Assembly: GCA_963749445.1 (NCBI GenBank)
Contig: CAVVMJ010000005.1
Coordinates: 34,915 to 98,914 of the forward strand
Reading direction: 5' to 3'
DNA length: 64,000 bases
From: an uncultured bacterium
GTDB lineage: Bacteria; Patescibacteriota; Doudnabacteria; UBA920
Program-made: the position numbers and the translations under genes
The notes under the pieces: model-generated
Database searches by the model: none
What the model saw: the letters and a program-made list of their open reading frames with translations, nothing else
What the model was told of the DNA's origin: nothing
Part shown: one piece after another, positions 1 through 64,000 of the stretch
How positions within the stretch are numbered: the stretch's first letter is position 1
How the letters are laid out: each line of letters starts with the position of its first letter

Positions 1-173
1 GTGTAAATATTACTGTTGCCCGGGCTTCTTGGAGCAGACTTGTGGAAGTGGAAGCTTACTGATAACCAAAATCAAAAAATTTGTTTGGTATCCAACCCAA
101 TCTTCGGATAAATCAAAACGGCCTGCAGATGCAGGCCGTTTTGGGACTGGTGCACATCTTGGTTGGTAACCGC

Positions 174-812
174 TCAAACTTTCTTCCTCAAAAAGTAATG
201 GATGGCATTTAATATCCGCCCGGCATTTGCCGGGCTTTTAAGTCCCCGCATGGTCTTAAGGCGGGCATTAAGATGGCTGATGTAACCCTCTACGGCATTG
301 GTAGTTTTTGGGATGTTCCAAAGCTTTTGGTACTCCATGAAAGTAAAAGCCAAGGGCAAGGTTTTAATGAAGCCATTAATGGCATTAAGCTCCACATCTC
401 CGCCGCCGATCCACATGGTAAAGACGACCCGCTTAAAATGTTCCAACCTTAAAACTAATTGTTGTTCACTGCTAGAATTTAAAACTAACTTGGCGTATTT
501 TACCCAGTAATATTTTCGCAGTACTATCCTCGGCCTCTTGGCGTGCATCCTTAGGCCGGTCTTTAAGTCCCGCAAAAGATGGATATGGCACCTTTGGTGC
601 TTTCTAATGCCAAAATGCCTTAAAGCGCTGTAAATGCCCGTTCCGCCGTCACTTACGACCACCCTGATGGCATAACAGGCCTCCTTTAACTGTTTAAATA
701 TTTCCCTGTAGCCCCATGTGGATTCGCCGCCCTTACGGTGACATCTGCCGATTAAACGGACGGCAGTATCATAGGCCAAATATTCGCAGTAGTCTTCTCC
801 TCTGATCGGCAC
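174..812 (-). CDS. IS1-like transposase catalytic ORF (InsB-like, DDE)
   Basis: 212 aa. The C-terminal motif NAVEGYISHLNARLKTMRGLKS matches the IS1/IS256-style conserved E-region. It lies downstream of the zinc-finger ORF. Confidence 0.5.
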   Translation of the reverse strand: MPIRGEDYCEYLAYDTAVRLIGRCHRKGGESTWGYREIFKQLKEACYAIRVVVSDGGTGIYSALRHFGIRKHQRCHIHLLRDLKTGLRMHAKRPRIVLRKYYWVKYAKLVLNSSSEQQLVLRLEHFKRVVFTMWIGGGDVELNAINGFIKTLPLAFTFMEYQKLWNIPKTTNAVEGYISHLNARLKTMRGLKSPANAGRILNAIHYFLRKKV

Positions 813-850
813 ATGCTTGGCATCGATAATCAGAATACCGGAGGTCTTGA

Positions 851-1117
851 TTAAATTTTTTTTAGAAATTCTAAAGGTGTAGACACAGACCTTAACTCTT
901 TATGCAAACCTCGCATGACCGTTGTATGCAGACGGTGGGATTTAAATCCTATGCGCCGAAAAGTCGAGCGGTCAAGTAGATACATGCCTGTCTTTTTGGT
1001 CTTTTTTCTGCCTGCCATTTTAACCCTAAAAGTTTTATCGCAGGACCCACAATACCTGCGCCTGCCACCCCAGCGAACTAGTTGATTATTGCCACAATAT
1101 TTACATACTGATTTCAT
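851..1117 (-). CDS. InsA-like zinc-finger protein of an IS1-like element
   Basis: 88 aa with CKYCGNNQ...CGSCDK Cys4 zinc finger and a basic C-terminus. It sits immediately upstream of the transposase ORF in a different frame. Its 3' end contains CTAAAAAAAATTTAA, a candidate programmed -1 frameshift slippery run. Confidence 0.5.
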   Translation of the reverse strand: MKSVCKYCGNNQLVRWGGRRRYCGSCDKTFRVKMAGRKKTKKTGMYLLDRSTFRRIGFKSHRLHTTVMRGLHKELRSVSTPLEFLKKI

Positions 1118-1191
1118 AAATGAAATTGGTTAATTAAAAACAAACAAAAAAGCCTTTATTCAAGGCTTAATTGTATTATATCATCAACCAA

Positions 1192-1602
1192 TTAGTGCAC
1201 CAGTCTCGCCGTTTTGGCGTAGTGATTTTTTATTGCGGTATCTCCAGAGTCTGGCCGGGCTGGAGAACGAAAGGGGCTTTTAAGGTTGTTTAACGTGGCC
1301 AGCACGGTCCAGCTGATGTTGTATTTTTGGCTGATGTTGAACAGGGTATCTCCGGCCGTGACTTTATATTCAATCATTTGGGGGCTGGGGGCGGAAGTTT
1401 TAACGTCGCTGGCTCCTAACACTTGAGGTGCGGCCTGGTCGGAACCGCCGCTGGTAATTAGGTGGAAGGCGTAACCGGCGGCGCCTAAGGCGAGCAGCAG
1501 GCAAAGCACGGCGGTAATTTTGAAAATTTTGTTGTGTTGGCTGCGGCCAACGCCTAATTTCAAGCGGGGAGAAAGTTCAAACTTTTTGCGTGAAGCAGGC
1601 AT
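1192..1602 (-). CDS. LysM-domain protein with N-terminal transmembrane anchor
   Basis: The C-terminal segment YKVTAGDTLFNISQKYNISWTVLATLNNL is LysM-like. The N-terminus has a hydrophobic helix. Confidence 0.55.
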   Translation of the reverse strand: MPASRKKFELSPRLKLGVGRSQHNKIFKITAVLCLLLALGAAGYAFHLITSGGSDQAAPQVLGASDVKTSAPSPQMIEYKVTAGDTLFNISQKYNISWTVLATLNNLKSPFRSPARPDSGDTAIKNHYAKTARLVH

Positions 1603-1765
1603 TGTTATAAAAAGAGTTAAAATTTGCCGGTTTTTGGTATTTAAATGCGTTTCCGCTGTTTTTCAGAGGTTTTACCGCCTTTATTATATCACAATTTGTC
1701 CACAAGGGCTGTGGATAAACACCCGAATTATGGCGGCTGTCAAGGCGTTATAGTATAATAAGTTT

Positions 1766-4161
<2,396 letters not shown>

Positions 4162-4170
4162 ATGTTGTCA

Positions 4171-4255
4171 TTGTAAGAAGTCAGGGCTTTATCTGGCGAC
4201 GAAGCAATCTTATCCAGAAATAGATTGCCTCGCCCGTCGCCCGTTCGGCTTAGCT
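4171..4255. repeat. Palindromic repeat family 3 (core GGGCTTTATCTGGCGACGAAGCAATC with an inverted partner)
   Basis: Related copies lie at 24225..24300 (intergenic) and, in reverse complement, at 14360..14445 inside the tdh reading frame. Confidence 0.45.
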
Positions 4256-4407
4256 CAGGGCGCCTTGAGGCCATCTAAAGGCGGATGCTACTTTGGGTTC
4301 GCAATGACGAATATCTGAATTGTGGCTAAGCTGGGGATTAGTGTTTATCAAAAATAAAAACTCTCATATATAAGACATAAAAAATGCCTCTTTTTATTGG
4401 GCGATTG

Positions 4408-4437
4408 GCTTGACAATTATAGGGCAATCATTTAAAA
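4408..4437 (+). promoter_or_regulatory. Candidate sigma70-type promoter of the 23S-5S rRNA transcript
   Basis: TTGACA, a 17-nt spacer, then TAAAAT, about 600 nt upstream of the 23S 5' end. No 16S or tRNA lies between it and the 23S. Confidence 0.4.
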
Positions 4438-5659
4438 TATATAAACAATAAGTCATTCACACAGGCGATATGAGAAAAGCCCTATTAGCATTAAGCAATA
4501 AGCGGTTTATGTAAACGGCCCAATTTAAATTGTGCCTTCATAGCCGCGAAAGCGGTTTTTTTGTCGCTCATTATCAATAATCAAATCAAATATAGTGCGA
4601 CAATCCGTCGAAGCTTTAGCGAAGGCGGATTCACCCAAAAATTGTCACCAGATAAATACTGCTCTGCGGGTCTCAGCGTTCCGTAAAACCTAGGGAACAC
4701 AGGCTTGTAGAACCGTTTTCTAGAGCAGTAGTTATGTGGTGGTAATACATCAGCTGATAAGCCAGTAAGCTAGTAAGCAAATCAGGCTATTACAGACCAA
4801 GCACTTTAACAACAGAATAAAGATTATCGTTCTTACCAAGTAACGATAATCTTGGGTAGAAAACATTGTAAGTAAAACATTGTATCCAAGTAATTTGTTG
4901 ATGATCCGCTTTGCCGCGGATCGTCGTCACAAATTGCTAGTCAAATATTAAACACAGACTTTTCGGACAATAAACGGACTTTGGCGGACTCGTTCCGCTT
5001 TAGTCTGTTCCCAGTCCGCAACAGTCAGTGTACATAGATTAAAACAGACAAGGGTATACGGTGGATGCCTAGGTAATATGAGCCGATGAAGGACGCGACA
5101 GCCTGCGATAAGCCTCGGGGAGCTGGCAAATAAGCTTTGATCCGTGGATGTCCGAATGGGGAAACCCACGTACTGGAAGAGTACGTGCTGCTATGCCGTG
5201 GGGTATAGTATGCGGGAACCATGCGAAGTGAAACATCTCAGTAGCATGTGGAAAATAAATCAATTGCGTAGCAATACGCAAAGAGATTCCGTCAGTAGTG
5301 GCGAGCGAAAGCGGAAAGATATAGAAATTTATTCGTTGGGTGGGCTATAGTAGCGCCCGGCGAATAAATATCTATTAGCCCAAACCTAATTAGTGTTTTC
5401 AAAGTCGCAAGACAGAGAATTAAAGATTACAGTCGTTGCTAGTTAGGCGTTATAAGTGGAAGTCATTGCCCCTCTGTAAAGGGGCAGGGAATTATGTTTG
5501 TTGTTTAGCAGAACACGCCTGGAACGGCGGACCAAAGAGGGTGATAGTCCCGTATCGCGAAAAACCATGCAATTTCCTGACTTTTTCTTGAGTACGACCA
5601 GACACGAGAAATCTGGTCGGAAATCAGGTCGACTAAGATCTAAGGCTAAATACTCATAT

Positions 5660-5700
<41 letters not shown>

Positions 5701-6492
5701 CACCCCGGAAGGGGAATGAAATAGTTTCTGAAACCGTATACTTACAAGGAGTGGAAGGGCTTACAGTGCGAAGCACTGTAAACTGTTAACAATTAACAAT
5801 TAACGATTGACCGACTGCAAACTGCAGTTGTACCAGCGTTAATTGTTAATCGTAAATCGTTAATTGTTTGCAGCGCTTCGCGCTGTGCCTAACCGCGTGC
5901 CTATTGAAGAATGATCCAACGAGTTAATCTTTAGCAGCTTGATTAAGTTCTATCAAGAGACGAAATCGTAGTGAAAGCGAGGATGAATAGTCCGTAAAAA
6001 GAATAGTAGTTAGTAGTAGGTAGTTAGTAGCCAGTACAACTTGCGCATTCAAAATGCCGGTTGGTTTGCTACTATCTACTTACTACTTACTACTTACTCT
6101 TTTATGTTGCTAGAGTTAGACCCGAAACCCGGTGAGCTACGCATGGCCAGGATGAACGTGGTGTAACAACCACGGGAGGTCCGAACCCACTATTGCTGCA
6201 AAAATAGGGGATGAGCTGTGCGTAGGGGAGAAATTCCAATCGAACCGGGTGATAGCTGGTTCTCCTCGAAATAGCTTTAGGGCTAGCGTCAAGTGTTCCC
6301 AATAGAGGTAGAGCACTGAATAGAAACCTGCTGCGCAAGCGGTAGGCTCTAACCAAACTCCGAATTCTATTGGCCAAGAACTTGGCAGTCAGTCCGTGAG
6401 GTCTAAGCTTCACGCGACAAATGGAGAAGAATCCACACCACCGTCTAAGGCCCCCAAATCCGAGCTATAGTGCAAAGGATGTGGGGTTGCTC

Positions 6493-6529
<37 letters not shown>

Positions 6530-7261
6530 TAAAGAAAGCGTAACAGCTCACTGGTCAAGCGATCCTGCGCCGACAATATATAGGGGCTAAGCTTGGTGCC
6601 GAAGACGTGGATCAGTTTTGGAGATTAGAGGTTAGAAATTAGAGATTGGAGCTGCAGTTCCAATATCCAACTTCCAATTTCCAATCTCCAAAACTGGTGG
6701 TAGAGGAGTGTTGTACATGGGTTGAAGCGGTATGCGTAAGCGGCCGTGGACTTTGTACAAGCAAGAATGTTGGAATAAGTAATATATATAGAGGTGAGAA
6801 TCCTCTTCGCCGAATATCCAAGGGTTCCAGGGCAACGATCGTCGTCCCTGGGTTAGTCGATCCTAAGAGCGGGCCCCAAAGGGTCCGTCCGATGGAAAAT
6901 ACGGTTGATATTCCGTAACCACCTTAACATTATCCAAGGCGGAACGCATCATGGTAGCGTCAGCGTTATCTGACTATTAGCGTCGTTTCAGGCGTAGGAT
7001 GGAGTTGCAGGCAAATCCGCAGCTCCTCAATTTCCGATTACTACCTCGCAAGAGATGTGACCGGCAAATTGGAAGTCTGAATCTGAAAAGAAACCTGGCA
7101 ACGGGGATTAGCGCGAACCAAGGTGCCAAGAAAAGCGTCGTGGTCAGGTGTTAAGGTGCTCGTACCGTAAACCGACACAGGTGGATGGGGAGAGAATCCC
7201 AAGGCGTCCGGAACAATGTTCGTTAAGGAACTCGGCAAAAAAGCAGGTGTACCTTAGGTAT

Positions 7262-7730
7262 ATACCTTGCCCAAAGTTAGAGGTTGGGGGTTAGAGGTTA
7301 GAAGTTGGAATGTGATATAATCAAAATATGAAAGATTTTCACGATCTTGATTGCTATAAAAATTCCAAAAAACTCTACCCCGTTATAGTAAAGGTGACAA
7401 GAACTTATCCTCGAGAAGGATATCAATTAGGCGACCAAACACGTAGAGCAGCCAACGGCATTCACGCTTGTATAGCGGAAGGTTTTGGCAGATCGGTCGC
7501 CGAATTTAAAAATTATTTAACCAGATCGCTTGGTTCAAATAATGAAGTGATTAGTCACATAGAAGACGCGGAAGCAGTGGGCTATATCAAGCCCGAGACC
7601 GCTAAGGCGTTGATTGAAAAATATACTATAGTGGGAAAGCAAATTTATAGGCTGAGAGAAAAATGGAAGTAATCCAATTTCCAATTTCCAATCCCCAACA
7701 TCTAAATTTGGGCCGCAGCAAAAGACCTCT
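7262..7730 (+). other. 23S rRNA IVS carrying an ORF and bounded by low-complexity inverted repeats
   Basis: Left arm TTAGAGGTTGGGGGTTAGAGGTTAGAAGTTGGA and right arm TCCAATTTCCAATTTCCAATCCCCAACATCTAA are near-perfect reverse complements that enclose ORF 7328..7672. Confidence 0.6.
7328..7672 (+). CDS. Four-helix-bundle protein of the 23S rRNA IVS protein family
   Basis: 114 aa. Motifs DQTRRAANGIHACIAEGFGRS and GSNNEVISHIEDAEAVGYI match the family typically encoded inside 23S intervening sequences. The ORF lies wholly inside the rRNA insert. Confidence 0.7.
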   Translation: MKDFHDLDCYKNSKKLYPVIVKVTRTYPREGYQLGDQTRRAANGIHACIAEGFGRSVAEFKNYLTRSLGSNNEVISHIEDAEAVGYIKPETAKALIEKYTIVGKQIYRLREKWK

Positions 7731-7884
7731 CCCGACTGTTTACCAAAAACTTAGGTCCGTGCTAAAGCGCAAGCTGATGTATACGGGCTGATGCCTGGCC
7801 AGTGTCAGAAGGTTAAACCGGTTGGCGCAAGCCGATCGGCCAAGCCCTGATGAACGCCGGCAGTAACTATAACTGTCCTATGGT

Positions 7885-8627
7885 CAACCGGAATTTGCCT
7901 TATCTAAGCAAAATTTAGATAAGCATTGAGCTGCCATAGTAAAACTTGACTATTTGCTGGAATATCTGTGAATCTGAGTGTACTATGGTATAATATAACC
8001 ATAGAGAAATCTATGAAGTATTATGCCAAGTGAAAATCATTTCAGTGCAGACAATCAGCAGGAAAAGCTAGTATATTGGATAGTTGGCTTTGTTGATGGC
8101 GGAGGAACCTTTTCCGTTAGCTTCAACAAAAATTCAACTACGAGTGCTGGTTGGCAAATTTTTCCTGAGTTTGTGATTACTCAAGGCGCAAAAAGTTTAA
8201 CTGCTCTTGAAGAAATTCAAAAATTCTTTGAGTGCGGGAAACTTTATGTAAATCGCCGGAAAGATAACCATAAAGAAGATCTTTATCGCTTTTGCGTTAG
8301 ATCTTTTAAAGACTTAGAAGAAAAAATTGTCCCATTCTTTCAAAAGTATCCTTTACGGACTGCAAAGAAAGAAGACTTTAATAAATTTGTGCAAATCCTT
8401 TCTTTAATGAAGAAAGGAATTCATTTAACTCCAAAAGGAGCAATTGAAATTGCCAAAATTATTGAGACCATGAATCGTAAAAAACAATCCAGATATTTGC
8501 TCTCCTCAGAGACTACACGCCAAGCTCATCAATCTGATGGGAAGATATAGTCCGACCTGCATGGCGACATGCAGAGCGTCGCAGAAATGTAGACGCCGAT
8601 GATTATGAAATCATCAGTAACAAATCG
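7885..8627 (+). mobile_element. Group I intron in 23S rRNA (inserted after the CCTATGGT block, E. coli numbering about 1917) encoding a LAGLIDADG homing endonuclease
   Basis: The exon junction restores GTCCTATGGT|AGCGAAATTCCTTGTCG. The internal guide GCCATAG (about 7948) pairs with exon CTATGGT with a terminal U:G. The 5' exon ends in U and the intron ends in G. P7-like AGACTA and ATAGTCC elements are present. Confidence 0.7.
8023..8550 (+). CDS. LAGLIDADG homing endonuclease, intron-encoded
   Basis: 175 aa with the LAGLIDADG-type motif VGFVDGGGTF and a typical single-motif architecture. It is located inside the 23S intron. Confidence 0.8.
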   Translation: MPSENHFSADNQQEKLVYWIVGFVDGGGTFSVSFNKNSTTSAGWQIFPEFVITQGAKSLTALEEIQKFFECGKLYVNRRKDNHKEDLYRFCVRSFKDLEEKIVPFFQKYPLRTAKKEDFNKFVQILSLMKKGIHLTPKGAIEIAKIIETMNRKKQSRYLLSSETTRQAHQSDGKI

Positions 8628-9182
8628 AGCGAAATTCCTTGTCGCGTAAGTTGCGACCCGCACGAATGGCATAACGAGTAGAGGACTGTCTTAACGAACA
8701 CTCCGATGAATTTACAATGGCGGTAAAGATGCCGTCTACCCGCAGCAAGACGGAAAGACCCTATGAAGCTTTACTATAGCGTGTCATTGCAATTTTATTT
8801 TTATTGTTTAGCCTAGGTGGGAGCCTTTGAAACTCTGGCGCCAGCCGGAGCGGAGGCAACAGGTGAAATACCACCCTGTAGAGATGAAATTGCTAACCAA
8901 TGTTTAACCTGCATTGGGACAGTGGCTCGTGGGTAGTTTAACTGGGGCGGTTGCCTCCTAAATGGTAACGGAGGCGTTTATTAAGGTAGGCTAGGCATGG
9001 ATGGAAATCATGCCGGTAGTGCAAACGCATAAGCCTGCTTGACTGCAAGGGCGGCGACCCGCGCAGGCACGAAAGTGGAAGTTAGTGATCCGATGCGTTC
9101 GAGTGGAAGACGCAAAGCCCAACGGATAAAAGTTACTCTAGGGATAACAGGCTGATCCTCTCCAAGCGTCCACAGCGACGAG

Positions 9183-9225
<43 letters not shown>

Positions 9226-9226
9226 T

Positions 9227-9270
<44 letters not shown>

Positions 9271-9300
9271 CGAGCTGGGTTCAAAACGTCGTGAGACAGT

Positions 9301-9614
9301 AAAAGGAATAACCATGCTGTCTATAAATTTGGCTAAATCGGTGAAACTCTCGTGGTAGAAAACGCGAGACAATACCGAGGGAAGATTCATCTGTTAGATG
9401 AAAACCCGTAGAGACTACACGCCAGACTATGTAATTATCAACCCGATGATTTATCGGGAACCAGATGAACCGCTGGGATAATACACTTGAAGATATAGTC
9501 CGAACTGCATAGTGATATGTAGAGTGCATTAGAAATGATGCGCCACTTAGTTCAGCGTCTGATCAGCGTTCTAATCGGCGACTAATCAGCGGCGAACTAA
9601 GAAGTAACAAAGTG
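9301..9614 (+). ncRNA. Second, ORF-less group I intron in 23S rRNA (after GAGACAGT, E. coli about 2593 region)
   Basis: The junction restores CGTGAGACAGT|TTGGTCCTTATCTGC. The guide GCTGTCT pairs with exon AGACAGT with a terminal U:G. It ends in G. It shares AGACTACACGCCA and GAAGATATAGTCCGA core blocks with the first intron. Confidence 0.55.
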
Positions 9615-10039
9615 TTGGTCCTTATCTGCTGTGGGTGTACGAAACTTGAGTAGTCGCATCTCTAGTACGAGAGGACCGAGATGCATAGACCTCTGGTGTA
9701 CCCGTTGTCCTGTCAAGGGCATGGCGGGGTAGCTAGGTCTAGTTAGGATAAACGCTGAAGGCATATAAGCGTGAAGCCGTCTACAAAACTAGGTTTCGTT
9801 GTCTGGCGCAAGCCGGACGAAAGGTTCGGGGAAGACTACCCCGTATCACATTAGGTGGTAGTAAGTAGGGAAGTAGGGAGTAGCAGCAATGTTACTAACT
9901 ATCAACTGCAAGCTATTAACTAATTTATAGGCTGCAGGTGTAAGCTTAGTAATAAGTTCAGCCGAGCAGTACTAATCAACCAAAAGTTTTAATCTATTTT
10001 TTGACTAGCAATTTGTGAAAAGAGCGAAGCACCTTATTT

Positions 10040-10132
10040 TTCTCCCCCTTTGGCCGTTCGACTGTGCTCAGGCCACCTCGAGCGAAGTCGAGAGGTGGGG
10101 GAGATGTCCCGCGGAGCGGGACAGAGAGGGTG
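10040..10132. repeat. Palindromic repeat family 1 copy in the 23S-5S spacer
   Basis: CTCCCCCTTTGG...CCACCTCGAGCGAAGTCGAGAGGTGGGGGAGATGTCCCGCGGAGCGGGACAGAGAGGGTG. Related copies are at 13933..14013, 17178..17238 and 10807..10866. Confidence 0.5.
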
Positions 10133-10343
10133 TAACTAACATACAATGTTCAAATCTACCTGTAAGATTATTTTGGCGCTGCTTGCGGTTATTGGGGTAA
10201 TTGGGCTGTTCTTTGCCTTTTGTTCCCCGATTATCCATCAAGTTAAGGCTTTTTAGCAGATATTTGATTTTTAACATTTGACAAACAAGGGAGTGCGTCC
10301 TGAAAATTTGTTAATTAACAAATTTGTTAATTAACAAATTTTC

Positions 10344-10457
10344 AGGGTGGCATTTCCAGCGCGGTCCTACCTTACTCCATCCCGAACTAAGAAGTAAAAC
10401 GCGCTTGGGCCAATGATAGTCATACGCATGTATGCGCAAAAGTAGGTGGCTGCCCGC
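10344..10457 (+). rRNA. rrf: 5S ribosomal RNA
   Basis: CCGAACTAAGAAGTAAAACGC and the terminal helix GGGTGGC/GCTGCCC match 5S architecture. A 48-nt perfect palindrome at 10299..10346 precedes and overlaps the 5' end. Confidence 0.8.
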
Positions 10458-10461
10458 TAAT

Positions 10462-10495
10462 GATAAACCTCTCCTTTACCGGAGAGGTTTTTCTG
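10462..10495 (+). terminator. Rho-independent terminator after the 5S rRNA
   Basis: The hairpin AAACCTCTCC/GGAGAGGTTT is followed by TTTCTG. Confidence 0.5.
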
Positions 10496-10508
10496 TTATA
10501 ATGTTTAT

Positions 10509-11090
10509 ATGTTGCTTACGGTTTTTTTAATCGGCATGGGGTTGTTTGCCGTATTGATGCTTTTTGTAATCAGCAGTTCTTTTTTGGGGTTTCTGCTTAC
10601 GCGCGTCCCATTTGTGCCAACGTATAAAAGCGAGATTGAGTTTATTGTCAAAAAGCTCGGTATATCACCGGCCGACACCTTTTACGATCTCGGCAGCGGC
10701 GACGGCAAGGTGGTGTTTTTGGTCAATCGACTATCAGGCGCGCGGTGTGTGGGTTTTGAGCTCACTTGGTGGACGCACCTATTGGCAAAAATAAAAAAAT
10801 CAGGACTGCGGCTTTCTCCCCTCCTGAGGGGAGATGCCCGAGTGCAGCCGAGGGCAGAGAGGTTGCAATTCATCAACCGCAACTTTTTTAAGCAGACATG
10901 GTCAGAGGCAAATTATATCTATGGTTACCTCTACCCGCCCCTTATGGGCCGGGTGGAACAAAAGTTTCTGGCAGACTGCAAACCCGGCAGTATAGCTATT
11001 ATCCGCGACTTCCCCTTTCCCACTCTGAAACCCGCTGATATTTACCGAATGCCAAAAAAGCACGAGATTTATATTTATAAGAAATTGTAG
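10509..11090 (+). CDS. Class I SAM-dependent methyltransferase with N-terminal transmembrane helix. It carries an in-frame palindromic-repeat insertion
   Basis: The motif-I-like segment DLGSGDGKVV is present. A repeat copy at 10807..10866 is translated as ...SGLRLSPLLRGDARVQPRAERLQ... Confidence 0.55.
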   Translation: MLLTVFLIGMGLFAVLMLFVISSSFLGFLLTRVPFVPTYKSEIEFIVKKLGISPADTFYDLGSGDGKVVFLVNRLSGARCVGFELTWWTHLLAKIKKSGLRLSPLLRGDARVQPRAERLQFINRNFFKQTWSEANYIYGYLYPPLMGRVEQKFLADCKPGSIAIIRDFPFPTLKPADIYRMPKKHEIYIYKKL

Positions 11091-11208
11091 ACAAAAAGTT
11101 TATAAAATTTAATAAAATAGCTTATAAATATAAGCTATTTTTTATTTATCCACAAATGTGTAGAAAAAATCTTGACAGATAAACATTGAAGGTATATTAT
11201 CATCAAGT

Positions 11209-11961
11209 ATGGAAATTCAAGTAATCTTAAAGAATTTTGGCTTATCGGAGAAAGAGATAGCGGTTTATCTTGCTCTTATTGAATTGGGGCCTTCGTCGGT
11301 TAGGGAAATATCGGCCAAATCTAAGGTTAACCGCGGCACGACTTACGATATTTTAAAGTCGCTTATTGCTATCGGCATCGTCTCCTATTATAATAAGGAA
11401 TCTAAGCAGTATTTTATGGCCGAGGAACCGGAAAGGCTGCTTAGCGCGATTGACCAAAAAAAGGAAGACCTGGAAGAAGTCAGGGAAAGCGTGCGAGAGA
11501 ACCTTCCCCTAATAAAGACTTTGTTCGAAAAACAGGGCGGCAAGCCGGTGGTAAGGTTTTATGAGGGAGCCAAAGGCGTTAGGCAAATTTTTGAAGACGT
11601 TCTGGAAACAGTATCATTAGCGGCGGTTCGGTCGTATTACCTGTATTCCTCCGCCACTGCCGAAGACCGGAAAAATGTTTATGGCAGCATGCCGGACTTT
11701 AGCCAAAAACGGATTGCCAAAAAGATATCGGTAAAAATTATTTCCCTGGGCGAGGGCGGGCAGTTGGCGGGTTTGGATGAACGCAAACAAATGCCCATCG
11801 GCCAAAAAGATTTAAAGGCCACGCACGAAATAATTTACGCCGGCAAAGTCGCGCATATCGGTATTGATAACAATGAAGAGCCGGTCGGGGTGGTAATTCA
11901 GAACGACGAGATTTATAACATGCAGAAGGAAATATTTGAATATAATTGGAAAGAATTATAG
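11209..11961 (+). CDS. TrmB-family transcriptional regulator
   Basis: The N-terminal wHTH LSEKEIAVYLALIELGPSSVREISAKSKVNRGTTYDILKSL is TrmB-like, followed by a C-terminal effector domain. Confidence 0.6.
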   Translation: MEIQVILKNFGLSEKEIAVYLALIELGPSSVREISAKSKVNRGTTYDILKSLIAIGIVSYYNKESKQYFMAEEPERLLSAIDQKKEDLEEVRESVRENLPLIKTLFEKQGGKPVVRFYEGAKGVRQIFEDVLETVSLAAVRSYYLYSSATAEDRKNVYGSMPDFSQKRIAKKISVKIISLGEGGQLAGLDERKQMPIGQKDLKATHEIIYAGKVAHIGIDNNEEPVGVVIQNDEIYNMQKEIFEYNWKEL

Positions 11962-12033
11962 CGGCTAAGGGTTACGGGTATACAGATACTGCACAATCCG
12001 TATATTCGTAATAATCAGTAATCTCTAACCCAT

Positions 12034-13926
12034 ATGTGTGGCATAGTAGGTTATATCGGTAAAAAACAAGCTTTGCCAATCCTTTTGCAAGGATTGCGCG
12101 ATTTGGAATATCGCGGTTACGACAGTGCCGGGATAGCGGTTCTTGATGATGGAAAAATCGATAGAGTTCGCGAAGTCGGTAAAGTGGATATGTTGGTTAA
12201 AAAAATAAGTGAAATTGCGAGGAGTGCATCCGACGAAGCAATCCCGGCAAAGCACCCCGGGACTGCTTCGGCCGCACTCGCAGTTTCCATCCGCGGCACA
12301 ATCGGTATAGCCCACACGCGCTGGGCCACGCACGGCGGGGTGACCGAAGCAAACGCGCATCCGCACGTGGTCGGCAAGGGCAAGATGGCCTTGGTTCATA
12401 ACGGGATAATAGAAAATTACCGGGAAATAAAAAAACAGCTCAAAGACCAGAATTTAAAATCGGAAACCGACACCGAAGTTTTGGCGGAATTAATTTACGA
12501 AAACTATGACGGCGATTTAACGCAGGCCGTAAAAAAAGCGCTGCTAAAAGTCCGCGGCACGTACGGGATTTTGGTTTTGCACGCGGACCATCCCAACCAG
12601 CTGGTGGCCGCGCGCCTCGGGAGCCCTTTGTGCGTGGGAATCGGAGACGGGGAATTTTTTGTGGCCAGCGACGTTACGCCGCTGCTCCCCTACACCAAGC
12701 AGGTTACGTTTTTGGATGACGGCGAAATCGCCAACATTGGCAACGGCAACGGGTTAAAAATTACCAACCTAAAAGACGAAGTCATCATTAAAAATATTAC
12801 CCAAATAGACTGGGACAAGGCCAAGGCGCAAAAGGGCGGTTTTGAGCATTTTATGCTCAAGGAAATTTTTGACCAGCCCACAGTGTTTGAAGACGCCATC
12901 CGCGGCAGGCTGGATATGAACGAAGGCACGGCCAGGCTCGGCGGGTTGAATATGACGCCGGATCAGATGCGCGAAATAAAGAGGGTAATGATTATTGCCG
13001 AAGGCACGGCGCGGCATGCCGGGCTTATTGCCAAATACGCGTTTGAACGTTTGGCCAACCTGCCGACGGAAGTGGATTTTTCGTCCGAATTCCGTTATCG
13101 CGACCCGGTGGTCAATAAAAGCATGCTGGTATTCGTGATTTCTCAGTCCGGCGAAACCGCGGACACGTTAATGGCCGCGCGCGAGGCCAAACGCAAGGGC
13201 GCGGTTGTGCGCGGAATAATAAACGTGGTAGGTTCCACCATCGCGCGGGAAACCAAAGGCGGCACTTACATTCACGCCGGTCCCGAACTTGCCGTGGCCT
13301 CCACCAAGGCTTTTACCAATATGGTTGCGGTAATGATGTTGTATGCTTTGCAGTTCGGGCGGATTAAACACACTTCCGTGGCTACCGGCCAGCGGCTGCT
13401 CCAGGGGCTTTTGGAAATACCGGAAAAGATGAATTTAGTTCTAAAGCAGAACAACGGGATAAAAAAAATCGCCGACCAGTATCAGTCGTATAAAAATATT
13501 TTGTTTATGGGGCGAGGCATAAATTATCCGGTGGCTTTGGAAGGTGCATTGAAACTTAAGGAGATTTCTTATATTCATGCCGAAGGCTATGCCGGTGGGG
13601 AAATGAAGCACGGGCCATTGGCTTTGGTGAGTAAAGACGTGCCGGTGGTGGCGATTTTAAGCAAAGATCAGCTATACGAAAAAATGAAAAGTAGCATCCA
13701 GGAAGTCCGCGCCCGCGGCGCCCGCACTTTGATTATCGCTACAGCGGGAGATGATGAAGCCAAGGAAGTTGCGGACGAAATAATTTACGTTCCCGACACT
13801 ATGGAATTGCTTGAACCTTTGTTAAATACCATCCCCTTACAATTATTCGCCTACCACATCGCCGTCGTTTTAGGTAGAGACGTAGATCGCCCAAGAAATT
13901 TGGCCAAGAGCGTAACAGTTGAATAA
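12034..13926 (+). CDS. glmS: Glutamine--fructose-6-phosphate aminotransferase
   Basis: It starts MCGIVGY (N-terminal nucleophile Cys2) and has two SIS domains. The length is typical. Confidence 0.9.
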   Translation: MCGIVGYIGKKQALPILLQGLRDLEYRGYDSAGIAVLDDGKIDRVREVGKVDMLVKKISEIARSASDEAIPAKHPGTASAALAVSIRGTIGIAHTRWATHGGVTEANAHPHVVGKGKMALVHNGIIENYREIKKQLKDQNLKSETDTEVLAELIYENYDGDLTQAVKKALLKVRGTYGILVLHADHPNQLVAARLGSPLCVGIGDGEFFVASDVTPLLPYTKQVTFLDDGEIANIGNGNGLKITNLKDEVIIKNITQIDWDKAKAQKGGFEHFMLKEIFDQPTVFEDAIRGRLDMNEGTARLGGLNMTPDQMREIKRVMIIAEGTARHAGLIAKYAFERLANLPTEVDFSSEFRYRDPVVNKSMLVFVISQSGETADTLMAAREAKRKGAVVRGIINVVGSTIARETKGGTYIHAGPELAVASTKAFTNMVAVMMLYALQFGRIKHTSVATGQRLLQGLLEIPEKMNLVLKQNNGIKKIADQYQSYKNILFMGRGINYPVALEGALKLKEISYIHAEGYAGGEMKHGPLALVSKDVPVVAILSKDQLYEKMKSSIQEVRARGARTLIIATAGDDEAKEVADEIIYVPDTMELLEPLLNTIPLQLFAYHIAVVLGRDVDRPRNLAKSVTVE

Positions 13927-13932
13927 CCGCGG

Positions 13933-14075
13933 AGCTTTCTCCCCCTTCTTGTCCGCCGTAGCTTTAGCGAAGGAGGATGGGGGAGATGTCCCGAAGGGAC
14001 AGAGAGGGTGCAGTATGTAGTGCAGGCCCTCGGCCTGCCTGTAGCGCGCCGATCCCGTGTCAAGCACGGGACAAG
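13933..14075. repeat. Cluster of GC-rich palindromic elements (families 1 and 2 modules) between glmS and tdh
   Basis: TCTCCCCC...GGGGGAGATGTCCCGAAGGGACAGAGAGGGTG plus GTCCGCCGTAGCTTTAGCGAAGGAGG. The latter is the reverse complement of a block inside tdh at about 14985-15015. The cluster also spuriously extends the tdh ORF upstream. Confidence 0.5.
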
Positions 14076-14105
14076 TTTATCGGCCCCCCATTGATTAACT
14101 TTTTT

Positions 14106-15542
14106 ATGAAAGCATTAATATTTGATAAAAATAAAACCAACTGGGAAACCTCGCGCGGGTTTGAGTTGGTGGACGTGCCCGAGCCGGTTTTGGGTGTGGG
14201 AGATGAGGATAAAATTATTATCAAAGTCGCTTATGCCGGCGTGTGCGGTACGGATAAGGGGATTTGGAATAGGCAGGCGTTTAAGGACGCGGTGTTAAGT
14301 TCCATAGACGCGGAAGAAACGCGGAATTTAACGCGGAAAGATACGGAATCAAAAATTCCTGTCATTGCGAGTGCAGCCGAAGCAATCTTATCCAAGGAAA
14401 AGATTGCTTCGTCGGCTAGCCAAAGCCCTGGCCTCCTCGCAATGACACAGAAGAAAACCTACCGCATCATCGGCCACGAATTCTTCGGCGAAGTTAAGGA
14501 AGTTGGATCGTCAATAAAAAATATTAAGCCTGGAGACTTTGTGGCATGCGAGTCGCACGTGGTTTGCAATAAGTGCTACCAGTGTTTGCACGGGCAAAAG
14601 AATGTTTGCACTAATGAAAAAATACTTGGGATTTCGGTAGACGGCGGGTTTGCGGAATTTGCCAAAGTGCCGGCACAGGTTACGTGGAAAACCGATACTT
14701 CCAAAATCCGCCCCGAAGTGGCGGCCATGCAGGAACCTTTTGGCAACGCGGTGCACGCCGCAAGCAAAGTGGACGTAAAAGGAAAAACCGTCGCGATTTT
14801 TGGCCTGGGACCGATTGGAATGTTTTTAACTATCATTTTAAAAGGTCTGGGCGCGTCGTCAATAATCGGTATAGAGCCAAATCCCATTGCGGAAGATATG
14901 GCAAAGAAGTTGGGGATTGATTATGTAATTCCTTTGCGCACCACCCCGTCGGCTAACGCCGCCACCCCTCCCAAGCTCGGAGGGGAAGCTCCCGCCTTCG
15001 CTAAAGCTTCGGCGGACAAGCCGCGGTTATCCGCATCATCCGAAAAAGTGCGGAGCTTCTCCTCCTTGTTAAAGGAGGAGTACCCCGCGCAGCGGGGGGA
15101 GGTGGTTGGAGTTGATACAAAGCCTTACGCTCACAACCCCGCCGTCGCCGAAGAAATTAAAAAAATCACAGGCGGGTTGGGCGTTGACGTGGCGTTTGAA
15201 ATGGCCGGGTTTAATTCTTCGGTAAACAATGCCATCGCTTCCGTCAGGCGCGGCGGGGACGTAATTTTATTTGGTTTAAAGAACGGGGATTTTGTGTTTG
15301 AGGATTACAATCGTCTGGTTATGAAAGGTATTACTATGCACTGCGTAGCCGGTCGGCAGATTTGGCAGACCTGGGACATCACCAAATCGCTGATGGAAAA
15401 TGTTTCCAACGGCGTCCAGGAAAAACTTTTCAACGTTATTTTAGACCGCGGTCACGGGACAATCTTACCCATAGCCGATTATACAAAGGAAAAGTTTGAA
15501 GAGATGATGGTTAAACACCCTAAATTTTTATTACAATTTTAA
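14106..15542 (+). CDS. tdh: Zinc-dependent L-threonine 3-dehydrogenase-like alcohol dehydrogenase, with two in-frame repeat-element insertions
   Basis: The GHEFFGEV and Cys-rich structural zinc region (CESHVVCNKCYQCLHGQKNVC) are present, with the Rossmann GLGPIG. Insert 1 (14306..14445) and insert 2 (14938..15113) are palindromic elements translated in frame. The protein is about 480 aa versus the usual about 340. Confidence 0.7.
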   Translation: MKALIFDKNKTNWETSRGFELVDVPEPVLGVGDEDKIIIKVAYAGVCGTDKGIWNRQAFKDAVLSSIDAEETRNLTRKDTESKIPVIASAAEAILSKEKIASSASQSPGLLAMTQKKTYRIIGHEFFGEVKEVGSSIKNIKPGDFVACESHVVCNKCYQCLHGQKNVCTNEKILGISVDGGFAEFAKVPAQVTWKTDTSKIRPEVAAMQEPFGNAVHAASKVDVKGKTVAIFGLGPIGMFLTIILKGLGASSIIGIEPNPIAEDMAKKLGIDYVIPLRTTPSANAATPPKLGGEAPAFAKASADKPRLSASSEKVRSFSSLLKEEYPAQRGEVVGVDTKPYAHNPAVAEEIKKITGGLGVDVAFEMAGFNSSVNNAIASVRRGGDVILFGLKNGDFVFEDYNRLVMKGITMHCVAGRQIWQTWDITKSLMENVSNGVQEKLFNVILDRGHGTILPIADYTKEKFEEMMVKHPKFLLQF

Positions 15543-15550
15543 TTAATAAT

Positions 15551-15907
15551 ATGACAATAATTGGAAAAAGACCAGAAATTTTTGTTGTACCTGATCCAGA
15601 GTCAATAACGCCGAGGGCAATTTTAAAAATTAACCCAACGGCGGAGTCATTTTTAAGATCCCTGGGTGCCGAAATAACAGATAGTAAAATAATTTTAAAT
15701 CCGAAATCCGGAAACAATAGCTATCTTATTGCAAATATAGGATTTACTGACGCAGGCAAAGAAAGCGAGGTTGATCTTATTGAGGTAAAAATGAGGAATA
15801 AAAATTGTATTATAGTCTACAGACGTAATCGAGACACGAAAGGGATAATAGATGACAGGTATGAGTATGAACCAGAATCAGGATTATTTAAAAGAATAGA
15901 ATTTTAA
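15551..15907 (+). CDS. Hypothetical protein (AT-rich ORF inserted between tdh and kbl)
   Basis: 118 aa with no recognisable motif. Its local composition is much more AT-rich than the flanking genes. Confidence 0.3.
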   Translation: MTIIGKRPEIFVVPDPESITPRAILKINPTAESFLRSLGAEITDSKIILNPKSGNNSYLIANIGFTDAGKESEVDLIEVKMRNKNCIIVYRRNRDTKGIIDDRYEYEPESGLFKRIEF

Positions 15908-15918
15908 TTTTAATTTTT

Positions 15919-16479
15919 ATGTTTTTAAACTATAAAAAACAATTTGAAAATGAACTTAAAGAAATCCGTGACAGCGGAATGTGGAAAGATGTGGGGGTGC
16001 TGGAAGGAAAACAGGGGACGGAAGTCAAGATGGGCGGAAAGATTTTGCTGAATTTTTGCGCCAACAATTATCTTGGGCTCGCATCGTCAGACGAACTCGC
16101 GCAGGCGGCTATTGATGGCGTAAAAAAATATGGCTTCGGTGAGGCATCCGTTCGCTTTATAGTCGGTACGTCAACCATCCACAAAGATTTGGAAAGCGAG
16201 ATTTGCAAGTTTTTTGGCACGGAAGACGCGATTACTTATACTTCGTGCTTTGATGCGAATACGGGATTGTTTGAAACAATTTTAAAGGAAGGTGACGCGG
16301 TGTTTAGCGATGAGTTGAATCACGCATCAATAATCGACGGTATTAGGTTGTGCAAGGCGGAAAGGTTTAGGTATAAAAATTCGGAGATGGAAGATTTGGA
16401 GAGTAAACTCGTTGAGTTTACTTCGCGGAAAACGCGGAATCTGACGCGGGAGGACGCGGAAAGGAACCCCGGATGCTAA
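15919..16479 (+). CDS. kbl: 2-amino-3-ketobutyrate CoA ligase (glycine C-acetyltransferase), N-terminal part of a split gene
   Basis: The N-terminal AOS-family sequence is followed up to [12 protein letters not shown] repeat element (16424..16465, translated [14 protein letters not shown]) then leads to a stop. Confidence 0.65.
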
Positions 16480-17144
16480 TCGCGACTGACGGTGTGTTTT
16501 CTATGGATGGGATTACCGCTAAAGTAAAAGAAATTTGCGATTTGGCGGATAAATACGGGGCAATGGTTATGGTAGACGACAGCCACGCCAGCGGGGTGTT
16601 GGGAAAGCTCGGCCGGGGAAGCGTTGAAGGGTTAATGGACCGCGTGGATATTTTAACTTCAACTTTCGGCAAAGCCTTGGGTGGCGCCGGCGGCGGGTTT
16701 ACGGCCGGACGCAAGGAAATAATCCAGGTGCTTCACCAGCGCAGCCGCACGACTTTGTTCAGTAATTCTTTGCCGCCAATGATTGCCGCGGCCGCTTTGT
16801 TTGTTTTGCAGAATTTTGATAAGAAATTCATCAAGCTGACAAAACAATTACAGGAGAATACTGTTTATTTCAGGTCGAGGATGGAAAAATTGGGTTTCAA
16901 ACTCGGTGGAGACGGCAAACACGCGATTACGCCCGTGATGCTGATGGAAGAAAAATTGGCAACCGAAATGGCCGGCAAGTTATTTGCGGAAGGAATTTAC
17001 GTGCGTGGGTTCACTTATCCGGTAGTGCCCAAAGGAAAAGCGCGCATCCGCGTTCAGATATCGGCCGCGCACACTAAGGAACAAATGGACAAAGCCGCAG
17101 CCGCGTTTGCCGAAGTCGGGAAACAGATGGGGATTATTAAATAG
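16473..17144 (+). CDS. kbl: 2-amino-3-ketobutyrate CoA ligase, C-terminal part (PLP-lysine region), in a different frame
   Basis: It starts [13 protein letters not shown] and includes the [11 protein letters not shown]-binding lysine region. It overlaps the upstream part by 7 nt. AAAGGAA lies shortly upstream of its ATG. Confidence 0.65.
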
Positions 17145-17252
17145 TATGTAGTGTGCCGATCGATTGGTTTTAGTCTGCAGCCCTTCTCCCCCTTTGGGGG
17201 AGATGCCGAGTGCATCCGAGGCAGAGAAGGTGCAGTGTAGTCTGTTAATTTT

Positions 17253-19307
17253 ATGCAACTATCAGAATTCAAAAAATTATACCAAGCCTCCATTTCCGAC
17301 CCGGAAGGCTTTTGGGCGAAAACCGCATCGGAAGGAATCGAGTGGTCCAAAAAGTGGGACAAGGTTTTTGAATGGAATTACCCAAATTACCAATGGTTTT
17401 TGGGAGGCAAGTTAAACGTTACTTACAATTGTTTGGATAGGCATATTAAGGCGGGCTTGGGAGAAAAGATTGCCTATGTTTATACAAATGAAAATTATGA
17501 AAGAACAATTACCACGTATCGGGAATTACTTAGTCAGGTTAATAAGTTTGCAAACGGCTTGAAATCGCTCGGCGTAAAAAAGGGCGATAAGGTAGTTTTG
17601 TATATGCCGCTGGTAATTGAGCAGATTGTCGCCATGCTCGCCTGTGCGCGCATCGGCGCAATCCATAGCGTGGTGTTTGCGGGTTTTAGCGATAAAGCTT
17701 TGCGGGACAGAATTATCGATTTGCAGGCCAAAGTTATAGTTACTGCGACGTGGACATTGCGCCGCGGCGCGAAAAAAGAGTTAAAGTCCACGGTGGAAGA
17801 GGCGGTGAAGGGGTTGGGGTTTGTGGAGCGGGTAATTGTTTTGGATCGCGGTATAGAAAGTGTGAATTTTGCCATTCCGAGTGAGGCTTTAGCCGAGTCG
17901 AGGAATCTGCCAAATAAGGGAACGGATAGATCCCTCCACTCCTCCGCCTCCGCCAAGGCTATGGCGGACAAGTCGGATGCACTCGTCGGTCGGGAGGGTA
18001 CTAATAAAGAAATTGATTATCATCAGCTTATCGTAAACCAAAACGAAACCTGCGAACCGGAAATAATGGATAGCGAGGATGTTTTGTTTATCCTGTACAC
18101 TTCCGGCTCCACCGGCAAGCCCAAAGGCATTGTCCATACAACCGGCGGCTACAGCATTTACGCGCATTATACTACAAAAAAGGTATTTGATTTAAAATCA
18201 GCTGACATCTTTTGGTGCACTGCTGATCCCGGCTGGATAACCGGCCACAGCTATTTGGTTTACGGGCCGCTCTCCAACGGTTTGAGATCGGTCATCGCCG
18301 AAGGAGTGCCGGACTACCCAACACCGGACCATTGGTATAAAATTATAGAACAGGAAAAAGTCACTGTTTTTTATACTTCGCCGACGGCCATTAGAATGCT
18401 CCGCAAATACGGCGAGCGGCATCCCAAAAAACACAATCTAGCTTCCTTAAGGATTTTAGGCACGGTCGGTGAACCCATTAACCCTGAAGTCTGGCAATGG
18501 TATAATCAATATATCGGAAACGGCAAGTGCCCCATAGTTGACACCTGGTGGCAAACCGAAACCGGCGGGCAAATGATAACCACTTTTCCCGGTTTGCCGC
18601 AAAAACCCGGAATTGCGGGTTTACCGTTTTTTGGGATAGAAGCGGAAGTGGTAAACAAAGAAGGTAAAAGCGTGCCCGCGGGAGAAAAAGGATTTTTAAT
18701 TATCAAAAAACCCTGGCCCGGAGCTTTGCGGAATTGTTTGAATGACGCTGGTCGGTTTAATCAATATTGGAATGAAATCAAAGGCGTCTACCCCCACACC
18801 AATAAGTTGGGGTACGAAAGTCCGGCTGATAATTATCAATCAGAGACTAATCAAAAATTAAAGAGCATACAAAACGGTTATGGTGTGGGGGTGTATTTTA
18901 CCGGCGACTTTGCCATTAAGGACAAAGACGGCTATATCCAAATTTTGGGAAGATCGGACGACGTGATAAATATTTCCGGGCACCGGATAGGGACCGCGGA
19001 AGTTGAGAACGCGCTGGTATCGCATAAGGATGTTTCCGAGGCTGCGGTTATTGCCAAACCCGATGAGATTAAAGGCGAAAAGATCAAGGCGTTTATAGTG
19101 CTTAAAGCATCTGTTTTGGCCGATGAAGGGCTGATTAAAGACATTAAGCGGCATATGCGCCGCGAAATCGCGGCCATGGCCGTGCCAGACGAAATTGAAT
19201 TTGTGGATGCGCTGCCCAAAACCCGTAGCGGAAAAATAATGAGGAGAGTGCTTAAGGCAAAAGAATTGGGGTTAGGCACCGGAGATTTGTCGGTGCTAGA
19301 CAGGTAG
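17253..19307 (+). CDS. acs: Acetyl-CoA synthetase (AMP-forming), with an in-frame palindromic insertion
   Basis: YTSGSTGKPKG AMP-binding motif and C-terminal SGKIMRR. An insert at 17931..17998 is translated ...DRSLHSSASAKAMADKSDALVGREG... Confidence 0.85.
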   Translation: MQLSEFKKLYQASISDPEGFWAKTASEGIEWSKKWDKVFEWNYPNYQWFLGGKLNVTYNCLDRHIKAGLGEKIAYVYTNENYERTITTYRELLSQVNKFANGLKSLGVKKGDKVVLYMPLVIEQIVAMLACARIGAIHSVVFAGFSDKALRDRIIDLQAKVIVTATWTLRRGAKKELKSTVEEAVKGLGFVERVIVLDRGIESVNFAIPSEALAESRNLPNKGTDRSLHSSASAKAMADKSDALVGREGTNKEIDYHQLIVNQNETCEPEIMDSEDVLFILYTSGSTGKPKGIVHTTGGYSIYAHYTTKKVFDLKSADIFWCTADPGWITGHSYLVYGPLSNGLRSVIAEGVPDYPTPDHWYKIIEQEKVTVFYTSPTAIRMLRKYGERHPKKHNLASLRILGTVGEPINPEVWQWYNQYIGNGKCPIVDTWWQTETGGQMITTFPGLPQKPGIAGLPFFGIEAEVVNKEGKSVPAGEKGFLIIKKPWPGALRNCLNDAGRFNQYWNEIKGVYPHTNKLGYESPADNYQSETNQKLKSIQNGYGVGVYFTGDFAIKDKDGYIQILGRSDDVINISGHRIGTAEVENALVSHKDVSEAAVIAKPDEIKGEKIKAFIVLKASVLADEGLIKDIKRHMRREIAAMAVPDEIEFVDALPKTRSGKIMRRVLKAKELGLGTGDLSVLDR

Positions 19308-19426
19308 GGAATAAATTTTTGGGCATAGCGGCCAGTATAGTAGTAAGGCGATGGTAGTAAGGTACTTATAACTTATCACCTATAACTATACCGACGGCTA
19401 TAACTTATAACTAATAACCATCAATC

Positions 19427-20401
19427 ATGAAGAATATAATCATAATAGGCGGGGGGACAGGTACTTTTACTTTATTGTCCGGCTTGCGTAAATATCCATC
19501 CAATAATACGGTAATTGTTAGCAGCGCAGATGATGGCGGCAGTACCGGCATCTTGCGCAAAGAATTGGGCGTGTTTCCGCCCGGGGACATCCGCCAGTGC
19601 CTGGTGGGGCTGTCTTATACCCAGACGGAAATGCAAAAATTGTTTAATTTTCGGTTTGACAAGGGATCGCTCGCTGGGCATACCGCGGGCAATATCATTA
19701 TTGCGGCTCTGGAAAAAATTACCGGCAGCGTGGATTCGGCCATAGAAATCGCGTCCAAAATGCTTAACGTGCGCGGCCGGGTTTTACCGGTAACACTTAA
19801 GCCAGCGCTTTTGTCCGCGGAATTAATCAACGGCAAAAAAATAAGCGGCGAGCATAATATAGACGTAAGACAAAAGCGGCCAAAAATAAAAAGCATTTCC
19901 CTAAAGCCATCCGGGCCAGTTAACCCCAAAGTTTTAAAGGCTTTGGAGGCGGCTGACGCTTTGGTTTTAGGACCGGGGGATTTATATACCAGCATTTTGC
20001 CTAGCTTATTGGTAAGCGGAATTAAGCGTGCCATAGACAGTTCCAAGGCAAAAATAATAATGGTTACAAATATTGTAACCACTCCGGGACAAACCGAAAG
20101 TTTTGGTCCTGCGGATTTTGCGGAAGTGTTAAACAGCCACTTGGGACAAAAAAAATTGGATACTCTGGTGGTAAACACCAAAAAGCCCGCAGCTTTGGCT
20201 CTGGCGGCTTATAAAAAAGAGGGCGCAAAATTTGTTGTGCCGGACGCCGGCGCCGTACGGGGGACTAAAGTCATTTTAGGGGATTTACTGAGCGCCACGG
20301 TGCATAAAAAAGCAAAAGGTGATAAATTAAATACCAGGAGCTTTCTCCGCCACGACAACAACAAGCTGGCGAACGTTATTTGGAAAACGATTAATAATTG
20401 A
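19427..20401 (+). CDS. CofD/YvcK (UPF0052) family protein
   Basis: The N-terminal IIIGGGTGTFTLLSGL and overall architecture match the 2-phospho-L-lactate transferase / gluconeogenesis factor family. Confidence 0.65.
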   Translation: MKNIIIIGGGTGTFTLLSGLRKYPSNNTVIVSSADDGGSTGILRKELGVFPPGDIRQCLVGLSYTQTEMQKLFNFRFDKGSLAGHTAGNIIIAALEKITGSVDSAIEIASKMLNVRGRVLPVTLKPALLSAELINGKKISGEHNIDVRQKRPKIKSISLKPSGPVNPKVLKALEAADALVLGPGDLYTSILPSLLVSGIKRAIDSSKAKIIMVTNIVTTPGQTESFGPADFAEVLNSHLGQKKLDTLVVNTKKPAALALAAYKKEGAKFVVPDAGAVRGTKVILGDLLSATVHKKAKGDKLNTRSFLRHDNNKLANVIWKTINN

Positions 20402-20404
20402 CAT

Positions 20405-20431
20405 TAGTGTCAAGGGTGACCCTTGACACTA
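20405..20431. repeat. Second copy of the 27-bp perfect palindrome TAGTGTCAAGGGTGACCCTTGACACTA
   Basis: Identical half-sites to 4133..4161. It lies 4 nt after the stop of the preceding gene. Confidence 0.5.
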
Positions 20432-20493
20432 CTTAATGCGGATAGCGCTGCTCAGGCGAAGTCCGCGCCATCGCGTATCAGCGAGATAAACAT

Positions 20494-20826
20494 ATGGAAT
20501 TCAAACAAGAAACAATCAAGGAAACCGTTGCCGTTAAAATAACGGCGCACGATGGCGGCAAACAAATCGGCCGGCTGTATCTTTACATTTTAAAGAACGA
20601 TTTGCACAAGGAGCCGTTTGCGTTTTTGGAAGACGTGTTCGTGGAAGAGGAGTTCCGCAAGCACGGCATCGGCAGGCAGCTGGTGCAAAAAGCCATTGAG
20701 GAGGCAAAGATGCAGGGCTGTTACAAGCTAATCGGCAATAGTCGGACTTTTAAGACTGGGGTCCACGCGTTTTACGAAAAACTCGGGATTAAAAAGTGGG
20801 GCTTTGAGTTTAGGATGGATTTATAG
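20494..20826 (+). CDS. GNAT family N-acetyltransferase
   Basis: The acetyl-CoA binding motif RKHGIGRQLVQKAIEEAK lies in a 110-aa protein. Confidence 0.6.
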   Translation: MEFKQETIKETVAVKITAHDGGKQIGRLYLYILKNDLHKEPFAFLEDVFVEEEFRKHGIGRQLVQKAIEEAKMQGCYKLIGNSRTFKTGVHAFYEKLGIKKWGFEFRMDL

Positions 20827-20911
20827 ATCACAGATAGAACGCAAATAGCGCAAATATCGCAGTTCGCGATTAGCGCAATCGGCGATATCAGCGATTAATC
20901 AGCTATCTTAT

Positions 20912-21649
20912 ATGAGGAATCAATTTGTAATACTCGCGGCGGGCAAAGGCACAAGAATGGGGCAAAGCAATGTCCCGAAAGTTTTGGTAATGCTTAAAAA
21001 CAAGCCGTTGATTTTGTACGTCCTGCACGAGATAGAAAAAATCAACCAGCTTATAAAGCCCGTAGTCGTTATGGGATACCAATCGCACAAGGTCCAGGGA
21101 GTTTTGGGCGACGGCTATTTGTTTGCTTATCAGGATAAACAACTCGGCACCGCGCACGCGCTACTTGCGGCCAAGCCAAAGGTCAAGGCGGAAAATATTG
21201 TGGTGCTTAACGGCGATATGCCGTTTATAAAAGCCGAGAGCCTGCGGGAACTTATTAAGATGCATTTCCACAGCGGCAGCAAAATTTCCATGATGACATC
21301 CCAAGTGGAAAATTTCCGCGGCAAATTTGAATCGCTTAAATCTTACGGCCGGATTGTCCGGGATGTCCTGCATAATGTTATCGGCATTATGGAGTTTAAA
21401 GATGCCTCGGCCGCGCAGGCCAAAATTAAAGAAGTCAACCCCGGCATTTATATGTTCAATACCAAATGGCTGTGGGAGAATTTAAAAAAGGTAAATAACC
21501 AAAATGCCCAAAAGGAGTACTATCTTACCGATATTATAGATATAGCCGTTTCCCAGGGCGAACAAATCCGCTCGTTGTTAATCGCGCCTGAGGAAGTTGT
21601 TGGGGTTAACAGCAAGGAAGATTTGGTTGTTGCGGAGAAGTTGCTGTGA
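20912..21649 (+). CDS. Sugar-phosphate nucleotidyltransferase (GlmU N-terminal-like, no acetyltransferase domain)
   Basis: ILAAGKGTRM...PKVL signature and a length of 245 aa. Confidence 0.65.
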   Translation: MRNQFVILAAGKGTRMGQSNVPKVLVMLKNKPLILYVLHEIEKINQLIKPVVVMGYQSHKVQGVLGDGYLFAYQDKQLGTAHALLAAKPKVKAENIVVLNGDMPFIKAESLRELIKMHFHSGSKISMMTSQVENFRGKFESLKSYGRIVRDVLHNVIGIMEFKDASAAQAKIKEVNPGIYMFNTKWLWENLKKVNNQNAQKEYYLTDIIDIAVSQGEQIRSLLIAPEEVVGVNSKEDLVVAEKLL

Positions 21650-21660
21650 CGTTAACACGG

Positions 21661-21775
21661 ATTTACTGATTCATCACGGATCAACGGATGCCTACGGATT
21701 CTGAATATCGGCATCCGTAGGAATCGGTAGATCCGCATCTTGTCCGTAGATCCGTGTTAGACAGACCGGTGGATA
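21661..21775. repeat. MITE-like imperfect palindrome built from TAACACGGAT / ACGGAT / CCGTAG units
   Basis: TTAACACGGATTTAC...GTAGATCCGTGTTAG outer arms. A related element with TTAACACGGAT direct repeats lies at 30455..30560. Confidence 0.45.
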
Positions 21776-21814
21776 TCATACTTTAATTTGCCTTAAACAA
21801 GGCATTTTTTATTG

Positions 21815-21847
21815 CTTGACATAAAAAGTATGATAAAGTATGATAAT
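21815..21847 (+). promoter_or_regulatory. Consensus sigma70 promoter (TTGACA-17-TATGAT) embedded in the repeated AAAAAGTATGATAAAGTATGATA motif
   Basis: Exact -35 and -10 hexamers. The same 22-23-mer recurs at 24164..24186, and partially at 31641..31660 and 23611..23645, each upstream of a gene. Confidence 0.5.
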
Positions 21848-22154
21848 ATATGAAACGGGAGTTTGAGGTCTGCGTTATAAAAGGCAGGTGTGGGAGTCAA
21901 AAACAAAATATTTTCGACCCCGCCATCTGCCTTTTTACACCTTAGTGGCAAGTTGAGGGAGCAAAAAATTGCTGTCATTCCGGAACCCCCCTGTAGGGGG
22001 ATATCCGGAATCTAGATTACCACTTTCACGGAAACGATAAGCATTTTTACTTCCTCAAATTGCCGCTGGTTTGTCCCAGCAGCAAGAGTTCATTCCAAAC
22101 AAAGTAACGGGGGATGGATGTAGTAAAAAATACAACACAGGGAGAATCTAACAG

Positions 22155-23423
22155 GTGAACAGGCTAATCGCAGAGAGTATTGATTTGGGGTCGTTCTCGC
22201 TTATCGATGGTCTGCCCGAGTATGTCCTTAAGCGCGTGGTTGACGCTAAGGCCAAGGCCAGACGGGCAAACATCGACGTGGTCGATGTTGGGATGGGTAA
22301 TCCCGACGGCGCAACTCCGAAAGTCGTCGTGGACAAAATCGTCGAAGCGGCGCGCAACAAACGCAACCATCGTTATGGTGTCTCGCGCGGCCTCTTGAGG
22401 CTCCGCGAAGACATTGTCGTCAAGTATCAGCGAGACTACGGTGCTGAATTTGACGTCGATACCGAAACGGTAGTAACAGTCGGTGCCAAAGACGCAATCA
22501 ATAACACCCTTCGAGGGGTGTTGTCCCCCGGCAACCTCGTAGCTTCCCAGAATCCGGCTTACCCCATCCACCACCAAGCTGTCGTGTTTGCAGGTGGAGT
22601 ACCGGTCATGCTGGACACAAGCGACCCGAGCGAGTTTTTGAATCAGCTGGAGGACTTGTGCAACACTCGCAAGATCCGGTTGATTCTCATCTCGTTTCCG
22701 CACAACCCGACCACCGTTTGCGTCGACCTCGCTTTTTTCGAGGAGGTCGTGCAGATCGCCCGCAAGCACGGGATCATGGTCGTCCATGATTTCGCGTATG
22801 CCGACTTCGGTCTCGACGGCTACCGCCCGCCAAGCATCATGCAGGTGCTGGGTGCCAAAGACGTTGCCGTCGAAATCTTCTCTTTTTCCAAGAGCTATAA
22901 CATGGCGGGATGGAGAATCGGGTTTGCTGTCGGTAATAAACGCATGATGGACGCACTGATGAAGATCAAGTCTTATCTGGATTACGGAGTACCGCAGGCT
23001 ATCCAGATCGGAGCCATCATCGCGCTGCGCGAGTGCCGAGACTTTCCCAAGAAGATCTGCGGCGTCTACCAGTCCAGGCGGGACGTCCTGATCGACACGC
23101 TTAAACGCGCCGGCTGGGAAATCGAAAAACCTAAGGGTACCATGTTCGTCTGGGGCCCTATTCCCAAGCAGTACCTGAAGTTGGGGTCGGTGGGTTTCGG
23201 GGAGTTCCTCTTGGACAAGGCCTTGGTCGCGGTAGCGGCTGGTACGGGATTCGGCGAGAGCGAATACGCGGACCATCACGTCCGATTCGCTCTAATCGAA
23301 AATGAACGTCGCTTAAGGCAAGGCGGCCGAAATATCGGCCGGGCTTTCCGTGGGCTGCCCCCGTTGGGTATGCAGAAGCACTTCCGTAACCGCAACGGTG
23401 ACGAGATCGCAGTAGTCGCTTAG
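22155..23423 (+). CDS. PLP-dependent aminotransferase, class I/II fold type I, markedly GC-rich
   Basis: The SFSKSYNMAGWRIGF lysine motif is typical of aspartate/LL-DAP aminotransferases. The opposite strand has a long shadow ORF because of the high GC. Confidence 0.75.
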   Translation: MNRLIAESIDLGSFSLIDGLPEYVLKRVVDAKAKARRANIDVVDVGMGNPDGATPKVVVDKIVEAARNKRNHRYGVSRGLLRLREDIVVKYQRDYGAEFDVDTETVVTVGAKDAINNTLRGVLSPGNLVASQNPAYPIHHQAVVFAGGVPVMLDTSDPSEFLNQLEDLCNTRKIRLILISFPHNPTTVCVDLAFFEEVVQIARKHGIMVVHDFAYADFGLDGYRPPSIMQVLGAKDVAVEIFSFSKSYNMAGWRIGFAVGNKRMMDALMKIKSYLDYGVPQAIQIGAIIALRECRDFPKKICGVYQSRRDVLIDTLKRAGWEIEKPKGTMFVWGPIPKQYLKLGSVGFGEFLLDKALVAVAAGTGFGESEYADHHVRFALIENERRLRQGGRNIGRAFRGLPPLGMQKHFRNRNGDEIAVVA

Positions 23424-23754
23424 TTGGCCAACCTTTTTGACCCTGTATAGTAGTTGCATGGTGGCGGGGAAATTGCTGTTAGTCTGCAGACCAGCAACTC
23501 CCCGCCCGCCATCCTTAAAATAAAATTCCGGTCAGCGGTGGGGCCATAGTTTAATTACTAAGGCTCCGCCGTTGTTCGGAAAAAGAGTTTTTGATTTTTA
23601 AGCAACTTTGTGGTATGATATTGTCATACTTGGTGTGATAAGCGAATTGTTCCTTGCAAAATCAGCCGTAAAATTTTTAGGACTAATTTTGCAGGGTGGA
23701 AATCCCTGTGTGGCGGGGTCAAACCCGCCATGAACCTGTAATTGAGGTGTAAGA

Positions 23755-23976
23755 ATGAGTGCAACGACCCATGCAGGTGCAGCAGCCGCCGAACCTGGTG
23801 CGGCTATCGGGCCGCCCCAAGGGGCGGCGGCAAACAACGCGGCGGAAACGCCGCAAGACAAGGGGGGCTACAAAATCGCCGGGATTGACTTTGACATCCC
23901 GTGGGCCCAGTTTGGGGGGTTCCCCAACGAGGCCGCAAGGGCGATTTATTACGGAGGTGCGTTAGCGCCGAGTTAG
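23755..23976 (+). CDS. Small hypothetical protein (Ala/Gly-rich), GC-rich
   Basis: 73-aa ORF with GAGGTG 7 nt upstream of the ATG. It is preceded by a GTATGAT-containing motif. Confidence 0.3.
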   Translation: MSATTHAGAAAAEPGAAIGPPQGAAANNAAETPQDKGGYKIAGIDFDIPWAQFGGFPNEAARAIYYGGALAPS

Positions 23977-24341
23977 GAGCCGTGGTACGGTTCTCGCGAG
24001 GGCACCACGTCTCGCCTGACCGAAGGCGCTTGTAATGCGCCCCGATGTTGTGCTGAAGGCCGGTTTATCCGAGTTTAGTTCGCGGGCATTCCTCCACCCG
24101 CAGCTATTCGTTCCAAGGAGACTTCCGGCCTTCTCCTTTTTTATTTGTGTTTACCAAAATTAAAAAGTATGATAAAGTATGATAGGCGATACTGATTAGA
24201 TAGACTGTCAACAATAAGATGAATTTGCGAGGAGCCAGGGCTTTATCTGGCGACGAAGCAATCCCGTTAATTTAGGGGATTGCCACGCCCCTCTCTGCAT
24301 CGGGGCTCGCAATTTCCATCGGTTTTGAAGAGAAAATTTAA

Positions 24342-25190
24342 ATGAATCGTGAAAGGCTGACAATTACATTACGGTCGGATTTACTGGAAGCTTTGGATGC
24401 CAGCATTGACGGCGAGAGGTTAAGGAACCGCAGCCATGGCATTGAGTATTATTTGTCGCGCAGCTTGGGAGCCCGCGCGGTTAAGGTTTTAATTTTGGCC
24501 GGTGGCAAGCCGGTGTATTTTGATAGCGAAAAAAAGGTTTTGCCCAAAGCTATGGTCAAAATCGCGCACAAGCCTTTGCTTGAGCAGACTCTGCGCCGCC
24601 TTAAGGCTTCCAAATTCAGCGAAGTAATAATTTCCATTGGCGAAGGCGGGGAAATCATCCAAAATTATTTTGGCGACGGAAGCAGTCTGGGTCTAAAAAT
24701 AAGTTATTTGGAACAGAACGGCAGCAAATCGGGAAATGCCCAGCCTTTGCTCCAGGCAAAAAACAGTATGGGCAGCGGTCAGTTTTTGCTGCTTTACGGT
24801 GACGTGTTAAGCGATATAGATTATAACGATTTTGTGGAATTCCATCGTTTGCAAAAGCCTTCGGTCTGCACCATGGCGCTGACCAGCACCGAGGCGGTCA
24901 ATATGTGGGGCTTGGCCCGGCTGCAGGGCAACCGCGTGGTGGAGTTTGAGGAAAAACCCAAAAACCCCAAAACTTTTTCGCGGCTGATTAACGCCGGAAT
25001 TTATATGATGGAGCCGGAAATTTTTAAATTTATTACCCCAAGCGCCCATAAGTTGGAAAGCAATGTCTTTCCCCGCCTGGCCGAGGAAGGCAAACTGTTT
25101 GGCTATCCATACGAAGGTTTGTGGCTGGATATTTCCAACAGCGCGGCATATCGGCAAGCAGTCAAGGAAATTTCTAATGGTAAGTATTAA
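24342..25190 (+). CDS. Ribbon-helix-helix (CopG-like) domain fused to a sugar-1-phosphate nucleotidyltransferase
   Basis: The N-terminus MNRERLTITLRSDLLEALD is RHH-like, followed by a VLILAGGKPVY nucleotidyltransferase fold. Confidence 0.6.
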   Translation: MNRERLTITLRSDLLEALDASIDGERLRNRSHGIEYYLSRSLGARAVKVLILAGGKPVYFDSEKKVLPKAMVKIAHKPLLEQTLRRLKASKFSEVIISIGEGGEIIQNYFGDGSSLGLKISYLEQNGSKSGNAQPLLQAKNSMGSGQFLLLYGDVLSDIDYNDFVEFHRLQKPSVCTMALTSTEAVNMWGLARLQGNRVVEFEEKPKNPKTFSRLINAGIYMMEPEIFKFITPSAHKLESNVFPRLAEEGKLFGYPYEGLWLDISNSAAYRQAVKEISNGKY

Positions 25191-25284
25191 GAATCAAGAA
25201 TTTAGTATTAAGAATTTATTAAGCTCTTAATTCTTAATACATGCTTCTTAACACTTTGATTATAGATTATTAATATTTTAAACT

Positions 25285-26313
25285 ATGCCCAAACAACCAT
25301 CCAAAACCAAAATCGCCTTAAACGGCCTCGGAAGAATCGGCCGGATTTTTTTGCGGCAAGCTTGGAACAACCCGCATTTTGAAATTGCGGCTCTGCATTC
25401 CAGGAGCGGTTTGGAGATGTACGCGCACTTGCTCAAATACGATTCCATCTATGGCATTTGGGACAAAGATGTGAGCGTCAAAGGTAATAATCTGATCATC
25501 GAAGGGAAAAAATTTCCGTTTGTCTCGGACGAGGACGGCAAGTTGCCCTGGAAAAAACTTAAAATTGACGCCGTGGTGGATGCCACGGGCCGCTATACCA
25601 AAAAACAGGACGCCATGACGCATTTGGACCAAGGGGCGCGTTTTATGGTCTGCACCGCGCCCATGTCGGATCCGGACGAAACTTTTGTCTTTGCCGCCAA
25701 CCATAAAAAGTTTGACCCGGCTGTCCACAAAATTGTTTCCGCCGGCTCCTGTACCACGGTCTGCAGTACTTTGACCTTAAAAGTTTTGGAAGAAACTTTC
25801 GGCGTGGAGCAGGCGTTCATCAACACGGTGCACGCGTATACCGGCGACCAGATGCTGCTGGACGGTTCGCACAAGGATTTGCGCCGGGCCCGAGCGGCCA
25901 CGCAGTCTATCATCCCGACTTCCAGCGGCGTGTCCAAAACCATTGTGGGTTTGTACCCGCACTTAAAAGGCAAAATTGACGCGCTGGCTTTGCGCGTACC
26001 GATTCCCGATCCGTCCGTGGTGGTGCTGTCCGCGATCTTAAAAAAAACGGTGAGCATGGATAAATTAAAAACCGCCTTTACCAAGGCGGCCCAGGGCGAA
26101 CTCAAAAACCATTTAGCGGTTAGCAGCTTGCCTTTGGTTTCCATTGATTTTAAAGGCAACACCAATGGAGCCACGGTGGATTTGTATTCCAGTTCCGTGG
26201 TCAACAGCCACTTGGTTAACATTTTGTCGTGGTATGATAACGAATGGGGCTATGTGCGGCAAACGGTTTATTTGTTGGAATATTTGGCCAAAAAAATGGC
26301 CCAATCAAAATAG
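25285..26313 (+). CDS. gap: Glyceraldehyde-3-phosphate dehydrogenase family
   Basis: LNGLGRIGR NAD-binding start and the catalytic SAGSCTT cysteine region. Confidence 0.75.
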   Translation: MPKQPSKTKIALNGLGRIGRIFLRQAWNNPHFEIAALHSRSGLEMYAHLLKYDSIYGIWDKDVSVKGNNLIIEGKKFPFVSDEDGKLPWKKLKIDAVVDATGRYTKKQDAMTHLDQGARFMVCTAPMSDPDETFVFAANHKKFDPAVHKIVSAGSCTTVCSTLTLKVLEETFGVEQAFINTVHAYTGDQMLLDGSHKDLRRARAATQSIIPTSSGVSKTIVGLYPHLKGKIDALALRVPIPDPSVVVLSAILKKTVSMDKLKTAFTKAAQGELKNHLAVSSLPLVSIDFKGNTNGATVDLYSSSVVNSHLVNILSWYDNEWGYVRQTVYLLEYLAKKMAQSK

Positions 26314-26327
26314 TTTTAAAAAAGCCG

Positions 26328-27116
26328 TCAAATAATGATGGCTTTTTTAAATTCCTTAATCATTTGTCCGTGGATGCGGCCGTTGCTGGCTAGGAATGAT
26401 TTGGAATCTATGGTCAAACTTTTTCCATCCAGCTGCGTTACCCTCCCGCCCGCCTCTGCGACAATCAGCGCCGCAGCCGCGAAATCCCAGACGTTAATTT
26501 CGCTTTGGATGTGAAAATCAAATACGCCCATGGCGGTAAAGCACATTTCCAGCGTGGCCGAACCCAGCGTCCGGATTTTATGCAGCAGCGGCAGGAGCCT
26601 GGGGAAATTAACTTGCGCTTTGTGAATATTGCGGCCCCAGCCAAAGCCCCCGAAGGCCAGCTTTAAGGATTTTTTTGAAGAGACTTTCAGGCGCCGGCCG
26701 TTTAAAAAGGCACCCTGGCCTTTGGCGGCGCTAAACAGCTGCCCGAGCACCGGGTTATAGACTACCGCGGCCAGAGGGGTTTCACTTTGCCATAGAGCAA
26801 TGGAAACGCAGCACAAAGGCAACCCTTGTATGTAGTTGGTCGTGCCATCTATGGGGTCGATAATCCAGATTAGGTCGTTTTTAGAAATTTGCTGGCCGCC
26901 AAATTCCTCGCCGATTATTTTATGGTTTGGAAACCGCTTTAAAATAGTTTTTCTGATTTGGGTTTCTATTTGACGATCGATTTCGGTGACCAGGTTCCGC
27001 GGATCGTTGTTCTTGATTTGGACATCTTTGGGCTTGCCAAAAGACGCTTTAAAAATTTTTCCCGCCGTCTTGGCCGCAGAGAGCGCGACTTTTAGGTATT
27101 TTTGGTTGGAAGCCAT
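26328..27116 (-). CDS. Inositol monophosphatase / FBPase family (SuhB-like)
   Basis: WIIDPIDGTTNY metal-binding motif. Confidence 0.8.
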   Translation of the reverse strand: MASNQKYLKVALSAAKTAGKIFKASFGKPKDVQIKNNDPRNLVTEIDRQIETQIRKTILKRFPNHKIIGEEFGGQQISKNDLIWIIDPIDGTTNYIQGLPLCCVSIALWQSETPLAAVVYNPVLGQLFSAAKGQGAFLNGRRLKVSSKKSLKLAFGGFGWGRNIHKAQVNFPRLLPLLHKIRTLGSATLEMCFTAMGVFDFHIQSEINVWDFAAAALIVAEAGGRVTQLDGKSLTIDSKSFLASNGRIHGQMIKEFKKAIII

Positions 27117-27157
27117 ATCAGATATTATAGCTTAAATAGTGCTATAATACCATAGTT

Positions 27158-28594
27158 ATGAGAATTATCGCTGATTTACAAATCCATTCAAAGTATAGCA
27201 GGGCCTGCTCGCAGGATTTAAATCCTGCAAATATCGGGCTGTGGGCGGATAAAAAAGGCATTGGGATTGTGGGCACCGGGGATTTTACGCATCCTAAGTG
27301 GCTTTTGGAATTGAAGGAAAATTTGGAAGAGGCGAAACCGGGGCTGTATCGGCTGCGATCAAGCAACCTCTCCTCAACCCTCCCCTCAAAAGGGGAGGGG
27401 GTTCCGCGAGCGATGTTTATGCTTACCGCGGAGGTCTCCTCGATTTATAAACAGGGTGACAAGGTGCGGCGGGTGCATAATGTGATTTTCGCGCCGAACT
27501 TTGCGGCGGTTGACCGCATTATCAGCGGTTTGGAAAAGGCGGGCGCCAACCTAAAAGCCGACGGCCGGCCGATTATGGGCGTGCATTGCGACACTTTGGT
27601 TAAGATTGTGAAAGAAGCTTCATCAGAGGCAGAGGTTATCCCAGCTCACGCCTGGACGCCGCATTTTGGGCTGTTTGGCTCTTTATCAGGATTTGATTCC
27701 ATAGAGGAAGCTTTTGGCGACCAGTCAAAATATATATTTGCCATTGAGACCGGGCTGTCATCTGATCCAAAAATGAATTGGCAAATTTCTAAGCTGGACA
27801 ACATCACTTTGGTGTCCAATTCCGACGCGCACAGTTTGCGGAAAATCGGCAGGGAAGCCAATGTGTTTGAAGTTGACGAGAAAAAATTGTCTTATGCGGA
27901 AATTATCCGCATCATTAAAAATAAAGACCCGAAAGAGTTTTTGTTTACCATTGAATTTTTTCCCGAAGAAGGCAAGTACCATTTGGACGGCCACGCGGAC
28001 TGTAAGTTTAGCTGTCAGCCGAGCCAGACAAAGAAATTGAAAGGCATTTGTCCGGTCTGCGGCAAGAAACTGCTGGTCGGGGTGCTGTCGCGCGTTGATG
28101 ATTTGGCCGATCGCGAGTTTGGCTTTATTCCGCCGCGGGCCATTCCTTACAAGAGTGTGATTCCTTTGGAAGAAATTATTGCGGAAACTTTGGGGGTTGG
28201 GGTACAGAGCAAAAAGGTGATGGCGATGTATGAGCAAATGGTTAAACGTACCACCCCGTCTGCTATCGCAGACACCCCTCCTATTGTAGGAGGGGAGGCT
28301 CCGCAGTTATCCTTGGATGACACGCGGAGCTCTCCTCCTGGAACAGGAGGAGTACCCGCCGAAGGCGGGGGAGGTGGTAGACTTTATGGCGAATTTGCCA
28401 TTCTTTTGGAAATGCCTGAGGACCAAATCGCCCGAATATCATCAGCTGACATAGCAGCCTCCATCCTCCGCGTCCGCAGCGGCCAAGTCCGCGTGGAAGG
28501 CGGCTACGACGGGGTGTTTGGTAAAATTCACTTATTTGAAGAAGGTGAACGGGAAAAGATCCTTAAAAAGCCCAAGCAGGCTAGTTTGTTTTAA
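27158..28594 (+). CDS. PHP-domain endonuclease Q-like protein, with two in-frame palindromic insertions
   Basis: DLQIHSKYSRACS, GTGDFTHP, PAHAWTPHFG, SNSDAHS, GKYHLDGH and a CPVCGKK zinc ribbon match EndoQ architecture. Inserts lie at 27366..27410 and 28251..28379. Confidence 0.55.
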   Translation: MRIIADLQIHSKYSRACSQDLNPANIGLWADKKGIGIVGTGDFTHPKWLLELKENLEEAKPGLYRLRSSNLSSTLPSKGEGVPRAMFMLTAEVSSIYKQGDKVRRVHNVIFAPNFAAVDRIISGLEKAGANLKADGRPIMGVHCDTLVKIVKEASSEAEVIPAHAWTPHFGLFGSLSGFDSIEEAFGDQSKYIFAIETGLSSDPKMNWQISKLDNITLVSNSDAHSLRKIGREANVFEVDEKKLSYAEIIRIIKNKDPKEFLFTIEFFPEEGKYHLDGHADCKFSCQPSQTKKLKGICPVCGKKLLVGVLSRVDDLADREFGFIPPRAIPYKSVIPLEEIIAETLGVGVQSKKVMAMYEQMVKRTTPSAIADTPPIVGGEAPQLSLDDTRSSPPGTGGVPAEGGGGGRLYGEFAILLEMPEDQIARISSADIAASILRVRSGQVRVEGGYDGVFGKIHLFEEGEREKILKKPKQASLF

Positions 28595-28619
28595 GAGAAA
28601 AAACTGATATAATACCTCC

Positions 28620-30035
28620 ATGAAAAAGACTAAGATAGTATGCACATTGGGTCCCACATCACAATCCGTTAAAACTTTAACCGAGATGGTCAATGCGGGG
28701 ATGAATGTGGCGAGGTTGAATTTTTCCCACGGCGATCACGAGAACCACGCGCTACTCATCAAGAATATCCGCGCCGTGGCCAAAAAGCTGAACACCACCA
28801 TTACCATTATTCAGGATTTGCACGGGCCGAAAATCCGCGTTTTAGAAATGAAGGAACCGTTGAATGTAAAAGTCGGACAAACTGTCATAATCGGCCAGGA
28901 TTTTAAATTGGATTTGGACGTGATGAAATCCATCCGGCCGAAGCAGCGGATTTTAATTGAAGATGGTTTGATTGAGCTGGAAGTGCAAAAGATCATCCGC
29001 GGCCCCTCGACTTCGCTCGGGGCAGGAAAAATTTACTGCATCGCGCTGTCGCCCGGAAAAATCCAATCCCACAAAGGCGTGAATCTTCCGCGCACTAAAC
29101 TAAAAATTCCCATTTTGGGCCCTAAAGACATTGACGACTTAAAATTCGGGCTAAAGCAGGACGTTGATTACATTGCCTTGTCGTTTGTGCGGAGCCGCAA
29201 GGATGTGGCCAAGTTGCGCGAATTGATTGATAAATATAATCCCAAGAATTTCCAAAAACCGTTAATCATCGCCAAAATTGAAAAGCCCGAAGCGGTCAAG
29301 AATTTTGACGGCGTATTGCGGGAAACGGACGCGGTGATGGTGGCGCGCGGCGATCTTGGCGTGGAAATGCCGGAGAACCAGGTGCCGATTATCCAAAAGA
29401 CGATTATCCAAAAATGCCTGCGCGCGTGCAAGCCCGTAATCGTGGCCACGCAAATGTTGGACAGCATGATCCGCAACCCCAGGCCCACGCGGGCCGAAGT
29501 TTCCGACGTGGCCAATGCCGTTATTGACCAGACCGACTGCGTTATGCTTTCCGGCGAAACCGCGTTCGGCAAATATCCGGTTAGGGCCGTGAGTGAGATG
29601 GCACGGATTATTGAGACCACGGAAAAATCCGCCTTTTTGCCCGCACACAAGCACTTGGCCGACCGCGTGGCCAGCAAAACCGAAGCCGTGGCCGAGAGCG
29701 TGTTTGATTTGGCCATGCACACCCAGGCCAGGGTGATTGTCGGAGCCACCGAATATGGTTTTACGGCGCGCGAAGTGGCTCACGAGCGGCCGTATCACCA
29801 GCATTTGGTGATGCTGACCCCCAAAGCCAAAACTTTGCGGCAGATAAATATGATTTGGGGCGTGGAAGCTTTGCTCGTGCCGCAGGCAAAAACGTTTGAG
29901 GATTTGTCAGCGGAGATTATGTCTGCCATTAAAGCCAAAAAATTGGTCAAAAAAGGCGACAAGATAATTATGGTCACCGGCGAGCCGCTGGGGCAAAAAG
30001 AAAACCTTAACTTAGTTGAAGTCAAGACGGTTTGA
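28620..30035 (+). CDS. pyk: Pyruvate kinase
   Basis: N-terminus MKKTKIVCTLGP and the MVARGDLG motif. Length is 471 aa. Confidence 0.9.
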   Translation: MKKTKIVCTLGPTSQSVKTLTEMVNAGMNVARLNFSHGDHENHALLIKNIRAVAKKLNTTITIIQDLHGPKIRVLEMKEPLNVKVGQTVIIGQDFKLDLDVMKSIRPKQRILIEDGLIELEVQKIIRGPSTSLGAGKIYCIALSPGKIQSHKGVNLPRTKLKIPILGPKDIDDLKFGLKQDVDYIALSFVRSRKDVAKLRELIDKYNPKNFQKPLIIAKIEKPEAVKNFDGVLRETDAVMVARGDLGVEMPENQVPIIQKTIIQKCLRACKPVIVATQMLDSMIRNPRPTRAEVSDVANAVIDQTDCVMLSGETAFGKYPVRAVSEMARIIETTEKSAFLPAHKHLADRVASKTEAVAESVFDLAMHTQARVIVGATEYGFTAREVAHERPYHQHLVMLTPKAKTLRQINMIWGVEALLVPQAKTFEDLSAEIMSAIKAKKLVKKGDKIIMVTGEPLGQKENLNLVEVKTV

Positions 30036-30274
30036 CAATTTTTAGCAACTTGGCTATTCTAAAATCAGTTGTAAAATTAAAGCTTATGATTTTAAGCAAA
30101 GAAAGAACCAGAACACTTTCTGACATTAGTAAAGATATCGGCTTGGTGTTTTTTGCATCTTTGTTTATTGGGCCTTTTATTGCGGGAAGCAAAATCCAAT
30201 GGCCAGTAGTAATTTTGGGATTATTGCTGGCAGTAGTTAGTTGGTTATTAAGTTTGTTTTTAATCAAATCTTAA
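30032..30274 (+). CDS. Small membrane protein (2 TM helices), hypothetical
   Basis: 80-aa hydrophobic ORF overlapping the pyk stop by 4 nt. Confidence 0.3.
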   Translation: MTIFSNLAILKSVVKLKLMILSKERTRTLSDISKDIGLVFFASLFIGPFIAGSKIQWPVVILGLLLAVVSWLLSLFLIKS

Positions 30275-30550
30275 TTATGCCGGATTTTTATCAAGCCATG
30301 ACCAGCATTTATATTTTAGGAGCTTTAGTGGTAATCGCCATTGCCTTAGTTGCGATATTAGCAAAAAAGCAATAGAGCGGTTGAATTTGAAATGCTTTCA
30401 TTTTTGGAAGAGAGTTTGAATTTGGTGGAGGTGAAGACCGTGTAAAACAGATTAACACGGATTCTGCAAACAGATTCATCCCGTTAAATCCGGCGAAGCC
30501 GGTCCGCCTGCGGCGGAATTTAACGGGGTTAACACGGATCACGGATGTAG

Positions 30551-30590
30551 GGGCGGCCATCGGCCGCCCTATTTTGATGTTTTGAATTGC
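30551..30590 (+). terminator. Rho-independent terminator
   Basis: GGGCGGCC-ATC-GGCCGCCC hairpin followed by TATTTTGATGTTTT. Confidence 0.45.
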
Positions 30591-30745
30591 AATAAAGATC
30601 AGCTGGCCCATTTCCACCATTTGAGCCAATTGGGTTTTGTTTTTTAGAGTAATATAGGGATATTGCCATAAAGGATTTTTTGTGTTAAATTTCCGCTAGA
30701 GCTAGACCTAAAACTGGCTCAATTCACTTTGTGAGGTGACTTATT

Positions 30746-31519
30746 GTGAGAACAGGACGATGGTTGTTGATAGCTGTTGTTGTGCTGTCTGTCGCGCTTT
30801 GGACTGCCTGCCGGACTTCGTCCAACCGCCAATCCCAGAAGCTCGGCGGAGCGGCCAAGGTTACGGAGCAAGCTAAGCCTGCCAAGGCGGAAACCGTCAC
30901 CGGCACGATGGCCTGCTGCGAGTCGCTTTCCTTCGAGGAAGGCAATGCCGTTAAAGTCAATCGCACAGACAAAGACGGCAACGGCGAAATCCTGGTCTAC
31001 AGCGGACCGGCCGTTAAGGGCGTGACGCTGAAAGATCTCGTGGACGGCAACAAGGTCAAGGCGATTAAGCTTGACAAGGGTCCCGTCAGCGTTTATCTGG
31101 CTTCTATTACCTTTGATACGGAAGGGTCGGAGCTTGAGCACTACTACGGGATCGTCCGTAAGCCTGGCGTAATCAGTAACATCGGCTGCGTCAGGTGGCC
31201 CAAGGTCCTCATGTCCCCGGCTACGGAAAAAGGCGAGGAAGGCAAGCTTAACGTGTGCTACGGCCTCTATCCGCCGGACAGAAAACCGAAGGTGCTCCAG
31301 GCCGGCACCATCTCCCCCAAAGGAGGGGAAATCATTTTCGCCACGGCGGCTACGACGCAAACGGAATCTGGCCGAGGCGGAATACCTCCAAACATCTTTG
31401 ACACTCCAGTCGATCCGTGGAGACTGACTGCGATATGCGCGTTTGCTGGTTTACTGCTGTTCATTCTTTACCGTCGCGGCCCCTATTGGTGGCGAAGGCG
31501 ACGCCCCAAAGAGACGTGA
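30746..31519 (+). CDS. Secreted/membrane-anchored hypothetical protein (signal peptide plus C-terminal TM), GC-rich, GTG start
   Basis: GAGGTGA lies 7 nt before the GTG. There is an N-terminal hydrophobic signal and a C-terminal TM followed by RRRRPKET. The antisense ORF is a GC shadow. Confidence 0.45.
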   Translation: MRTGRWLLIAVVVLSVALWTACRTSSNRQSQKLGGAAKVTEQAKPAKAETVTGTMACCESLSFEEGNAVKVNRTDKDGNGEILVYSGPAVKGVTLKDLVDGNKVKAIKLDKGPVSVYLASITFDTEGSELEHYYGIVRKPGVISNIGCVRWPKVLMSPATEKGEEGKLNVCYGLYPPDRKPKVLQAGTISPKGGEIIFATAATTQTESGRGGIPPNIFDTPVDPWRLTAICAFAGLLLFILYRRGPYWWRRRRPKET

Positions 31520-31782
31520 GAACAGCAACTGCTTTCGGAAGCGCCGACCCGTAGATTTCATACGGGCAACGGCGCTTATTCTTTTTGTATAAAAAAGATG
31601 ACAAAACGCCTTTTGTCCGCTATAATGAATATAGAAATATCATATAAAGTATGATAATTCAGAGAATCGGAAAATCGGAAAAATCAGAATAATCGGAGTA
31701 TCCGATTTATCCGACTTCTGATTTTCCGACTTATCCGATTAGCCAAAATTTAGCAATAAAAAATAACTAACAAAACACAACT

Positions 31783-34266
31783 ATGACAGACAAAAGAGAA
31801 GGCAAATTCATACTTTGGTTTGACCAAATTAAAAAAGACGACGTGCCTTTGGTAGGCGGCAAGAACGCCAACTTGGGGGAGATGTACCAGAATCTGACTC
31901 AGGCGGAAAGCAAAATTTTTCCGGGCGAAAAAATTTCCGTGCCTTACGGGTTTGCCGTAACGGCTGCGGCTTATGCGCATTTTATCAAGGAAAATGTTTT
32001 AGACGCCAAAATCCGCGAAACTTTGGCCGATTTGGACACGCATAACATCAAACAGCTGGAAGACAAGGGCCAAAAGGTCAGGCAACTGATTTTGGAGGCC
32101 AGTTTTCCGGCGGATTTGGAAAAAGAAATTAAGACGGCTTTTGCCGAGCTGGGCAAGAAATTAAAACTAGCCCCAAATAATCTGGATGTGGCAGTCCGCT
32201 CCTGCGCCACTGCCGAAGACTTACCGGACGCCAGTTTTGCCGGCCAGCAGGAAAGCTATTTGAATATCCGCGGCGACCACGAGCTTATGGAAGCCATTAA
32301 AAAAGCCTTCGCTTCGCTGTTCACCAACCGGGCCATTTCCTATCGCGTGGACCAAAAATTTGACCACTTTGCGGTTAAGCTGTCCGTAGCCGTGCAAAAA
32401 ATGGCGCAGAAGCGACCGCGGCGTGAGCGGCGTGATGTTTACCATAGACACTGAGAGCGGCTTTAAAGATTTGGTTTTGATTAACGCGTCCTGGGGCTTG
32501 GGCGAATTCGTGGTCAAGGGCGTGGTCACGCCGGACGAATTTAAAGTTTTTAAGCCCACGCTGAAAAAGGGTTTTAAATCCATCATCAGCAAAACAATCG
32601 GCAGCAAGGAAAAAAAGTTGATCTACGCCAGCGAAGGCATCAGTCCGACCAAGGAGTTGCCCGTGGCCGGACGCCGACCGCCACAGTTTTACTTTAACGG
32701 ACGACCAAATTTTAAAATTGGCCAAATGGGCGATACCATCATTGAAGACCACTACAAACGCCCAATGGACATTGAGTGGGCGTTTGACGGCGTGCAAAAG
32801 GAATTGTTCATTGTCCAGGCGCGGCCGGAAACTGTGCAGGCCAGAAAAGACGTCAAGGTTTTGGAAGAGTATTGTGATGAAAGAAAAAGGCAACGTGATT
32901 TGCCAGGGCGCGGCCGTGGGCGCGAAAATCGGCCAGGGTAAAGCCCACTATATTAAGGACGCCACGCAGCTTTCGGAATTCAAAAAGGGCGAAGTTTTGG
33001 TTACGGAAATTACCGACCCGGACTGGGAGCCGATTATGAAAATTGCCTCAGCCATCGTGACCAACAGCGGCGGCAGGACAAGCCATGCGGCCATTGTGTC
33101 GCGCGAGCTGGGCATTCCGGCCATTGTGGGCACCGGCAATGCCACCGAGGTTTTAAAAACCGGCATGGAAATTACCGTGTCCTGCGCCGAAGGCGAAATC
33201 GGCAAAGTTTACGCCGGCTTTTTGAAGTATGAAGTGCATTAAGACCGATTTGACCGACTTTAAGCCGCCCAAAACCGACATCAAAATGATAGCCGCCGAC
33301 CCGGAACTGGCTTTTAGCCATTCCTTTTTGCCGCAGCGGGGCGTGGGGTTGGCCAGGAAGAATTTATAATTTCCAATTTTATAAAAATCCATCCCAACGC
33401 CTTATTGATTACGACAAGCTGGCGGACAAAAAAGTTAAAGAGCAGATTGACGAGCTCACGGTCGGGCTACCCGGACAAGGTACAATATTATTGTGGAAAA
33501 ATTTTCTTACGGCATTGCGCCAACTGGCCGCGGCGTTTTATCCTTTTGACGTGCTGTTGAGGTTTTCCGATTTTAAGACCAATGAATACGCCAACTTAAT
33601 CGGCGGCAAATTGTACGAGCCGGAAGAGGAAAACCCGATGATGGGCTGGCGCGGGGCGAGCCGTTATTATGACCCTAAATTTGAAAAAGCGTTTTCTTTG
33701 GAAGTGGCAGGCCGTTAAACTGGTGCGCGAAGAAATGGGCTTGTGGAATTTGAGCGTGATGATTCCGTTCTGCCGCACGCCGGAGGAAGGCCAAAAAGTC
33801 GTGGACACTCATGGTCAAATACGGGCTGACCAACCGCATTAAGCCGGCTGACCGCAAGAAAAAGAAGAACGGCGATTTGGTGGAGGCTTACGAGTGCTGG
33901 GTGATGGCGGAAATTCCCTCCAACATTTTGCAGGTGGACGAGTTCGCGGAAATATTTGACGGCTTTTCCATCGGCTCCAACGATTTGACGCAGTTAACCC
34001 TTGGGCTGGACCGTGATAATAAAACGATTGCCCCGATAGGAAACGAACGCAACAAATCCGTCCATAAACTTATCGGCATTCTGATTCCCGAGGCGCACAA
34101 GCGCGGCCTTAAAGTCGGTATCTGCGGCCAGGGCCCCTCTGACTTCCCGGACTTTGGCGAATTCCTGGTCGGCCTTGGCATAGATTCCATCTCCCTTAAC
34201 CCCGACACCGTAATGAAAGCCACGGTCAAGATTAAGGAAGTGGAAGAGAAGCTGGGGAAGAAGTAG
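31783..34266 (+). pseudogene. ppsA: Phosphoenolpyruvate synthase (pyruvate, water dikinase), disrupted by at least five frameshifts
   Basis: All PpsA domains are present but spread over five ORFs in three frames. They include ATP-grasp, [18 protein letters not shown] phosphohistidine, [13 protein letters not shown], and the PEP-utilising C-terminus. Frame changes are near 32405, 32880, 33235, 33395, 33705 and 33795. Confidence 0.75.
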
Positions 34267-34343
34267 ATAACGGTAATTGATAATAATAAGGGCCAACCGT
34301 ACGGCTGGCCCTTTAAAGTTGCCTTGAATTTTTAGCCCATTCG

Positions 34344-34658
34344 GTGTATGATATTTGTATGGATTCAAATATTCAACAAATTAAACAGTTATGCGAGCCG
34401 GTGTTTCGCCGTTTCCGGATTAAACGCGCCGGCGTTTTTGGCAGTTACGCCAGAGGAGAGCAACGCAAAGACAGCGATGTGGATCTTTTAGTGGAGATGG
34501 ATTTGTCTTATGATTTGCTTGACTTTATTAAATTTAAACGGGAGCTGGAAAATAGCTTGAGCAGAAAAGTCGATGTAGTTGAATATAGTGCTATCAAGCC
34601 TGTTATCCGGCAAAATATTTTAAATTCCGAAGTCGTAATTTATGAACCACAACTATAA
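34344..34658 (+). CDS. Minimal nucleotidyltransferase (MntA-like antitoxin)
   Basis: GSYARGEQRKDSDVDLLVE pol-beta-type NTase motif. Confidence 0.7.
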   Translation: MYDICMDSNIQQIKQLCEPVFRRFRIKRAGVFGSYARGEQRKDSDVDLLVEMDLSYDLLDFIKFKRELENSLSRKVDVVEYSAIKPVIRQNILNSEVVIYEPQL

Positions 34659-34992
34659 ATCCGCAGAACTTTATTTGCAGGATATTTTAGAGAGTATAGG
34701 CATTCTTGAGGATTATGTCGCTGGCAAGACTTGGGAAGATTTTAATTCCGATGTGGGCTTGCAGGACAAGGTTATCCGAAGAGTGGAAATTATCGGTGAA
34801 GCGGCAAAATACGTTACGGAAGAAATGCGGCAAAGCACGCCGGAGATTCCCTGGACGCTGATTACCGATATGCGCAACGTACTGATTCACGAGTATTTTG
34901 GCATAGACTTAAATCGCGTTTGGACAGTAATACAAGGGACGAAGTTAAAGGAATTAAAAGTCAGCGTGGAGAGGTTGTTGCAGGATTTATGA
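34642..34992 (+). CDS. HepT-like HEPN toxin (DUF86)
   Basis: RNVLIHEY Rx4-6H HEPN motif. It overlaps the MNT gene by 17 nt, the classic type VII TA arrangement. Confidence 0.7.
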   Translation: MNHNYKSAELYLQDILESIGILEDYVAGKTWEDFNSDVGLQDKVIRRVEIIGEAAKYVTEEMRQSTPEIPWTLITDMRNVLIHEYFGIDLNRVWTVIQGTKLKELKVSVERLLQDL

Positions 34993-35024
34993 TTCAAGCT
35001 GATAATAAGTTTTAAATATAGTAT

Positions 35025-36014
35025 ATGCCAGAAAATTTAACATACTTGGAGATAGCCTATAAAATTTTGAGTGAGGAGCCGAAGCTCAAGGAGATACACT
35101 ATCGCGATTTAGCAAATAAAGCTTTTGATTTAGGGTTAATAGAAAGCGATGATTTAATTATTGCAGGAAATATTGCTTCCGCGATTAATGCCGATATAAG
35201 GAAGTCAAAATCACAAGGGACCGAGTCAAAATTTATTTCTTTTGGGAATGGTTTATATGGGTTATCAGAATACGAGCCAAAAGGAATCTTTGCAGACATA
35301 AGAAATAAAAATCAGGCGGTAAAAAAGCAGTTATTAGAAGCATTGCATGCGATGCATCCTTCTAAATTTGAAGAATTGGTAGGAGAAGTTTTAAGGAATC
35401 TTGGGTTTGAAAAGGTTCAAATTACTGGTAAAACAGGGGATGGTGGAATTGACGTAACTGGTGAGTTGATTGTTGCGGGTATAATAAGAAATAACGTTTC
35501 CGTTCAAGTTAAGAGATGGAGAAATAATGTTCAGAGGGCTAGTATTTCCGAGTTAAGAGGGAGTTTAAGGCCGCATCAGACTGGTTTATTTATTACCACT
35601 TCTAATTTTTCAAAACAATCAGTTGAGGAAGCGGAAGATCCTTATAAAGCCCCAATTTCGTTAATGAACGGAAATGAACTTGTTGATTTACTTTGCGAAT
35701 TCGGTGTTGGCATAATTCTTGAAAAAGTTACCATTTATGATATTAATAAGAATGAAATAAATTTTGATTTTCCAGAATCGATCGCAACTGATGAAAAAGG
35801 AATTGAAATTTTTGCTAACTATAAAAATCATAAACATTTTGCAATCTATTTTTCCCCGACGAAAATTGTTTACGAAAATGAAGTTTATAATTCTCCTTCT
35901 GGCGCTGGAATGAAGGTGCAGAATGGATTGCCCGTGAATGGCTGGAAATTTTGGAAATTTACTGACGCAAAGACAGATAAAATTTATCCAATAGAAAGAC
36001 TTCGTAAAAAATAA
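35025..36014 (+). CDS. Mrr-like restriction endonuclease (N-terminal HARE-HTH/Mrr_N plus Mrr_cat) with an extra C-terminal domain
   Basis: FEELVGEVLRNLGFEKVQITGKTGDGGIDVTG ... VQVKRW match the Mrr catalytic core. The gene is AT-rich. Confidence 0.7.
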   Translation: MPENLTYLEIAYKILSEEPKLKEIHYRDLANKAFDLGLIESDDLIIAGNIASAINADIRKSKSQGTESKFISFGNGLYGLSEYEPKGIFADIRNKNQAVKKQLLEALHAMHPSKFEELVGEVLRNLGFEKVQITGKTGDGGIDVTGELIVAGIIRNNVSVQVKRWRNNVQRASISELRGSLRPHQTGLFITTSNFSKQSVEEAEDPYKAPISLMNGNELVDLLCEFGVGIILEKVTIYDINKNEINFDFPESIATDEKGIEIFANYKNHKHFAIYFSPTKIVYENEVYNSPSGAGMKVQNGLPVNGWKFWKFTDAKTDKIYPIERLRKK

Positions 36015-36018
36015 AATT

Positions 36019-36186
36019 ATGACAAAACAATATATAAAGAAAATTATAAAAAAAGAATTCCAAGAAATTGGCAGAGAGTATAAAGATTGCAATTGGAAAG
36101 AATACGGTATAGATGAGGATCAGGCAGAGGTATATAACCGAGGCTGGCATGATGCATATCGGAGTATATTATCAATGTTAGAGTAG
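36019..36186 (+). CDS. Small hypothetical protein (55 aa) immediately downstream of the Mrr-like gene
   Basis: ORF MTKQYIKKIIKKEFQEIGREYKDC..., 4 nt after the Mrr stop. It is below the ORF-track size cut-off and was found by reading. Confidence 0.25.
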   Translation: MTKQYIKKIIKKEFQEIGREYKDCNWKEYGIDEDQAEVYNRGWHDAYRSILSMLE

Positions 36187-36244
36187 TATCGAGAAGTGTG
36201 TACGGGTTTTGAGACTTCCTGGTTATTCAGAAAAAGCGAAATAC

Positions 36245-36273
36245 AAAAGCCCTGACATTAAGTCGGGGCTTTT
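36245..36273 (-). terminator. Rho-independent terminator downstream of tRNA-Ser
   Basis: The minus-strand hairpin AAAGCCCCGAC/GTCAGGGCTTT is followed by TTGTATTT. Confidence 0.45.
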
Positions 36274-36274
36274 G

Positions 36275-36364
36275 TGGCGGAAGCGGAGGGATTCGAACCC
36301 TCGAAGCCTTTGACAGCTTGCGCGCTTTCCAAGCGCGTGCACTAGACCACTATGCGACGCTTCC
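36275..36364 (-). tRNA. tRNA-Ser (anticodon GGA)
   Basis: Cloverleaf GGAAGCG/CGCTTCC acceptor, anticodon stem CGCGC/GCGCG with loop TTGGAAA, long variable arm, T-arm GAGGGTTCGAATCCCTC, and CCA encoded. Confidence 0.8.
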
Positions 36365-36500
36365 TTATGGTCAAAACTTTCATCATTTTAACATAAAATC
36401 AACGGTTCTGTCGAGGTTGCGGTAAACATCAGATGCGGCTAAAATAGAGGTATACATTGATTTATCACCCCTCCCTAACCCTCCCCATCAAGGGGAGGGA

Positions 36501-38276
36501 ATGAAAAATATGGCGTATAACGACCCGACATTACAGGAGATTAAAGATCGGCTGAATATCGCGGATGTGATTTCCTCTTATATCCAAATTAAAAAAGCGG
36601 GCAGCAGTTTTAAGGCGCTGTGCCCGTTTCATAGTGAAAAGACGCCGTCTTTGCAAATTTCCCCGCAAAAACAGATTTGGCACTGTTTTGGCTGCGGCGA
36701 AGGCGGGGATATTTTTGGGTTTGTGATGCGTTATGAGAACGTGGATTTTAAGGAAGCGTTGAAAATTTTGGCTGACAAGGCAGGCGTGCAGTTGCCACAA
36801 TACCGGCCGGCTGACCCAAGAGAACAAAGCGAAAAAGAATTATTATTGCGCATCAATGATTTTGCCTCGCGTTTTTATCACAAGATTTTGCTTGAGGACA
36901 AGGCAGGCGGCCCGGCTTTGGAGTATTTAAAAAATCGCGGATTGACCGAAGGCACTATCAAACAGTGGCAAATCGGTTATGCGCCAGATGATTTTTACGC
37001 GCTGGAGCAGGCGCTCACCAAAAAGAAAGTTTCTCCTGAGGATATGGTCAAAGCCGGAGTTTCGGCCAAGAATGAGCGGGGACAAATTTATGACAGATTC
37101 CGCGGCCGCGTAACTTTCCCGATTTTTTCCTACATGGGCGACGTGGTCGGTTTTTCCGCCAGAATTTTGCATGATGATGGGAAATCAGCGAAATACATTA
37201 ATTCCCCCGAGACGTTAATATATAATAAGAGCCAGACTTTGTTTGGCCTGAATTTTGCCAAGGACGAAATCCGCAGAAAGGACGAGATGGTCATCGTAGA
37301 AGGGCAAATGGATTGCATTAGCCTGCAACAGGCGGGGTTTAAAAACGTTATTGCTTCCAGCGGTATTGCTTACAATGAGCAGGCCGTGGCCTTTACCCTG
37401 GCTCATCGGTTGAGCAAAAATATCAAATTGTGTTTTGACGCGGATTCCGCCGGACAAATGGCTGTAAAAAAAGCCGGGGAAATGTTAGTTAGATTGGGTT
37501 TTCGGGTAAAGGTGGTAGTTTTGGAACAGGTCAAAGACCCCGACGAACTGGTACGCAAAAGCCCGGGGTTGTGGGAAAAAGCCGTGGCCGAGGCGGTGTG
37601 GTTTTTGGATTTGCAAATGGATATTGCCGAAAAAAAGTTTGCCCAAGACCCAGTTGCGCAAAAACATTACTTGAGCGAGGAAGTAATACCTCTGCTGGGC
37701 GCCGTTACCGATCCTTTGGAGCAGGACCATTATGTGCGCAAGCTCATGGAAAAATTTAATATTTCCGAGCGGGTCATAAGGGACCAAATCAACAAATTCG
37801 GTTCCGGCAAGCCGAACAATCAAGCCAAAAAAATAGAAACCGCCGATGTCTTGTTCCGGCCGAATGTTTTGGAGAAGGAAATCTTAGGCGGATTGTTGGT
37901 TTATCCGGAATTTAAGGCAATGGTCTTAAGCCAAATTGCCGAGGATGAATTTGAAGATCCGGTTATCAAGGATTTTATCAGGAAGCTCTTAGCCAAAGAT
38001 GAAGCAGCCGCGGCGCGGGAGACAGTAGCCAAAGAAGCGGTGTTTATGGTAGAATCACAACGAGACGTATTGGAAGGCGGTGCCGGGCAGCAACTCCGTG
38101 AATTGAAAAAATCTTTCGCTTTGTTTAAGGTTAACGCGCTCAAGCGCAAACAGCAGCGGCTGAATTTGGACATTCGGCAGGCAGAGGCCACCGGAGAAAA
38201 GCAGGCCTTGGAAAAGTTAAACAGGGAATTCGCCTGGCTTTCCGAAGAGCGGATGAGGTTTGAAAAATTAACATAG
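36501..38276 (+). CDS. dnaG: DNA primase
   Basis: Zinc-binding CPFHSEKTPS...CFGCG and a TOPRIM domain. Confidence 0.9.
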   Translation: MKNMAYNDPTLQEIKDRLNIADVISSYIQIKKAGSSFKALCPFHSEKTPSLQISPQKQIWHCFGCGEGGDIFGFVMRYENVDFKEALKILADKAGVQLPQYRPADPREQSEKELLLRINDFASRFYHKILLEDKAGGPALEYLKNRGLTEGTIKQWQIGYAPDDFYALEQALTKKKVSPEDMVKAGVSAKNERGQIYDRFRGRVTFPIFSYMGDVVGFSARILHDDGKSAKYINSPETLIYNKSQTLFGLNFAKDEIRRKDEMVIVEGQMDCISLQQAGFKNVIASSGIAYNEQAVAFTLAHRLSKNIKLCFDADSAGQMAVKKAGEMLVRLGFRVKVVVLEQVKDPDELVRKSPGLWEKAVAEAVWFLDLQMDIAEKKFAQDPVAQKHYLSEEVIPLLGAVTDPLEQDHYVRKLMEKFNISERVIRDQINKFGSGKPNNQAKKIETADVLFRPNVLEKEILGGLLVYPEFKAMVLSQIAEDEFEDPVIKDFIRKLLAKDEAAAARETVAKEAVFMVESQRDVLEGGAGQQLRELKKSFALFKVNALKRKQQRLNLDIRQAEATGEKQALEKLNREFAWLSEERMRFEKLT

Positions 38277-38400
38277 TAATCGCAAATGTACAAATCAACA
38301 CAAATATACAAATTGCCGCACAGTAGGTTGAAGTTTTGTTTAGGCGTCTACGTTTGATTTGTATATTTGTTAATATTTGTATATTTGCGAACACTACAAT

Positions 38401-39675
38401 ATGAAGAAGAAACCTGCAAAATTCAAGAAAAAGCGCGGCAATAAACCAAAACCGCGGCGCGTTAAGTTGGCGCGCAGAAAATCTGTAAAAATCAAACAAA
38501 AACCGACCGCCAAGGCGGCGGAAACGGTGCCTTTTGTCGTGGACGAAAAGACTTTGCGCAAGCTTATGGACAAGGCCAGCGAGCGCGGGTTTGTCACCGA
38601 AGCCGAGCTGCTCCACACTATGCCTCAGTTTGAAGACGACATTGGGGCGCTGGAGAAAGTTATGGACGATTTGGAAAAACGCGGCATTGAAATTGTTGAC
38701 CAGGAAGTCGCCTCGGTTTGGGAGCAGAATAAAAAGCCGGAAACCCCGGCGGAAACCAAACCGGGCAAGGGCAAAAAATCCCGCGGAGCGGGATCCGCCT
38801 CTGGCGGAAAGAAAGAAGACATGGTGGACGCTTTTGACCTTGGCGACATTTATGACGACTCCATCCAAATGTATTTGCGCGAAATCGGCAAGGTGCCGCT
38901 ACTCACCGGCGCAGAAGAAATAGATTTGGCCAAGCGCATCGGCAAAGGGGATGTGGCGGCCAAAAAAAAATTGACCGAAGCCAACTTGCGTTTGGTGGTA
39001 TCTATCGCAAAAAAATATATGGGCCGGAATTTGGGGCTTTTGGACTTAATCCAGGAGGGGAATTTGGGGCTGTTTAGGGCTGTGGAAAAATTTGACTGGA
39101 CCAAGGGCTACAAGTTTTCCACTTACGCCACCTGGTGGATCCGCCAGGCCATTACCCGCGCCTTGGCGGATCAATCGCGCACGATTAGAATCCCTGTCCA
39201 CATGGTGGAGACGTTGAACAAATATGCCCAGGCCGAACGATCGCTCGTCCAGGATTTGGGGCGCGAGCCTTTGCCCGAAGAAATCGCGGCGGAAATGGGC
39301 ATAGAGGTGGAAAAAGTTTACCATCTTAAAAAAATCTCCCAGGAAACCGTGTCCATTGACGCGCCCGTGGGCGAGGACGACGGCGAGGATTCATATCTCG
39401 GCGATTTTATTGTCGACGAAGACACCACCAAACCCAACGAAGTGGCCGGCCGGCAGATTTTAAAGGAATACGTGGGTAACGTGCTGAAAGATTTGGACCC
39501 GCGCGAACAGAAAATTTTAAAAATGCGTTTTGGCCTGGAAGACGGCGTGACCCACACCCTGGAAGAAGTCGGCGAGGAGTTCGGCGTCACCCGCGAGAGA
39601 ATACGCCAGATTGAATCAAAGGCTTTGGAGCGCATCCGAGAGCACATTGATATAAACAAGCTTAGGGATTACTAG
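38401..39675 (+). CDS. rpoD: RNA polymerase sigma factor RpoD (sigma-70)
   Basis: Regions 2-4 including [13 protein letters not shown] and the -35 recognition helix, with a basic low-complexity N-terminus. The ORF track start 38377 is probably upstream of the true start. Confidence 0.9.
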
Positions 39676-39734
39676 AAAAGATATTTGTTGATATTGGGAT
39701 ATTAAGATAATGATTGTCGCCGATGTCAAATTTA

Positions 39735-39838
39735 GATTGATGGGCATCTTCGTGGTTCCACAATCGTTAACTGATAATCATCCGATGACGCTTGGTTGAG
39801 GCCTGGGGTTGTATTGGCACGAAGATGCCCATCAACTT
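39735..39838. repeat. Long inverted repeat (20-bp perfect arms GATTGATGGGCATCTTCGTG / CACGAAGATGCCCATCAA) around a 60-nt loop
   Basis: Direct reading. It sits just downstream of rpoD. Confidence 0.4.
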
Positions 39839-39863
39839 GAATCCGCATCGGTAAAATAATTTT

Positions 39864-40266
39864 AAATCCGCCTTAAAAAAAGGCGGATTTATGTTTTTGC
39901 TTTTTATAAAAGGTAGTTTCGCCGTTTAGTGGATAACTTTCTTGACCCTGATTTTTTACGGGGGTAAAATTAAGGCAGAAAGGAAGACAATAGATGCTAA
40001 AAGGTGTACCAGCAGGGTAGCTTTCCCAAGTCCTTGCGAATAAGCCTTATGGCCGGCTAGGCCAGCATGCATCAAGCATTAAAAAAGAACATCGCTATGG
40101 GGAAAGCTAACCCTTTATAAACCCAGCTCCAATTTCCTTTAATAAGGTGCGAGCTGGGTTTATGTTTGTCTTCAAAATTACGAAACACGATTTTATTTTA
40201 TCAAAAATTGGGGCTGGGTAAACTCCCTCACTCCATATTAGGATGAGGGAGTTTATGTTTGTCCTT
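39864..40266 (+). terminator. Three tandem hairpins, each followed by the conserved tail TTTATGTTT(T/G)(G/T)C (39864-39900, 40118-40172, 40219-40266)
   Basis: AAATCCGCC..GGCGGATTT, AAACCCAGCTC..GAGCTGGGTTT and TAAACTCCCTCA..GAGGGAGTTTA, each followed by ATGTTTTTGC or ATGTTTGTC. Confidence 0.4.
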
Positions 40267-40331
40267 AAACTCACAGTTGTGATTTTTATTTCATCTGAAA
40301 TTTGGGTTGAGTTTATTGTCCATGTTTGTGC

Positions 40332-41228
40332 TCAGTAGAATTTGTAGCCGATAAGTTTATAAACCAGTTTGGCAACCGTAAAATCCGGTGCGTGGAGGCC
40401 TTCTATCGGAGCTAGCTCTACCACGTCCGCGGCAATGACATTTTTGGATTTGTAAACGGCTTTGAGGATGTCAATCACCGGCCACCAAAGCAGACCGCCG
40501 GGTTCCGGCGTGCCGGTGGACGGCATTATGGACGGGTCAAAAACGTCTACGTCAAAACTGATGAACACATCGCGTGTGGAAATCGCACGGACAACATCGG
40601 CCGGCGTAAATTTGTCCCACGCCCAAAAGGTTGTTATCTGATTGCGGTTTTTTTTGCGAAAATTCCATTCGCCGTCCTGGTCAGAGAAACTGCGAACGCC
40701 GACCTGGACCAGTTTTTTTACCGGATACTTCATCAGCACCTGGCTCATGACCGCGCCGTGGTTGTATTTTCCGCCAATATAATAATTCAGGCGCGTGTCC
40801 GAGTGCGCGTCAAAATGCAGAATCGTAAAATTTTTATACTGCGCACACAGGCCCTTGACCGTGCCTTGGGTCAAGGAATGTTCGCCGCCCAAAATTACCG
40901 GAAATTTATTATCGGCAACCACGCGGCTGACCATCCCCGCCAAAAGATTTATGGCGGTTTTTTGATCTTTGGGGATGGCCGGCTGTTTAAGCGTGGCAAT
41001 GCCGCAACGGCTGAAGGGTTTTAACATTTGTTCATCCAATATTTCCATATAATGGCTGGCGGCGATTATGGCCGCGGGCCCGTTTTTGGTCCCGTGGCCG
41101 TAAGAAACCGTATTTTCCAAACCAAAAGGAATTACCGCGGCTTTGGCTTTTTGGTAGGCAACTTCAAAAATACCCCCTTGGTTAACGCCTAAAAAGCCAT
41201 TTTTCATTATTTTGATATCGGCATTCAT
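40332..41228 (-). CDS. Agmatinase / ureohydrolase family
   Basis: GGEHS, DAHSD and SFDVDVFDPS manganese-binding motifs. Confidence 0.7.
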   Translation of the reverse strand: MNADIKIMKNGFLGVNQGGIFEVAYQKAKAAVIPFGLENTVSYGHGTKNGPAAIIAASHYMEILDEQMLKPFSRCGIATLKQPAIPKDQKTAINLLAGMVSRVVADNKFPVILGGEHSLTQGTVKGLCAQYKNFTILHFDAHSDTRLNYYIGGKYNHGAVMSQVLMKYPVKKLVQVGVRSFSDQDGEWNFRKKNRNQITTFWAWDKFTPADVVRAISTRDVFISFDVDVFDPSIMPSTGTPEPGGLLWWPVIDILKAVYKSKNVIAADVVELAPIEGLHAPDFTVAKLVYKLIGYKFY

Positions 41229-41275
41229 AATACTATTTTACCTTATTTTTAAGGGGAAATCAACGCGTTTTTTTT

Positions 41276-42455
41276 ATGTCTAAAAAATGTTATAATCATT
41301 TCATGAGCATTAGTGAAATTAGAGATAATATAATTGGCTTTTTGTATCGTAACATACTTAAGCCGATTTTCTTTTTGATGGACGCGGAAAAAATTCACGA
41401 CCGGATGATTTTGGCGGGTAAAATTTTAGGCGGCAACCCGGTCACCAGGGGACTAACCGGACTGCTGTTCGGTTATCAGAATCCTAAGCTTACGCAAAAC
41501 ATCGCGGGGCTGCATTTTGAAAATCCCATTGGTTTGACCGCGGGATTTGACAAGGAAGCTTTTTTGCCGGGGCTTTTGCCCAGCGTGGGTTTTGGCTTTG
41601 AAGAGGCCGGGTCAATTACCGCTTTGCCGTTTGCGGGCAACGAGCGGCCGTGGATGTGGCGCCTGCCAGAGCAGCGGGCCTTGCGGGTTAACTACGGCCT
41701 TAAGAATTCCGGCGCGGTAAATATCCATAACCGTCTGTTTGGGAAAAAGTTTGGTTTTGTGCTGGGCATCAGCCTGGCCAAGACCAATTCCGAACAAACC
41801 TCGCACGTCCAAAGCGGCATAGCGGATTATTTTGAAAGTTATAGGATTTTTCAGGATGTCGGTGATTATTTTACCATCAATATCAGCTGTCCCAATACCA
41901 GCGAGCAAAGTCCGATTTTTGCCCAGCCGGAAAATTTGGATTTGCTTTTGGCCAGACTTTTCTCCATCCCCAAAACCAAGCCGGTATTCATTAAGCTGTC
42001 GCCCGATTTGCCACAAAGTCAGTTGGAAGTGGATTTTGGCGGTGGGACAAAAATATCCGGTTGATGGTTTTGTCTGCACCAATTTAACCAAAGTCAACGC
42101 GTCCAGCCATGCGGGCAAGGGCGGGTTTTCCGGCAAGGCGGTGGAAGAATTATCCAATCAGATGATAGCTAAAGTCTATAAATTTTATCACGGCCCATTC
42201 GACAGGGCTCAGGGCCGCCTCGAGCGTAGTCGAGATGGCGGCCAAAAAATCGTTATCGGCTGCGGCGGCGTGTTTTGTGCCGAGGATGCCTATAAAAAAA
42301 TCCGCCTGGGCGCGTCTTTAATCCAGCTGTTTACCGGTATGATTTTTCAGGGGCCGCAGCTGATTGGCGAAATTAACCGTGGGCTGATCCAGTTTTTACG
42401 GCGCGATAATTTTAACAACATTGCCGAGGCGGTGGGCGCGGATAACAAACCTTAA
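41276..42455 (+). pseudogene. pyrD: Dihydroorotate dehydrogenase (class 2) with a single +1 frameshift near 42030
   Basis: N-terminal ORF 41276..42064 and C-terminal ORF 41832..42455 together cover PyrD. Removing one G in GAAGTGGATTTT restores ...SQLEVILAVGQKYPVDGFVCTNLT... Confidence 0.65.
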
Positions 42456-42502
42456 TTTTAAATGATCGCGATATAAGGATTCCATAACTAAATAGATTTT
42501 CC

Positions 42503-42595
42503 ATCCCGACCGACGACGAGTGCATCCGACCCATTCGGCTTACGCTCAGGGTCGCCCCGAGTGAAATCGAGGGGCGAGGAGGAGCGGAGGGGTCT
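42503..42595. repeat. Intergenic palindromic element containing CGACGAGTGCATCCGA (the reverse complement of the acs insertion core)
   Basis: CGACCGACGACGAGTGCATCCGAC here versus TCGGATGCACTCGTCGGTCGG inside acs at about 17965. Confidence 0.45.
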
Positions 42596-42690
42596 GTTAA
42601 AGTAATAGATTCCTCGACTCCCCAGCACTTTCTGATTTGCCGATGATGCCCTGAAAGTGCCGGGTCGCTCGGAATGGAACTTAGAAATAA

Positions 42691-43527
42691 ATGGACCACA
42701 ACTGGCTGAATTTTTTGGATAAAGAAATTACCCTGCCGAAACGCAAACCGGTTAAAATTATGGCCAAACCTCCGGGCTGTTTGCGCGTGGCGACGTTTAA
42801 TGTGCATTTTGGCAAAAAAGTTTTGGCTATAGCGGAAGCCTTAAGATACAATCCGAATTTGGCCCAGGCGGATATTATCTTATTTCAGGAGATAGAACAT
42901 CATGCTAAAGAAATAGTTTCGCGCGCTGCTAAAATCGCGCGGGTTTTGGGAATGGAACATAGCTATGTGCCGGCCCGCAAATTGCAATTAAAAAATGGCA
43001 CTCACGGAATAGCAATCTTAAGTCGCCAGCCTTTAAGGGGCGCTCAGACTATCAGTTTGCCTTACTATATTAATTTTCCCTTGCGCCACAAGCCGCGCAT
43101 TGCTTTAAGGGTGGAAATAAATTTTGTTGGCAAGGCTGTAAGCATTTACAATATCCATTTAGACACGACTTTGAATTCGCGCGAGCGTCTTGCCCAGCTG
43201 CAGACGGTAATGAATGATATTTATCTACAGGCGGGCAAGAGCGCAATAATATTGGGCGGGGATTTTAACACGGCGCCTTTATTTTTTTTGGGCCGGATGA
43301 TCCCAGTTTTTTATTCCAACCAGAAGAAGAAGCTCCGTACCTATTTAAAAAGTGTAGGGTTTGACACTCGTTGCCAGACGGTTGGGCGCACTATGCGCCA
43401 GGGCGGTATGTATTTCCAACTCGATGGTATTTATACAAAAACCGCGCCGGTTGTCCAGTTCGCGGTGGAAAAGTCGGTCAGGGTCTCCGACCACTTCCCG
43501 CTTTGGGCGGACATAAAAATTCCATGA
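42691..43527 (+). CDS. Endonuclease/exonuclease/phosphatase (EEP) family protein
   Basis: The C-terminal SDHFPLWADI motif is typical of EEP fold nucleases/phosphatases. Confidence 0.65.
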   Translation: MDHNWLNFLDKEITLPKRKPVKIMAKPPGCLRVATFNVHFGKKVLAIAEALRYNPNLAQADIILFQEIEHHAKEIVSRAAKIARVLGMEHSYVPARKLQLKNGTHGIAILSRQPLRGAQTISLPYYINFPLRHKPRIALRVEINFVGKAVSIYNIHLDTTLNSRERLAQLQTVMNDIYLQAGKSAIILGGDFNTAPLFFLGRMIPVFYSNQKKKLRTYLKSVGFDTRCQTVGRTMRQGGMYFQLDGIYTKTAPVVQFAVEKSVRVSDHFPLWADIKIP

Positions 43528-43585
43528 CTTTGACATCACCCGTAAGCAGGTTATAATTAAATCATCATTAAACGAAAGGAATTTT

Positions 43586-43813
43586 ATGTGGCACAATTAT
43601 CCGGTGTTCAGTTTAACTCCGGGACAAAAGCTGGGCTTGGTTTTGTTGATTATTTGGAGCCTGATTTGGAAAGCCGCCGCGCTTTGGAAAGCCGCCCGCA
43701 ATAGTCATAAGGCCTGGTACGTGGTAATGCTCATAGTCAACACCGTCGGCATTTTGGAGATTATTTACATTTACGGTTTCAGCAAAAAATCCGCCCCGCT
43801 GCAAATTTCTTAG
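43586..43813 (+). CDS. Small 2-TM membrane protein, hypothetical
   Basis: 75 aa with two hydrophobic helices. Confidence 0.35.
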   Translation: MWHNYPVFSLTPGQKLGLVLLIIWSLIWKAAALWKAARNSHKAWYVVMLIVNTVGILEIIYIYGFSKKSAPLQIS

Positions 43814-43814
43814 G

Positions 43815-43848
43815 CTAAAAAACGCGCCACGATGTGGCGCGTTTTTTT
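43815..43848. terminator. Bidirectional rho-independent terminator
   Basis: AAAAACGCGCCACGATGTGGCGCGTTTTTTT perfect hairpin flanked by A and T runs, lying between convergent genes. Confidence 0.6.
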
Positions 43849-44948
43849 CATTGATACTGGATATATACTGGAATTGGGGTAAGCTTTAACAAATCGTCCG
43901 GCTGGAGCATTGGCCCTCTGGCCGCGTCGTTATTATAAAAGAGTTTAAAGCCGGTGAATTGCACGGGTTCTTTATAAATATATTGCTTGTAGGTATTGAG
44001 CTTGTTGGCCTGGCCGCCAAAGCCGTCCATGTTCATTACAATCTGCACCTCGGGCAGCGGGGTGATTTTCTTATAATTGGTCACCATTTTTTCGGTAAAG
44101 CGATGGACAACCAAAATTTTTGGCGGTAAATTGTTTTGTTGCACGATTTGCGATAAACACCCCGCGGCGAAATTTATATCATCAGCGTCTAAAGTCCCAA
44201 TGACCGTGCCCGGCGTTTGACCGTCTTTCATCGCGAACTCCGGATCTATCCCCAAATGCACGTTAGGCAATTTTAGATATTTTTCAAGTAGTGGAATTTC
44301 GGTTTGCACATTGCTTTGGCCGAGTTGGACATCAAGGAAAACTATTCCGTGAATTTTATCAGCCATGGCCAAAACTTTGTCAATTTCCGAATCCGGCATG
44401 CGCGCGCGAAACTTGCTGTCTTTGCCCGGGCCGCCCTGCGCCACCACGGCAATGTAGTGAAGCGCGGGAATTACCGGCGTGCTTGGGTCTGCGGTTTGCC
44501 ATTTATTTACTTCCGCCGTTAACTTATCGAGCATTATATTTTCCGGATACTCGCCCAACACCCCCATGCCGGTTGAATACAGATTGCCGTAATACGCGAC
44601 AATGCGGTTAAACGGCAGCAGCGCGCCAAAGTTTGGATAAACGGTTTTTATCGGCCATAAAGCCGGCTTGGTAGACGAAGCTGTTGTTGTGGCAACGACC
44701 GGCAGATTTGCGATTTCCATCAGTTTTTTATCATAAGCGACAAAATCCAGCTGCGGCGGCGGGGGAGGCGGGACTTCGGCGGATTTAATTTGCGTCCCGC
44801 GATTTTTATCAGAAATTTGGTTTGCCCGATGGTTTTGTATCCTGAAATAAAAAAACAGTTCAAAACCCAAAACTACCAAAACCAAAACCAGCCAAAAAAA
44901 TGGATTTCTGAGCAAATCGTTTGGATTTTTATTTGAGTCTTTTCCCAT
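43848..44948 (-). CDS. Membrane-anchored extracytoplasmic hypothetical protein
   Basis: N-terminal TM, a proline run (PPPPPP) and a large C-terminal domain without diagnostic motifs. Confidence 0.45.
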   Translation of the reverse strand: MGKDSNKNPNDLLRNPFFWLVLVLVVLGFELFFYFRIQNHRANQISDKNRGTQIKSAEVPPPPPPQLDFVAYDKKLMEIANLPVVATTTASSTKPALWPIKTVYPNFGALLPFNRIVAYYGNLYSTGMGVLGEYPENIMLDKLTAEVNKWQTADPSTPVIPALHYIAVVAQGGPGKDSKFRARMPDSEIDKVLAMADKIHGIVFLDVQLGQSNVQTEIPLLEKYLKLPNVHLGIDPEFAMKDGQTPGTVIGTLDADDINFAAGCLSQIVQQNNLPPKILVVHRFTEKMVTNYKKITPLPEVQIVMNMDGFGGQANKLNTYKQYIYKEPVQFTGFKLFYNNDAARGPMLQPDDLLKLTPIPVYIQYQ

Positions 44949-45020
44949 ATTTACCTAAGTATACGCCCAAACCGGTAATATCAAAAGCGCCGCCCGGGCT
45001 TGATGAGATTACTCGTCCAC

Positions 45021-45172
45021 AAAAAAAGCGCACCAACCTGATGCGCTTTTTTTGGCTCGGCCTGCTGAACGACGTTCGTACCTGTCTACAAATTGCTACA
45101 GTGTACCCCGATGCTTCTCGCGGTATTCCCGGAGAGATTCACGGGGTTCACTAATTCATTACTCATCCAAAC
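45021..45172 (-). ncRNA. Candidate small-RNA / 3'-UTR module, copy 1. It has the core ATGAATTAGTGAACCCCGTGAATCTC ... GGCCGAGCC followed by a rho-independent terminator
   Basis: The minus-strand sequence ends in AAAAAAAGCGCATCAGGTTGGTGCGCTTTTTTT. A homologous module lies at 46297..46445 and a partial core at 59126..59165. Confidence 0.35.
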
Positions 45173-45303
45173 CCACTACAATTAAATAACGAACTTGGAT
45201 GATGGGGTGATTGTGAGCCAAAAGGAGTCCTTAGTTCCTTTTGCTTACTCACAATCGCCCCAGATGTTGTTCTGACCAATGTCGGATGCTGGTCCGGCGC
45301 CTT

Positions 45304-45684
45304 TCACACCTGCTCGGTAGACGGCGGTATCGCAGCGAACGCTTTCTGCATCAGGCTGGCCATCAGGTTAAACTGCTGGATGCCGGTCAGAAAAACGGGC
45401 GGGAGAGACGAGTCGTCTGGCACAGTTGTAGCGTCAGCGATCGCTTTCCAATCATCTGCCGCCTTAGCGTCTTTATTAAGGAAAGCGATATCGGTTGCGA
45501 CAGCGGCCAGGCAACTGTATTGCGCGGTGAGGTGAGTAAGCTTCACGTGATCCTCCCTCATGTCGAGTTCTTTTGCTATCGCATTCAGTTGCTCGATACT
45601 CTCCTTCAAGGCAACCAGCACAATAGCCAAAGCTGGATTCACCATTTTTGGAAGTTCCTCCTTCCTTCTAAATTCTTCGGTCAA
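45304..45684 (-). CDS. Hypothetical protein, GC-rich. The true start is probably the internal Met preceded by AAGGAGG at about 45645
   Basis: Protein-like composition on the minus strand, whereas the overlapping plus ORF 45241..45738 is R/C/W-rich shadow. A strong SD sits before MVNPALAIV. Confidence 0.4.
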   Translation of the reverse strand: MTEEFRRKEELPKMVNPALAIVLVALKESIEQLNAIAKELDMREDHVKLTHLTAQYSCLAAVATDIAFLNKDAKAADDWKAIADATTVPDDSSLPPVFLTGIQQFNLMASLMQKAFAAIPPSTEQV

Positions 45685-45750
45685 ACACGGCCGAGAGTGC
45701 TGCTCGTGGCTGAGTGTAACATCCGTTTCTCTAACTAATAGTGATGCTCT

Positions 45751-46149
45751 TCACTTCTTCTTGCTGATCTTTCTGTGAACCGGTTTGGGCGACCCTTCGA
45801 CCGAAGTGTGTCGAAGCTTTTCCGCGCACAATTCGATTGCCTGCCGCGCGTCCTCAGGAAACTGGATGTTTACGTCGCGTAGTGTGTCGCGGGCCAGGGA
45901 CTCGACGCCTACAGCCTCGTCAAAAGTCTTTGCCGAGCAGGCCCGCTCTTGGCCTAATTTGACGAGGGTATTGACCGTCGCCTGCAGTTGCACTTCAACC
46001 TTTGCCGCCTTCTGGTGAGCCGGCTGAGCAACGGCCAAAAAAACAACTGCCGCCCCGACTACCACACCCAGCAGAAGCAGACCCAAGATCCGAAAAAGAC
46101 CAATCTTCGTGGGTTGCGGCTGGTTAGGCGTTCCCATTAAAGTTTCCAC
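45751..46149 (-). CDS. Hypothetical membrane-anchored protein, GC-rich
   Basis: 132 aa with one TM helix (GLFRILGLLLLGVVVGAAVVFLAV). Confidence 0.4.
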   Translation of the reverse strand: METLMGTPNQPQPTKIGLFRILGLLLLGVVVGAAVVFLAVAQPAHQKAAKVEVQLQATVNTLVKLGQERACSAKTFDEAVGVESLARDTLRDVNIQFPEDARQAIELCAEKLRHTSVEGSPKPVHRKISKKK

Positions 46150-46296
46150 AACTCCTCCTATAAGGACCAGTTCTACCTATCACGCGCAATCACTACACGG
46201 TGAAAATCAGCCGTACTGGCAAGGCTGACTGATCATTGTAACAAAAAACCCTTGAATAATCAAGGGCTTTTTTGCGGAGGTTCGATTGTCTCAAGT

Positions 46297-46445
46297 CCTG
46301 TAACAAAAACACCCCAGATTATGGGGTGGAATTTGTGGCTCGGCCTCCTGAACAACGTTCGTACCTGTTTAGAAGTTGCTCTTGTTTAACCCCCACCCCG
46401 ACTCACGGTACCTCCGGGGAGGTTCACGGGGTTCACTGATTCATC
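46297..46445 (-). ncRNA. Candidate small-RNA / 3'-UTR module, copy 2 (TAG ATGAATCAGTGAACCCCGTGAACCTCC ... GGCCGAGCC plus terminator)
   Basis: It begins exactly at the stop codon of ORF 46445..46657 and ends in CCACCCCATAATCTGGGGTGTTTTTGTT. Confidence 0.35.
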
Positions 46446-46657
46446 TATGGCTTTCTCCATTTGTCCCGGCCACCGACTTTCGTATCCCGCACTCGTTCAA
46501 TATGCGGACCAACACCTGGAAATAATTTTTGTGCTTTCTTAATTGCTTTCCCTTGGGTTGGGGCTATTGCGGAAGCCCTTTTAGCGCCTGCCTCTCGCAC
46601 AGCGTAATCTTTTTGTGGTCGCTGTTCCACATACACTTTCTTGTTTGGTTTATTCAT
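46445..46657 (-). CDS. Small basic hypothetical protein (70 aa)
   Basis: Lys/Arg-rich ORF immediately downstream of the 368-aa unknown gene. Confidence 0.4.
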   Translation of the reverse strand: MNKPNKKVYVEQRPQKDYAVREAGAKRASAIAPTQGKAIKKAQKLFPGVGPHIERVRDTKVGGRDKWRKP

Positions 46658-46667
46658 GTGTTTAATG

Positions 46668-47774
46668 TTAATGATTAAAAAATTTATGGTGAAAATAGTT
46701 TCCGTAAGCCTTTACATTTTCATTTAGCAGTCCATCCATGCTATGGGTTGTGCGGATCACCTTAAGCCCATCTCCGGTAAATCTGTCTTTTTTATGAAAT
46801 ACGGCGTCAAGCGCCGGGGCTTTCATAGCTATGCGAATCTGTGAGTTATAATCTACTAAATCAGGCAAAAAATCCCGCGGTGGCCCCTCCAGTAATAAAT
46901 TGAGTTTGCTCCCTACAGAATTTAGCATGTATTTAATGCCGGCCTGGATTATGCGATAGTCTGCCCGGCCATACCGCTGGCAATTTATGGATGCCATTTG
47001 TACGAGTGGGTTGTCCTGTAGCCATTTGACCCACCTGTGAAGTTGCGGCGTGTTTGACCAGTAAACGTGAGGAACAATCGGCAGACCGGCCGCCTCAAAC
47101 AACTCAAAGGATTTTAGGCTCTTTTTTAGGTTGAGTTGTTGCCCGACTACGCATTCGTAGAAGAACACGGAAAAATTTATGGCCGTTACCAAAGCAAAAC
47201 CCATTTTTACCAATCGCTCCGCCAGGCTTAGGCCTTCCTTTTCTTCCCAGGCTTTTTCGATTAGCGTGTCCGCACCCGTCATAAACAGTAGAACTTTTTT
47301 GCCTTCAAAGAACGGTTGTTTTAGTATGTCTTCCCGAAGTTTAATTTTGGGGAGGTGCATCCCTCCAGCGTATACGGACGGCGGCGAAGTGATAATGTCC
47401 TTAAGGGAAACCCCGACGAACTCCGTGTCAACAAGGTCAGAGTTAAACTTAAAGAAATCGCGAGAGACTATTGGAATGTAATTAGGGATATCAATTTCGA
47501 TCTTGTTTTTTGCAATCACGGAATTAAAGCCTAAACCATCAATTTTGTCTATTGTCGACTGAAGGCCAGGGTTTTGGCAGGTTATGATGTTCGTGGCGAT
47601 TGAGCCGCACGAGCCGCTAACCTGTTCCGCTTCACGGGCAAGTACATAGGGCTCAAATTCCCCTTTGGAAGCACGACAGTTTTTTGGGTACAGCGGTAAC
47701 TCAGATTGTGCGGCGGAAGTCACCATAGGCATCCTTTCCTTTCCTACGGACAGCACCCTGATAGCGTACCCCAC
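46668..47774 (-). CDS. Hypothetical protein (368 aa) with no recognisable family, divergent from the XRE/ImmA pair
   Basis: Protein-like ORF. The 460-bp upstream region is shared with the divergently transcribed XRE gene. Confidence 0.45.
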   Translation of the reverse strand: MGYAIRVLSVGKERMPMVTSAAQSELPLYPKNCRASKGEFEPYVLAREAEQVSGSCGSIATNIITCQNPGLQSTIDKIDGLGFNSVIAKNKIEIDIPNYIPIVSRDFFKFNSDLVDTEFVGVSLKDIITSPPSVYAGGMHLPKIKLREDILKQPFFEGKKVLLFMTGADTLIEKAWEEKEGLSLAERLVKMGFALVTAINFSVFFYECVVGQQLNLKKSLKSFELFEAAGLPIVPHVYWSNTPQLHRWVKWLQDNPLVQMASINCQRYGRADYRIIQAGIKYMLNSVGSKLNLLLEGPPRDFLPDLVDYNSQIRIAMKAPALDAVFHKKDRFTGDGLKVIRTTHSMDGLLNENVKAYGNYFHHKFFNH

Positions 47775-48242
47775 CTTTTATACAGAGTAAAATCAGGGGA
47801 GCTTGGCGAGACGTCAGGATTGCGATCTTGGCGACGCCAGCGTATATTTCAATTTTGTCTTTTACGATTACGAGTGTCAATTTTGTCCCCGCCGGTAACG
47901 CCGGGCGTTCCGGAAGCTTTGCGACAAATGATACTGGGCAGACACTCGGATTAAAGTTTTGTTTTTGTGAAGACACGCTTCCTGCCACCCCTTGACTCTT
48001 CGTTGGGGTTGTAGCCGCATGGACGCTCGGTGCGCCCACATCCGACGGCTTCCTTTTCCCTGAACCTGAACCCATAAATTTCCTTTCGACGGATTGGCTT
48101 GACCATCCGCGTAAATAATGTTAATTTGTATACAGGAGGTAAACCAAATATACAATCTTAATCTGTATGATAACATATCCTTTTGTATAGTCAAGGGCTT
48201 TTCCAAGACAAATACTAAGGATTTTATAATTCAACCTTAAAT

Positions 48243-48563
48243 ATGCAGGAAATTAGCAAATATATTGGCAAGAAAATACGCGATATAAGGGAAGAAAAAG
48301 GTGTTACTCAAAAAGAACTAGGGGAATTATTAAGCTATTCCCCCATGGGAATATCCCATTTTGAAAATGGCATACGCGATCTTAGACTTTCGGACATAAA
48401 GAAACTGGCCGAATATTTTAAGGTCGATTTGTCTTACTTTTTACCTGAGGGGAGCAACCCAGTACCAGAACCCACTTTTTTTAGGGCAGACGCGTCTAAC
48501 GATCCCCATGTAGAAAAATCGCTTGATGATTTTGATGCTTACTTGAATAAACTACAAAAATAA
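48243..48563 (+). CDS. XRE-family helix-turn-helix transcriptional regulator
   Basis: IRDIREEKGVTQKELGELLSYSPMGISHFENG Cro/C1-type HTH. Confidence 0.75.
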   Translation: MQEISKYIGKKIRDIREEKGVTQKELGELLSYSPMGISHFENGIRDLRLSDIKKLAEYFKVDLSYFLPEGSNPVPEPTFFRADASNDPHVEKSLDDFDAYLNKLQK

Positions 48564-49040
48564 ATGAACAATCACAGGTCATACATAGAAGAATTGGCAA
48601 ATAAAGCTTTGGAGAGTGGCGGCTGCACAAAGCCGCCCGTACCAGTAGAGGACATCGCCAAAAAAATTGGTTTGACGGTGGTTATGTTTGATTTCCCCCA
48701 GACAATTTCTGGCGTGTTAAAAAAAGAAAAAAAAGCTATTGGAGTAAATCAAAACCACCACCCGTTGAGAAGAAGGTTCACAGTTTCTCATGAGTTGGGC
48801 CACTTCCTTCTTGGTCATGAAGGATACAAGGACGAAGAATTTATTGATGACAGGTTTGATCGGCCCATCCCTCTGGAGAGGGAGGCTAACCTTTTTGCTT
48901 CTTTTTTGTTAATGCCTAAAAAGTGGGTCGAGGAGAGTATTAAAAAAAATGGTATGGAAATTCCAAGGCTGGCCAAGGAATTCCAGGTTAGTGAGCAGGC
49001 CATGACTATAAGATTATTAGAACTAAACTTGATAAAATAA
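48564..49040 (+). CDS. ImmA/IrrE-family metallopeptidase (DUF955)
   Basis: HELGHFLLGH HEXXH motif. It is adjacent to and co-oriented with the XRE gene, the classic XRE-ImmA module. Confidence 0.75.
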   Translation: MNNHRSYIEELANKALESGGCTKPPVPVEDIAKKIGLTVVMFDFPQTISGVLKKEKKAIGVNQNHHPLRRRFTVSHELGHFLLGHEGYKDEEFIDDRFDRPIPLEREANLFASFLLMPKKWVEESIKKNGMEIPRLAKEFQVSEQAMTIRLLELNLIK

Positions 49041-49087
49041 AACAGCCGCCCTGTAGGGGCGGTTGTTTATAAACCTTTAAAATTAAT

Positions 49088-51505
49088 TTACTTTGGTATA
49101 GGCGTGGCATTTATCTCAAGCACCTTCATCACTTCATCTCCATAATGGTTAATTACCTTTACAGCTATCTTGCCAGTTTTAGGTTTTGGGAATGGACGGG
49201 ATACTGTGGAATATAACTCGTCCCAGGATTCTTCGCTAATATCAGCCTTTAGGGCTTTCTTAAGTTTTTCGTAAGGCTTGTCTGCACCAAGAAAGTAAGC
49301 GTGAGTAATAAAAAACGCTTCGCTGTTATAGTTGGTATCTATGAACCATGCCGCTATTTCGTGTTCTGTATCCCCAGAGCCACTGGAACGAATTTCGCTT
49401 TTGACTGGATCGTAAATATCTACGCCCATTACCTCCACCACCACACCGTCTTTGGTCTCTTTGACTTTTACGTCCGGTTCACCGAAGGCGAGGAATAAGT
49501 TACCTGAACCGGTCTTCTTGAGCAAATCACCCATGGACAAATCCGGATTGATTTTCACTTTCATTATTTGTAATCCATTTGATTGTGTACCTTCTGAAAA
49601 CGCAGAAGCTTCAAATGACGTGGCGGCAACAACTAAAAGATCGGCAAATTTTTTGGCAACTGTAGCGGCGTCACGGATGAAATCGTCATCTACACTACCG
49701 AATTCAGGGCCGATAGAAACCGCCACTTTTTTGAGTCCGTTATTCGTTTTATATTCTCCAACAGCTTGCACTTCTGGACCGCTTGGTAAAATATCCAAAT
49801 TTACAAACTCTACTCGCGCGCCTTTTTCACCAGTTTGTACGCCGGATTTTAAAAGATTACTGACAACAGTTTCCGCAAATCTTTCGGAAGACAACATCTC
49901 CTGTGCGTCAGAAACGCGATGCGGAGAAAGTGATTCAACGGTAAAAGGTCCAGTTACACGAACAACATTTTTATTTTCAGTAGGTTGATCATATAGAATC
50001 TCCTGCTCCGCCGCTTCATCATTGGCAAGCGATTTTAAGGTTATATGAGGCACATTTTTATATTCAAACCCAGCCGAAACAATGTGTTCGTCTATGAGTT
50101 TGTAATATGGAAATTTGGCAGTCATTAAACGAGTCCTTGCGAGGGCCAATGAAACACGCGAAGTATCAATTGTAATCCAGCGTCTGCCCCACTGCTCGGC
50201 TACAAAAGCAGTTGTGCCGGAACCGCAAGTTGGGTCGAGTACAATATCTCCCGGGTCTGTGGTCATTAATAAACATCTTTCCACTACAAAATTTGAGGTT
50301 TCAACAATGTAACTCCTTTGACTTGGTCCATTTGTGTCATACCAAAAATTAGTAATTTTTTGATAAGGAAAATCGGAACTAAACATTGCATAAGAGAGGC
50401 TTTGACCCTCTGACTTTATACGGTCCAATTTTATTAATTTCTCTAATTTATCTTTTTCAACAATCCAACTAAACCCGCGTGGAAAAGAGTACTCCTTACC
50501 TTTAAAACTAATGGAATAATCATTCCCAGAAGAATATCCTGGAGCTCTTAATGAAACTAATCTGTACCAATCACCGCGCTCATCTTTGTTCCACCTTGAT
50601 TTATTATCCGGGATATACTCTTGATAAAGTTGTCTATATTTTAACCTTTCTTTATCTTTTCCATACCAAATGATAAAATCATTCATTGTATCTAAATATT
50701 TAGCACCTAATGGCATTGTTTTTTTTCTAAATGGAATTAGCGAGACAAAATTATCTGGACCAAAAACTTCATCTATTACATTTCTAACAAGATGAACATT
50801 TTCCTCGTTGATTTGAACAAAACAACTTCCGCTCTCAGTTAACAGCTCGCGCACCACTAATAGACGATCTCGTAAATAAGAAAGGTAGGAATGGATTCCA
50901 AGTTCCCATGTATCACGAAAAGCCTTAACCTGCTCGGGTTGACGGATAAAATCCTCCAATTTATTGTCTTTCACATCTCGGTTACGTGTGGATACCTGCC
51001 AATTGGAACCAAACTTAATACCATACGGTGGATCAATATAAATTGTTTGCACCCTACCGCGCATTCCCTCTTTTTCCAACAAACTATTCATCACAAGTAG
51101 TGAATCACCCAGAACCATCCGATTCTGCCAATTGTCCTCGTGCTTGTAAAAATCTACGGCTTTGCTAAATTGCGCTTCGGCCGTTTCACCAAAAAGCATC
51201 TGCTGTGAATTATCACTGGTACCTGCTTTGAGACGAGCAATAATTGCCTCGGGTGCTATTTTTTCCTGTACATAAATAGGTACCGTTGGCACGGCAAACT
51301 CGGTTCCTTGTTCTTGTTTTCCAGCCCAAACAAGCTGGGGGTCAAGCGACGGATCGTAAGCATAATGCGTTTTTACTGGCTGTTTATCACGGGCAGAAAG
51401 TTTAACGGATTCTTCTTGCGTAGGAATACGTACGCGTTTGGCGTCATGCGTGTATGATTTTACGGGTGCGGCGGTAGTTGGTTGTGATATTTTTTTCTTT
51501 GGCAT
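49088..51505 (-). CDS. mod: Type III restriction-modification N6-adenine DNA methyltransferase (Mod-like, beta class) with an extended C-terminal region
   Basis: YIDPPYGIKF (motif IV) precedes DPTCGSGTT (motif I), the permuted beta arrangement. There are about 370 aa after motif I. Confidence 0.8.
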   Translation of the reverse strand: MPKKKISQPTTAAPVKSYTHDAKRVRIPTQEESVKLSARDKQPVKTHYAYDPSLDPQLVWAGKQEQGTEFAVPTVPIYVQEKIAPEAIIARLKAGTSDNSQQMLFGETAEAQFSKAVDFYKHEDNWQNRMVLGDSLLVMNSLLEKEGMRGRVQTIYIDPPYGIKFGSNWQVSTRNRDVKDNKLEDFIRQPEQVKAFRDTWELGIHSYLSYLRDRLLVVRELLTESGSCFVQINEENVHLVRNVIDEVFGPDNFVSLIPFRKKTMPLGAKYLDTMNDFIIWYGKDKERLKYRQLYQEYIPDNKSRWNKDERGDWYRLVSLRAPGYSSGNDYSISFKGKEYSFPRGFSWIVEKDKLEKLIKLDRIKSEGQSLSYAMFSSDFPYQKITNFWYDTNGPSQRSYIVETSNFVVERCLLMTTDPGDIVLDPTCGSGTTAFVAEQWGRRWITIDTSRVSLALARTRLMTAKFPYYKLIDEHIVSAGFEYKNVPHITLKSLANDEAAEQEILYDQPTENKNVVRVTGPFTVESLSPHRVSDAQEMLSSERFAETVVSNLLKSGVQTGEKGARVEFVNLDILPSGPEVQAVGEYKTNNGLKKVAVSIGPEFGSVDDDFIRDAATVAKKFADLLVVAATSFEASAFSEGTQSNGLQIMKVKINPDLSMGDLLKKTGSGNLFLAFGEPDVKVKETKDGVVVEVMGVDIYDPVKSEIRSSGSGDTEHEIAAWFIDTNYNSEAFFITHAYFLGADKPYEKLKKALKADISEESWDELYSTVSRPFPKPKTGKIAVKVINHYGDEVMKVLEINATPIPK

Positions 51506-51507
51506 AA

Positions 51508-54500
51508 TTATTCCTTAGTAAATAAATTATCCGGTATGAGGTTATCAAAACCTCTTGCCATACCGGCGCGAATAATATTTTGCGTCTCGTGTATATCCTG
51601 CACTTCAAGGATCGCCCACTTGCCGTATTTACCGATATTATTAATTGCTGGCACCCAAAGATCTTGCGTGGTTTTTATTTTCATCTTTTTTTTATCATCT
51701 TTCTTGCCAGTTACTTCTATAAGCAAATTTAATTTTGATTTATCTGGCATTTCCAGAACAGCTATAAAATCGGGCACATAATGATGAGATATGCCTTGAT
51801 GTTCGTAGGGAATAGTAAAGCCAAGACTTTGATTTTTAACATAAGCAAGAATCTCTGGCATTTGTTCCAATTTTTTAGCAACTCCTTGTTCCCATTCTTC
51901 AGTATCGGCCACCACGTAATTTATGTGGCTCTTAACTGTTTCGCGGACTGGTTTGGTTGTCAAAAAATCTACATATTGAGTGGAGCCCAGAGTATCGTAT
52001 GGTGCGAGAATTGGTAACAGCCTTTTGTCTTTTTGGTCTTCTAGATTTTCAGCAATAATGGCTTGTTGGATTTTAGTTAGAGCACCAGAGAAATATTCGC
52101 CAATGGAGAGGTAGCCTATGACCATTCGATCCTTTAAAACTACATACTTTTTGACATATTCCTCGGCAATTTTGCGCAATTGCGGGGTGAGCCAATATTT
52201 TTCGTTGCCTTCGGCATCGGTATAGTATCGTTTAAGAAGCGCCTGCGTGAGGCGGATGATTACTTCACCATCGCGACGTTCTCTAATCTTTTCTAAATTT
52301 TCTTTGACTTCCTCGCCGATTACGCCGCTACTTGTAACCTCAGTCGGTTCATTTTCAATAATAGTTTTTGATTCTTCAGAAAAACGGGCGATAAGTTTGG
52401 TCTCGTTGAGTTCGTAACGATAACCGTCGACACGCGGGTAGGTAATTTCGTATTGTTCACGGTCAGGGAGCGCATGGACACGATGAATGACTTTAGGCGG
52501 TTGTGGTGGCGTATTACCCTCGGCTTTTAGGAAGCTAAACGGTACGCCATAGACTTCGGCATATTCCGGCGTAAATTTTTCTATACCGTCTTCGGGATCA
52601 ATGGTAGTTGAATAATCTACCCGGCGCAGAGCGCGACCGACGACTTGCTCGCAAAGAAGTTGAGTAGAAAATGCGCGTACACCAAGAACATGAGTCACTG
52701 TGTTCACGTCCCAACCTTCCGTAAGCATAGAAACGGAAACAACGCATTTGATATCTTCTCCAAGCTTTCCAGGTTTGCCCACTGTGTTCATTATCTCACG
52801 TAGAAGCTCCTCGTCTGTCGGTTCGTCCCGCCCAGGGAAACGCTTGCGGTAATCTTTATGAAAGTCCTCAATTTCTTTAGTAAAAATTTGTTTAAAATCA
52901 TCGTTAACTTTTTCTCCACTTTCAATCTGAGCACTGTCAATAATGAGGGTGTTTGGACGATCGTAAAACCGCACACCATCTTCATTGCGAAATATATCCA
53001 AATTTCCCTTTTCAATCTTAAATTGACCACTGGCAGTTTCCCGTTCATAGCCAGCAATCCAACGATAAACCAATTCCGATACAGCGGTGTTGTTGCATAC
53101 GACTATCATAACCGGAGGCATGACATTTCGATCGTCTTTTTTATGTTTTAGGTACGGTTGATAGTATTTCTTATCGTAATTTCCGTATAGAGATTCCAAG
53201 GCCTCTTGCAATTTAGTTGGCAAAGTATTTGACGATAAATAATCCTTCCCGCCAGTCTTTAGTCCCTTTTTGGGCAAATCATCCCGGACATGAAGCCACA
53301 AATTTCTGAATTCCGGTTCATCATCTTTTGAGACGGTATCTGATTCAATCGGAAGTCGAGGAATTTTTACAATACCGCATTCTAAAGCGTCCAAAAGTGA
53401 AAAATCATAAATTGCCCACGGGAACATAGTGCCTTCCTGATAGCCGGAACCACGCAAAAAATAAGGCGTCGCCGAAAGATCAATTACCGCATTAACATTA
53501 ATTTTCTTTGCCAATGCTTCAATACCACTAATCCATACGCGGGCCGCTTTATTGTTTTCGTCTGCTTCTTTCCTCTCTTCTCCGGACAATTTTTCCTCGC
53601 TTGGCTTTTCGCGATAACAGTGATGAGCTTCATCATTGATTACCAAAACTCGTGGTTTACCTAAAACACTTTTGAATGCACGATTAACCATCGCGTTTGG
53701 AGTTTCTTTGATAGCTTCTTCTTTTAATAATCCTGTCGCTTTCATAACCGCGCCGACTTGGAATCGTGGGTTTTGTCTTAGTTCAAGCTGATGAAAGTTT
53801 GTAATAAAAACAGTGGCTTGTTGCAGCAAATCAAAATCTTGATATGAAACTATATCGCGTTCACGATAATAATTTTTTGGGTCGTTTGGCAAAAGAACAT
53901 TTAAGCGGTCGCGAATAGTAATGCCCGGTGTGATTATCACAAATGCGTCAGTAAATCGAGTATCTTGAGGATAACGAATTTTGTTAAGTGTATGATAGGC
54001 AATAATCATTGCCATGACGACCGTCTTCCCGGAGCCAGTTGCCATTTTAAAAGCCAAACGGTACAGACCGGGATTTGCATCTGTGTTGGCTTTTTTTAAT
54101 TCATTGATAATCCAATTTTCACCAGATTTTTCTGCCACCTCATTAATGTATATCAAAGTCTCCAGCGCTTCTATTTGGCAGAAAAAAAGTTTGTTTTCCC
54201 TAGTTTCATCACGCCAATAAGAAAGTAGATCGCGGGATGTTTTAGTAATACCTGAATATTCCGACCCTCGCCATTCTTTTATTTTTGCTCTGACTTTATT
54301 TATAAACTCGTTTTCTTTTTGAAGTTCAGTACCGAAAGCGCCGTCGGCAATATTTAAGTCGAGCTGTTTTTGTTTGGTTTTAGCCCTGGGAACGGGAATA
54401 TAAAAGCTGCTCGGGCGACGAGTATCTAATATTTCATCAGTGATCCCGCGGTCATCTGCCTTGAAATGGCGACTGGGTTCAATATATGGCGAGTTTAAAA

Positions 54501-54552
54501 TTGGATTTTTCATGAGGGGTGTGACAATGTAAAACTGACTTAATTTTAGCAC
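51508..54552 (-). CDS. res: Type III restriction enzyme Res subunit (SF2 DEAH helicase plus C-terminal PD-(D/E)XK nuclease)
   Basis: ATGSGKT Walker A, VINDEAHH DEAH box, MLTEGWDVNTVTHVLG motif VI, and C-terminal YVPDFIAV...EVTGKK nuclease motif. It lies upstream of mod, which is an unusual order. Confidence 0.8.
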   Translation of the reverse strand: MLKLSQFYIVTPLMKNPILNSPYIEPSRHFKADDRGITDEILDTRRPSSFYIPVPRAKTKQKQLDLNIADGAFGTELQKENEFINKVRAKIKEWRGSEYSGITKTSRDLLSYWRDETRENKLFFCQIEALETLIYINEVAEKSGENWIINELKKANTDANPGLYRLAFKMATGSGKTVVMAMIIAYHTLNKIRYPQDTRFTDAFVIITPGITIRDRLNVLLPNDPKNYYRERDIVSYQDFDLLQQATVFITNFHQLELRQNPRFQVGAVMKATGLLKEEAIKETPNAMVNRAFKSVLGKPRVLVINDEAHHCYREKPSEEKLSGEERKEADENNKAARVWISGIEALAKKINVNAVIDLSATPYFLRGSGYQEGTMFPWAIYDFSLLDALECGIVKIPRLPIESDTVSKDDEPEFRNLWLHVRDDLPKKGLKTGGKDYLSSNTLPTKLQEALESLYGNYDKKYYQPYLKHKKDDRNVMPPVMIVVCNNTAVSELVYRWIAGYERETASGQFKIEKGNLDIFRNEDGVRFYDRPNTLIIDSAQIESGEKVNDDFKQIFTKEIEDFHKDYRKRFPGRDEPTDEELLREIMNTVGKPGKLGEDIKCVVSVSMLTEGWDVNTVTHVLGVRAFSTQLLCEQVVGRALRRVDYSTTIDPEDGIEKFTPEYAEVYGVPFSFLKAEGNTPPQPPKVIHRVHALPDREQYEITYPRVDGYRYELNETKLIARFSEESKTIIENEPTEVTSSGVIGEEVKENLEKIRERRDGEVIIRLTQALLKRYYTDAEGNEKYWLTPQLRKIAEEYVKKYVVLKDRMVIGYLSIGEYFSGALTKIQQAIIAENLEDQKDKRLLPILAPYDTLGSTQYVDFLTTKPVRETVKSHINYVVADTEEWEQGVAKKLEQMPEILAYVKNQSLGFTIPYEHQGISHHYVPDFIAVLEMPDKSKLNLLIEVTGKKDDKKKMKIKTTQDLWVPAINNIGKYGKWAILEVQDIHETQNIIRAGMARGFDNLIPDNLFTKE

Positions 54553-54559
54553 TTTTTGA

Positions 54560-54648
54560 GAAAATAATCACTTCACAGAGATGGCCTTTGAATGTTATAC
54601 TTTAGGTACAATTTATGCCTAAACTTTGGGGAAACCCGGGGCATGGCG
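54560..54648. repeat. 89-bp inverted repeat, left copy (IR-L). Its partner lies at 61893..61981
   Basis: GAAAATAATCACTTCACAGAGATGGCCTTTGAATGTTATACTTTAGGTACAATTTATGCCTAAACTTTGGGGAAACCCGGGGCATGGCG versus the reverse complement of 61893..61981. There are a handful of mismatches. Confidence 0.6.
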
Positions 54649-54788
54649 CAGAAAAACGAGAAAAACATAAAGACGGTCATCTGTCTTGCTTTACGTTTTT
54701 CTCGTTACCAGCCGAAAGGTTGGTAGACCCGCAAGGGTCGGGCAAGCGGGTGGCCCTTTTTGTTTGCCCGCGGAAAGACCAATCAGCC

Positions 54789-55817
54789 ATGAAAAAAATA
54801 ATTGTGTTAAGTTTTCTTGTTACGTTACTGGCTGCGGCTTGCAACAAGGCTGTCACTAAAAATGGCGAGGCGTCTCAGCCCCAAAAGCCAACGCAAACTC
54901 AAGCGGCAACTTCCACAACCCAAACCGCGACGACCACTTCAGGTTCTGACAACTTTGCCCCCGAGCCTTACACAATAGACTCAGTCAACAAATTGGCTGC
55001 CAAATTGGCTGCCAAGAACGGAGGCAACGCCGCAACCCCAACTAAAGCAACGCCTGCTCCAGTAACCGAACAAGACTTTCGTAGTCAACTTACAGCCTTG
55101 TATCAAGAAAAGATAGGCTTTTTGGATGATAAAATAAAAACTTGGAAACTTACAAAATTTGCGATCGGCTTAGGCATCGACCAAAGCAATAAAGATATTT
55201 CTTTCTACAATCAAAATTGTACTGATACGGGCTATTGCGACCCATATGCCGTTAAAATGTCCCAGTTAGAGCTTGACGAGGATACAAAGTTTTCTGGAAT
55301 TTGGCAAAGCCGCATTGACCAAGGGAGTCAAATTGAACAAAAGTTGAATGACGAATTGACTGCGCTAAACGCAGACAACTCCACGGTACCGCAAGCCGAG
55401 TACGCTCTCCGGCAGAACGAGCTAAACACTCTAGTTAATGAATCCGACATTGAGCAGGCCGACGCTTCCATTAACCAAGCAACTTACTTCACAGCAGACA
55501 AAAAGGCTGAAATTGATAATACAATTTTGTCTCATGCACAAACCGCCAAGGCATGGGCAGACCAACAGCTTGCGACAATCAACGCCGAAGCTCAAACGGC
55601 CGCGCAAAACATTCCGCCAATAGTTACGGCGCCAATAACCACGGTCCCGATTCAGCCGACATCAATCCATTGCAACACCACTGCGGACACACAGATGGGG
55701 TTCCCTAAGAGTGAGACGGAGTGCACGGAGTTTCCGACAATGAAGACGATGGTCTGTAACACTTCCACTTCTGGGTACGGGAGCCTGCAAAAGGATTGTT
55801 ACTTTATAAATCAGTAA
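54789..55817 (+). CDS. Lipoprotein (signal peptide plus LAAAC lipobox), low-complexity Thr/Gln/Ala-rich
   Basis: MKKIIVLSFLVTLLAAAC. The start is chosen at the internal Met. The ORF-track start 54615 lies inside IR-L. Confidence 0.45.
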   Translation: MKKIIVLSFLVTLLAAACNKAVTKNGEASQPQKPTQTQAATSTTQTATTTSGSDNFAPEPYTIDSVNKLAAKLAAKNGGNAATPTKATPAPVTEQDFRSQLTALYQEKIGFLDDKIKTWKLTKFAIGLGIDQSNKDISFYNQNCTDTGYCDPYAVKMSQLELDEDTKFSGIWQSRIDQGSQIEQKLNDELTALNADNSTVPQAEYALRQNELNTLVNESDIEQADASINQATYFTADKKAEIDNTILSHAQTAKAWADQQLATINAEAQTAAQNIPPIVTAPITTVPIQPTSIHCNTTADTQMGFPKSETECTEFPTMKTMVCNTSTSGYGSLQKDCYFINQ

Positions 55818-55834
55818 GATTTTAAGAAAAGCCT

Positions 55835-56008
55835 ATGAAAAAATTATTAGCGATGATGAAGTCCAAACCCGGGGAAACGCCGGAGCGATTTGCACAGCGA
55901 GTTCAACAGAGCTTGAAAGAACGCGGATTGCTGGACGAACAGGGTAAACTAAAAGATTCCCAAAAAGAATACGAGGAATGGCTTCGGCGCGTATTTGGTC
56001 TTAAATAA
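55835..56008 (+). CDS. Small hypothetical protein (57 aa)
   Basis: ORF MKKLLAMMKSKPGETPERFAQRVQQSLKERGLLDEQGKLKDSQKEYEEWLRRVFGLK between two lipoprotein genes. Confidence 0.25.
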   Translation: MKKLLAMMKSKPGETPERFAQRVQQSLKERGLLDEQGKLKDSQKEYEEWLRRVFGLK

Positions 56009-56050
56009 AGCCAGCGGGTAGCTCTTTGCCCGCAGAAAGTTGAATTAAAA

Positions 56051-56524
56051 ATGAAAAAAATATTATTTGCTTTGCCCTTAATAGTTTTATTAGCCGCTGG
56101 ATGCAACTCAAACTCTGACCAAGTCAGTCAGCTTCAACAACAAAACCAGAAACTCCAAAATCAAATTAACGACATGAACCTCGACGCACAAAGCAAATGC
56201 GCTGACCAGGCGGCCAAAGTTTTTAAGCAGGAAGACTCAACCCCGCAAGTATTTGATAACTACACTGACCACTGGAACAAGAGCATAAATAAGTGTTTTA
56301 TCTTGATGACTTTTAACCAAAACGGCGGCCAGATGACTGACGAAGAATTGATGGATGCTTTTGGGGGCCAGACCTACGGGTCGTATTGGTCTTCTATTAG
56401 CTCGGATTTAAGCAAGAAGAGCCTGGGTTGCAACGTCTACCCGGACGGCACAAATACCAATAGCCAAACATGTACTTCCCAAGAACAATTTGATAGTTTG
56501 GTTAAGCCTTTTATGACTAATTAA
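56051..56524 (+). CDS. Lipoprotein (LLAAGC lipobox), Gln-rich
   Basis: MKKILFALPLIVLLAAGC signal/lipobox. Confidence 0.45.
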   Translation: MKKILFALPLIVLLAAGCNSNSDQVSQLQQQNQKLQNQINDMNLDAQSKCADQAAKVFKQEDSTPQVFDNYTDHWNKSINKCFILMTFNQNGGQMTDEELMDAFGGQTYGSYWSSISSDLSKKSLGCNVYPDGTNTNSQTCTSQEQFDSLVKPFMTN

Positions 56525-56660
56525 AGAAATGCCCTTCCCTTGGCCTTTTGGGTTTTAAACTTGTTTATATAGCAATTGGCTGTTTCTGGGGGCTTCCGTG
56601 GGCAAAGGAAAACACTGAGGAATATGCCCCGTGTTTTTTGACGACAAAAAGTGGTAGAAT

Positions 56661-57284
56661 ATGGTTATGGAAATTAGCAAGAATCATTTGCGTAGTTTAG
56701 ATAGCTTTATTTTGCGGGGAAAATACATATTAACTGCTTGGCCCTCGGAAAGGGACGAGCGATTTAACAAGTGGCTAGGTGAATTACGAGTATTCATACA
56801 TGATTTAGGGGAAGGTTATTATAAGATGTTTACTGATGTAGAGAAAGAAGCCGCTAGTACTTCCAGAGGCGTGGCTGAACTTAAAGTCCCTATAATACTT
56901 AATTTTTTACGCCCTTTAAGAGAGTCCTTGTTGCACAAGTCTAATACAACAAAAGTACCGACTAATTTAAACTCCAAAACCGAAATTAGCATTGGTAAAC
57001 TAACCTCGCATACGGACGGATCCATACGATATGATGGGAATTTCATACGTATGCCTAATCAGCAAAAAGATTTGTGCCGTCTTTTTATGAATAAACCTGA
57101 AAAACTAGTTACCATAGATAGGATTAGAGATGAATTGATACGGGCTGACCGCAGGAAGGAAACAACATTTGCCACAATATCTAAATATGTCAGTAAACTT
57201 CGCAATGTCTTGAAAAATTATTACAAAACGAATGTGCTAATCAACCAGCAAGAAGAAGGCTGGTACTTCCGCCCTCCAAAATAA
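56661..57284 (+). CDS. Putative DNA-binding protein with C-terminal OmpR/PhoB-type winged helix
   Basis: C-terminus QQKDLCRLFMNKPEKLVTIDRIRDELI...ISKYVSKLRNVL...GWYF. Confidence 0.4.
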   Translation: MVMEISKNHLRSLDSFILRGKYILTAWPSERDERFNKWLGELRVFIHDLGEGYYKMFTDVEKEAASTSRGVAELKVPIILNFLRPLRESLLHKSNTTKVPTNLNSKTEISIGKLTSHTDGSIRYDGNFIRMPNQQKDLCRLFMNKPEKLVTIDRIRDELIRADRRKETTFATISKYVSKLRNVLKNYYKTNVLINQQEEGWYFRPPK

Positions 57285-57550
57285 CTTATTCATATGTGAA
57301 AAGTGAATGAATTGACCCCTCTACAATAGAGAGGTCTTTTTAATTATGGAAGTTATTTATGCAGTTGAGCCAGAGCGACCTCGAGGAGTTCAAACAAATA
57401 TATAAGGCCGAAACCGGCCTAGAAATTACGGATGCCGAAGCCGTCGAGCTTGGCAATCGGCTTTTAGGATTGGTTAAATTTGTCCTCTCCGATGACAGGC
57501 CTCCATAATTTAACTTAGCTTTAAGTTTCATTTAACATTAATTTTATTTT

Positions 57551-57766
57551 ATGAACAAAAACTTAACGATGAGAGAAGTTATAAGACAACAAACTGACGC
57601 GTTTATGAAAAAAGTTTGGGATAACCATAAGGCACTTCAGGAGGAAATCCCGTGCGAAGTCAAATTAACCTTCCAATTTGTGGATTCTAAACAAGCCCTC
57701 ACACAATATAAAATCTTGAAATATGACGGCGCAGATGATGAGGATGACGATTACGATTTTATTTAG
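57551..57766 (+). CDS. Small hypothetical protein with acidic tail
   Basis: 71 aa ending DGADDEDDDYDFI. Confidence 0.3.
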   Translation: MNKNLTMREVIRQQTDAFMKKVWDNHKALQEEIPCEVKLTFQFVDSKQALTQYKILKYDGADDEDDDYDFI

Positions 57767-57796
57767 ACTAACATAAATATTATTAACTAAAAAATT

Positions 57797-59125
57797 ATGC
57801 CAGACTCTCAACCAGCAAAACGACAATACACCAAACGCAAAACGGAGGAAAAGGACAAATCTGTAATGGCGGTATCACTTGTAACGCCGGATCATCTTAT
57901 TGAAACCATTTATGACCCCCAGCTCGATATGACTAGCTATGCGGTTTTTGTCCGTCAAACCGGCAAGTGCGAACGCCACGATCAGTTCATTTATAAATCC
58001 ACGACCTACGTTCCACCCGACCGAAACAACCCTCTGGTTAAAAAAGGCTTCGTCCTTCTGGCGTCCCGGCCCAGGCCTTTAATGGAAACGGCTACGCTCT
58101 TAGAGGAAATACGCAAGTTCGTTTCTGATTACCTGACTGTCAGCCCGGAGTTTGAGGAAATCATTCCGTACTTCGTCCTGCTGACCTGGATTTACGACCG
58201 CTTTGACACCGTGCCGTACCTTAGGGCTTTGGGCGACATGGGCAGAGGCAAATCCCGCCTCCTGTTCGTCATGACCGCCTTAAGTTACAAAGCGTTTTTG
58301 GCCAATGGTGCCGCAACAGTCTCCCCGATATTTCGCATACTGGACTCCTGGCACCCGACCTTGATTTTGGACGAAGCCGACTTTAACCGAGCAGATGAGA
58401 AGAGCGAAATTATGAAGATATTCAACAGCGGCTTCGCAAAAAACACCCCGGTCTTACGGAGTGAAGATGACGGCAAGGGCGGATTTACTGTGCGGGCATT
58501 TGACGTCTACGGCCCCAAGATATTCGCTTCCCGCCATCAGTTTGGCGACGACGCTTTGGAAAGCCGTTGCTTTACCCACGACATGGACATGATTGAAAGA
58601 ACATCAAACGTACCGATAAACCTCGACGACAATTTCCGCCAGCGTGGCCTAGAGCTACGCAATAAACTGCTGACTTGGCGATTCCACAACTTTGGCAAAA
58701 TAGAGATCAATCCAAAGCTGACCGACCCGCGCGTAACTGACCGGCTCAACCAAATTTCTTTACCCCTAAAAAGCATCGCTCTGGCAGAGGAAGCCCGCAA
58801 AAAGATTGAAGGTGTAATTTACAGCCTGCACTTGGACATGATTGATTCCCGTGGACTCTCGTGGGACGCAGGGGTATTGCACGCAATTATTACACAAATT
58901 ACCGGCTTAATTGACCCCGAGGAAATAACCGTCAAGATGATTGCCGAGGAATATAACAAAGAGGCGGATGACAAAGACAAACTAACCAACAATAAAGTTG
59001 GCTGGATTTTACGGAAGAAGCTCAAAATAAAAACCGTCCGCCGGGGAGCGGGTTTTACATTGGTTTATGACGACGCTACAAAGCAACGTCTTGAACAACT
59101 AAAGCTAAAATACGGACTGACATAA
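57797..59125 (+). CDS. P-loop NTPase resembling phage/plasmid primase-helicase C-terminal (P4/D5-like) replication proteins
   Basis: Walker A-like GDMGRGKS and Walker B-like LILDEADF. Confidence 0.45.
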   Translation: MPDSQPAKRQYTKRKTEEKDKSVMAVSLVTPDHLIETIYDPQLDMTSYAVFVRQTGKCERHDQFIYKSTTYVPPDRNNPLVKKGFVLLASRPRPLMETATLLEEIRKFVSDYLTVSPEFEEIIPYFVLLTWIYDRFDTVPYLRALGDMGRGKSRLLFVMTALSYKAFLANGAATVSPIFRILDSWHPTLILDEADFNRADEKSEIMKIFNSGFAKNTPVLRSEDDGKGGFTVRAFDVYGPKIFASRHQFGDDALESRCFTHDMDMIERTSNVPINLDDNFRQRGLELRNKLLTWRFHNFGKIEINPKLTDPRVTDRLNQISLPLKSIALAEEARKKIEGVIYSLHLDMIDSRGLSWDAGVLHAIITQITGLIDPEEITVKMIAEEYNKEADDKDKLTNNKVGWILRKKLKIKTVRRGAGFTLVYDDATKQRLEQLKLKYGLT

Positions 59126-59438
59126 CCCCACCAGTGAATCAGTGAATCTCGTGAACCTCCCTTGGAGGATATATACTTGTAAGCCTATATGTCTCCGTGT
59201 TTTAATTTATTTGGGAGTTTTTGAAATATTAAACAAAGAAAAATAATATGACGAGCGTCCAAAAAAATAAGTTAATTAAAGTAGCTAAAAAGTTGCTTTG
59301 GGGGTTGAGTGAAGAAATTGCGGCTAAGGTCGATGCCGCAATGCCGACGGCCACGGAAAAGGAAAGGGAGACGGCTGATGAGTTCGTTTGGCAGGAATTA
59401 TTTAGGCAAGCAAAGCTAAAATAATTAACTTCTATGGA

Positions 59439-59903
59439 ATGACTATGGAACAAAAAACACCACAAGCCAACCAATTTACCGGCGATCCCCGGCAGGACAA
59501 GATGTGGGAATATTACATCCAGGGCATCATGCGCGGCCAAAAAAATGCCTTTCAAGCGGCAATACTGGCCGGGTACAGCAAAAGCTATGCCAACGTTATT
59601 ACCATGTTGGGTTGGTTTAAGGACAGGGAGGTTAAATTGAGGCGAGCTGGTTTTTTAAGCAGAGCCGAAGAAGTTTTGGACGAAGCGCTAGAATTGGAAA
59701 CGCACAGACCTGACGGCACGCGCGACATTAACAGCTTAAGGATAAAGGCAGATGTGGCCAAATACGTTACTTCCACGCTGGGCAAGGAATTTTACAGCAA
59801 GCGCACGGAGCTGACGGGCAAGAATGGAGAGCCTGTAATTCCCATTTTAGGGGATTTGAAGGTTCCTGACGGTTCAAGCAATGTTATAAAAGACCAAAGT
59901 TAA
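59439..59903 (+). CDS. Phage terminase small subunit-like protein
   Basis: QAAILAGYSKSYANVITMLGW matches the TerS (Terminase_2/P27-like) HTH signature. Confidence 0.5.
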   Translation: MTMEQKTPQANQFTGDPRQDKMWEYYIQGIMRGQKNAFQAAILAGYSKSYANVITMLGWFKDREVKLRRAGFLSRAEEVLDEALELETHRPDGTRDINSLRIKADVAKYVTSTLGKEFYSKRTELTGKNGEPVIPILGDLKVPDGSSNVIKDQS

Positions 59904-59907
59904 GAAT

Positions 59908-61545
59908 ATGTTAAATCAAACTAAAAAATATTTCATCTATTCCCGAAAGTCTACGGAATCGGAAGAACGTCAAATCCTTTCGATTGATTCCCAAATTAAG
60001 GAGTTGCAGGAGTTGGCCGTCCGGCGTGGCTTTCGGATTGTTAAAATATTCCGGGAGTCTCAATCCGCGAAAGAGCCTGGCCGTCCCGTGTTTGCAAAGA
60101 TGATGGAGGGCATTGCTAACGGCGACGCCAGCGGCATTCTTTGTTGGAAGCTTGACCGCTTGGCTCGTAATTCTGTGGACGCTGGCGCCATAATTTGGGC
60201 GCTCAAAGATAAAGGCATTGAAATAAACACGCCTACACAGAGTTACAGCCATGCCGATGAGAATAGCATTTTGATGTATTTGGAATTTGGGATGAGCCAG
60301 AAGTACATCGACGACTTGTCTAAAAACGTAAAGCGCGGTTTAAAGACAAAAGTCGGGCAGGGTTGGATGCCCGCTTTTGCCCCGATTGGCTACATAAACA
60401 CTCGGCTGGCTGACAGAGGGGTCAACACTATCGTTCCCGACCCCGAACGTTTTCCTTTGGTGCGGCAGGCTTGGGATTTTATGCTTACGGGGCTTTACAC
60501 ACCCCAACAAATTGTTGACAAATTAAACAAGGAGCTTGGTTACCGATCAAGACCGACAAAGAATTGCCCAAGCAGGCCGCTCGGCGACACCACGATTTAT
60601 AGAACTTTCAACAATCCGTTTTATTTTGGAATGTTCCGTTATAATGACCAGCTCTGCGAAGGGCATCACGAACCAATGGTTTCCAAAGCGGAATTTGATC
60701 GCGTCCAAGTGCTTTTGCACAAACGCGAGAACCCTCGCCCCATAAAGTACAGTTTCACCTATGGCGGGTTAATTCGGTGCGCCTGTGGCTTAAGTATAAC
60801 CGCGGAGAAGCGCGTTAAGCACCAGCAAAACGGGAACACGCACGAATACACTTATTACCACTGCACAAAGTCAAAAGTGCCACGCTGTGCCGAGCAATCC
60901 ATTTCAGAGGAGGAGTTGGAGGCCGAAATCGACAGGGTAGTGTCGGAGTTGGAAATCTCGCCGAAATTTCGGGACTGGGCTTTTTCCAAACTTCAAAAAA
61001 TGAATGAGCAAGAATCGGCCGGGCGGCGGGAGTTGTTAGCCCGTCAACGCAAGGCTTACGATGAATGTTTAAAAAAGATTGACGGGCTGATAGAAATGCG
61101 CGCGGCTAAGGAGATTGGCGCGGAGCAATTTAAAAGCAGGAATGACGCCTTACTTGCTGAAAAGGGGCGGCTGAACGAGGCATTAAACGGCACGGACGAG
61201 TTGGTTTCCGACTGGGTAAAAAAAGCCGAAGCCGCTTTTGATTTTGCTACTCTGGCTAGGAAACGTTTTGTTAAGGCAAGTCCGGAAAAGCGTCGTGAGT
61301 TTGTTGCGGCTATGTCCGAACCTTCGAACCTCATTTTAAATAACAAAACACTCGATTTTATAAAGAGTAGTCCGCTGTTTGTGATTAAAAAAGCCGTAAA
61401 GGGCCACAAGGAAGTTAAGCCAACCTTCGAACCTCTTTTTAATACGGCGGACAAACGTAAAGGCCACCCTTTAGGGGTGGCCAATTCACGATGGCTCGGG
61501 AGGTGGGATTCGAACCCACGACCCATCGGTTACACCTACCCTTAA
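59908..61545 (+). CDS. Large serine recombinase (resolvase catalytic domain, recombinase domain, zinc ribbon)
   Basis: YSRKSTESEERQILSIDSQ catalytic serine region, DRLARN, and a C-terminal Cys cluster CACG...HC...C. Its 3' end runs into the tRNA 3' exon. Confidence 0.8.
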   Translation: MLNQTKKYFIYSRKSTESEERQILSIDSQIKELQELAVRRGFRIVKIFRESQSAKEPGRPVFAKMMEGIANGDASGILCWKLDRLARNSVDAGAIIWALKDKGIEINTPTQSYSHADENSILMYLEFGMSQKYIDDLSKNVKRGLKTKVGQGWMPAFAPIGYINTRLADRGVNTIVPDPERFPLVRQAWDFMLTGLYTPQQIVDKLNKELGYRSRPTKNCPSRPLGDTTIYRTFNNPFYFGMFRYNDQLCEGHHEPMVSKAEFDRVQVLLHKRENPRPIKYSFTYGGLIRCACGLSITAEKRVKHQQNGNTHEYTYYHCTKSKVPRCAEQSISEEELEAEIDRVVSELEISPKFRDWAFSKLQKMNEQESAGRRELLARQRKAYDECLKKIDGLIEMRAAKEIGAEQFKSRNDALLAEKGRLNEALNGTDELVSDWVKKAEAAFDFATLARKRFVKASPEKRREFVAAMSEPSNLILNNKTLDFIKSSPLFVIKKAVKGHKEVKPTFEPLFNTADKRKGHPLGVANSRWLGRWDSNPRPIGYTYP

Positions 61546-61821
61546 ATTTCTTTAAGGAGTGGACTATATCATCATCCTGTCTGGCTCGTCATGTGGGATT
61601 CGAACCTAAAGGATGCGAGGCGCTTCCCATCCGCCTATGGCGGAAAGTACTCCCGTAAAGGGATAGTCTCTGAACCTTCCCCAAAAGTTGGGGCTTGGCT
61701 GCTGATTGCCATTTTAAAGGCTTCCAGCAATTCACCTCGTGTTTCCATTCTCAATTACTTGAGAAGGCTGCAACTTATGTATTACAGCCGATTGCTCTAC
61801 CGCTGAGCTACTCCCGAACGA
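61497..61821 (-). tRNA. tRNA-Asn (anticodon GUU) interrupted by an approximately 250-nt group I intron in the anticodon loop
   Basis: 5' exon TCGGGAGTAGCTCAGCGGTAGAGCAATCGGCTGT (61821..61788). 3' exon TAACCGATGGGTCGTGGGTTCGAATCCCACCTCCCGAGCCA (61537..61497). The acceptor strands TCGGGAG/CTCCCGA pair. The intron guide GCAGCC pairs with exon GGCTGT with a terminal U:G. The intron ends in G and has P7-like AGACTA / ATAGTCC. Confidence 0.6.
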
Positions 61822-61892
61822 TTCACTTTCTATGATATCTTAACAGTTTATGCGGTTTTTATCAACCCTTCGCGATTTACTGTACCCAGTTC

Positions 61893-61981
61893 CGCCATGC
61901 CCTGGGTTTCCCCGAGGTTTAGGCATAAATCGTACCTAAAATATAACATTTAAAGGCCATTTTTGTGAAGTGATTATTTTC
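61893..61981. repeat. 89-bp inverted repeat, right copy (IR-R), immediately upstream of the intron-containing tRNA
   Basis: Reverse complement of IR-L. Confidence 0.6.
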
Positions 61982-62037
61982 CAAATTAGTGATATAATCT
62001 TGATAGACTTTCGTACAGATAAACTAATAATAAACAT

Positions 62038-62706
62038 ATGGATTCATTCAAGGAAATTGCTTATAAAGTTTTAAAAAGGGCGCACAGACCGCTTCACAGT
62101 AATAAGATAACCGAAATCGCTTTAGATCGTGGCTGGCTGAAAACTGCCGGTAAAACACCAGCGGCAACCATGAACGCGCAGCTTGTTACGGACATCGGGG
62201 ATAATGGTAATAAGTCAAAATTTATTCAAACGGGAAAATCAACTTTTTATTTACGCAAATATATGAAAAAGCACAAGCATAAGCACCCAAACGGCAACCG
62301 TGGCGTATTGATTAAGGGAATGTCTAAACTTTTGCCTAGCGATATATTAACCGATCCGGTGTTTAAGGAAAGTCTGGAAAAGCTGATGCGGGGCTATGGC
62401 GGCATCTATGCCTTGTATAAAGGTGAAAAACTTTTTTATGTGGGGTTAGCCACAAGTTTGCATGGCAGAGTTAAATGGCACCTTAGAGACAGATTAAAAG
62501 GCAAATGGAATAATTTTAGAATTTTCAGAATTCGCAGAGTAAGATTCCTTAAAGACCTTGAAACTTTAATTTTGAATATCATTATGCCTAAAGGCAATCG
62601 TGCAAAAGGCCATTTAGCCAAGGATGGCGATTTAAATCTTATCTTACGGAAAGTTTTAAGGGAATATGAAACAAGAATAAAACCCATAAGAAAGGCTTTG
62701 AGATAG
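62038..62706 (+). CDS. HARE-HTH (Mrr_N-like winged helix) fused to a GIY-YIG nuclease domain
   Basis: The N-terminus EIAYKVLKRAHRPLHSNKITEIAL is HARE-HTH-like. GIYALYKGEKLFYVGLATSLHGRVKWH is GIY-YIG. The gene is AT-rich. Confidence 0.55.
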   Translation: MDSFKEIAYKVLKRAHRPLHSNKITEIALDRGWLKTAGKTPAATMNAQLVTDIGDNGNKSKFIQTGKSTFYLRKYMKKHKHKHPNGNRGVLIKGMSKLLPSDILTDPVFKESLEKLMRGYGGIYALYKGEKLFYVGLATSLHGRVKWHLRDRLKGKWNNFRIFRIRRVRFLKDLETLILNIIMPKGNRAKGHLAKDGDLNLILRKVLREYETRIKPIRKALR

Positions 62707-62721
62707 AAATTTTATATAACT

Positions 62722-63909
62722 ATGATAGATGAAATAGGCCAATATTTCGACAAAATTGATTTAGATATTAGAAAAAAACCTCAGGGTTATTCTAGATTCA
62801 TGGATCAAAAAGTAACCCCCGATGTTTTGTCTTTTATCAGTGATTGTATTCTCCAATATACCAAAGAAGATAAAAACAGAGAGTTTACGATTAGTGAGAT
62901 ATTTAAGTCGTCCTATTTTGTTCAGGTTGTGACAGAGATTTTTGGCAAACCATCTCCCCTAGACAAAACGACTAAAGCTGAATACGACAAGTTTGCCGGT
63001 CAACCTATTAAGATGTTAGCTTTTTCCAAAGTTCTCTCTGAAAAAGAGAATAGCAAGGCAAATACATATAAGGTAAACGATTTAGAGGTTTTAAAATATA
63101 TCGCATTAAGAGAATTTAACGCTTTCAGATTTATTTACGCATATTTAACTAAAGCCTTAACTGATAGCGGTTTTATTGAACGACTGCAAAAATATAAAGA
63201 AAAGTATGAGCAAGGAAGCTTGATGAAAGAAGACTTTAATGAACTTAAAGATAAATTTTTAAAATTTATCAGGTCTTATACTAATATCAAAAAGGACTAT
63301 GAACCAAAAAGAATATTTATTAAAGTTCTTAATCCTTTTGCTGCAGAAAATCGCATACCCGGAACGGTTGCGGGTAGAATGTCCAAGTTTCCATTTACTT
63401 ATAGTGACTTAATTTATAACAGGATTAATTTCAGAGATACAAAAAAATCCAAAAATGAATCAAGGTCTAAAGCGAATTTTGTTAATCCAAAAGGGACCAC
63501 TTCAGAATACAGAATTGCAAAAGCAAAAAAGATAATCGCTGAGAGATATAATAAATCTAGCGAAGTGAAAGACCAATGGTCTAGGGGTGTTGCAACTCAT
63601 GTCCACCATATATTTCCAAAAGGTGAATTTGCTGAATTAGCAGATTTAACCGAAAATTTAATACTCTTGACCCCAGAGCAACATTTTTCTAAAGCTCATC
63701 CGAATTCACATACTGATAAAATTGATCGGGATTATCAACTTGTCTGCCTTTTAGCAAAGCTAGATAATATCGAAAATTCTATAAAAAATAACGAGAGTAT
63801 ATACTCAAAAGACCAGTTGATAAATGTTATCAATACTGGTCTTAAAACAAGCCTATCGCTTGATACTCCTTTTGGTGAAATAAGAGAAACTATAAAGAAA
63901 GCTTACTAA
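62722..63909 (+). CDS. HNH-motif endonuclease with a large uncharacterised N-terminal domain
   Basis: THVHHIFPKGE...LTPEQHFSKAH HNH signature near the C-terminus. The gene is AT-rich and co-oriented with the GIY-YIG gene. Confidence 0.55.
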   Translation: MIDEIGQYFDKIDLDIRKKPQGYSRFMDQKVTPDVLSFISDCILQYTKEDKNREFTISEIFKSSYFVQVVTEIFGKPSPLDKTTKAEYDKFAGQPIKMLAFSKVLSEKENSKANTYKVNDLEVLKYIALREFNAFRFIYAYLTKALTDSGFIERLQKYKEKYEQGSLMKEDFNELKDKFLKFIRSYTNIKKDYEPKRIFIKVLNPFAAENRIPGTVAGRMSKFPFTYSDLIYNRINFRDTKKSKNESRSKANFVNPKGTTSEYRIAKAKKIIAERYNKSSEVKDQWSRGVATHVHHIFPKGEFAELADLTENLILLTPEQHFSKAHPNSHTDKIDRDYQLVCLLAKLDNIENSIKNNESIYSKDQLINVINTGLKTSLSLDTPFGEIRETIKKAY

Positions 63910-64000
63910 ACCTTTTCCGGAATTCCCCAAAAGAATACTGAATTTGTATCTATGTTTAAAGATCTTGTGCCATAGTTTCTGGCGATTCTATAAAATTGGG

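Follow-up and report, generated by a model that had tools for sequence, protein, structure and literature searches.

The window analysed here is a stretch of 64,000 nt from the genome of a Doudnabacteria-like member of the Patescibacteria (CPR). It contains at least seven families of short repeats, labelled M1 to M7. Their copies are found in spacers and, in frame, within at least seven conserved enzyme genes: those of a DOT1-like methyltransferase, glmS, tdh (two sites), kbl, acs, an EndoQ homologue (two sites), and pyrD (Table 1). Families 1 to 4 of the original prediction correspond to M1 to M4, and the coordinates given there were correct within a few bases. The M3 copy in glmS, the M2 copy in kbl, M5, and M6 were not in that first listing.

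Table 1. Repeat copies in the window
Position	Strand	Module	Location	Remarks
4167-4308		M3	Non-coding, spacer upstream of 23S rRNA gene	Further internal hairpins; listed as D10
4604-4628		M5	Non-coding	Solo hairpin; listed as I9
10030-10132		M1	23S-5S spacer	M6 (10054-10098) nested in first-hairpin loop; local fold -40 kcal/mol
10807-10866	+	M1	DOT1-like methyltransferase (10509-11090)	In frame; peptide LRLSPLLRGDARVQPRAERLQ
12211-12288	+	M3-type palindrome, 78 nt	glmS	In frame; peptide EIARSASDEAIPAKHPGTASAALAVS
13934-14013		M1	glmS-tdh spacer	M5 nested in first-hairpin loop; listed as I6; further hairpins 3' of it, up to ~14090
14306-14352	+	M2, ~4 diverged 12-nt units (ACGCGGAA...)	tdh, loop 1	In frame; non-palindromic
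14361-14447	+	M3 palindrome	tdh, loop 1	In frame; peptide VIASAAEAILSKEKIASSASQSPGLLAMT
14940-15110	+	M4, 171 nt	tdh, loop 2	In frame; M5 hairpin nested at 14992-15020
16421-16470	+	M2 tandem repeat	kbl	Two ORFs, 15919-16479 and 16473-17144
17175-17235		M1	kbl-acs spacer	Simple copy, nothing nested
17870-17998	+	Composite	acs	M5-like hairpin 17949-17968; reverse 16-mer 17973-17988
24223-24316		M3	Non-coding	D10: 90% identical to 4171-4209
27366-27410	+	M7 hairpin (CCCTCCCCT-CAAA-AGGGGAGGG)	EndoQ homologue, site 1	In frame
28250-28378	+	M4, 129 nt	EndoQ homologue, site 2	In frame; peptide TTPSAIADTPPIVGGEAPQLSLDDTRSSPPGTGGVPAEGGGGG
28996-29022	+	M6b-like 27-nt hairpin, reverse orientation	Pyruvate kinase (RGPSTSLGAG)	Candidate; pairs with 10076-10102 (inverted-repeat pair I11, 81% complementary)
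36469-36499		M7-type hairpin	Non-coding, just upstream of dnaG	
42195-42243	+	M6	pyrD	In frame; peptide PFDRAQGRLERSRDGG; 85% identity to 10054-10093
42503-42595		Cluster: 16-mer (42514-42529, +) and M6-like hairpins	Non-coding, downstream of pyrD	

The recurrence claimed for families 1, 3, and 4 was borne out by pattern counts above expectation and by self-BLAST of the window, which gave repeat pairs at E values of 1e-8 to 1e-3. M1 follows the pattern TCTCCCC..GGGGAGATG..GAGAGGGTG. Two of its four copies match exactly (0.00 expected); the other two carry a further module nested in the first loop, which is thereby enlarged. The core of M3, GTCATTGCGAG..GACGAAGCAATC..CTCGCAATGAC, was matched five times (0.33 expected), and the tdh copy matches the reverse complement of the spacer 4166-4232. 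The tdh and EndoQ copies of M4 (ACCACCCCGTC..GGGGGAGGTGGT) found each other at E values of 1e-8 and 2e-5; when they are aligned, a 30-nt block of the tdh copy equals M5. The 16-mer CGACGAGTGCATCCGA has four matches (0.19 expected): it lies on the plus strand downstream of pyrD and on the minus strand within acs, with near-copies at 12218 and 17204, so that the same core does occur in both orientations. M5 (CCGCCTTCGCTAAAGCTTCGGCGGA) is represented by three identical 13-mers, at 4613, 13961, and, on the minus strand, 14995. The two M2 copies show 81% identity across 32 nt. M5 is nested within M4 and M1, and M6 within M1; these families are represented by un-nested copies as well.

Whether in spacers or in unrelated genes, copies of one family align with each other as DNA. 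The M1 copy in the kbl-acs spacer, for example, has 92% identity across 50 nt with a copy that lies in reverse orientation within tdh of the closest relative (L001). Unrelated proteins share segments of 70-92% identical DNA, whereas the host genes themselves differ.

Folding gave stable hairpin sets, and the families differed in strength. Palindromy was strong in M4 (EndoQ copy, -86.3 kcal/mol, z -9.5 against shuffles), M3 (tdh copy, -44.8 kcal/mol, z -8.1), the glmS copy (z -5.9), and M5 (z -3.2). It was modest, slightly better than shuffles, in M1 (z -2.4), M7 (z -2.0), and M6 (z -1.7). M2 is not palindromic but consists of 12-nt units in tandem (z -1.4 and -1.5). The acs segment taken whole showed no significant palindromy (z -0.2): this insert is composite and weakly palindromic. 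The description of all these repeats as palindromic is thus right for M3, M4, and M5, modestly so for M1, M6, and M7, and does not hold for the family 2 tandem repeat or, except weakly, for the acs insert. The tdh inserts of other species have folds of -50 to -70 kcal/mol. Ribosomes would probably be impeded by a structure of -86 kcal/mol inside a gene, a point against the explanation favoured below.

The extra segments are missing from homologues of known structure. The M7 insert of the EndoQ homologue has no counterpart in PfuEndoQ (5zb8), and its M4 insert sits between 5zb8 residues 330 and 335. The tdh M4 falls in a gap at residues 217-224 of Tdh 2d8a, and the glmS insert lies opposite a gap in E. 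coli GlmS (4amv). Residues 198-265 of the acs product have no alignment to Acs 8rpk. In the AlphaFold model of Tdh both inserts (residues 76-115 and 281-341) are predicted as coil, with pLDDT below 50. Among 120 Tdh orthologues, the shortest has 373 aa and the longest 478 aa; nearly all of this variation is confined to the same two loops, between which a small recurring set of peptide modules is exchanged. The pyruvate kinase shows no net length excess in its Pfam PK match, and its hairpin is only a candidate insertion.

M4 was followed beyond the window. Including a metagenome scan, its hosts are the genes of Tdh, EndoQ, Dus (P0121), AtpG, GrpE, PolA, a membrane protein, a methyltransferase, and MTHFS. 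It is also present in many non-coding copies, some without any open frame, and in contigs of quite different, large-genome bacteria; therefore, M4 at least is not specific to CPR. The copies range from 111 to 171 nt and share four invariant boxes, the hairpins P1 and P5, and an invariant closing stem of 8 bp. P1 and P5 fold in all 19 of the copies compared, with at least eight different stem sequences each; in other words, the stems covary. The 3' half of M4 is read as RSSPPGTGGVPAEGGGGG in EndoQ and, in a second frame, as SSLLKEEYPAQRGEVVG in tdh. A third frame is used in another locus (L086, NHPVTLR), and in L084 the module is read in reverse orientation (TTSPLRGTPP). The inserts are a DNA entity rather than a peptide entity.

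These observations bear on the view that the segments are lineage-specific low-complexity linkers or loop expansions evolving at the protein level, with the DNA likeness being a by-product of amino-acid composition. The peptides do contain much Ala, Ser, Pro, Gly, and Arg; they occupy loops, with disorder predicted, and some inserts are common to relatives at the same site, as with M7 in the EndoQ genes of the window and L001. However, a conserved, non-palindromic peptide domain is not what is found: identical nucleotides are read in different frames and reversed across hosts, identical modules stand in non-coding spacers and the rRNA operon, and the hairpin stems covary. The high DNA identity between segments of otherwise unlike genes points the same way. 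The protein-level reading is contradicted by these features and is hardly credible.

The reading frame stays open across all the inserts of the original listing. Insert lengths, measured by sequence anchors independently of ORF calls, are multiples of three at about 20 of 20 loci for tdh site 1, at 21 of 21 for glmS, and at 20 of 21 for kbl, and the inserts at these loci contain no stop in the host frame. The exception is the kbl of the window, where the frame breaks at the 3' end of the M2 copy. This segment is 143 nt long (mod 3 = 2), and one added A in the run GGAAAGG would restore the frame.

It might be supposed that such segments are removed after transcription or translation, as a small structured intron, by RNase III-type excision and re-ligation, or as a mini-intein, leaving enzymes of normal length. 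Removal would leave length and stops unconstrained, contrary to the counts above, and the non-coding M4 copies, unlike the genic ones, often have no open frame. The compact multi-hairpin fold of M4, with its invariant boxes and covarying hairpins, does resemble a functional RNA; nevertheless, no segment had a match in Rfam, even at E values up to 1. The segments are also too short for inteins and lack intein motifs. The kbl frame is lost exactly where the repeat ends, but this break amounts to a 1-nt change in an A-run, and the genome has other frameshifts away from repeats. The 23S rRNA gene of the same genome carries introns and insertions, and tolerance of this kind would suit removal. Taken together, removal seems very improbable.

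In orthologues from 20-23 related species, the inserts are missing or swapped for other modules at the same loops. Judged from orthologous loci of related species, rather than from filled and empty pairs at nucleotide resolution, 17 of 21 loci, that of the closest relative among them, have no insert at the glmS site. The methyltransferase site is empty in three of five (L002, L003, and L004) and differently filled in L001 and L005. The tdh M2 repeat is missing from a 74%-identical orthologue (P0002). In the L001 EndoQ gene, the same M7 insert is present at the same site with 87% DNA identity, and site 2 holds a different module in place of M4.

Frameshifts are present in the ppsA, pyrD, and kbl genes of the window, some of the frameshifted genes lying away from repeats. 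Repeats are classic sites of mis-assembly, and together with the frameshifts this could be taken to mean that the repeats are chimeras or mis-joins of a metagenome-assembled genome. The same families occupy the same loops in dozens of independent assemblies (NCBI, JGI, and ENA), the inserts keep the frame, and chimeric joins would not yield nested, covarying hairpins. The probability of such an artefact is practically negligible.

Another explanation is that the hairpins are kept for a host function, as terminators or stabilisers of mRNA 3' ends, as RNase sites of the rRNA operon, or as binding sites of nucleoid or repair proteins. The genic copies would then be tolerated spill-over or translational pause sites between domains; this explanation is compatible with mobility. 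Many spacer copies follow directly on stop codons or lie between convergently used genes (glmS and tdh, kbl and acs, 23S and 5S), genic copies occur at domain boundaries (the PolA linker, between the EndoQ domains), and the invariance of the M4 boxes across very different genomes suggests recognition by a protein. On the other hand, the T-run typical of intrinsic terminators is absent from the copies, and close relatives do well with empty sites. The speed at which families replace each other at one and the same site also speaks against a site-specific function, and we consider this explanation improbable.

M2 requires separate consideration. In tdh it starts on the native codons GAC-GCG-GAA of the sequence IDAE (GACGCGGAA) and continues with a 12-nt period, and in kbl it starts on the native TTCGCGG (EFTSR). 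M2 may thus have grown locally from native codons. In addition, the genome has long hairpins whose arms consist of 7-8-nt tandem units (5763-5886, 6613-6696, and 38274-38396). M2 and these periodic-arm hairpins could be of local origin, by slippage rather than insertion. Extended to all families, the proposal would be that the repeats arise in place through replication slippage and template switching, without insertion of pre-existing elements. This fails for M3, M4, M5, M1, and M6, long specific sequences of which, with invariant boxes, recur in unrelated genes, spacers, and other genomes. As a general account it seems unlikely, though it deserves some weight.

The original prediction likened the repeats to Rickettsia palindromic elements (RPEs), and this likeness is supported, by each of the checks proposed there, as an analogy of behaviour: the repeats are RPE-like, not members of the Rickettsia families. 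According to later summaries (PMC10969869, PMC1779305), RPE-1 to RPE-10 (Ogata et al. 2000, 2002) are palindromic repeats of 100-150 bp confined to Rickettsiales. Both groups consist of several families of interspersed palindromes in a small-genome bacterium, in intergenic DNA and in frame in unrelated housekeeping genes; the extra peptides are compatible with the protein fold (here probably so), no mobilising enzyme is known, and M4 is in the RPE size range. Unlike RPEs, the present repeats are found in an unrelated lineage and have GC-rich, unrelated sequences. Most modules are shorter (25-90 nt) and form composites by nesting; related species reuse one protein loop for modules of different families, and M4 at least extends to large-genome bacteria of quite different kinds. 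No earlier description of such elements in CPR was found in the literature.

Bacterial MITEs such as ERIC, BOX, Nezha, and other cyanobacterial elements also include in-frame genic insertions (review PMC10969869). They are likewise short and non-autonomous, with stable folds, occasional translational fusions, and terminal inverted repeats (here ACCACC...GGTGGT and GTCATTGCGAG...CTCGCAATGAC). In-frame genic copies are far more frequent among the present repeats. Furthermore, no target-site duplication was seen here, and no IS with ends like those of the repeats, as expected of a parent element, turned up in the 863 kb surrounding M4 copies. No transposase or autonomous partner was found or adjoined the copies. 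When the 150 ORFs lying within 2.5 kb of M4 copies were compared with one another by BLASTP, only syntenic pairs emerged, with no common neighbour gene.

REP, BIME, and REPIN elements are mobilised by RAYT (Y1 HUH) transposases, and REPs are extragenic by definition. The present repeats resemble them as short, imperfect, GC-rich palindromes of many copies with clustered composites, spacer copies at gene 3' ends, and hairpin DNA as a likely substrate. They differ in being frequently genic, and neither the window nor the surroundings of the copies, a small fraction of any genome, showed a RAYT gene. The GC clusters of yeast mitochondria and the double-hairpin elements (DHEs) of Allomyces are mobile GC-rich hairpin modules resembling the window repeats. 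GC-rich mobile palindromes are also known from Volvox organelles (PMC2670323) and coding palindromes from Nematomorpha (PMC6649704). In the organelles, too, GC-rich hairpins in a lower-GC genome nest and enter spacers, rRNA genes, and, in frame, coding regions; those genomes are organellar rather than a bacterial chromosome, and there is no sequence relationship.

We favour, with a probability of roughly 0.8, the explanation that the extra segments are several families of non-autonomous hairpin repeat modules that spread at the DNA level and are filtered in genes. The modules, GC-rich and 25-170 nt long, would spread through the genome as DNA and would land, or be copied, in spacers, genes, and the loops of other modules. 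The distribution of the copies points to such mobility. The invariance of the M4 boxes across very different genomes suggests a sequence-specific trans-acting factor. Nesting in hairpin loops suggests that the target is single-stranded or hairpin DNA, by analogy with HUH/Y1 enzymes of the RAYT or IS200/IS605 type. Random insertion would not be expected to bring different modules to one codon position, so that hot spots must be assumed in addition.

In essential genes, the surviving inserts would be those that keep the frame, have no stop in the frame used, and occupy tolerant surface loops or linkers. Conservation of the frame suggests that they are translated, probably as disordered, Ala-, Ser-, Pro-, Gly-, and Arg-rich loops. 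The occupied loops would keep changing by nesting, replacement, and formation of chimeras, and this ongoing remodelling would explain why the two or three sites concerned are filled differently from one orthologue to the next.

The short repeat families of the window (modules M1 to M7, of which M1 to M4 are the four families of the original prediction) recur well above chance. All the segments named in that prediction were found in their places on inspection of the sequence. In comparison with dinucleotide shuffles, the M1 core pattern gave two matches (0.00 expected) and the M3 core pattern five (0.33 expected). A 16-mer said to occur in reverse orientation inside acs is indeed present there in that orientation, and it has four matches in all (0.19 expected). 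M5 is represented by three identical 13-mers. Self-BLAST of the window paired the insert at tdh site 2 with that at site 2 of the EndoQ homologue (E values of 1e-8 and 2e-5), and matched the palindrome of tdh site 1 to the reverse complement of the spacer 4166-4232. The spacers 4171-4209 and 24225-24263 are 90% identical. At least ten genic copies are present in the window alone; the original list lacked those in glmS, kbl and pyrD, and perhaps a further one in pyruvate kinase.

The claim that the families are palindromic held in part. In a sliding-window fold scan with 70-nt windows, the claimed elements were near the top of the 64 kb in stability. When the folds were compared with those of shuffled sequences, palindromic structure was supported for M4 (-86.3 kcal/mol, z of -9.5), M3 (z of -8.1), the glmS copy (-5.9) and M5 (-3.2), and modestly for M1, M7 and M6. 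No palindrome is formed by M2, which is a 12-nt tandem repeat, nor by the acs segment taken in its entirety. The M2 arrays begin in native sequence, namely the GAC-GCG-GAA codons of tdh and TTCGCGG of kbl. The copies of M4 are 111-171 nt long and the remaining modules are shorter (25-90 nt); M3 has terminal inverted repeats with 11-nt ends, GTCATTGCGAG/CTCGCAATGAC. Nesting of modules was directly observed. The M1 copy at 17175 is simple, whereas those at 13934-14013 and 10030-10132 hold M5 and M6, respectively, in the loop of the first hairpin. The simple and nested copies serve as empty and filled versions of one nesting site.

The genic segments had been predicted to lengthen conserved proteins, and alignment with solved homologues bears this out: they appear as gaps or unaligned stretches. 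Residues ~55-75 and ~363-410 of the EndoQ homologue are inserts relative to 5zb8, residues ~58-83 of GlmS are an insert relative to 4amv, and residues 198-265 of Acs are unaligned with 8rpk. Of the two inserts of Tdh, one falls between residues 52 and 57 and the other between residues 217 and 224 in the numbering of 2d8a. In the AlphaFold model of the window Tdh, both inserts (residues 76-115 and 281-341) are coil with pLDDT below 50 and the domains are confident; the overall quality of the model is mediocre (mean pLDDT of 66.7), and confidence is also low at residues 150-180, where there is no insert. It should be mentioned that acs has a second insert relative to solved Acs structures at 18792-18890 (residues ~514-546, 'PHTNKLGYESPADNYQSETNQKLKSIQNGYGVG'), which is not GC-rich and is unlike any module.

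The lengths of 120 Tdh orthologues range from 373 to 478 residues, and nearly all of this variation is at the same two loops. The peptides that fill these loops come from a small, repeatedly used set: 'VIAS..LAMT', 'TTPSA..GGGGG' or '..EEYPA.RGEVVG', 'TRNLTRKDAE', 'NPSL.KEG..PLL.KERLGEV' and 'SKQQTA' tandems. A module found at site 1 in one species can be found at site 2 in another.

Site flanks were located in raw DNA of ~20-23 Patescibacteria species by short conserved peptide anchors, independently of ORF calls. In tdh, the four anchors are always in the same frame, and the site-1 spacing varies from 90 (the minimum) to 225 nt, always by multiples of three. The glmS site has its basal length of 111 nt in 17 of 21 loci and is extended by 69 nt in the window and by 108 nt in the species L002. 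At the kbl site, ten loci have the basal length of 105 nt and the rest range from 114 to 210 nt, the window being the sole case that is not a multiple of three. The reading frame had been claimed to stay open across the elements; inserts are stop-free multiples of three at the tdh and glmS sites without exception, and in 20 of 21 cases at the kbl site. Empty sites are likewise present in relatives, the filled and empty loci being much diverged from each other: besides the 17 basal glmS loci, the site in the DOT1-like methyltransferase gene is empty in L002-L004. Removal of the inserts at the RNA level is unlikely, since the modulo-three and stop-free constraint speaks against it. The kbl gene of the window might seem to favour such removal, because its 143-nt segment splits the gene into two ORFs. 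The frameshift lies within 16458-16475, and a single A added to the GGAAAGG run at the end of the M2 repeat would restore the peptide sequence. Furthermore, ppsA (PEP synthase, 31783-34266) has at least five frameshifts and pyrD has one (~42040), in neither gene at a repeat. The kbl break is therefore read as decay or an assembly indel and was rejected as evidence of splicing; all three genes are either pseudogenes or carry assembly indels.

Comparison with L001, the closest relative, revealed turnover at these sites. EndoQ site 1 holds the same M7 insert in both, and the methyltransferase site of L001 retains the 3' end of M1 only. At both tdh sites, in kbl and at EndoQ site 2, the two species differ in the module present. 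L001, whose GlmS is 85.6% identical to that of the window, has no insert in glmS and keeps the ancestral loop, while the window and the more distant L002 have M3 at the same codon position. Orthologues of a membrane protein have a complete M4 in L086 and an M1/M4 chimera in L174 at one site. Turnover at fixed sites points to insertion hot spots. The simplest account would be that an existing hairpin attracts further insertions, and that tolerance of the protein then filters which of them remain.

These modules behave as DNA elements, not protein domains. When the two M4 copies of the window are aligned, a 30-nt block of the tdh copy is M5, and a 2-nt indel shifts the frame of the 3' half, so that it reads 'RSSPPGTGGVPAEGGGGG' in EndoQ and 'SSLLKEEYPAQRGEVVG' in tdh. 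Across hosts, M4 is used in three forward frames and in reverse orientation. The spacer M1 at 17175-17243 matches a reverse copy inside tdh of L001 over 50 nt with 92% identity, the Tdh proteins being only 72% identical.

The anatomy of M4 was derived from an alignment of 19 copies (A2). The closing stem ACCACCCC...GGGG(A)GGTGGT is invariant in all 19 and constitutes the terminal inverted repeats. It is followed by the hairpin P1, the hairpin CCCCTCC-loop-GGAGGGGAA, a variable centre, the hairpin TCTCCTCC-loop-GGAGGAGTACCC, the hairpin P5 and GGGGGAGGTGGT. The invariant boxes are ACCACCCCG and those in the two unnamed hairpins and at the 3' end; the 3' boxes were fixed by the search pattern, whereas the 5' boxes were not fixed and are invariant nonetheless. 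P1 and P5 both form in every one of the 19 copies, each being built from eight or more different stem sequences, and RNAalifold found six to seven double-sided changes at each of three pairs of P5. The centre is a GC-rich hairpin in genic copies and is AT-rich in many non-coding ones. The element as a whole is roughly two-fold symmetric, like the ends of MITEs.

The invariant boxes argue for a putative sequence-specific factor acting in trans. No direct repeat indicating target-site duplication was found in the 12-nt flanks of 26 M4 copies; the flanks often prolong the inverted repeat by 2-4 nt. An autonomous insertion sequence with M4 ends was not found in ~2.1 Mb of loci, a small sample: the one pair of 5' and 3' ends spaced by 260-4000 nt encloses ordinary genes and no transposase. 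In the same way, no recurring protein or ORF family was found near M4 copies in a small sample, and no Y1 transposase was recognised among the listed ORFs of the 64-kb window, part of which were scanned with Pfam. Rfam, at gathering thresholds and at E values up to 1, gave no match overlapping any module; its hits in the window were rRNA, tRNA, three group I introns, LOOT and two weak unrelated matches.

Few copies of the window modules were found in 23 Patescibacteria tdh loci (BLASTN-short, nhmmer), because the module families differ between species. An exact-pattern scan of public metagenome contigs, with the 3' hairpin of M4 only, gave at least 120 loci; recurrence of modules in many independent assemblies excludes an assembly artefact. 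With an nhmmer model of the two M4 copies in the window, 24 full-length M4 were identified among the loci listed. About ten of these, among the matches listed, are inside long ORFs: those for ATP synthase gamma (two copies and an M1-like module), GrpE, DNA polymerase I and a membrane protein (each of these three in two species), a methyltransferase and 5-formyltetrahydrofolate cyclo-ligase. In DNA polymerase I, the two copies are at the same linker position in different 3'-half frames. The other full-length copies listed are non-coding, four of them without any open frame; with fragments included, 20 hits are inside and 60 outside long ORFs among the matches listed. Several non-coding copies, with AT-rich central regions, are in ~40% GC contigs with genes for sigma-54, hybrid sensor kinases, the 67-kDa signal peptide peptidase SppA and glycanases. 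According to NCBIfam, these contigs encode proteins typical of large-genome, non-CPR bacteria. They are not from Patescibacteria, and we think that they are putatively from Bacteroidota.

Short biased peptides are poor probes for such elements, and the DNA pattern scan is far better. A word-indexed protein search with the 43-residue M4 peptide returned nothing, because three shared 5-mers are required. An exhaustive HMMER search against 1.84 billion representatives gave two hits, of which tRNA-dihydrouridine synthase (Dus), with two M4 copies, is true and a eukaryotic thrombospondin type-1 (TSP1) repeat protein is a false positive. Carriage of M4 by phages is unsupported (2 matches in 2.9 million viral contigs). 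Two contigs that are not CPR-like have in-frame repeats: a half-M4 in a GT2 glycosyltransferase (L113:796-925, 'TNHPVRFASTPPQEGNG') and an ACGAAT-type tandem in RsmH (L162, 'NYELRITNYDLRF'). In-frame repeat insertion is thus not confined to Patescibacteria.

[quoted passage not shown] M4 is in this size range, the modules have genic and non-coding copies, and the folds are stable in M4, M3 and M5, weak in M1, M6 and M7 and absent in M2. The genic copies are in frame, and their length and lack of stops suggest fusion here too. In contrast to RPEs, the modules are in Patescibacteria and apparently unrelated in sequence, they nest, the same loops are refilled, and one family is common to non-CPR bacteria. 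By analogy, the modules behave like RPEs, for which Rfam contains no family; this is not a claim of membership. As for MITEs, terminal inverted repeats are present in M4 and M3, whereas target-site duplication was not seen and a parent insertion sequence was not found. REP/REPIN-RAYT systems, in which REPs usually lie on either side of the gene for RAYT (a Y1 transposase), differ in that REPs are extragenic by definition. Self-splicing introns and known structured RNAs differ in that the modules match no ribozyme or RNA family model of Rfam.

An RPE-like account is the best one for these modules. Non-autonomous hairpin modules would spread at the DNA level, and selection would retain genic insertions only if they are in frame, stop-free and in loops; the retained inserts would presumably be translated as disordered loops. 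As for the chemistry of transposition, a single-strand HUH/Y1 enzyme is a candidate that would fit both targeting of hairpin loops and the apparent absence of target-site duplication. Local slippage may, instead, account for the growth of M2 and of the hairpins with periodic arms. A wider reading seems improbable to us: that M4-type modules are structured mobile elements shared across phyla, whose boxes are recognised by widespread machinery that homes to hairpin loops and to resident elements, making hypervariable cassettes out of certain surface loops of conserved enzymes in Patescibacteria. A more radical version would add removal of the element from part of the transcript pool at the RNA level.

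To judge by how its nearest Tdh homologues are named and by the titles of related contigs, the window belongs to Patescibacteria, near Candidatus Doudnabacteria. The plus-strand genes at 10-30 kb include those for the DOT1-like methyltransferase and a TrmB-like regulator, glmS, tdh, kbl, acs and others, followed by the EndoQ homologue and pyruvate kinase; related species keep this order. The table lists other features of the window. The two palindromes of the 23S rRNA gene and the two long hairpins share a periodic-arm design, and Tdh loops of other species have in-frame versions of it as 'SKQQTA'- or 'NQLISKS'-type tandems. For the 27-nt palindrome, a role in termination or as the binding site of a protein would be possible. 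The local fold of highest stability has no Rfam match; an unannotated structured RNA is one candidate for it and the GC-rich start of a gene another. The region 45000-64000 is without any GC-rich modules and looks like a foreign island.

Table. Other features of the window
Feature	Position	Strand	Remarks
23S-5S rRNA operon	5-10.5 kb
23S rRNA gene	5037-9996		4960 nt against a 2925-nt model
Group I intron	9272-9522		inside 23S rRNA gene
Weaker group I match	8393-8574		inside 23S rRNA gene
Two long palindromes	5763-5886, 6613-6696		in 23S rRNA gene; arms of 7-nt tandem units
Long hairpin	38274-38396		between dnaG and rpoD; arms of ACAAAT.. tandem repeats, 8-nt period
Long hairpin	21653-21759		arms of short ACGGAT tandem units
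27-nt perfect palindrome, TAGTGTCAAGGGTSACCCWTGACACTA	4134-4160, 20405-20431		immediately 3' of the stop codons of ligA and gene 19427-20401
Most stable local fold	23436-24045		down to -46 kcal/mol per 70 nt; GC-rich; interval from aminotransferase to the gene at 24342
Type III restriction-modification system	49088-54552		within 45000-64000
LOOT RNA	54616-54739		within 45000-64000
106-nt inverted repeats	54543-54648, 61893-61998		within 45000-64000
Large serine recombinase	59908-61545		abuts group I intron
Group I intron	61540-61793	minus	abuts serine recombinase
Two repeats like tRNA 3' ends	61492-61516, 61582-61606		within 45000-64000

In annotation of CPR genomes, protein-length statistics, alignments and phylogenies, the module segments need masking. 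Tdh orthologues differ by up to 100 residues at two loops that take their content from one common pool of DNA modules, and genic copies inflate the counts of 'low-complexity' or 'disordered' regions. Copies in upstream spacers falsely lengthen ORFs: the longest tdh ORF begins at 13977 because the spacer palindromes (M1 and others, 13977-14105) are stop-free in that frame, and the true start codon is at 14106 (ATG; MKALIFDK...). The modules are also a natural experiment on the tolerance of enzyme loops to insertion, presence/absence markers for strain tracking, and a lead to a putative mobilisation system, because conservation of the M4 boxes in very different bacteria implies a shared trans factor. 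They should be of solid interest to specialists in genome evolution and CPR bacteria. In a 2024 review of MITEs, RPEs are still given as the foremost example and Patescibacteria go unmentioned (PMC10969869); we found no earlier description of the modules in CPR by topic or by literal sequence, in a literature coverage that leaves out most subscription journals. Protein-coding palindromes have hitherto passed for a peculiarity of Rickettsia. The window and its relatives now extend such behaviour to Patescibacteria, a group that accounts for a sizeable part of bacterial diversity, and in-frame modules look pervasive there.

Follow-up and report, generated by a model that had tools for sequence, protein, structure and literature searches.

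The kbl gene analysed here lies between tdh and an acetyl-CoA synthetase-like gene within a 64-kb stretch of DNA, which in its entirety we call the window; its source contig, present in NCBI and ENA, is 173,017 nt long. As deposited, kbl does not form a single uninterrupted frame and is instead carried by two overlapping ORFs, which meet at a short GC-rich repeat array. The features of the locus are the following.

14106 to 15542, + strand: tdh (threonine dehydrogenase), intact, likely start ATG 14106
14306 to 14349, + strand: array inside tdh related to the one in kbl, period 12, 2.7 copies, read in frame as DAEETRNLTRKDTES
15919 to 16479, + strand: first ORF of kbl as deposited (ORF1), 186 aa, genuine Kbl sequence to Arg170 (codon 16426-16428)
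16411 to 16472, + strand: repeat-derived variable loop of Kbl, 21 aa when restored, against 8 aa in the empty form
16424 to 16464, + strand: degenerate direct array of four CGCGGAA-like units with start-to-start spacing of 9, 12 and 10 nt
16429 to 16432, + strand: site of the frame break, the A-run cggAAAAcgc, with one base missing (A5 to A4) or, less likely, two extra
16473 to 17144, + strand: second ORF of kbl as deposited (ORF2), 223 aa, beginning at a conserved internal Met
17253 to 19307, + strand: acetyl-CoA synthetase-like gene downstream of kbl, an uninterrupted ORF named from its sequence

Elsewhere in the window, the 23S rRNA gene (5037-9996, + strand) is 4960 nt long against a 2925-nt model and contains a group I intron (9272-9522) and the ORFs 7328-7672 and 8023-8550; a 5S rRNA gene occupies 10343-10458. 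Another group I intron (61540-61793, - strand, 109 bits) shares the final few bases of a serine recombinase gene (59908-61545) and has flanking tRNA-like 3' ends (61492-61516 and 61582-61606); this region may be an intron-split tRNA uncalled by ARAGORN. There is a LOOT RNA match at 54616-54739 (+ strand, 73.8 bits), overlapping the start of the ORF 54615-55817, and a sequence of about 110 nt is present in two copies (45049-45159 and 46332-46444), 82-84% identical and 1283 nt apart, among uncharacterised minus-strand ORFs. A nucleotidyltransferase/HepT toxin-antitoxin pair followed by an Mrr-type restriction endonuclease gene occupies 34344-36014 (+ strand); all three genes are intact and identical in an independent contig, L088.

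The final 16 codons of ORF1 are out of frame. ORF2 lies in the -1 frame relative to ORF1, and three-frame translation finds its frame open upstream as far as 16416; it contains the Schiff-base lysine (TFGKALGG) and the DDSHA motif. The two ORFs overlap in the sequence ATGCTAA (16473-16479), where the ATG of ORF2 (16473) precedes the TAA stop of ORF1 (16477-16479). The public gene call for this locus, P0121, corresponds to ORF2 from Met11, and consequently the frameshift is present in the deposited record. When joined, ORF1 and ORF2 match solved Kbl structures along their length (3tqx residues 7-408, E 3.8e-141; 1fc4, E 3e-126; also 7v58), with about 12 extra residues at the junction. A first-pass annotation of this DNA had reported kbl in two ORFs (15919-16479 and 16473-17144), interrupted at a repeat-like array with an in-frame counterpart in the adjoining tdh gene, both halves being otherwise intact. 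All of this observation is confirmed by our analysis, while the interpretation that accompanied it is supported only in part.

The sequence of the two halves is that of a conserved enzyme. Across 116 orthologs, 204 alignment columns reach a conservation of at least 97%; the restored protein deviates in none of them, against an ortholog median of one deviation, and by this measure kbl is not decaying. An alignment that includes the window protein (A2) has invariant columns at N134-H135, D220, S222-H223 and G251-K252. By analogy with E. coli Kbl, these residues would include the Schiff-base lysine and the PLP-binding His, Asp and His. They are divided between the halves, His135 being in ORF1 and Asp220, His223 and Lys252 in ORF2. 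In a confident AlphaFold model of the restored protein (pLDDT 88.4, pTM 0.89), the insert takes up the end of helix 157-175 and the loop before strand 186-191, with a mean pLDDT of 64 for the block 171-180, and is predicted to occupy a tolerant surface site. Some orthologs in A2 have two more variable sites, one after residue 38 and the other near residue 333 in the numbering of the window protein.

The position and size of the frame break were determined by aligning the window with the junction DNA of three relatives that have the same loop type, L081 (P0085), L082 (P0044) and L083 (P0062). L081 and L083 read TCG CGG ... AAC GCG GAA TCA CGC GGA AGG AAA CCA CGG ATG, and L083 reads GTT GAG TTT ACT TCG CGG AAT CAC GCG GAG ... 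GCG GAA TCA CGC GGA AGA GAA TCA CGA ATG. On the 5' side the window matches the relatives in the frame of ORF1 (GTT GAG TTT ACT TCG CGG), and on the 3' side it matches them in the frame of ORF2 (AAC GCG GAA TCT GAC GCG GGA GGA CGC GGA AAG GAA CCC CGG ATG); the loop peptide of the latter frame has counterparts in ANAESRGRKPR-M of P0085 and AAAESRGRESR-M of P0062. Between the last codon in the ORF1 frame (16426-16428) and the first in the ORF2 frame (16431-16433) there are only the two bases AA (16429-16430), and therefore the break is a single-base deficit in the A-run or, less likely, an excess of two. One A added to 16429-16432 restores a single ORF that encodes an intact Kbl of 408 aa. The gain or loss of one 10- or 11-nt repeat unit is rejected as the cause, since the comparison with related DNA leaves just two bases of the A-run in which the break can lie.

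The loop in which the break falls is variable throughout the clade. The best 120 homologs of the joined protein are Kbl proteins of Patescibacteria or Candidatus Doudnabacteria, 73-86% identical and 372-448 aa long. We took the loop segment, which follows DLExxL, from each of them and counted the 117 near-full-length orthologs. An in-frame insert of 11-45 aa is found at the loop in 105, flanked by KEFTSR on one side and, on the other, by (K)PR(R)-M, whose Met opens MLIATDG; the remaining 12 of the 117 carry an empty form of 8 aa (KAAGDRRR and close variants). The site is thus empty in some orthologs, as expected of an in-frame selfish repeat insertion, and the comparison with related kbl genes that the first-pass annotation had proposed does reveal empty sites. 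A separate motif search of genome contigs with generic Kbl motifs returned only distant Kbl genes (49-68% identity) and no close relative, and look-ups of the exact products of ORF1, ORF2, P0121 and the acetyl-CoA synthetase-like ORF gave no record.

The interiors of the inserts are very diverse among orthologs, and include PENPHPGPLPGGEG, TSPQPSPNLG, NVVQATGLP, TNADLTQTNADTK, MNADKKTDEHG and PEKPENPSADVKYK, among others. P0104 and P0110 are 97% identical outside the loop and have inserts of 12 and 40 aa, respectively, and unrelated inserts are also found in the near-identical pairs P0011/P0063 (96.9%) and P0012/P0028 (94.1%). Furthermore, the inserts of the relatives resemble translated dispersed repeats (PLPxGEG, NADxxTD, VVQATGLP). 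The pairs show that the loop inserts turn over fast, and so many unrelated inserts at one Kbl site across the clade point to turnover at a hotspot rather than to one insertion.

Since 105 of the 117 orthologs have an in-frame insert in this loop and the Met that begins ORF2 is conserved, the element in the window represents the clade-wide variable loop and not a recent frame-breaking insertion. The first-pass annotation had held that the length of the element breaks the frame, and had taken the ATG at 16473 to be a restart codon. Neither proposal is supported: an in-frame insert is the usual condition in the clade, with the break in the window being a one-base deficit in the A-run 16429-16432, and the ATG encodes a Met that intact orthologs conserve inside the protein, as the first residue of MLIATDG.

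The array itself, made of ACGCGGAA-like units, is found at the kbl junction with a similar array inside tdh. Five matches to CGCGG-N3-8-ACGCGG are present in the window, where 0.26 would be expected, and all of them lie at the kbl junction and in tdh (14309-14336). Local alignment of the kbl and tdh arrays scores 47, against 14.7 +/- 3.1 for shuffles (maximum 26); the resemblance is real. These are the only two copies of the array within the 64 kb, and the kbl copy falls below the Tandem Repeats Finder minimum score of 30. The first-pass annotation had located the kbl element at 16424-16465; the string CGCGGAAAACGCGGAATCTGACGCGGGAGGACGCGGAAAGG is indeed present, at 16424-16464, so that only the end coordinate was off by one. 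It had also pointed to a peptide beginning TRNLTR, which for kbl is an out-of-frame reading, the relatives keeping another frame.

Downstream of the tdh array there is a palindromic element that reaches about 14449. The tdh product is about 85 aa longer than those of its relatives (392-395 aa) because it carries two in-frame repeat inserts. These lie in 14305-14449 and 14940-15110, and one of them includes the palindromic 'VIASAAEAI...LLAMT' element; segments of the 3' insert are 70-85% identical to the insert of the gene 27158-28594 (repeat families D1 and D20). In-frame repeat-derived inserts are also seen elsewhere, in the acetyl-CoA synthetase-like gene at about 17880-18020 and in the gene 27158-28594 at 28250-28380. 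The intergenic regions 13930-14105 and 17150-17250, which flank tdh and kbl, are full of GC-rich palindromic repeats, for example gcccttctccccctttgggggagatgcc..., and such repeats lengthen the mechanical tdh ORF by 43 codons upstream of its likely start at 14106. The acetyl-CoA synthetase-like gene is not adjacent to kbl in the relative L082.

Further broken genes in the window were sought by Pfam scanning of codon-usage-filtered stop-to-stop fragments. The PEP synthase gene (pps, 31783-34263, + strand) proved to be cut into many fragments. Frameshift-aware alignment with an intact ortholog, P0238, places 12 one-base frameshifts within 32407-33810, nine of them insertions and three deletions, and in most of these indels the neighbouring base is doubled. 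The frame-corrected protein has 825 aa and shares 91% identity with P0238 (823 aa), with colinearity kept across all the junctions; it deviates at one of 355 highly conserved columns (ortholog median two) and contains no in-frame stop. Twelve indels that are not accompanied by substitutions are the signature of technical error and not of evolutionary decay. Real decay of pps is consequently rejected, as the 12 indels come with neither an excess of substitutions nor an in-frame stop. A second gene was found to be split.

41276 to 42455, + strand: pyrD (dihydroorotate dehydrogenase), split in two ORFs with the break near 42030-42035; DHO_dh profile positions 2-172 and 242-291

The pyrD frameshift appears to be caused by an extra G near 42033 in gaagtgGattttgg. 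About 160 nt downstream of this break there is a repeat-like in-frame segment, FDRAQGRLERSRDG. Among the ORFs checked, ligA, glmS, the acetyl-CoA synthetase-like gene, ORFs of 805 and 1014 aa and the resolvase are uninterrupted.

Run ERR10755942 contains this strain and supplied three independent Logan contigs for comparison with the window; a literature search for the run accession gave no result.

14993 to 16010: contig L087, 100% identity
18361 to 20432: contig L084, 99.9% identity, no gaps
34175 to 36304: contig L088, 100% identity

The window is accurate wherever these contigs cover it, and the tdh sequence from 14993 onward is confirmed by L087. All three end short of the kbl junction, the pps cluster and the pyrD site, which fits the idea that the bad stretches are those that short reads could not assemble. 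These results depict an assembly that can be relied on in the stretches that short reads assemble and that is prone to indels in the others, which include repeats. Two more observations agree with this: L085, a short-read contig from a relative, ends within the same variable loop of Kbl, and in L086, which has short gene calls for tdh and a CofD-family gene, kbl is broken just ahead of the Met that begins ORF2.

Taking these results together, we consider that the split of kbl is probably an assembly artefact and that the organism would have a single gene of 408 codons. In the mechanism that we propose, one A would have been dropped from the deposited run 16429-16432, a run of five being read as four, and the frame of ORF1 would then continue through 16 wrong codons to a chance TAA that overlaps the codon of the conserved internal Met. 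The TAA is indeed the +1-frame reading of the conserved ATG CTA AT. Short-read contigs tend to break at repeat arrays, and long-read or gap-filling sequence is hard to polish there. The error would thus lie at the edge of a short GC-rich repeat array, where errors are to be expected. The real feature beneath it is the surface-loop insert of Kbl, which derives from repeats, evolves fast and is in frame in most relatives.

The same window contains pps with its 12 one-base errors, and therefore the kbl split is most likely a sequencing artefact; we infer that the kbl indel is most likely technical and not biological. The first-pass annotation had left the choice between a pseudogene and a split gene. 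Given the 12 one-base frameshifts of pps and the frameshifted pyrD, that choice gives way to a third possibility, an indel error of 1-2 nt, as the likeliest. Some evidence does tell against an artefact. Outside pps, frameshifts are seen at just two isolated places in the window, and the long genes (ligA, glmS, acs, and the ORFs of 805 and 1014 aa) are intact, so that the background error rate is low. Four A's make a short homopolymer, and the pps errors are mainly insertions, whereas the kbl event is a deletion.

The same low background gives some room to a genuine one-base deletion, in which case kbl would be a very recent pseudogene or a variant carried by a fraction of the population. At every place covered by an independent contig the window is accurate, and isolated frameshifts need not be errors; the frameshift stands in the deposited record, with the public call P0121 starting inside ORF2; and A-runs mutate by slippage. 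If this were true, the conversion of 2-amino-3-ketobutyrate to glycine and acetyl-CoA would be lost while tdh remains intact. The intact state of tdh nevertheless speaks against it, as does the lack of decay in either half of kbl, where no conserved column differs (0/204). Furthermore, the window holds a cluster of technical indels in pps, and the break is at a repeat, where assembly and polishing are weakest. We regard a genuine deletion as unlikely.

A genuine frameshift could also leave kbl functional if it were made as two polypeptides, residues 1-186 and the 223-aa product of ORF2, translationally coupled through ATGCTAA and reassembling into an active PLP enzyme. In favour of this, conservation is complete in each half, the cut falls within a low-confidence surface loop between two secondary-structure elements, and the stop and start codons overlap, as they would in translational coupling. 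However, the conserved codons for MLI account for both the Met and the TAA, which are no adaptation, ORF1 would bear a nonsense tail of 16 residues, and the active-site residues are divided between the halves. The first-pass annotation had pointed to AAAGGAA ahead of the ATG of ORF2. Its reading as a ribosome-binding site is not supported, as Shine-Dalgarno-like motifs are rare in this genome and, of 40 gene starts in the window, just 4 have one; moreover, ORF2 is preceded by GC-rich sequence, and normal starts are AT-rich.

No genuinely split kbl was found in any relative. The databases contain short proteins that begin at MLIATDG, and two of the contigs encoding them were examined. In L085 the protein starts at the end of the contig. 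In L086, kbl breaks a few bases before the same Met, and its neighbours are cut short as well, with calls for tdh and the CofD-family gene that are shorter than in the window or in L082. Expression of kbl as two coupled polypeptides is therefore judged highly improbable. The more elaborate form of this proposal, a natural split alpha-oxoamine synthase that arose from selfish-repeat activity, was cut in a loop of clade-wide repeat turnover and reassembles its halves around PLP, would be marginally less probable again.

Programmed -1 ribosomal frameshifting or transcriptional slippage at CGG AAA ACG would give full-length Kbl, and a -1 shift at the A-run would yield exactly the conserved protein. 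Yet CGG AAA ACG contains no X XXY YYZ heptamer, there is no stable downstream structure (z-score 0.12 on folding 16415-16500), and the relatives encode the loop in one frame, with nothing conserved to suggest recoding. A run of four A's is too short for transcriptional slippage. This explanation has hardly any chance of being correct.

Two further candidates were rejected. Translational bypass of the element, or its excision in the manner of an intron, for which T4 gene 60 and the mitochondrial byps offer models, is contradicted by the relatives, which translate the loop in frame, and by the other frameshifts in the window, which are not in repeats. A phase-variable contingency locus does not agree with four imperfect, unequally spaced units that score below 30 in Tandem Repeats Finder, nor with a break that lies in the A4 run and not in the number of units.

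An artefactual split of kbl has practical consequences. Unless reads show the contrary, the threonine-to-glycine route should be taken as intact and not as broken, and metabolic reconstructions should not treat the frameshifts in kbl, pps and pyrD as pseudogenes. What deserves further attention is the surface loop of Kbl, with its repeated in-frame insertion or replacement of repeat-derived sequence. In the literature that we searched, no description of such an in-frame repeat-insert loop in Patescibacteria was found. In-frame repeat inserts are also present in tdh, in the acetyl-CoA synthetase-like gene and in other genes of the window, and the whole resembles, in a different phylum, a phenomenon described in Rickettsia.

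The window protein is homologous over its full length to Kbl (2-amino-3-ketobutyrate CoA ligase, or glycine C-acetyltransferase, EC 2.3.1.29), a member of the alpha-oxoamine synthase family with PLP fold type I. As in the kbl-tdh pair of E. coli, kbl is next to tdh, the arrangement of the classical threonine-to-glycine pathway. The gene differs from known kbl genes in being interrupted, as deposited, by one frameshift, and the protein differs from E. coli Kbl in having a repeat-derived insert of 13 residues in the loop equivalent to KEAREAGARHV.

The interruption itself is comparable to the frameshifted 'pseudogenes' of long-read or hybrid metagenome assemblies, which are likewise one-base indels in otherwise perfectly conserved genes. 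In those assemblies, indel errors cluster where short reads assemble or map poorly, that is, in repeats and in genes common to co-occurring strains. Attribution in the window differs in resting on the error signature of pps and not on read data.

The Rickettsia palindromic elements (RPEs) are selfish DNA that occurs as in-frame insertions within protein-coding genes (Ogata et al. 2000, 2002, via PMC10969869). As with RPEs, to the extent that this account describes them, the repeat-derived sequence in kbl is short, in frame and tolerated in a surface loop of a conserved metabolic enzyme, sequence related to the array is found in an unrelated gene, tdh, and orthologs with an empty site exist. 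Unlike the RPEs of that account, the kbl array consists of direct units of 9-12 nt, is not palindromic, measures about 40 nt and has two copies in the window. A search of the element for a palindrome or hairpin found direct repeats, and the RNA fold of 16415-16500 has the z-score of 0.12 given above. Also unlike RPEs as described there, the kbl site is occupied by many unrelated inserts across the clade. By this analogy, the insert in the Kbl loop would work in the manner of RPEs, although it is not a member of that family.

Follow-up and report, generated by a model that had tools for sequence, protein, structure and literature searches.

A tandem-repeat module in an integrated island of a Patescibacteria genome and its resemblance to iteron-type replication origins

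Direct repeats that bind a replication initiator also occur outside origins: the auxiliary iteron clusters of plasmids, such as P1 incA and the extra arrays of F and RK2, titrate or pair the initiator and do not fire. A different class of element, the 3′UTR-derived sRNAs CpxQ and SroC, is co-oriented with the gene and occupies the space from its stop codon to the intrinsic terminator of the mRNA. The origins of SaPIs comprise 6-12 penta- or hexanucleotide iterons immediately downstream of the rep ORF, divided by an AT-rich region into two halves that point in opposite directions; their Rep, a hexameric helicase that loads itself, has a winged helix at its C-terminus and is in some cases fused to a primase (PMC9371898). 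Here we describe a repeated module from an uncultured bacterium of the Doudnabacteria, whose shared core consists of three 9-bp direct repeats that are, judged from their sequence and setting, probably protein-binding origin DNA.

The sequence-only reading of this locus had proposed that a module of about 125-150 nt occurs twice on the minus strand of the window, by which we mean the whole 64,000-nt stretch analysed here. Two homologous copies of about 110 nt, A (45162-45054) and B (46447-46337), are indeed present and are approximately 83% identical. A repeat search recovers them in two sections, family D3 pairing 45049-45109 with 46332-46392 (82%) and family D11 pairing 45117-45159 with 46402-46444 (84%). 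The third, partial copy that had been noticed on the plus strand behind a primase-like gene is also real: copy C (59134-59168) corresponds to inverted repeat I8, with 93% identity over 27 nt, and extends only over the 5′ part and a CCTCC..GGAGG palindrome. An HMM of A and B matches, within the window, these two copies (E ~1e-34, self-matching), copy C (E 6e-4) and no others. A 19-nt pattern from the 5′ part has three matches in the window against 0.04 expected by chance, and a 29-nt pattern from the 3′ part has two against 0.00. The module is a composite, with a 5′ block and a 3′ core that are separable and a poorly conserved linker between them.

The 5′ block, present in A, B and C, spans 27 nt and is built from three tandem units, each consisting of the hexamer RTGAAY and 2-3 further nucleotides. 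It reads ATGAATTA GTGAACCCC GTGAATCTC in copy A (45134-45159, minus strand), ATGAATCA GTGAACCCC GTGAACCTC in copy B (46419-46444, minus strand) and GTGAATCA GTGAATCTC GTGAACCTC in copy C (59134-59159, plus strand). Across the three copies the TGAA core is invariant, and substitutions fall on the sixth hexamer position and the spacers. Same-orientation tandem clusters of the hexamer occur in the window at these three sites only; a further close pair, at 28526/28545, is a single inverted pair. Copy B starts 0 nt from the TAG of a DUF2188 gene (ORF 46445-46657), and the first hexamer of copy C lies 8 nt past the TAA of a 442-aa gene. Copy A has no adjacent ORF stop and is situated about 140 nt past a 126-aa ORF, beyond a long hairpin. 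Similarly, the mini-frame ATG AAT CAG TGA that had been read in the core exists in B only, as A has ATG AAT TAG and C a GTG start, and it is a consequence of the repeat sequence itself.

The 3′ core is identical at 31 of 33 positions between A and B. In copy A (45054-45085, minus strand) it reads ACAGGTACGAACGTCGTTCAGCAGGCCGAGCC and includes a perfect GAACGTCGTTC palindrome, and in copy B (46337-46368, minus strand) it reads ACAGGTACGAACGTTGTTCAGGAGGCCGAGCC, with an imperfect GAACGNCGTTC palindrome. The linker of copy B (46369-46418, minus strand) is GC-rich (44% AT), contains CCTCCCCGGAGG, has ACCCCG/CGGGGU pairing potential and is only partially conserved in copy A. The spacers of both copies are GC-rich (44-48% AT), and neither copy has an AT-rich spacer or an inverted repeat set. 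As had been stated, each full copy ends in a rho-independent terminator, GCGCATCAGGTTGGTGCGC followed by T7 in A (45021-45046, minus strand; hairpin 45046-45028) and CACCCCATAATCTGGGGTG followed by T5 in B (46305-46328, minus strand; hairpin 46328-46310). The two stems are non-homologous; that of copy A is preceded by an A-run, so that it may act bidirectionally. No further feature lies between this terminator and the point, at about 45010 and no more than approximately 15 nt from copy A, where homology to the related chromosome L007 resumes. The conserved promoter region of a widely conserved 366-aa gene follows (44949-45004, minus strand; GGCGCTTTTGA...GGCGTATACTTAG). Since this promoter is located downstream of the terminator, copy A is not the leader of the 366-aa gene, and we rejected a riboswitch or leader reading for it. 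The module is absent from the orthologous 366-aa loci (L003-L009, L099-L102); upstream of the gene, some of these carry tRNA genes or another island. For the 368-aa neighbour of B one homologue is known, and the 2-kb contig that carries it stops short of the region in question. So far, the full module of array and 3′ core has been found in one genome only.

The 442-aa gene preceding copy C (57797-59125, plus strand) encodes a Rep-type replicative helicase with the Walker A motif GDMGRGKS. Its AF2 model (mean pLDDT 88) ends in a winged-helix-like arrangement of helix, helix and beta-hairpin, and Foldseek relates the model to the C-terminal helicase region of NrS-1 (E 2.4e-8), to SaPI PriRep1 (6.5e-6) and the SaPI5 primase-helicase (E ~1e-5), and also to MCM, the SCCmec Cch helicase and ASFV PrimPol. 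On the basis of this model, the protein is classed as an MCM/SF3-like replicative helicase that carries a winged helix at its C-terminus. Its 792 homologues come mostly from Patescibacteria metagenomes; Prim-Pol is fused to them, in some cases together with PriCT_1, or encoded adjacently, and a large serine recombinase is encoded downstream. The window's own 442-aa gene is devoid of a Prim-Pol domain. A large serine recombinase (59908-61545, plus strand), whose ORF abuts a tRNA-Asn-like gene, belongs to the same integrated element, which has the gene order wHTH, small ORF, 442-aa helicase, proposed origin, large serine recombinase. Copies B and A lie 12.7 and 14 kb from C, on the opposite strand of the same island of about 16.5 kb. 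No rep gene is found beside either of them; their neighbours are the DUF2188 gene and a cassette of two genes.

The array of copy C runs into a CCTCC-CTT-GGAGG palindrome and an AT-rich stretch (59156-59250, plus strand; 73% AT in 59161-59250 compared to 55% in the window). This region contains a hairpin with a U-rich tail and may serve for DNA unwinding, as the rep terminator, or in both roles. By its sequence, copy C appears to match the left half of a SaPI-type iteron origin, with repeats followed by 90 nt at 73% AT; no inverted repeat set is present within 350 nt of it, and therefore C too falls short of the full origin definition. An initiator-helicase gene beside the repeats is seen for C only, the location of direct repeats immediately after the rep ORF is seen for C and not for A or B, and none of the three copies has at least two opposed repeats on each side of an AT-rich centre. 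The complete layout does occur in relatives. Two loci, L028 and L029, encode Rep proteins 48% and 44% identical to that of the window in the same gene order, serine recombinase included. In both, the triplet GTGAACTT GTGAATCTT GTGAACCAT begins 6-8 nt past the rep stop and is followed by 64-66 nt at 67-73% AT and then by an inverted triplet, ATTCACGGGGTTCACGGGTTCAC. Opposed repeats around an AT-rich centre are found at L028, L029, L041, L055, L064 and L074. An unrelated phage contig, L012, that was found by its DNA pattern alone has a helicase stop, two copies of GTGAACCTC, an 85-nt spacer and inverted copies. Among 68 distant homologue loci in IMG/VR, GTGAAY reaches 4.4/kb in the 300 nt after rep compared to 0.95/kb in the remainder of these loci, and 15 of the 68 carry exact tandem triplets with 8-11 nt spacing in the first 150 nt after rep, as opposed to 1.4% of control windows. 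Such triplets recur directly after homologous helicase genes, half of the triplet-bearing loci having them start at most 8 nt from the rep stop. The repeated hexamer varies by element (GTGAAC, ATGAAC, GTGAAG, GTGAGG and others), which is what iterons specific to each element should show.

We propose that the 5′ block is an iteron array for the Rep helicase of the integrated element. Copy C, just past the rep stop, would be the element's own origin-proximal array and would act as its origin, with the adjoining AT-rich stretch being easily melted. In a SaPI-type model, the C-terminal winged helix of the self-loading helicase would read the hexamer repeats right after rep, that is, Rep would bind the RTGAAY units. 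Copies A and B, which may likewise bind Rep, would be diverged duplicates of a C-type array and its adjoining CCTCC/GGAGG palindrome, in which the array is joined to the 3′ core with its GAACGNCGTTC palindrome, and this in turn to an intrinsic terminator. Lacking both an AT-rich spacer and an inverted set, A and B are probably not working origins; orphan Rep-binding arrays or origin relics, kept between operon end and terminator, are the likelier identity. Copy A would stop transcription at the island edge, and B lies ahead of the cassette promoter. Several features argue against the iteron explanation. It accounts neither for the near-identical 3′ core nor for the retention of about 110 nt at roughly 83% identity while the terminator stems diverged fully; A and B follow the cassette and the DUF2188 gene, respectively, and have GC-rich spacers; and all three copies are co-oriented with their flanking genes and lie ahead of a hairpin and U-run, as an RNA element might.

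In the sequence-only reading, a conserved sRNA, 3′UTR or cis-regulatory RNA had been suggested, a view that has gained no support from Rfam, from a consistent fold or from informative covariation, and that we consider unlikely. Copies A and B would then be RNA elements, either an sRNA of about 130 nt, 3′UTR-derived or independently transcribed, or a cis-acting RNA involved in stability or attenuation; the RTGAAY repeats would be an RNA-protein binding site or a seed region and the terminator the 3′ end. This would fit the orientation of every copy along its upstream gene with a hairpin and U-run at its end, and the conserved core next to stems that have changed wholly yet kept their position. 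In comparison with shuffled sequence, the predicted fold is better for copy A (z -4.7 with and -2.8 without terminator) and no better for copy B (z -0.3 and +1.3). Of the 26 pairs that RNAalifold predicts from the two full copies, one is changed on both sides, and by eye a GAGCAAYUU hairpin shows a U-G to G-C exchange; almost all consensus helices are invariant and hence uninformative either way. In copy C, CCUCC, which overlaps the last repeat unit and the spacer, could pair with a GGAGG that doubles as 5′ arm of the hairpin lying downstream, permitting alternative structures. Against an RNA element stand the outcome of the Rfam search, with no match at gathering thresholds and only terminator-driven noise at E up to 10, and the failure of HMM, covariance-model, genome, metagenome and viral pattern searches and of a spurious-ORF search to yield any further homologue; the covariance model returned only A, B, C, the 3′ core in L007 and the repeats of L028. 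No promoter is predicted upstream of A or B. The two blocks are found separately, one in C and the other in L007, as would not be expected if they folded as one unit, and the 5′ block has a direct explanation at the DNA level. The L007 occurrence (3277-3251) bears equally on the idea that the 3′ core serves a dimeric regulator as its DNA operator or upstream activating site for control of the next downstream promoter, the repeat array being adjacent by chance. There, the core is found without repeats or terminator, upstream of an unrelated PNP_UDP_1 gene, and in three of three occurrences (A, B and L007) a sigma-70-like promoter is located 71-79 nt downstream; the GAACGTCGTTC palindrome, moreover, has a 1-nt centre, too tight for an RNA hairpin loop. 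We regard such an operator as improbable, given that only these three occurrences are known, that the L007 match is modest (nhmmer E ~3e-4 to 7e-4), that the core is missing at the orthologous 366-aa loci, that in A and B a terminator separates core and promoter, and that no candidate regulator was identified.

The cassette between A and B (45304-46149, minus strand) offers yet another explanation. It encodes proteins of 132 and 126 aa without informative homologues, both described beforehand as small hypothetical membrane or secreted proteins; the former has an N-terminal hydrophobic, transmembrane helix, and the latter has no family match. The impression that the interval is GC-richer than its surroundings proved correct on measurement, if modestly so: 45173-46296 has 51.6% GC against 45.4% in the window, a value reached by 4.7% of the window's 1.1-kb segments. 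The cassette has a sigma-70-like promoter of its own (46235-46264, minus strand; TTGATT, 17 nt, TGTTACAAT), which lies within a recurrent motif, CTTGATTNNTCAAGGGTTTTTTG, and at first sight resembles a second terminator. It is conceivable, if rather doubtful, that, as had also been suggested, A and B are the duplicated ends of this inserted unit and have no function of their own, the promoter and the 132-aa and 126-aa genes having entered by recombination at a pre-existing island-edge module, with a copy left on each side. Direct repeats flanking a GC-richer 1.1-kb segment with its own promoter would be consistent with such an event, as would the position of A right where homology to L007 resumes and the greater proximity of B to C, which fits a descent from a C-like array via B to A; this scenario is also compatible with the iteron explanation. 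The copies are, however, only about 83% identical and their terminators unrelated, so that any duplication would be old and selection would then have maintained the cores. In addition, the neighbourhoods in L003, L004, L007 and L099-L102 differ, with no empty site among them, and neither a recombinase site nor a target duplication is recognisable. We consider it highly improbable that A and B are Rep-responsive switches coupling cassette expression or copy number to the activity of the mobile element. Upon induction of the element, Rep would accumulate and load onto the triplets ahead of the terminators at the cassette and the island border, where it would block or release transcription or start local over-replication of the 1.1-kb cassette; the 3′ core would be the partner site of a second protein.

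Database scans turned up no further homologue of the module. The 5′ core has one chance match among GTDB species genomes, in a coding region of a Pseudomonadota MAG, a gapped pattern of both cores gave four unrelated matches in JGI metagenomes, and the 3′ core patterns none in IMG/VR. Searches by blastn of GenBank phages and PLSDB plasmids returned nothing relevant, and the open frame that runs through copy A in antisense matched only two long repetitive proteins among 1.84 billion. A number of other identities were considered and discarded. GGUACCGYGAG resembles a T-box sequence; there is no Rfam match, and the distance to the terminator is wrong. A programmed frameshift or readthrough extension was dismissed, as the frames that stay open through B and C differ in register with respect to the genes preceding them, and so was a tRNA-like 3′ end, the T-loop consensus not being matched. 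The idea that the 106-nt inverted repeats at 54543-54648 and 61893-61998 split an origin through inversion was dropped, since the geometry of such an event would not place C beside A or B. Regarding integron attC sites, neither an R″/L″...L′/R′ dyad nor a GTTRRRY core is present, and on inspection the 5′ end and the reverse-complemented 3′ end share only TGAAC; no tyrosine recombinase was found among approximately 30 window proteins scanned. A MITE or small transposable element was rejected, there being no terminal inverted repeats at the homology boundaries; the homology ends before the non-homologous terminators.

For annotation, the locus serves as a caution that a conserved repeat array placed between a stop codon and a terminator need not be RNA and can represent origin DNA instead; if the repeats are indeed origin DNA, this would account for both the "mini-ORF" and the position behind a stop codon. 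As far as we found, this is the first sequence-level origin description for the Prim-Pol/helicase and serine-recombinase elements and phages of Patescibacteria (CPR). The Prim-Pol/helicase family is large and unannotated, with about 800 homologues and a helicase domain without Pfam family. We know of no genetic tools for Patescibacteria, and a defined rep-ori pair would be a natural starting point for a replicating vector in this group.

Compared with known systems, the module shares with attC sites and Vibrio cholerae repeats a length of about 120 nt, a position after cassette ORFs and the bracketing of small, promoter-poor genes, but it is present in two copies only, and its cassette has its own promoter. 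Its place between stop codon and terminator, co-oriented with the gene, is that of CpxQ and SroC; unlike these, it has neither evidence of a processing site or internal promoter nor a conserved structure or Rfam family. As candidate initiator-binding arrays outside an origin, A and B are reminiscent of the auxiliary iteron clusters of plasmids; those, however, are a few hundred bp at most from rep and ori, and their role in control is demonstrated, whereas A and B lie 12-14 kb away in an integrated island. From the pri-rep-ori arrangement of SaPIs and PICIs, the elements described here differ in a primase of Prim-Pol type, which the window's own gene lacks, in a large serine recombinase as integrase and in triplets with a 9-bp period; in the window, moreover, copy C has one repeat set only and A and B are remote from any rep gene and AT-rich region. 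L028, L029, L041, L055 and L064 display exactly the SaPI/PICI layout, and the 442-aa model matches PriRep1 and SaPI5.

The minus-strand repeat proposed by the sequence-only reading proved to be real. Two copies of ~110 nt, A (45162-45054) and B (46447-46337), are ~83% identical, with a chance expectation of 0.04 and 0.00 matches in the window for their two conserved sub-patterns, and each is followed at equal spacing by an intrinsic terminator; a comparison of the two terminator stems revealed no sequence in common. The partial third copy, C, was likewise found on the plus strand after the proposed primase-like gene (59134-59168), common to A and B only over its first ~38 nt, and the interval between A and B is GC-richer as claimed, with 51.6% GC compared to 45.4% for the window (top 5% of 1.1-kb segments). 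The module was further said to begin at stop codons, which holds for B and C, but not for A, where no stop of a credible ORF adjoins, and the ATG AAT CAG TGA mini-frame is intact in B only.

The module consists of two separable blocks. The 5' block comprises three direct repeats in each copy, ATGAATTA GTGAACCCC GTGAATCTC in A, ATGAATCA GTGAACCCC GTGAACCTC in B and GTGAATCA GTGAATCTC GTGAACCTC in C, in which TGAA is invariant and every substitution lies either at position six of the hexamer or in a spacer. Throughout the window, same-orientation tandem clusters of this hexamer occur at A, B and C only; apart from these, two hexamers come close together just once, as an inverted pair (28526/28545). 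The 3' block, ACAGGTACGAACGTYGTTCAGSAGGCCGAGCC, is centred on the palindrome GAACGNCGTTC and is found within the window in A and B only. Outside the window, a related genome carries it by itself, in L007 (3277-3251) and in L008, a duplicate of L007 (nhmmer E ~3e-4 to 7e-4). Since each block also occurs without the other, the 5' one in C and the 3' one in L007, the module is a fusion and not one unit. Wherever the 3' block occurs (A, B and L007), a promoter starts 71-79 nt downstream, as counted by hand.

That the module is a conserved RNA element, as had been suggested, appears unlikely to us. Its orientation matches that of the flanking genes in every copy, terminators lie 3' of it, and copy A folds well (z -4.7), but copy B folds like its shuffles (z -0.3 and +1.3) and an Rfam search returned no family. 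In the two-sequence comparison, RNAalifold detected one pair changed on both sides, and one additional compensatory change was seen by eye in a small hairpin; the consensus helices, however, are almost wholly invariant, and the 1-nt centre of the GAACGNCGTTC palindrome fits a protein dimer on DNA, not an RNA hairpin. Conservation of the core outside this locus was not borne out either: beyond the solitary 3' block in L007, no search route gave a further full-module homologue among the matches listed, which is weak evidence given that the public scans are exact-pattern searches.

A genomic island of ~16.5 kb seems to occupy the region between ~45.0 and 61.5 kb. It holds a 124aa-368aa-DUF2188 operon ending at B, an Xre/ImmA pair (48243-49040), a type III R-M system (Mod, 49088-51505; Res, 51508-54552) and a Rep/serine-recombinase element (56661-61545) beside a tRNA-Asn(GTT)-like gene (61490-61815, minus strand). 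A group I intron (Rfam match at 61793-61540, 109 bits) splits the anticodon loop of this tRNA-like gene, which ARAGORN did not report; a 25-nt tRNA 3'-end-like segment inside the intron match (61582-61606) is 88% identical to 61492-61516, and the serine recombinase ORF (59908-61545) runs into the tRNA 3' end. A LOOT RNA is located at 54616-54739 (Rfam, 73.8 bits), and its promoter region and first hairpin recur as a 106-nt inverted duplicate (87%, 54543-54648 region versus 61893-61998) that precedes the intron-containing tRNA, not a LOOT RNA. Beyond A lies the gene of a membrane-anchored 366-aa protein (43848-44948, minus strand). This CPR protein is highly conserved, with at least 8000 homologues across Patescibacteria at 57-76% identity, but has no match in Pfam, NCBIfam or PHROG. 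Elsewhere, a different island of like gene content (methylase, DUF2188, Xre, ImmA, serine recombinase) lies upstream of the 366-aa gene, and is present or absent among related metagenome contigs (L099-L101 versus L102).

Several further features were observed in the window, whose proteins have their best-named homologues in Doudnabacteria-like Patescibacteria (CPR), so that the genome is probably close to that group. The 23S rRNA gene (5037-9996) is stretched to ~5 kb by large insertions, with ORFs at 7328-7672 and 8023-8550; at least one of these is a group I intron, at 9272-9522, and a 49-nt intron-end-like repeat present at both 8541-8589 and 9489-9537 makes a second such intron probable. 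Intergenic repeats include the 39-nt TTGYRAGRAGYCAGGGCTTTATCTGGCGACGAAGCAATC (4171-4209 and 24225-24263, 90% identical), each copy with a short GATTGCC hairpin on its 3' side, and the 27-nt palindrome TAGTGTCAAGGGTSACCC.TGACACTA (4134-4160 and 20405-20431). GC-rich repeats at 14903-15106 and 28213-28378 (90 nt at 70%, 34 nt at 85%) fall within two long ORFs (13977-15542 and 27158-28594); either paralogous domains or inserted elements could account for them.

Copy C is preceded by a gene for a 442-aa protein, which ends 8 nt upstream of it. This protein has no match in Pfam, NCBIfam, PHROG or the PDB sequences, yet CPR metagenomes supply almost all of its ~800 homologues, some of which are fused to Prim-Pol and PriCT_1. 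An AlphaFold model (alignment of 32 homologues, mean pLDDT 88) has structural matches among replicative helicases, namely the helicase region of the phage NrS-1 primase-polymerase (E 2.4e-8), MCM, SaPI PriRep1, the SaPI5 primase-helicase, the SCCmec Cch helicase and ASFV PrimPol, and the C-terminal end forms a helix-helix-beta-hairpin of winged-helix-like appearance. Judged from these helicase matches and the C-terminus of the model, the protein is a Rep-type self-loading replicative helicase. The label 'primase-like' was close; the window's own gene is without a primase domain. The 90 nt following copy C are 73% AT. We conclude from the sequence that the 5' block is a putative iteron array, which would explain why it follows stop codons and has a short pseudo-ORF, and that copy C is the putative origin of the resident element or a remnant of one. 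As no inverted repeat set was found within 350 nt of it, C may be a half-origin.

A and B are opposite in strand to C, at distances of 12.7 and 14 kb. Neither adjoins a rep gene, their post-repeat sequence is GC-rich (44-48% AT) and no inverted repeat set was found at either; by the SaPI-type criteria of a rep neighbour, an AT-rich spacer and an inverted set, they would not qualify as origins. In sequence, C resembles B more than A: B and C match at 93% over 27 nt and also share a CCTCC..GGAGG palindrome. A is the last feature of the island: homology to L007 restarts at ~45010, ~15 nt or less from A's terminator, and carries on across the promoter, itself conserved, of the 366-aa gene. A role of A as leader of this gene was rejected, because that promoter lies downstream of A's terminator; module A is absent from orthologous loci of the gene. 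An apparent second terminator after B is actually a sigma-70-like promoter (TTGATT, 17 nt, TACAAT), embedded in a motif found twice in L007. This motif, CTTGATTNNTCAAGKGTTTTTTG followed by TAnnnT (window 46242-46264; L007 3159-3181 and 4840-4862), is common to the two genomes, upstream of unrelated genes; it may represent a strong promoter typical of the lineage, or an operator. A and B would be ancient copies of a repeat array that came from an origin, now fused to another palindrome of putative protein-binding type and placed directly before terminators, at the borders of the small cassette and of the island. Between A and B the cores keep 83-94% identity despite complete turnover of the terminator stems, which suggests that the cores are under constraint. 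These orphan arrays, based on a single genome, are the sole unusual part of the finding.

It is well known that iteron origins can lie downstream of genes for self-loading helicases; we found no description of them in the literature for this CPR Prim-Pol/helicase family. In the two nearest homologous elements (L028, L029), a wHTH gene, a small ORF, the Prim-Pol/helicase gene, ~200 nt of intergenic sequence and a large serine recombinase gene follow each other, an order kept in the window with two additional small genes. Their repeats, GTGAACTT GTGAATCTT GTGAACCAT, start 6-8 nt past the rep stop, and this forward triplet is followed by 64-66 nt at 67-73% AT and an inverted triplet, ATTCACGGGGTTCACGGGTTCAC. 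Among 68 more distant rep homologues (28-38% identity) from an IMG/VR profile search, GTGAAY density is 4.4/kb in the 300 nt after rep versus 0.95/kb in the rest of the loci, and 15 of the 68 loci have exact triplets (8-11 nt spacing) in the first 150 nt past rep, compared with 33 of 2410 control windows. In half of these 15 loci, the triplet starts no more than 8 nt from the stop. The repeat word is element-specific (GTGAAC, ATGAAC, GTGAAG, GTGAGG, TGTAAAC and others), and several loci (L041, L055, L064, L074) show a clean succession of forward triplet, spacer, inverted triplet and more triplets. As an independent case, a phage contig retrieved by DNA pattern alone (L012) encodes an ORF resembling, by eye, the C-terminal part of P4-type primase-helicases; AAAGTGAACCTCGTGAACCTC begins 3 nt past its end, followed by an 85-nt spacer and inverted copies. 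Separately, unrelated IMG/VR viral contigs (L013-L015, L020) carry long tandem arrays of a 9-bp unit, CGCGTGAAC or CTCGTGAAC, in 9 to >16 copies, extending in L020 to within ~270 nt of the contig end. In SaPI origins, hexanucleotide iterons lie directly downstream of rep, where two or more per side flank an AT-rich region in opposite orientations, and are read by the winged helix of the self-loading helicase (PMC9371898). It is this architecture that the post-rep arrays of the homologous elements match.

Follow-up and report, generated by a model that had tools for sequence, protein, structure and literature searches.

The interval 46445-54552 of the window, the whole stretch of 64,000 nucleotides that was analysed, carries the six ORFs of the original prediction, each found at the coordinates given there, together with an overlooked gene for a 124-aa protein (Table 1). 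The families assigned to Res, Mod, XRE and ImmA hold in profile searches (Pfam, PADLOC, NCBIfam), and the description of the region as a defence-type island is borne out. The interval is read here as two independent modules of a chromosomal defence island, (A) a restriction-modification (RM) cassette and (B) an operon with its repressor and protease, a reading that is moderately probable as part of the best explanation as a whole. Module B is probably an uncharacterised, inducible operon that forms a defence module, whose conserved core, on comparison of related loci, consists of an enzyme with a transglycosylase fold and the product of a small partner gene. Elsewhere in the window, at 59908-61545, lies a large serine recombinase.

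Table 1. Features of the two modules, in positions of the window
Feature	Coordinates	Strand	Remarks
Terminator-like hairpin + U-run	46310..46328	-	3' end of three-gene operon
DUF2188 protein, 70 aa	46445..46657	-	Third gene of operon
TIM-barrel enzyme, 352 aa	46668..47726	-	DUF4417-related, TGT/DpdA-like fold
Partner gene, 124 aa	47701..48075	-	Overlooked by the original prediction; called gene in source record, P0161
Divergent control region, 167 bp	48076..48242	.	True intergenic gap between partner and XRE genes
XRE/CapH-like HTH repressor, 106 aa	48243..48563	+	Pfam HTH_3 1.5e-14
ImmA/CapP-like Zn-metallopeptidase, 158 aa	48564..49040	+	Pfam Peptidase_M78 7.2e-22
Terminator-like GC hairpin + T-run	49046..49062	-	47-bp gap between convergent Mod and ImmA genes
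Mod subunit, 805 aa	49088..51505	-	Beta-class N6/N4 DNA methyltransferase
Res subunit	51508..54552	-	SF2 DEAH helicase + C-terminal endonuclease, BPTD_3080 family

Module A is, to judge from its profile matches and gene order, an ordinary type III-like RM cassette of the BPTD_3080 family. As in systems of the EcoP15I type and in other BPTD_3080 cassettes, a single operon encodes an SF2 DEAH helicase-nuclease Res together with a Mod that is of the beta-class m6A type. Res scores 1113.8 bits against NCBIfam NF046055 (BPTD_3080; cut-off 800) and matches Pfam ResIII (3.9e-12) and, weakly, RE_endonuc (2.2e-3); its relatives on plasmids (n=47) share 40-51% identity. Its maximal ORF is 1014 aa from a GTG start, although translation probably begins at Met14 (54513), because the family alignment starts at residue 15. 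Mod matches N6_N4_Mtase in Pfam (3.6e-31) and MTase_III PDLC03632 in PADLOC (1.2e-199). The motifs read earlier were recovered in both subunits, DEAH of Res within 'VINDEAHHCY' and, in Mod, DPPY first and DPTCGSGTT later. Res is transcribed ahead of Mod, as had been stated, and neither a fused gene nor a different order emerged on re-annotation, the 2-nt gap and the different frames showing that the two are not a single gene. Unlike type III systems of the EcoP15I type, the cassette thus runs res-then-mod and its Mod is C-terminally extended. These features had been taken for an anomalous inversion and an unusual C-terminus, but the same order occurs in 3/3 annotated BPTD_3080-family relatives (Picosynechococcus pAQ5, Methylomagnum and P. 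avellanae plasmids). By gene coordinates the Mods of such relatives are 937-986 aa long (that of P. avellanae was measured at 959 aa), and they can be aligned with the 805-aa Mod from one end to the other; over the full length of the 805-aa protein, identity with the P. avellanae Mod is 43-45%. Since both features are common to all relatives inspected, they are traits of the subfamily rather than peculiarities of this locus, and the cassette can be considered ordinary.

The XRE and ImmA genes converge on the RM cassette and diverge from an operon whose genes are poorly known, the layout that had been described. In ImmR/ImmA (ICEBs1), CapH/CapP and IrrE/DdrO, too, an HTH repressor gene precedes that of an M78 metalloprotease, and the two are divergent from the operon under their control. 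In PADLOC the repressor matches capH (3.5e-9, profile positions 4-93 of 103) and the protease matches capP (3.1e-29), the latter over profile positions 5-154 of 242 only. E. coli CapP consists of a peptidase domain (1-141), an HTH (142-182) and a GAF domain (182-288), whereas the protease encoded here is the peptidase domain alone, with an HELGH motif. It is ImmA-sized and without the HTH and GAF domains of the ssDNA-sensing groove of CapP/IrrE, so that a DNA-damage trigger is not simply transferable to this system.

The divergent promoter region had been put at 460 bp; most of this is occupied by the conserved 124-aa gene. Within the remaining gap, the best sigma-70-like promoter of the minus-strand operon lies at 48194-48167 (TTGACT-16-TATCAT, TG-extended) and is overlapped by operator-like TTTGTATA repeats, which are located at 48125-48132 and 48182-48189; a palindromic TGTATACA is present at 48127-48134. 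A CTTGACTATACAAA...TATCAT motif recurs in the equivalent regions of two related loci (L011 and L037), is degenerate in a third (L005), and ACTATAC occurs in 9/12 equivalent control regions. The same divergent arrangement of XRE and ImmA with the partner-enzyme pair is seen in at least 15 related loci. Together with the repeats over the promoter, this supports the suggestion that the switch controls the operon, and judged on these DNA features it very probably does so. From this promoter the three-gene operon proceeds through junctions of 26 nt and 10 nt to a terminator (46328-46310), which closes a repeated 3' element of ~110 nt at 46332-46444.

The first gene of the operon encodes the 124-aa partner. 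It overlaps the start of the enzyme gene by 26 nt, and in 33/33 related loci with upstream DNA the enzyme gene is preceded or overlapped by a partner gene. The protein comprises an N-terminal peptide, a Gly/Ser-rich disordered tether and a beta-rich, HIRAN-like C-terminal domain (residues ~41-124), the AF2 model reaching a pLDDT of 86-94 for residues 41-124 and <50 for residues 1-40. Its N-terminus, MGSGSGKRK..D, has the invariant pattern MGSGxKRK, and M1, G2 and R8 are invariant; the type of N-terminus co-varies with the enzyme subfamily. The pair is also found on Rhizobium and Sinorhizobium plasmids, where partners begin 'MGLDYIR..', and in two contigs (L012/L013) partner and enzyme are naturally fused with the free MG N-terminus kept. 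Foldseek matches the modelled domain to lp_0118 and HLTF HIRAN with a probability of 0.99-1.0 and E values between 5e-3 and 0.1, and of 21 partner members one has a match to Pfam HIRAN (E 0.035); the assignment, based on the model, is therefore marginal. PADLOC holds no model for either of the two core proteins.

The maximal ORF of the enzyme gene, 46668-47774(-), extends to a GTG at 47774 and corresponds to the 368-aa protein originally predicted. That ORF exists, but the product is most likely the 352-aa form, the start at 47726 being favoured because it is that of the database entry (P0001) and of the alignments with homologues. This protein had been said to belong to no recognisable family. 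Its relatives number 559 representatives at E<=1e-3, and DUF4417 is matched by 48/115 family members (best 7e-11), which by profile similarity makes it a distant DUF4417 relative; the link is indeed remote, but a TGT-like TIM barrel can now be assigned. In comparisons of its AF2 model (pLDDT 94.5, pTM 0.92) with the PDB, tRNA-guanine transglycosylases (TGT, QTRT1, archaeosine TGT) account for 45 of the 50 best matches, with E about 4e-5 and TM about 0.5, and in BFVD the model matches phage 'queuine tRNA-ribosyltransferases'. The modelled resemblance to tRNA-guanine/DpdA transglycosylases holds at the fold level only: hhalign against E. coli Tgt gave a probability of 0.2%, and a sequence search of the PDB found nothing.

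In TIM barrels the C-terminal ends of the strands bear the active site, and in the model the conserved residues of the enzyme sit at this position. The conserved pocket consists of D153, E157, W160, S186, N199, H220, Y222, N248, Q250 and G281, with C17 and C40 conserved near the N-terminus. In contrast to TGT and DpdA, the three invariant aspartates are not kept in the enzyme family, in which invariance is limited to D153 (plus E157); at the nucleophile spacing (E280) members have E, Q, T, H, S or V, D110 is kept in only 72/115 members, and the C-terminal zinc motif of TGT is absent. A housekeeping or salvage barrel, tRNA-modifying or nucleoside-processing and beside the regulators by chance, would suit both the mostly metabolic roles of TIM barrels and the tRNA enzymes among its structural neighbours. 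This is nevertheless extremely unlikely, given a patchy distribution across phyla, the status of all five module B proteins as singletons at 90% identity, and an enzyme gene that is always set in a mobile or defence context, together with dedicated repressors.

The third gene of the operon begins 10 nt past the enzyme gene and is therefore co-transcribed with it here. Its 70-aa product had been left without a known family, but it exceeds the Pfam cut-off for DUF2188 (3.6e-6, 27.5 bits; cut-off 22) and partially matches the PADLOC candidate PDC-S16 (5.1e-7). DUF2188 appears in CapH/CapP-associated operons, and an operon of Extensimonas perlucida HX2-24 that was drawn, not studied, is identical to the present one in gene layout, with CapP/CapH-like genes divergent from two hypotheticals and then DUF2188 (Lau et al. 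2022, bioRxiv 10.1101/2022.04.27.489752, Fig. 6F); the protease here differs in being a peptidase domain only. Co-transcription, the PDC-S16 match and these associations all accord with the original view of a novel 368-aa plus 70-aa effector pair under XRE/ImmA, beside an anomalous, order-inverted type III RM. That view is quite unlikely to be right, as res-then-mod is the family norm and no more than 2-3 of about 30 loci, namely this one, L010 and, as a weak case, L014, have DUF2188 after the enzyme; the 124-aa gene is never missing. Other related loci carry DUF1508, a recombinase, a transposase or other genes downstream of the enzyme. The survey of neighbourhoods thus contradicts the 368-aa and 70-aa proteins as a conserved unit, the conserved pair being the 124-aa partner and the 352-aa enzyme, and DUF2188 is a variable, optional accessory in the enzyme family.

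Related loci with the pair include Saccharibacteria MAGs; since MAGs of this kind are the source of the genome-derived relatives, the host itself is probably a Saccharibacteria/CPR bacterium. Neighbours of the pair in related loci are AbiE, OLD/UvrD, a KwaB-like gene, DprA-PRTase, an AAA_21 ATPase and a reverse transcriptase, besides a serine recombinase and an IS element. Canonical DUF4417 genes occur in prophages beside terminase genes and on plasmids beside replication or relaxase genes; in one phage and on plasmids they are joined to ParB_N by fusion or lie next to it. This pairing, which speaks for a link of the superfamily to DNA, is that of DpdA with the ParB-like DpdB, and DpdA and its phage forms share with the enzyme a TGT-like barrel and a mobile-element and defence context. 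Module B might accordingly serve a mobile element, an ImmR/ImmA-type switch inducing a DpdA-like base exchanger that would shield element DNA from restriction, as counter-defence, during transfer or replication. Such a role would agree with the contexts of canonical DUF4417, the phage DpdA-type neighbours in BFVD, the serine recombinase directly 3' of the pair in L023/L024, the IS256-type transposase in L028, the recombinase elsewhere in the window and the classical part of ImmR/ImmA in ICE and prophage induction. It is doubtful all the same: the clade to which the locus belongs has the MG-tail/HIRAN-like protein in place of ParB and is neighboured by defence genes, not transfer or replication genes, no base-precursor biosynthesis genes accompany module B, preQ0 pathway genes are absent nearby, and the DpdA aspartate triad is not conserved.

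A different function for the partner is conceivable in a toxin-antitoxin or abortive-infection pair, with the barrel enzyme as toxin and the partner as its inhibitor, a tethered pseudosubstrate that would keep the pocket plugged with its N-terminal peptide until displaced or degraded. The two genes are tightly coupled in translation and the small one comes first, the usual antitoxin-toxin order, the peptide is conserved though disordered and carried on a flexible tether, AbiE and other TA systems are among the neighbours in relatives, and an additional transcriptional lock (XRE) suits a dangerous product. An antitoxin has to come off its toxin or be broken down, however, which is hard to square with the natural fusions, and a positive role in targeting is suggested by the folded HIRAN-like domain; we regard this arrangement as unlikely.

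Type IV CBASS offers a parallel for the N-terminal peptide. Its CD-NTases begin M(G/S)G(G/S)GG, and their G2 carries a conjugated deazaguanine and lies in the Cap10 pocket (Wassarman et al. 2025, bioRxiv 10.1101/2025.04.06.647259). Both systems combine a TGT-fold barrel (Cap10) with a partner that has a strictly conserved Gly-rich N-terminus, here MGSG(S)GKRK. They differ in that the present locus is without QueC-like Cap9, CD-NTase, cyclic-nucleotide effector and OGG-like Cap11, its partner is a small HIRAN-like protein, and the enzyme has different pocket residues from Cap10 and no sequence similarity to TGT. A QueC-like gene was found neither in the operon itself nor among those window ORFs that were scanned, and none turned up in the related loci that were inspected.

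The explanation preferred here, moderately probable in its entirety, is that of an RM cassette beside an inducible, XRE/ImmA-controlled operon (124-aa partner, 352-aa enzyme and DUF2188) for defence. Binding of XRE to the TGTATA-type repeats over the promoter would keep the operon off, and by homology with ImmR/ImmA and CapH/CapP, cleavage of XRE by the protease in response to stress or infection would then allow its expression. Strict co-occurrence, overlapping frames and natural fusions argue strongly that partner and enzyme form a complex. The nearest structural relatives of the confidently modelled barrel are the base-exchanging transglycosylases TGT, DpdA and Cap10. With moderate confidence, the enzyme may be taken to act on the bond between nucleobase and sugar in a nucleic acid, which is most likely DNA. 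HIRAN domains of other proteins bind 3' DNA ends, and the HIRAN-like domain of the partner may, with low to moderate confidence, bring the enzyme to DNA. With similar confidence, and modelled on the Gly-rich CD-NTase N-terminus with Cap10, the invariant, tethered peptide may enter the enzyme pocket, its Gly2 exposed after Met removal. The pair appears, from comparison of gene neighbourhoods, to recur in defence islands of distant bacteria, a setting in which its net effect would be the damage or marking of invading or own DNA in infection, and the outcome anti-phage defence or abortive infection.

All six open reading frames (ORFs) of the original prediction are present in the window at the coordinates assigned to them. 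The 460-bp interval that had been read as a shared promoter region holds a further ORF, encoding a 124-aa protein (here termed the partner), and the true intergenic region is confined to 167 bp (48076-48242). The partner gene precedes that of the 368-aa protein (here termed the enzyme), whose database form (P0001) begins at Met17 (352 aa, start at 47726), giving a 26-nt overlap between the two genes. A word-index search with the enzyme returned a single homologue besides the query, the database protein P0002 (37% identity). On its contig (L001), the partner position is occupied by a 117-aa ORF overlapping the 5' end of the large gene; its product starts MGSGSKRK, where that of the window has MGSGSGKRK (BLASTP E 1e-6), and an HTH gene and a truncated ImmA gene are placed divergently. 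Thirty-six related loci were collected and analysed with local HMMs, and the partner gene lies directly upstream of the enzyme gene in all 33 that have upstream DNA. Complete copies of the partner are 112-133 aa long and usually overlap the enzyme gene. Two independent contigs (L012 and L013) carry both proteins fused into a single 488-aa chain, which keeps a free MG terminus because the partner half is N-terminal. The 124-aa gene is very probably real and an obligate partner of the enzyme. As these two genes are constant, whilst the regulators and tail genes vary, they constitute the conserved core of the operon. A genome scan supplied four CPR MAG loci, and the genome-derived loci belong to Saccharibacteria/CPR MAGs. 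All five proteins of the operon and its regulators are singletons at 90% identity. A shortened 238-aa fusion (L039) and a split, probably decayed, copy of the pair (L016) were also observed.

Location of features in the window and, where a locus is named, in compared loci
Feature	Location	Strand	Notes
DUF2188 protein, 70 aa	46445-46657	-	Pfam PF09954, 27.5 bits vs cut-off 22
Enzyme, 352 aa	46668-47726	-	
Partner, 124 aa	47701-48075	-	also called as a gene in the source record (P0161)
XRE protein, 106 aa	48243-48563	+	HTH_3; PADLOC capH 3.5e-9, profile positions 4-93 of 103
ImmA protein, 158 aa	48564-49040	+	Peptidase_M78 7.2e-22, HELGH motif; PADLOC capP 3.1e-29
Sigma-70-like site TTGACT-16-TATCAT	48194-48167	-	TG-extended, 10/12 matches; upstream of partner gene; best of the region
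TTTGTATA repeats	48125-48132 and 48182-48189		second copy between -35 and -10
Palindromic TGTATACA	48127-48134		
Terminator-like hairpin	46328-46310		closes the operon
Res	51508-54552	-	NCBIfam NF046055 'BPTD_3080 family restriction endonuclease' equivalog; Pfam ResIII
Mod	49088-51505	-	Pfam N6_N4_Mtase 3.6e-31; PADLOC MTase_III PDLC03632 1.2e-199
GC hairpin and T-run	49046-49062		between the convergent Mod and ImmA genes
442-aa protein	57797-59125	+	no Pfam match
Large serine recombinase	59908-61545	+	
HARE-HTH and GIY-YIG protein	62038-62706	+	
Three TTTGTATA copies	38305-38383		just upstream of an rpoD-like gene
Direct repeat, ~110 nt	45049-45159 and 46332-46444		82-84% identity, 1283 nt apart
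LOOT RNA (Rfam RF03000)	54616-54739	+	73.8 bits vs gathering score 46.4
Mechanically called 400-aa ORF	54615-55817		
23S rRNA	5037-9996	+	4960 nt vs 2925-nt model
Group I intron in 23S rRNA	9272-9522	+	62 bits
ORFs within the 23S span	7328-7672 and 8023-8550		
Second group I intron	61540-61793	-	109 bits
Aminotransferase (class I/II), two overlapping ORFs	15919-16479 and 16473-17144	+	Pfam profile positions 2-141 and 149-360
PPDK_N (PEP-utilising enzyme) fragment, 223 aa	within 31783-33242	+	followed by overlapping ORFs in other frames
Proteobacterial core pair, L040 (Rhizobium etli pRetIE4803d)	2917-6016		STAS-like DUF4325, 116-aa 'MGLDYIR..' partner, DUF4417-like enzyme, 299-aa unknown protein
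Proteobacterial core pair, L042 (Sinorhizobium alkalisoli plasmid)	2905-6016		same set as L040
Fused partner-enzyme, L012	2104-3570		
Fused partner-enzyme, L013	2185-3651		
Shortened fusion, L039	4893-5609		
Split core pair, L016	3068-4116		
UPF0175/DUF3368 pair, L002 (Picosynechococcus pAQ5)	9100-9844		between res and mod
173-aa hypothetical protein, L003	9162-9683		between res and mod

The 368-aa protein had been described as belonging to no recognisable family. This holds for the single sequence, which scores below the gathering threshold of DUF4417 (PF14386; 14.3 bits vs 28.9, E 0.028), but not for the family as a whole. Exhaustive HMMER searches recovered 559 cluster representatives at E<=1e-3, 76 of them at E<=1e-30, and a Pfam match to DUF4417 is found in 48 of 115 aligned members (best E 7e-11), which identifies the enzyme as a divergent DUF4417 relative. 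In addition, tblastn ties it to annotated DUF4417 proteins (5e-12). An AlphaFold2 model built with the 115-sequence alignment is confident (mean pLDDT 94.5, pTM 0.92), and 45 of its top 50 Foldseek matches in the PDB are bacterial TGT, QTRT1 or archaeosine TGT (E ~4e-5, TM ~0.5, ~340 aligned columns), with other TIM barrels scoring lower and covering less. Among viral models (BFVD), the named top matches are phage 'queuine tRNA-ribosyltransferases', which we read as being of the DpdA type. The residues invariant across the family (D153, E157, W160, S186, N199, P219, H220, Y222, N248, Q250 and G281) map to the C-terminal strand ends of the predicted barrel, where the active site of a TIM barrel is usually located.

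Despite this structural likeness, no link to TGT was detected in sequence: hhalign against E. coli Tgt gave a probability of 0.2%, and a profile search of the PDB (hmmsearch) returned no TGT at E<=10. A weak match to AcrIC9 (E 0.35) was judged to be due to chance. DpdA and TGT enzymes possess three invariant active-site aspartates, which act as general acid/base, in base recognition and as nucleophile. The enzyme residues D110, D153 and E280 (43 and 127 residues apart) resemble D95, D130 and D256 of DpdA in spacing, rather than by superposition; only D153 is invariant, D110 being retained by 72 of the 115 members, with E, Q, T, H, S or V at position 280. TGTs also carry a C-terminal zinc site, CxCxxC...H. 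This motif is absent from the enzyme, whose conserved cysteines are instead N-terminal: an ordered segment rich in loops contains conserved C17 and C40 and, in most members, C50, an arrangement that suggests a metal site. As no sequence similarity was found and, judged by spacing, the aspartate triad does not appear to be kept, the claim is one of a TGT-like fold with a conserved pocket, rather than of family membership. On the basis of the model, the enzyme probably has a TGT/DpdA-like fold; the case for its acting on nucleic-acid bases is evenly balanced.

The wider DUF4417 family points to a link with DNA. In the Streptococcus phage Javan394 (L044, 1916-3016), a protein annotated as a 'DNA modification methylase' is a fusion of ParB_N and DUF4417 (DUF4417 E 2e-70), encoded just upstream of the terminase genes; Pfam finds no methyltransferase domain in it, and it has probably been misannotated. 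A Streptomyces plasmid carries overlapping ParB_N and DUF4417 genes, and a 2025 preprint reports that ParB-DUF4417 fusions are frequent in prophages. This layout is that of DpdB, a ParB-like ATPase, and DpdA, a TGT-like enzyme that swaps guanine for preQ0 in DNA.

The partner is composed of two conserved regions separated by a Gly/Ser-rich linker of variable length. At its N-terminus, all aligned sequences share M1 and G2, and R8 is likewise invariant, within the conserved peptide MG[SD]GxKRKxxD..I..P. The C-terminal domain, of ~80 residues, conserves C46, C98 and Y105. In the AlphaFold2 model, residues 1-40 are disordered (pLDDT <50), whilst residues 41-124 form a confident beta-rich domain (pLDDT 86-94), which Foldseek matches to L. 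plantarum lp_0118 (3k2y; E 5e-3) and to the DNA-bound HIRAN domain of HLTF (E ~0.1), with probabilities of 0.99-1.0. HIRAN is also the top Pfam match, a weak one seen in one of 21 members (E 0.035). With moderate confidence, the predicted domain can be regarded as HIRAN-like; HIRAN domains bind 3' DNA ends.

This combination of a TGT-fold protein and a partner with a conserved, M-G-rich N-terminus has a parallel in type IV CBASS. The CD-NTases of these systems universally start M(G/S)G(G/S)GG; following removal of the methionine, the QueC-like Cap9 joins G2 to 7-amido-7-deazaguanine, and the modified tail occupies the active site of the TGT-fold Cap10 (Wassarman et al. 2025, bioRxiv 10.1101/2025.04.06.647259). 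Similarly, the TGT-fold protein of the window is translationally coupled, and in some loci fused, to a partner that bears its MG N-terminus on a flexible tether. In contrast to type IV CBASS, neither a QueC-like Cap9 nor a CD-NTase was found in the operon, the related loci or the scanned ORFs of the window. By analogy, the simplest, albeit tentative, reading is that the N-terminal peptide of the partner docks in the barrel pocket, where it might serve as a nucleobase carrier, as a nucleophile or acceptor, or as a pseudosubstrate plug. A further proposal, covalent or conjugation chemistry at this N-terminus, is improbable. Here, the invariant, Met-processed N-terminal glycine would be a reactive group, beyond being part of a docking peptide. 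The barrel, taken to have no conserved nucleophile of its own, would displace a base from nucleic acid (phage or host DNA, or RNA) and link the partner N-terminus to the sugar. In a variant of this scheme, the barrel would hold a nucleobase-conjugated N-terminus formed without a QueC-like enzyme. Either route would yield a protein-nucleic-acid conjugate, which the HIRAN-like domain would target. Were it true, this would be a new immune chemistry and would extend N-terminal nucleobase conjugation beyond CBASS and Qat.

The genes that follow the core pair are far less constant. The 368-aa and 70-aa proteins had been proposed as a unit, but among the related loci a DUF2188 gene follows the enzyme only in the window and L010 (E 2.9e-8), with a sub-threshold match in L014, and the neighbourhood survey rules it out as an obligate partner. 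The 70-aa protein also matches part of the PADLOC single-gene candidate PDC-S16 (5.1e-7, profile positions 1-42 of 75). In other loci the next gene encodes a DUF1508 protein, an AAA_21 ATPase or a methyltransferase, or else a large serine recombinase or an IS256-type transposase; a reverse transcriptase gene, convergent with the pair, also occurs in this place. A second subfamily of the pair has larger enzymes with Cys-rich N-termini and partners that start MGVDWIRR or MGLDYIRR, such that the N-terminus of the partner is of the MGSG.KRK or the MG[VL]D[WY]IR type according to the subfamily of the enzyme. Its metagenomic members (L008 and L009) have a HATPase-like gene upstream, and those on Rhizobium etli and Sinorhizobium plasmids have a STAS-like DUF4325 gene upstream and the gene for a 299-aa protein downstream. 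The plasmid copies are flanked by AbiE, OLD/UvrD, KwaB-like, DprA-PRTase and type II restriction-modification (RM) genes.

Control of the operon by the XRE/ImmA pair is quite likely. ImmR/ImmA modules combine an XRE repressor with an adjacent M78 (HExxH) protease of ~160-170 aa, which cleaves the repressor on signal, and the 158-aa M78 protease beside the XRE gene resembles this arrangement. Divergent XRE and ImmA genes are found in at least 15 related loci and, more weakly, in three others, with a fused XRE-ImmA protein in L031. In the intergenic region, the layout of promoter and repeats is consistent with XRE acting as the repressor of the operon. L011 and L037 share the CTTGACTATACAAA...TATCAT arrangement, L005 has it in degenerate form, and ACTATAC occurs in nine of 12 equivalent regions; another subgroup of loci has a TAAACAAA/TTTGTTTA inverted repeat instead. 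Across the window, the TTTGTATA octamer occurs 10 times against 2.6 expected, two of the copies being the putative XRE operator; three others cluster near the rpoD-like gene. The module also resembles CapH/CapP, defined by a small HTH repressor encoded with a protease and divergent from the operon it regulates (Lau et al. 2022, bioRxiv 10.1101/2022.04.27.489752), with XRE matching capH over nearly its full profile. However, the protease covers only positions 5-154 of the 242 of the capP profile, the peptidase part, and lacks a GAF domain. In E. coli CapP, additional HTH and GAF domains (GAF 182-288) make the ssDNA groove. The protease is filed as ImmA-like because its match is restricted to the peptidase and GAF is absent; direct transfer of CapP-type ssDNA sensing was rejected on the latter ground.

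The neighbouring RM cassette is almost certainly correctly assigned, and ordinary. Res matches NF046055 with 1113.8 bits (cut-off 800) over residues 15-995 and comprises an SF2 (DEAH) helicase core (ResIII 3.9e-12) and a weak C-terminal RE_endonuc match (2.2e-3, Pfam). In Mod, motif IV (DPPY), read in the sequence, precedes motif I (FxGxG), as in beta-class N6/N4 methyltransferases. Classical type III systems (EcoP1I/EcoP15I) have the operon order mod then res; cleavage is ATP-dependent and requires two inversely oriented sites, and Mod hemimethylates. The reversed order in the window, together with a seemingly extra C-terminal region of Mod, had been taken as anomalous. Both are traits of the BPTD_3080 subfamily: res precedes mod in all three annotated relatives opened (Picosynechococcus pAQ5, a Methylomagnum plasmid and a Pseudomonas avellanae plasmid), whose Mods, by annotated gene coordinates, are ~937-986 aa, and the 805-aa Mod of the window aligns with the 959-aa one of P. 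avellanae from end to end, through the C-terminal region (43-45% identity). Res and mod are two genes rather than a single fused one, as they lie in different frames and have a stop codon and a 2-nt gap between them. Plasmid records matching Res numbered 47 (tblastn). Two of the three relatives carry one or two small genes between res and mod, and P. avellanae has a 3'-5' exonuclease gene downstream of mod. No link by which XRE/ImmA would control the RM genes was found at the locus, and the cassette itself contributes nothing new.

The region from 2 to 42 kb carries housekeeping genes (LigA, GlmS, Acs, pyruvate kinase, DnaG and RpoD) and 23S and 5S rRNA, whilst the serine recombinase, HARE-HTH/GIY-YIG and 442-aa genes suggest that the island at ~46-63 kb is an integrated mobile element. 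Several further features were recorded. Each copy of the ~110-nt direct repeat starts, on the minus strand, ATGAAT(C/T)AGTGAACCCCGTGAA and continues into an intrinsic terminator. One copy directly follows the stop codon of the DUF2188 gene. Compared with shuffled sequences, folding is much better for the 45-kb copy (z -5.1) but not for the other (z -0.3). A role of the repeat as an att site is unsupported; it is a 3' element that is present twice and closed by a terminator. Res and a lipoprotein-like gene diverge from one another, and the gap between them holds a LOOT RNA, which covers the first ~40 codons of the 400-aa ORF, whose real start is probably the signal peptide MKKIIVLSF..., ~170 nt downstream. 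The length of the 23S rRNA indicates large insertions, one of them a group I intron; a second, stronger intron match lies outside any rRNA and begins within the last 6 nt of the serine recombinase gene. The split aminotransferase reflects a frameshift, a pseudogene or an assembly error, and the PPDK_N gene may be fragmented.

An operon of this type has been seen before. An Extensimonas perlucida operon comprising CapP-like and CapH-like genes, two hypothetical proteins and a DUF2188 protein (Lau et al. 2022, bioRxiv 10.1101/2022.04.27.489752, Fig. 6F) has an identical architecture, a likeness of layout rather than of aligned proteins, and was not analysed there. The pair has no Pfam family of its own and no model in the PADLOC 2023 library for either protein, and no characterisation of DUF4417, DUF2188, DUF4325 or HIRAN plus transglycosylase was found in the paper library searched. 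The operon can be viewed as a variant both of repressor/protease-gated defence operons and of TGT-fold proteins in immunity, and a role in defence or conflict is moderately favoured. It defines a compact, regulated pair kept across phyla and located in defence islands, and provides a case of a peptidase-only ImmA switch gating an immune operon. Reuse of the TGT fold in immunity has recently been shown for DpdA, which introduces deazaguanine into DNA, and for Cap10, which accommodates a protein N-terminus tagged with a nucleobase. With the pair, what TGT-fold barrels do with a protein N-terminus could be studied in a minimal, QueC-free setting, with G2 of the partner and D153, E157, S186, H220, N248 and Q250 of the enzyme as concrete targets.
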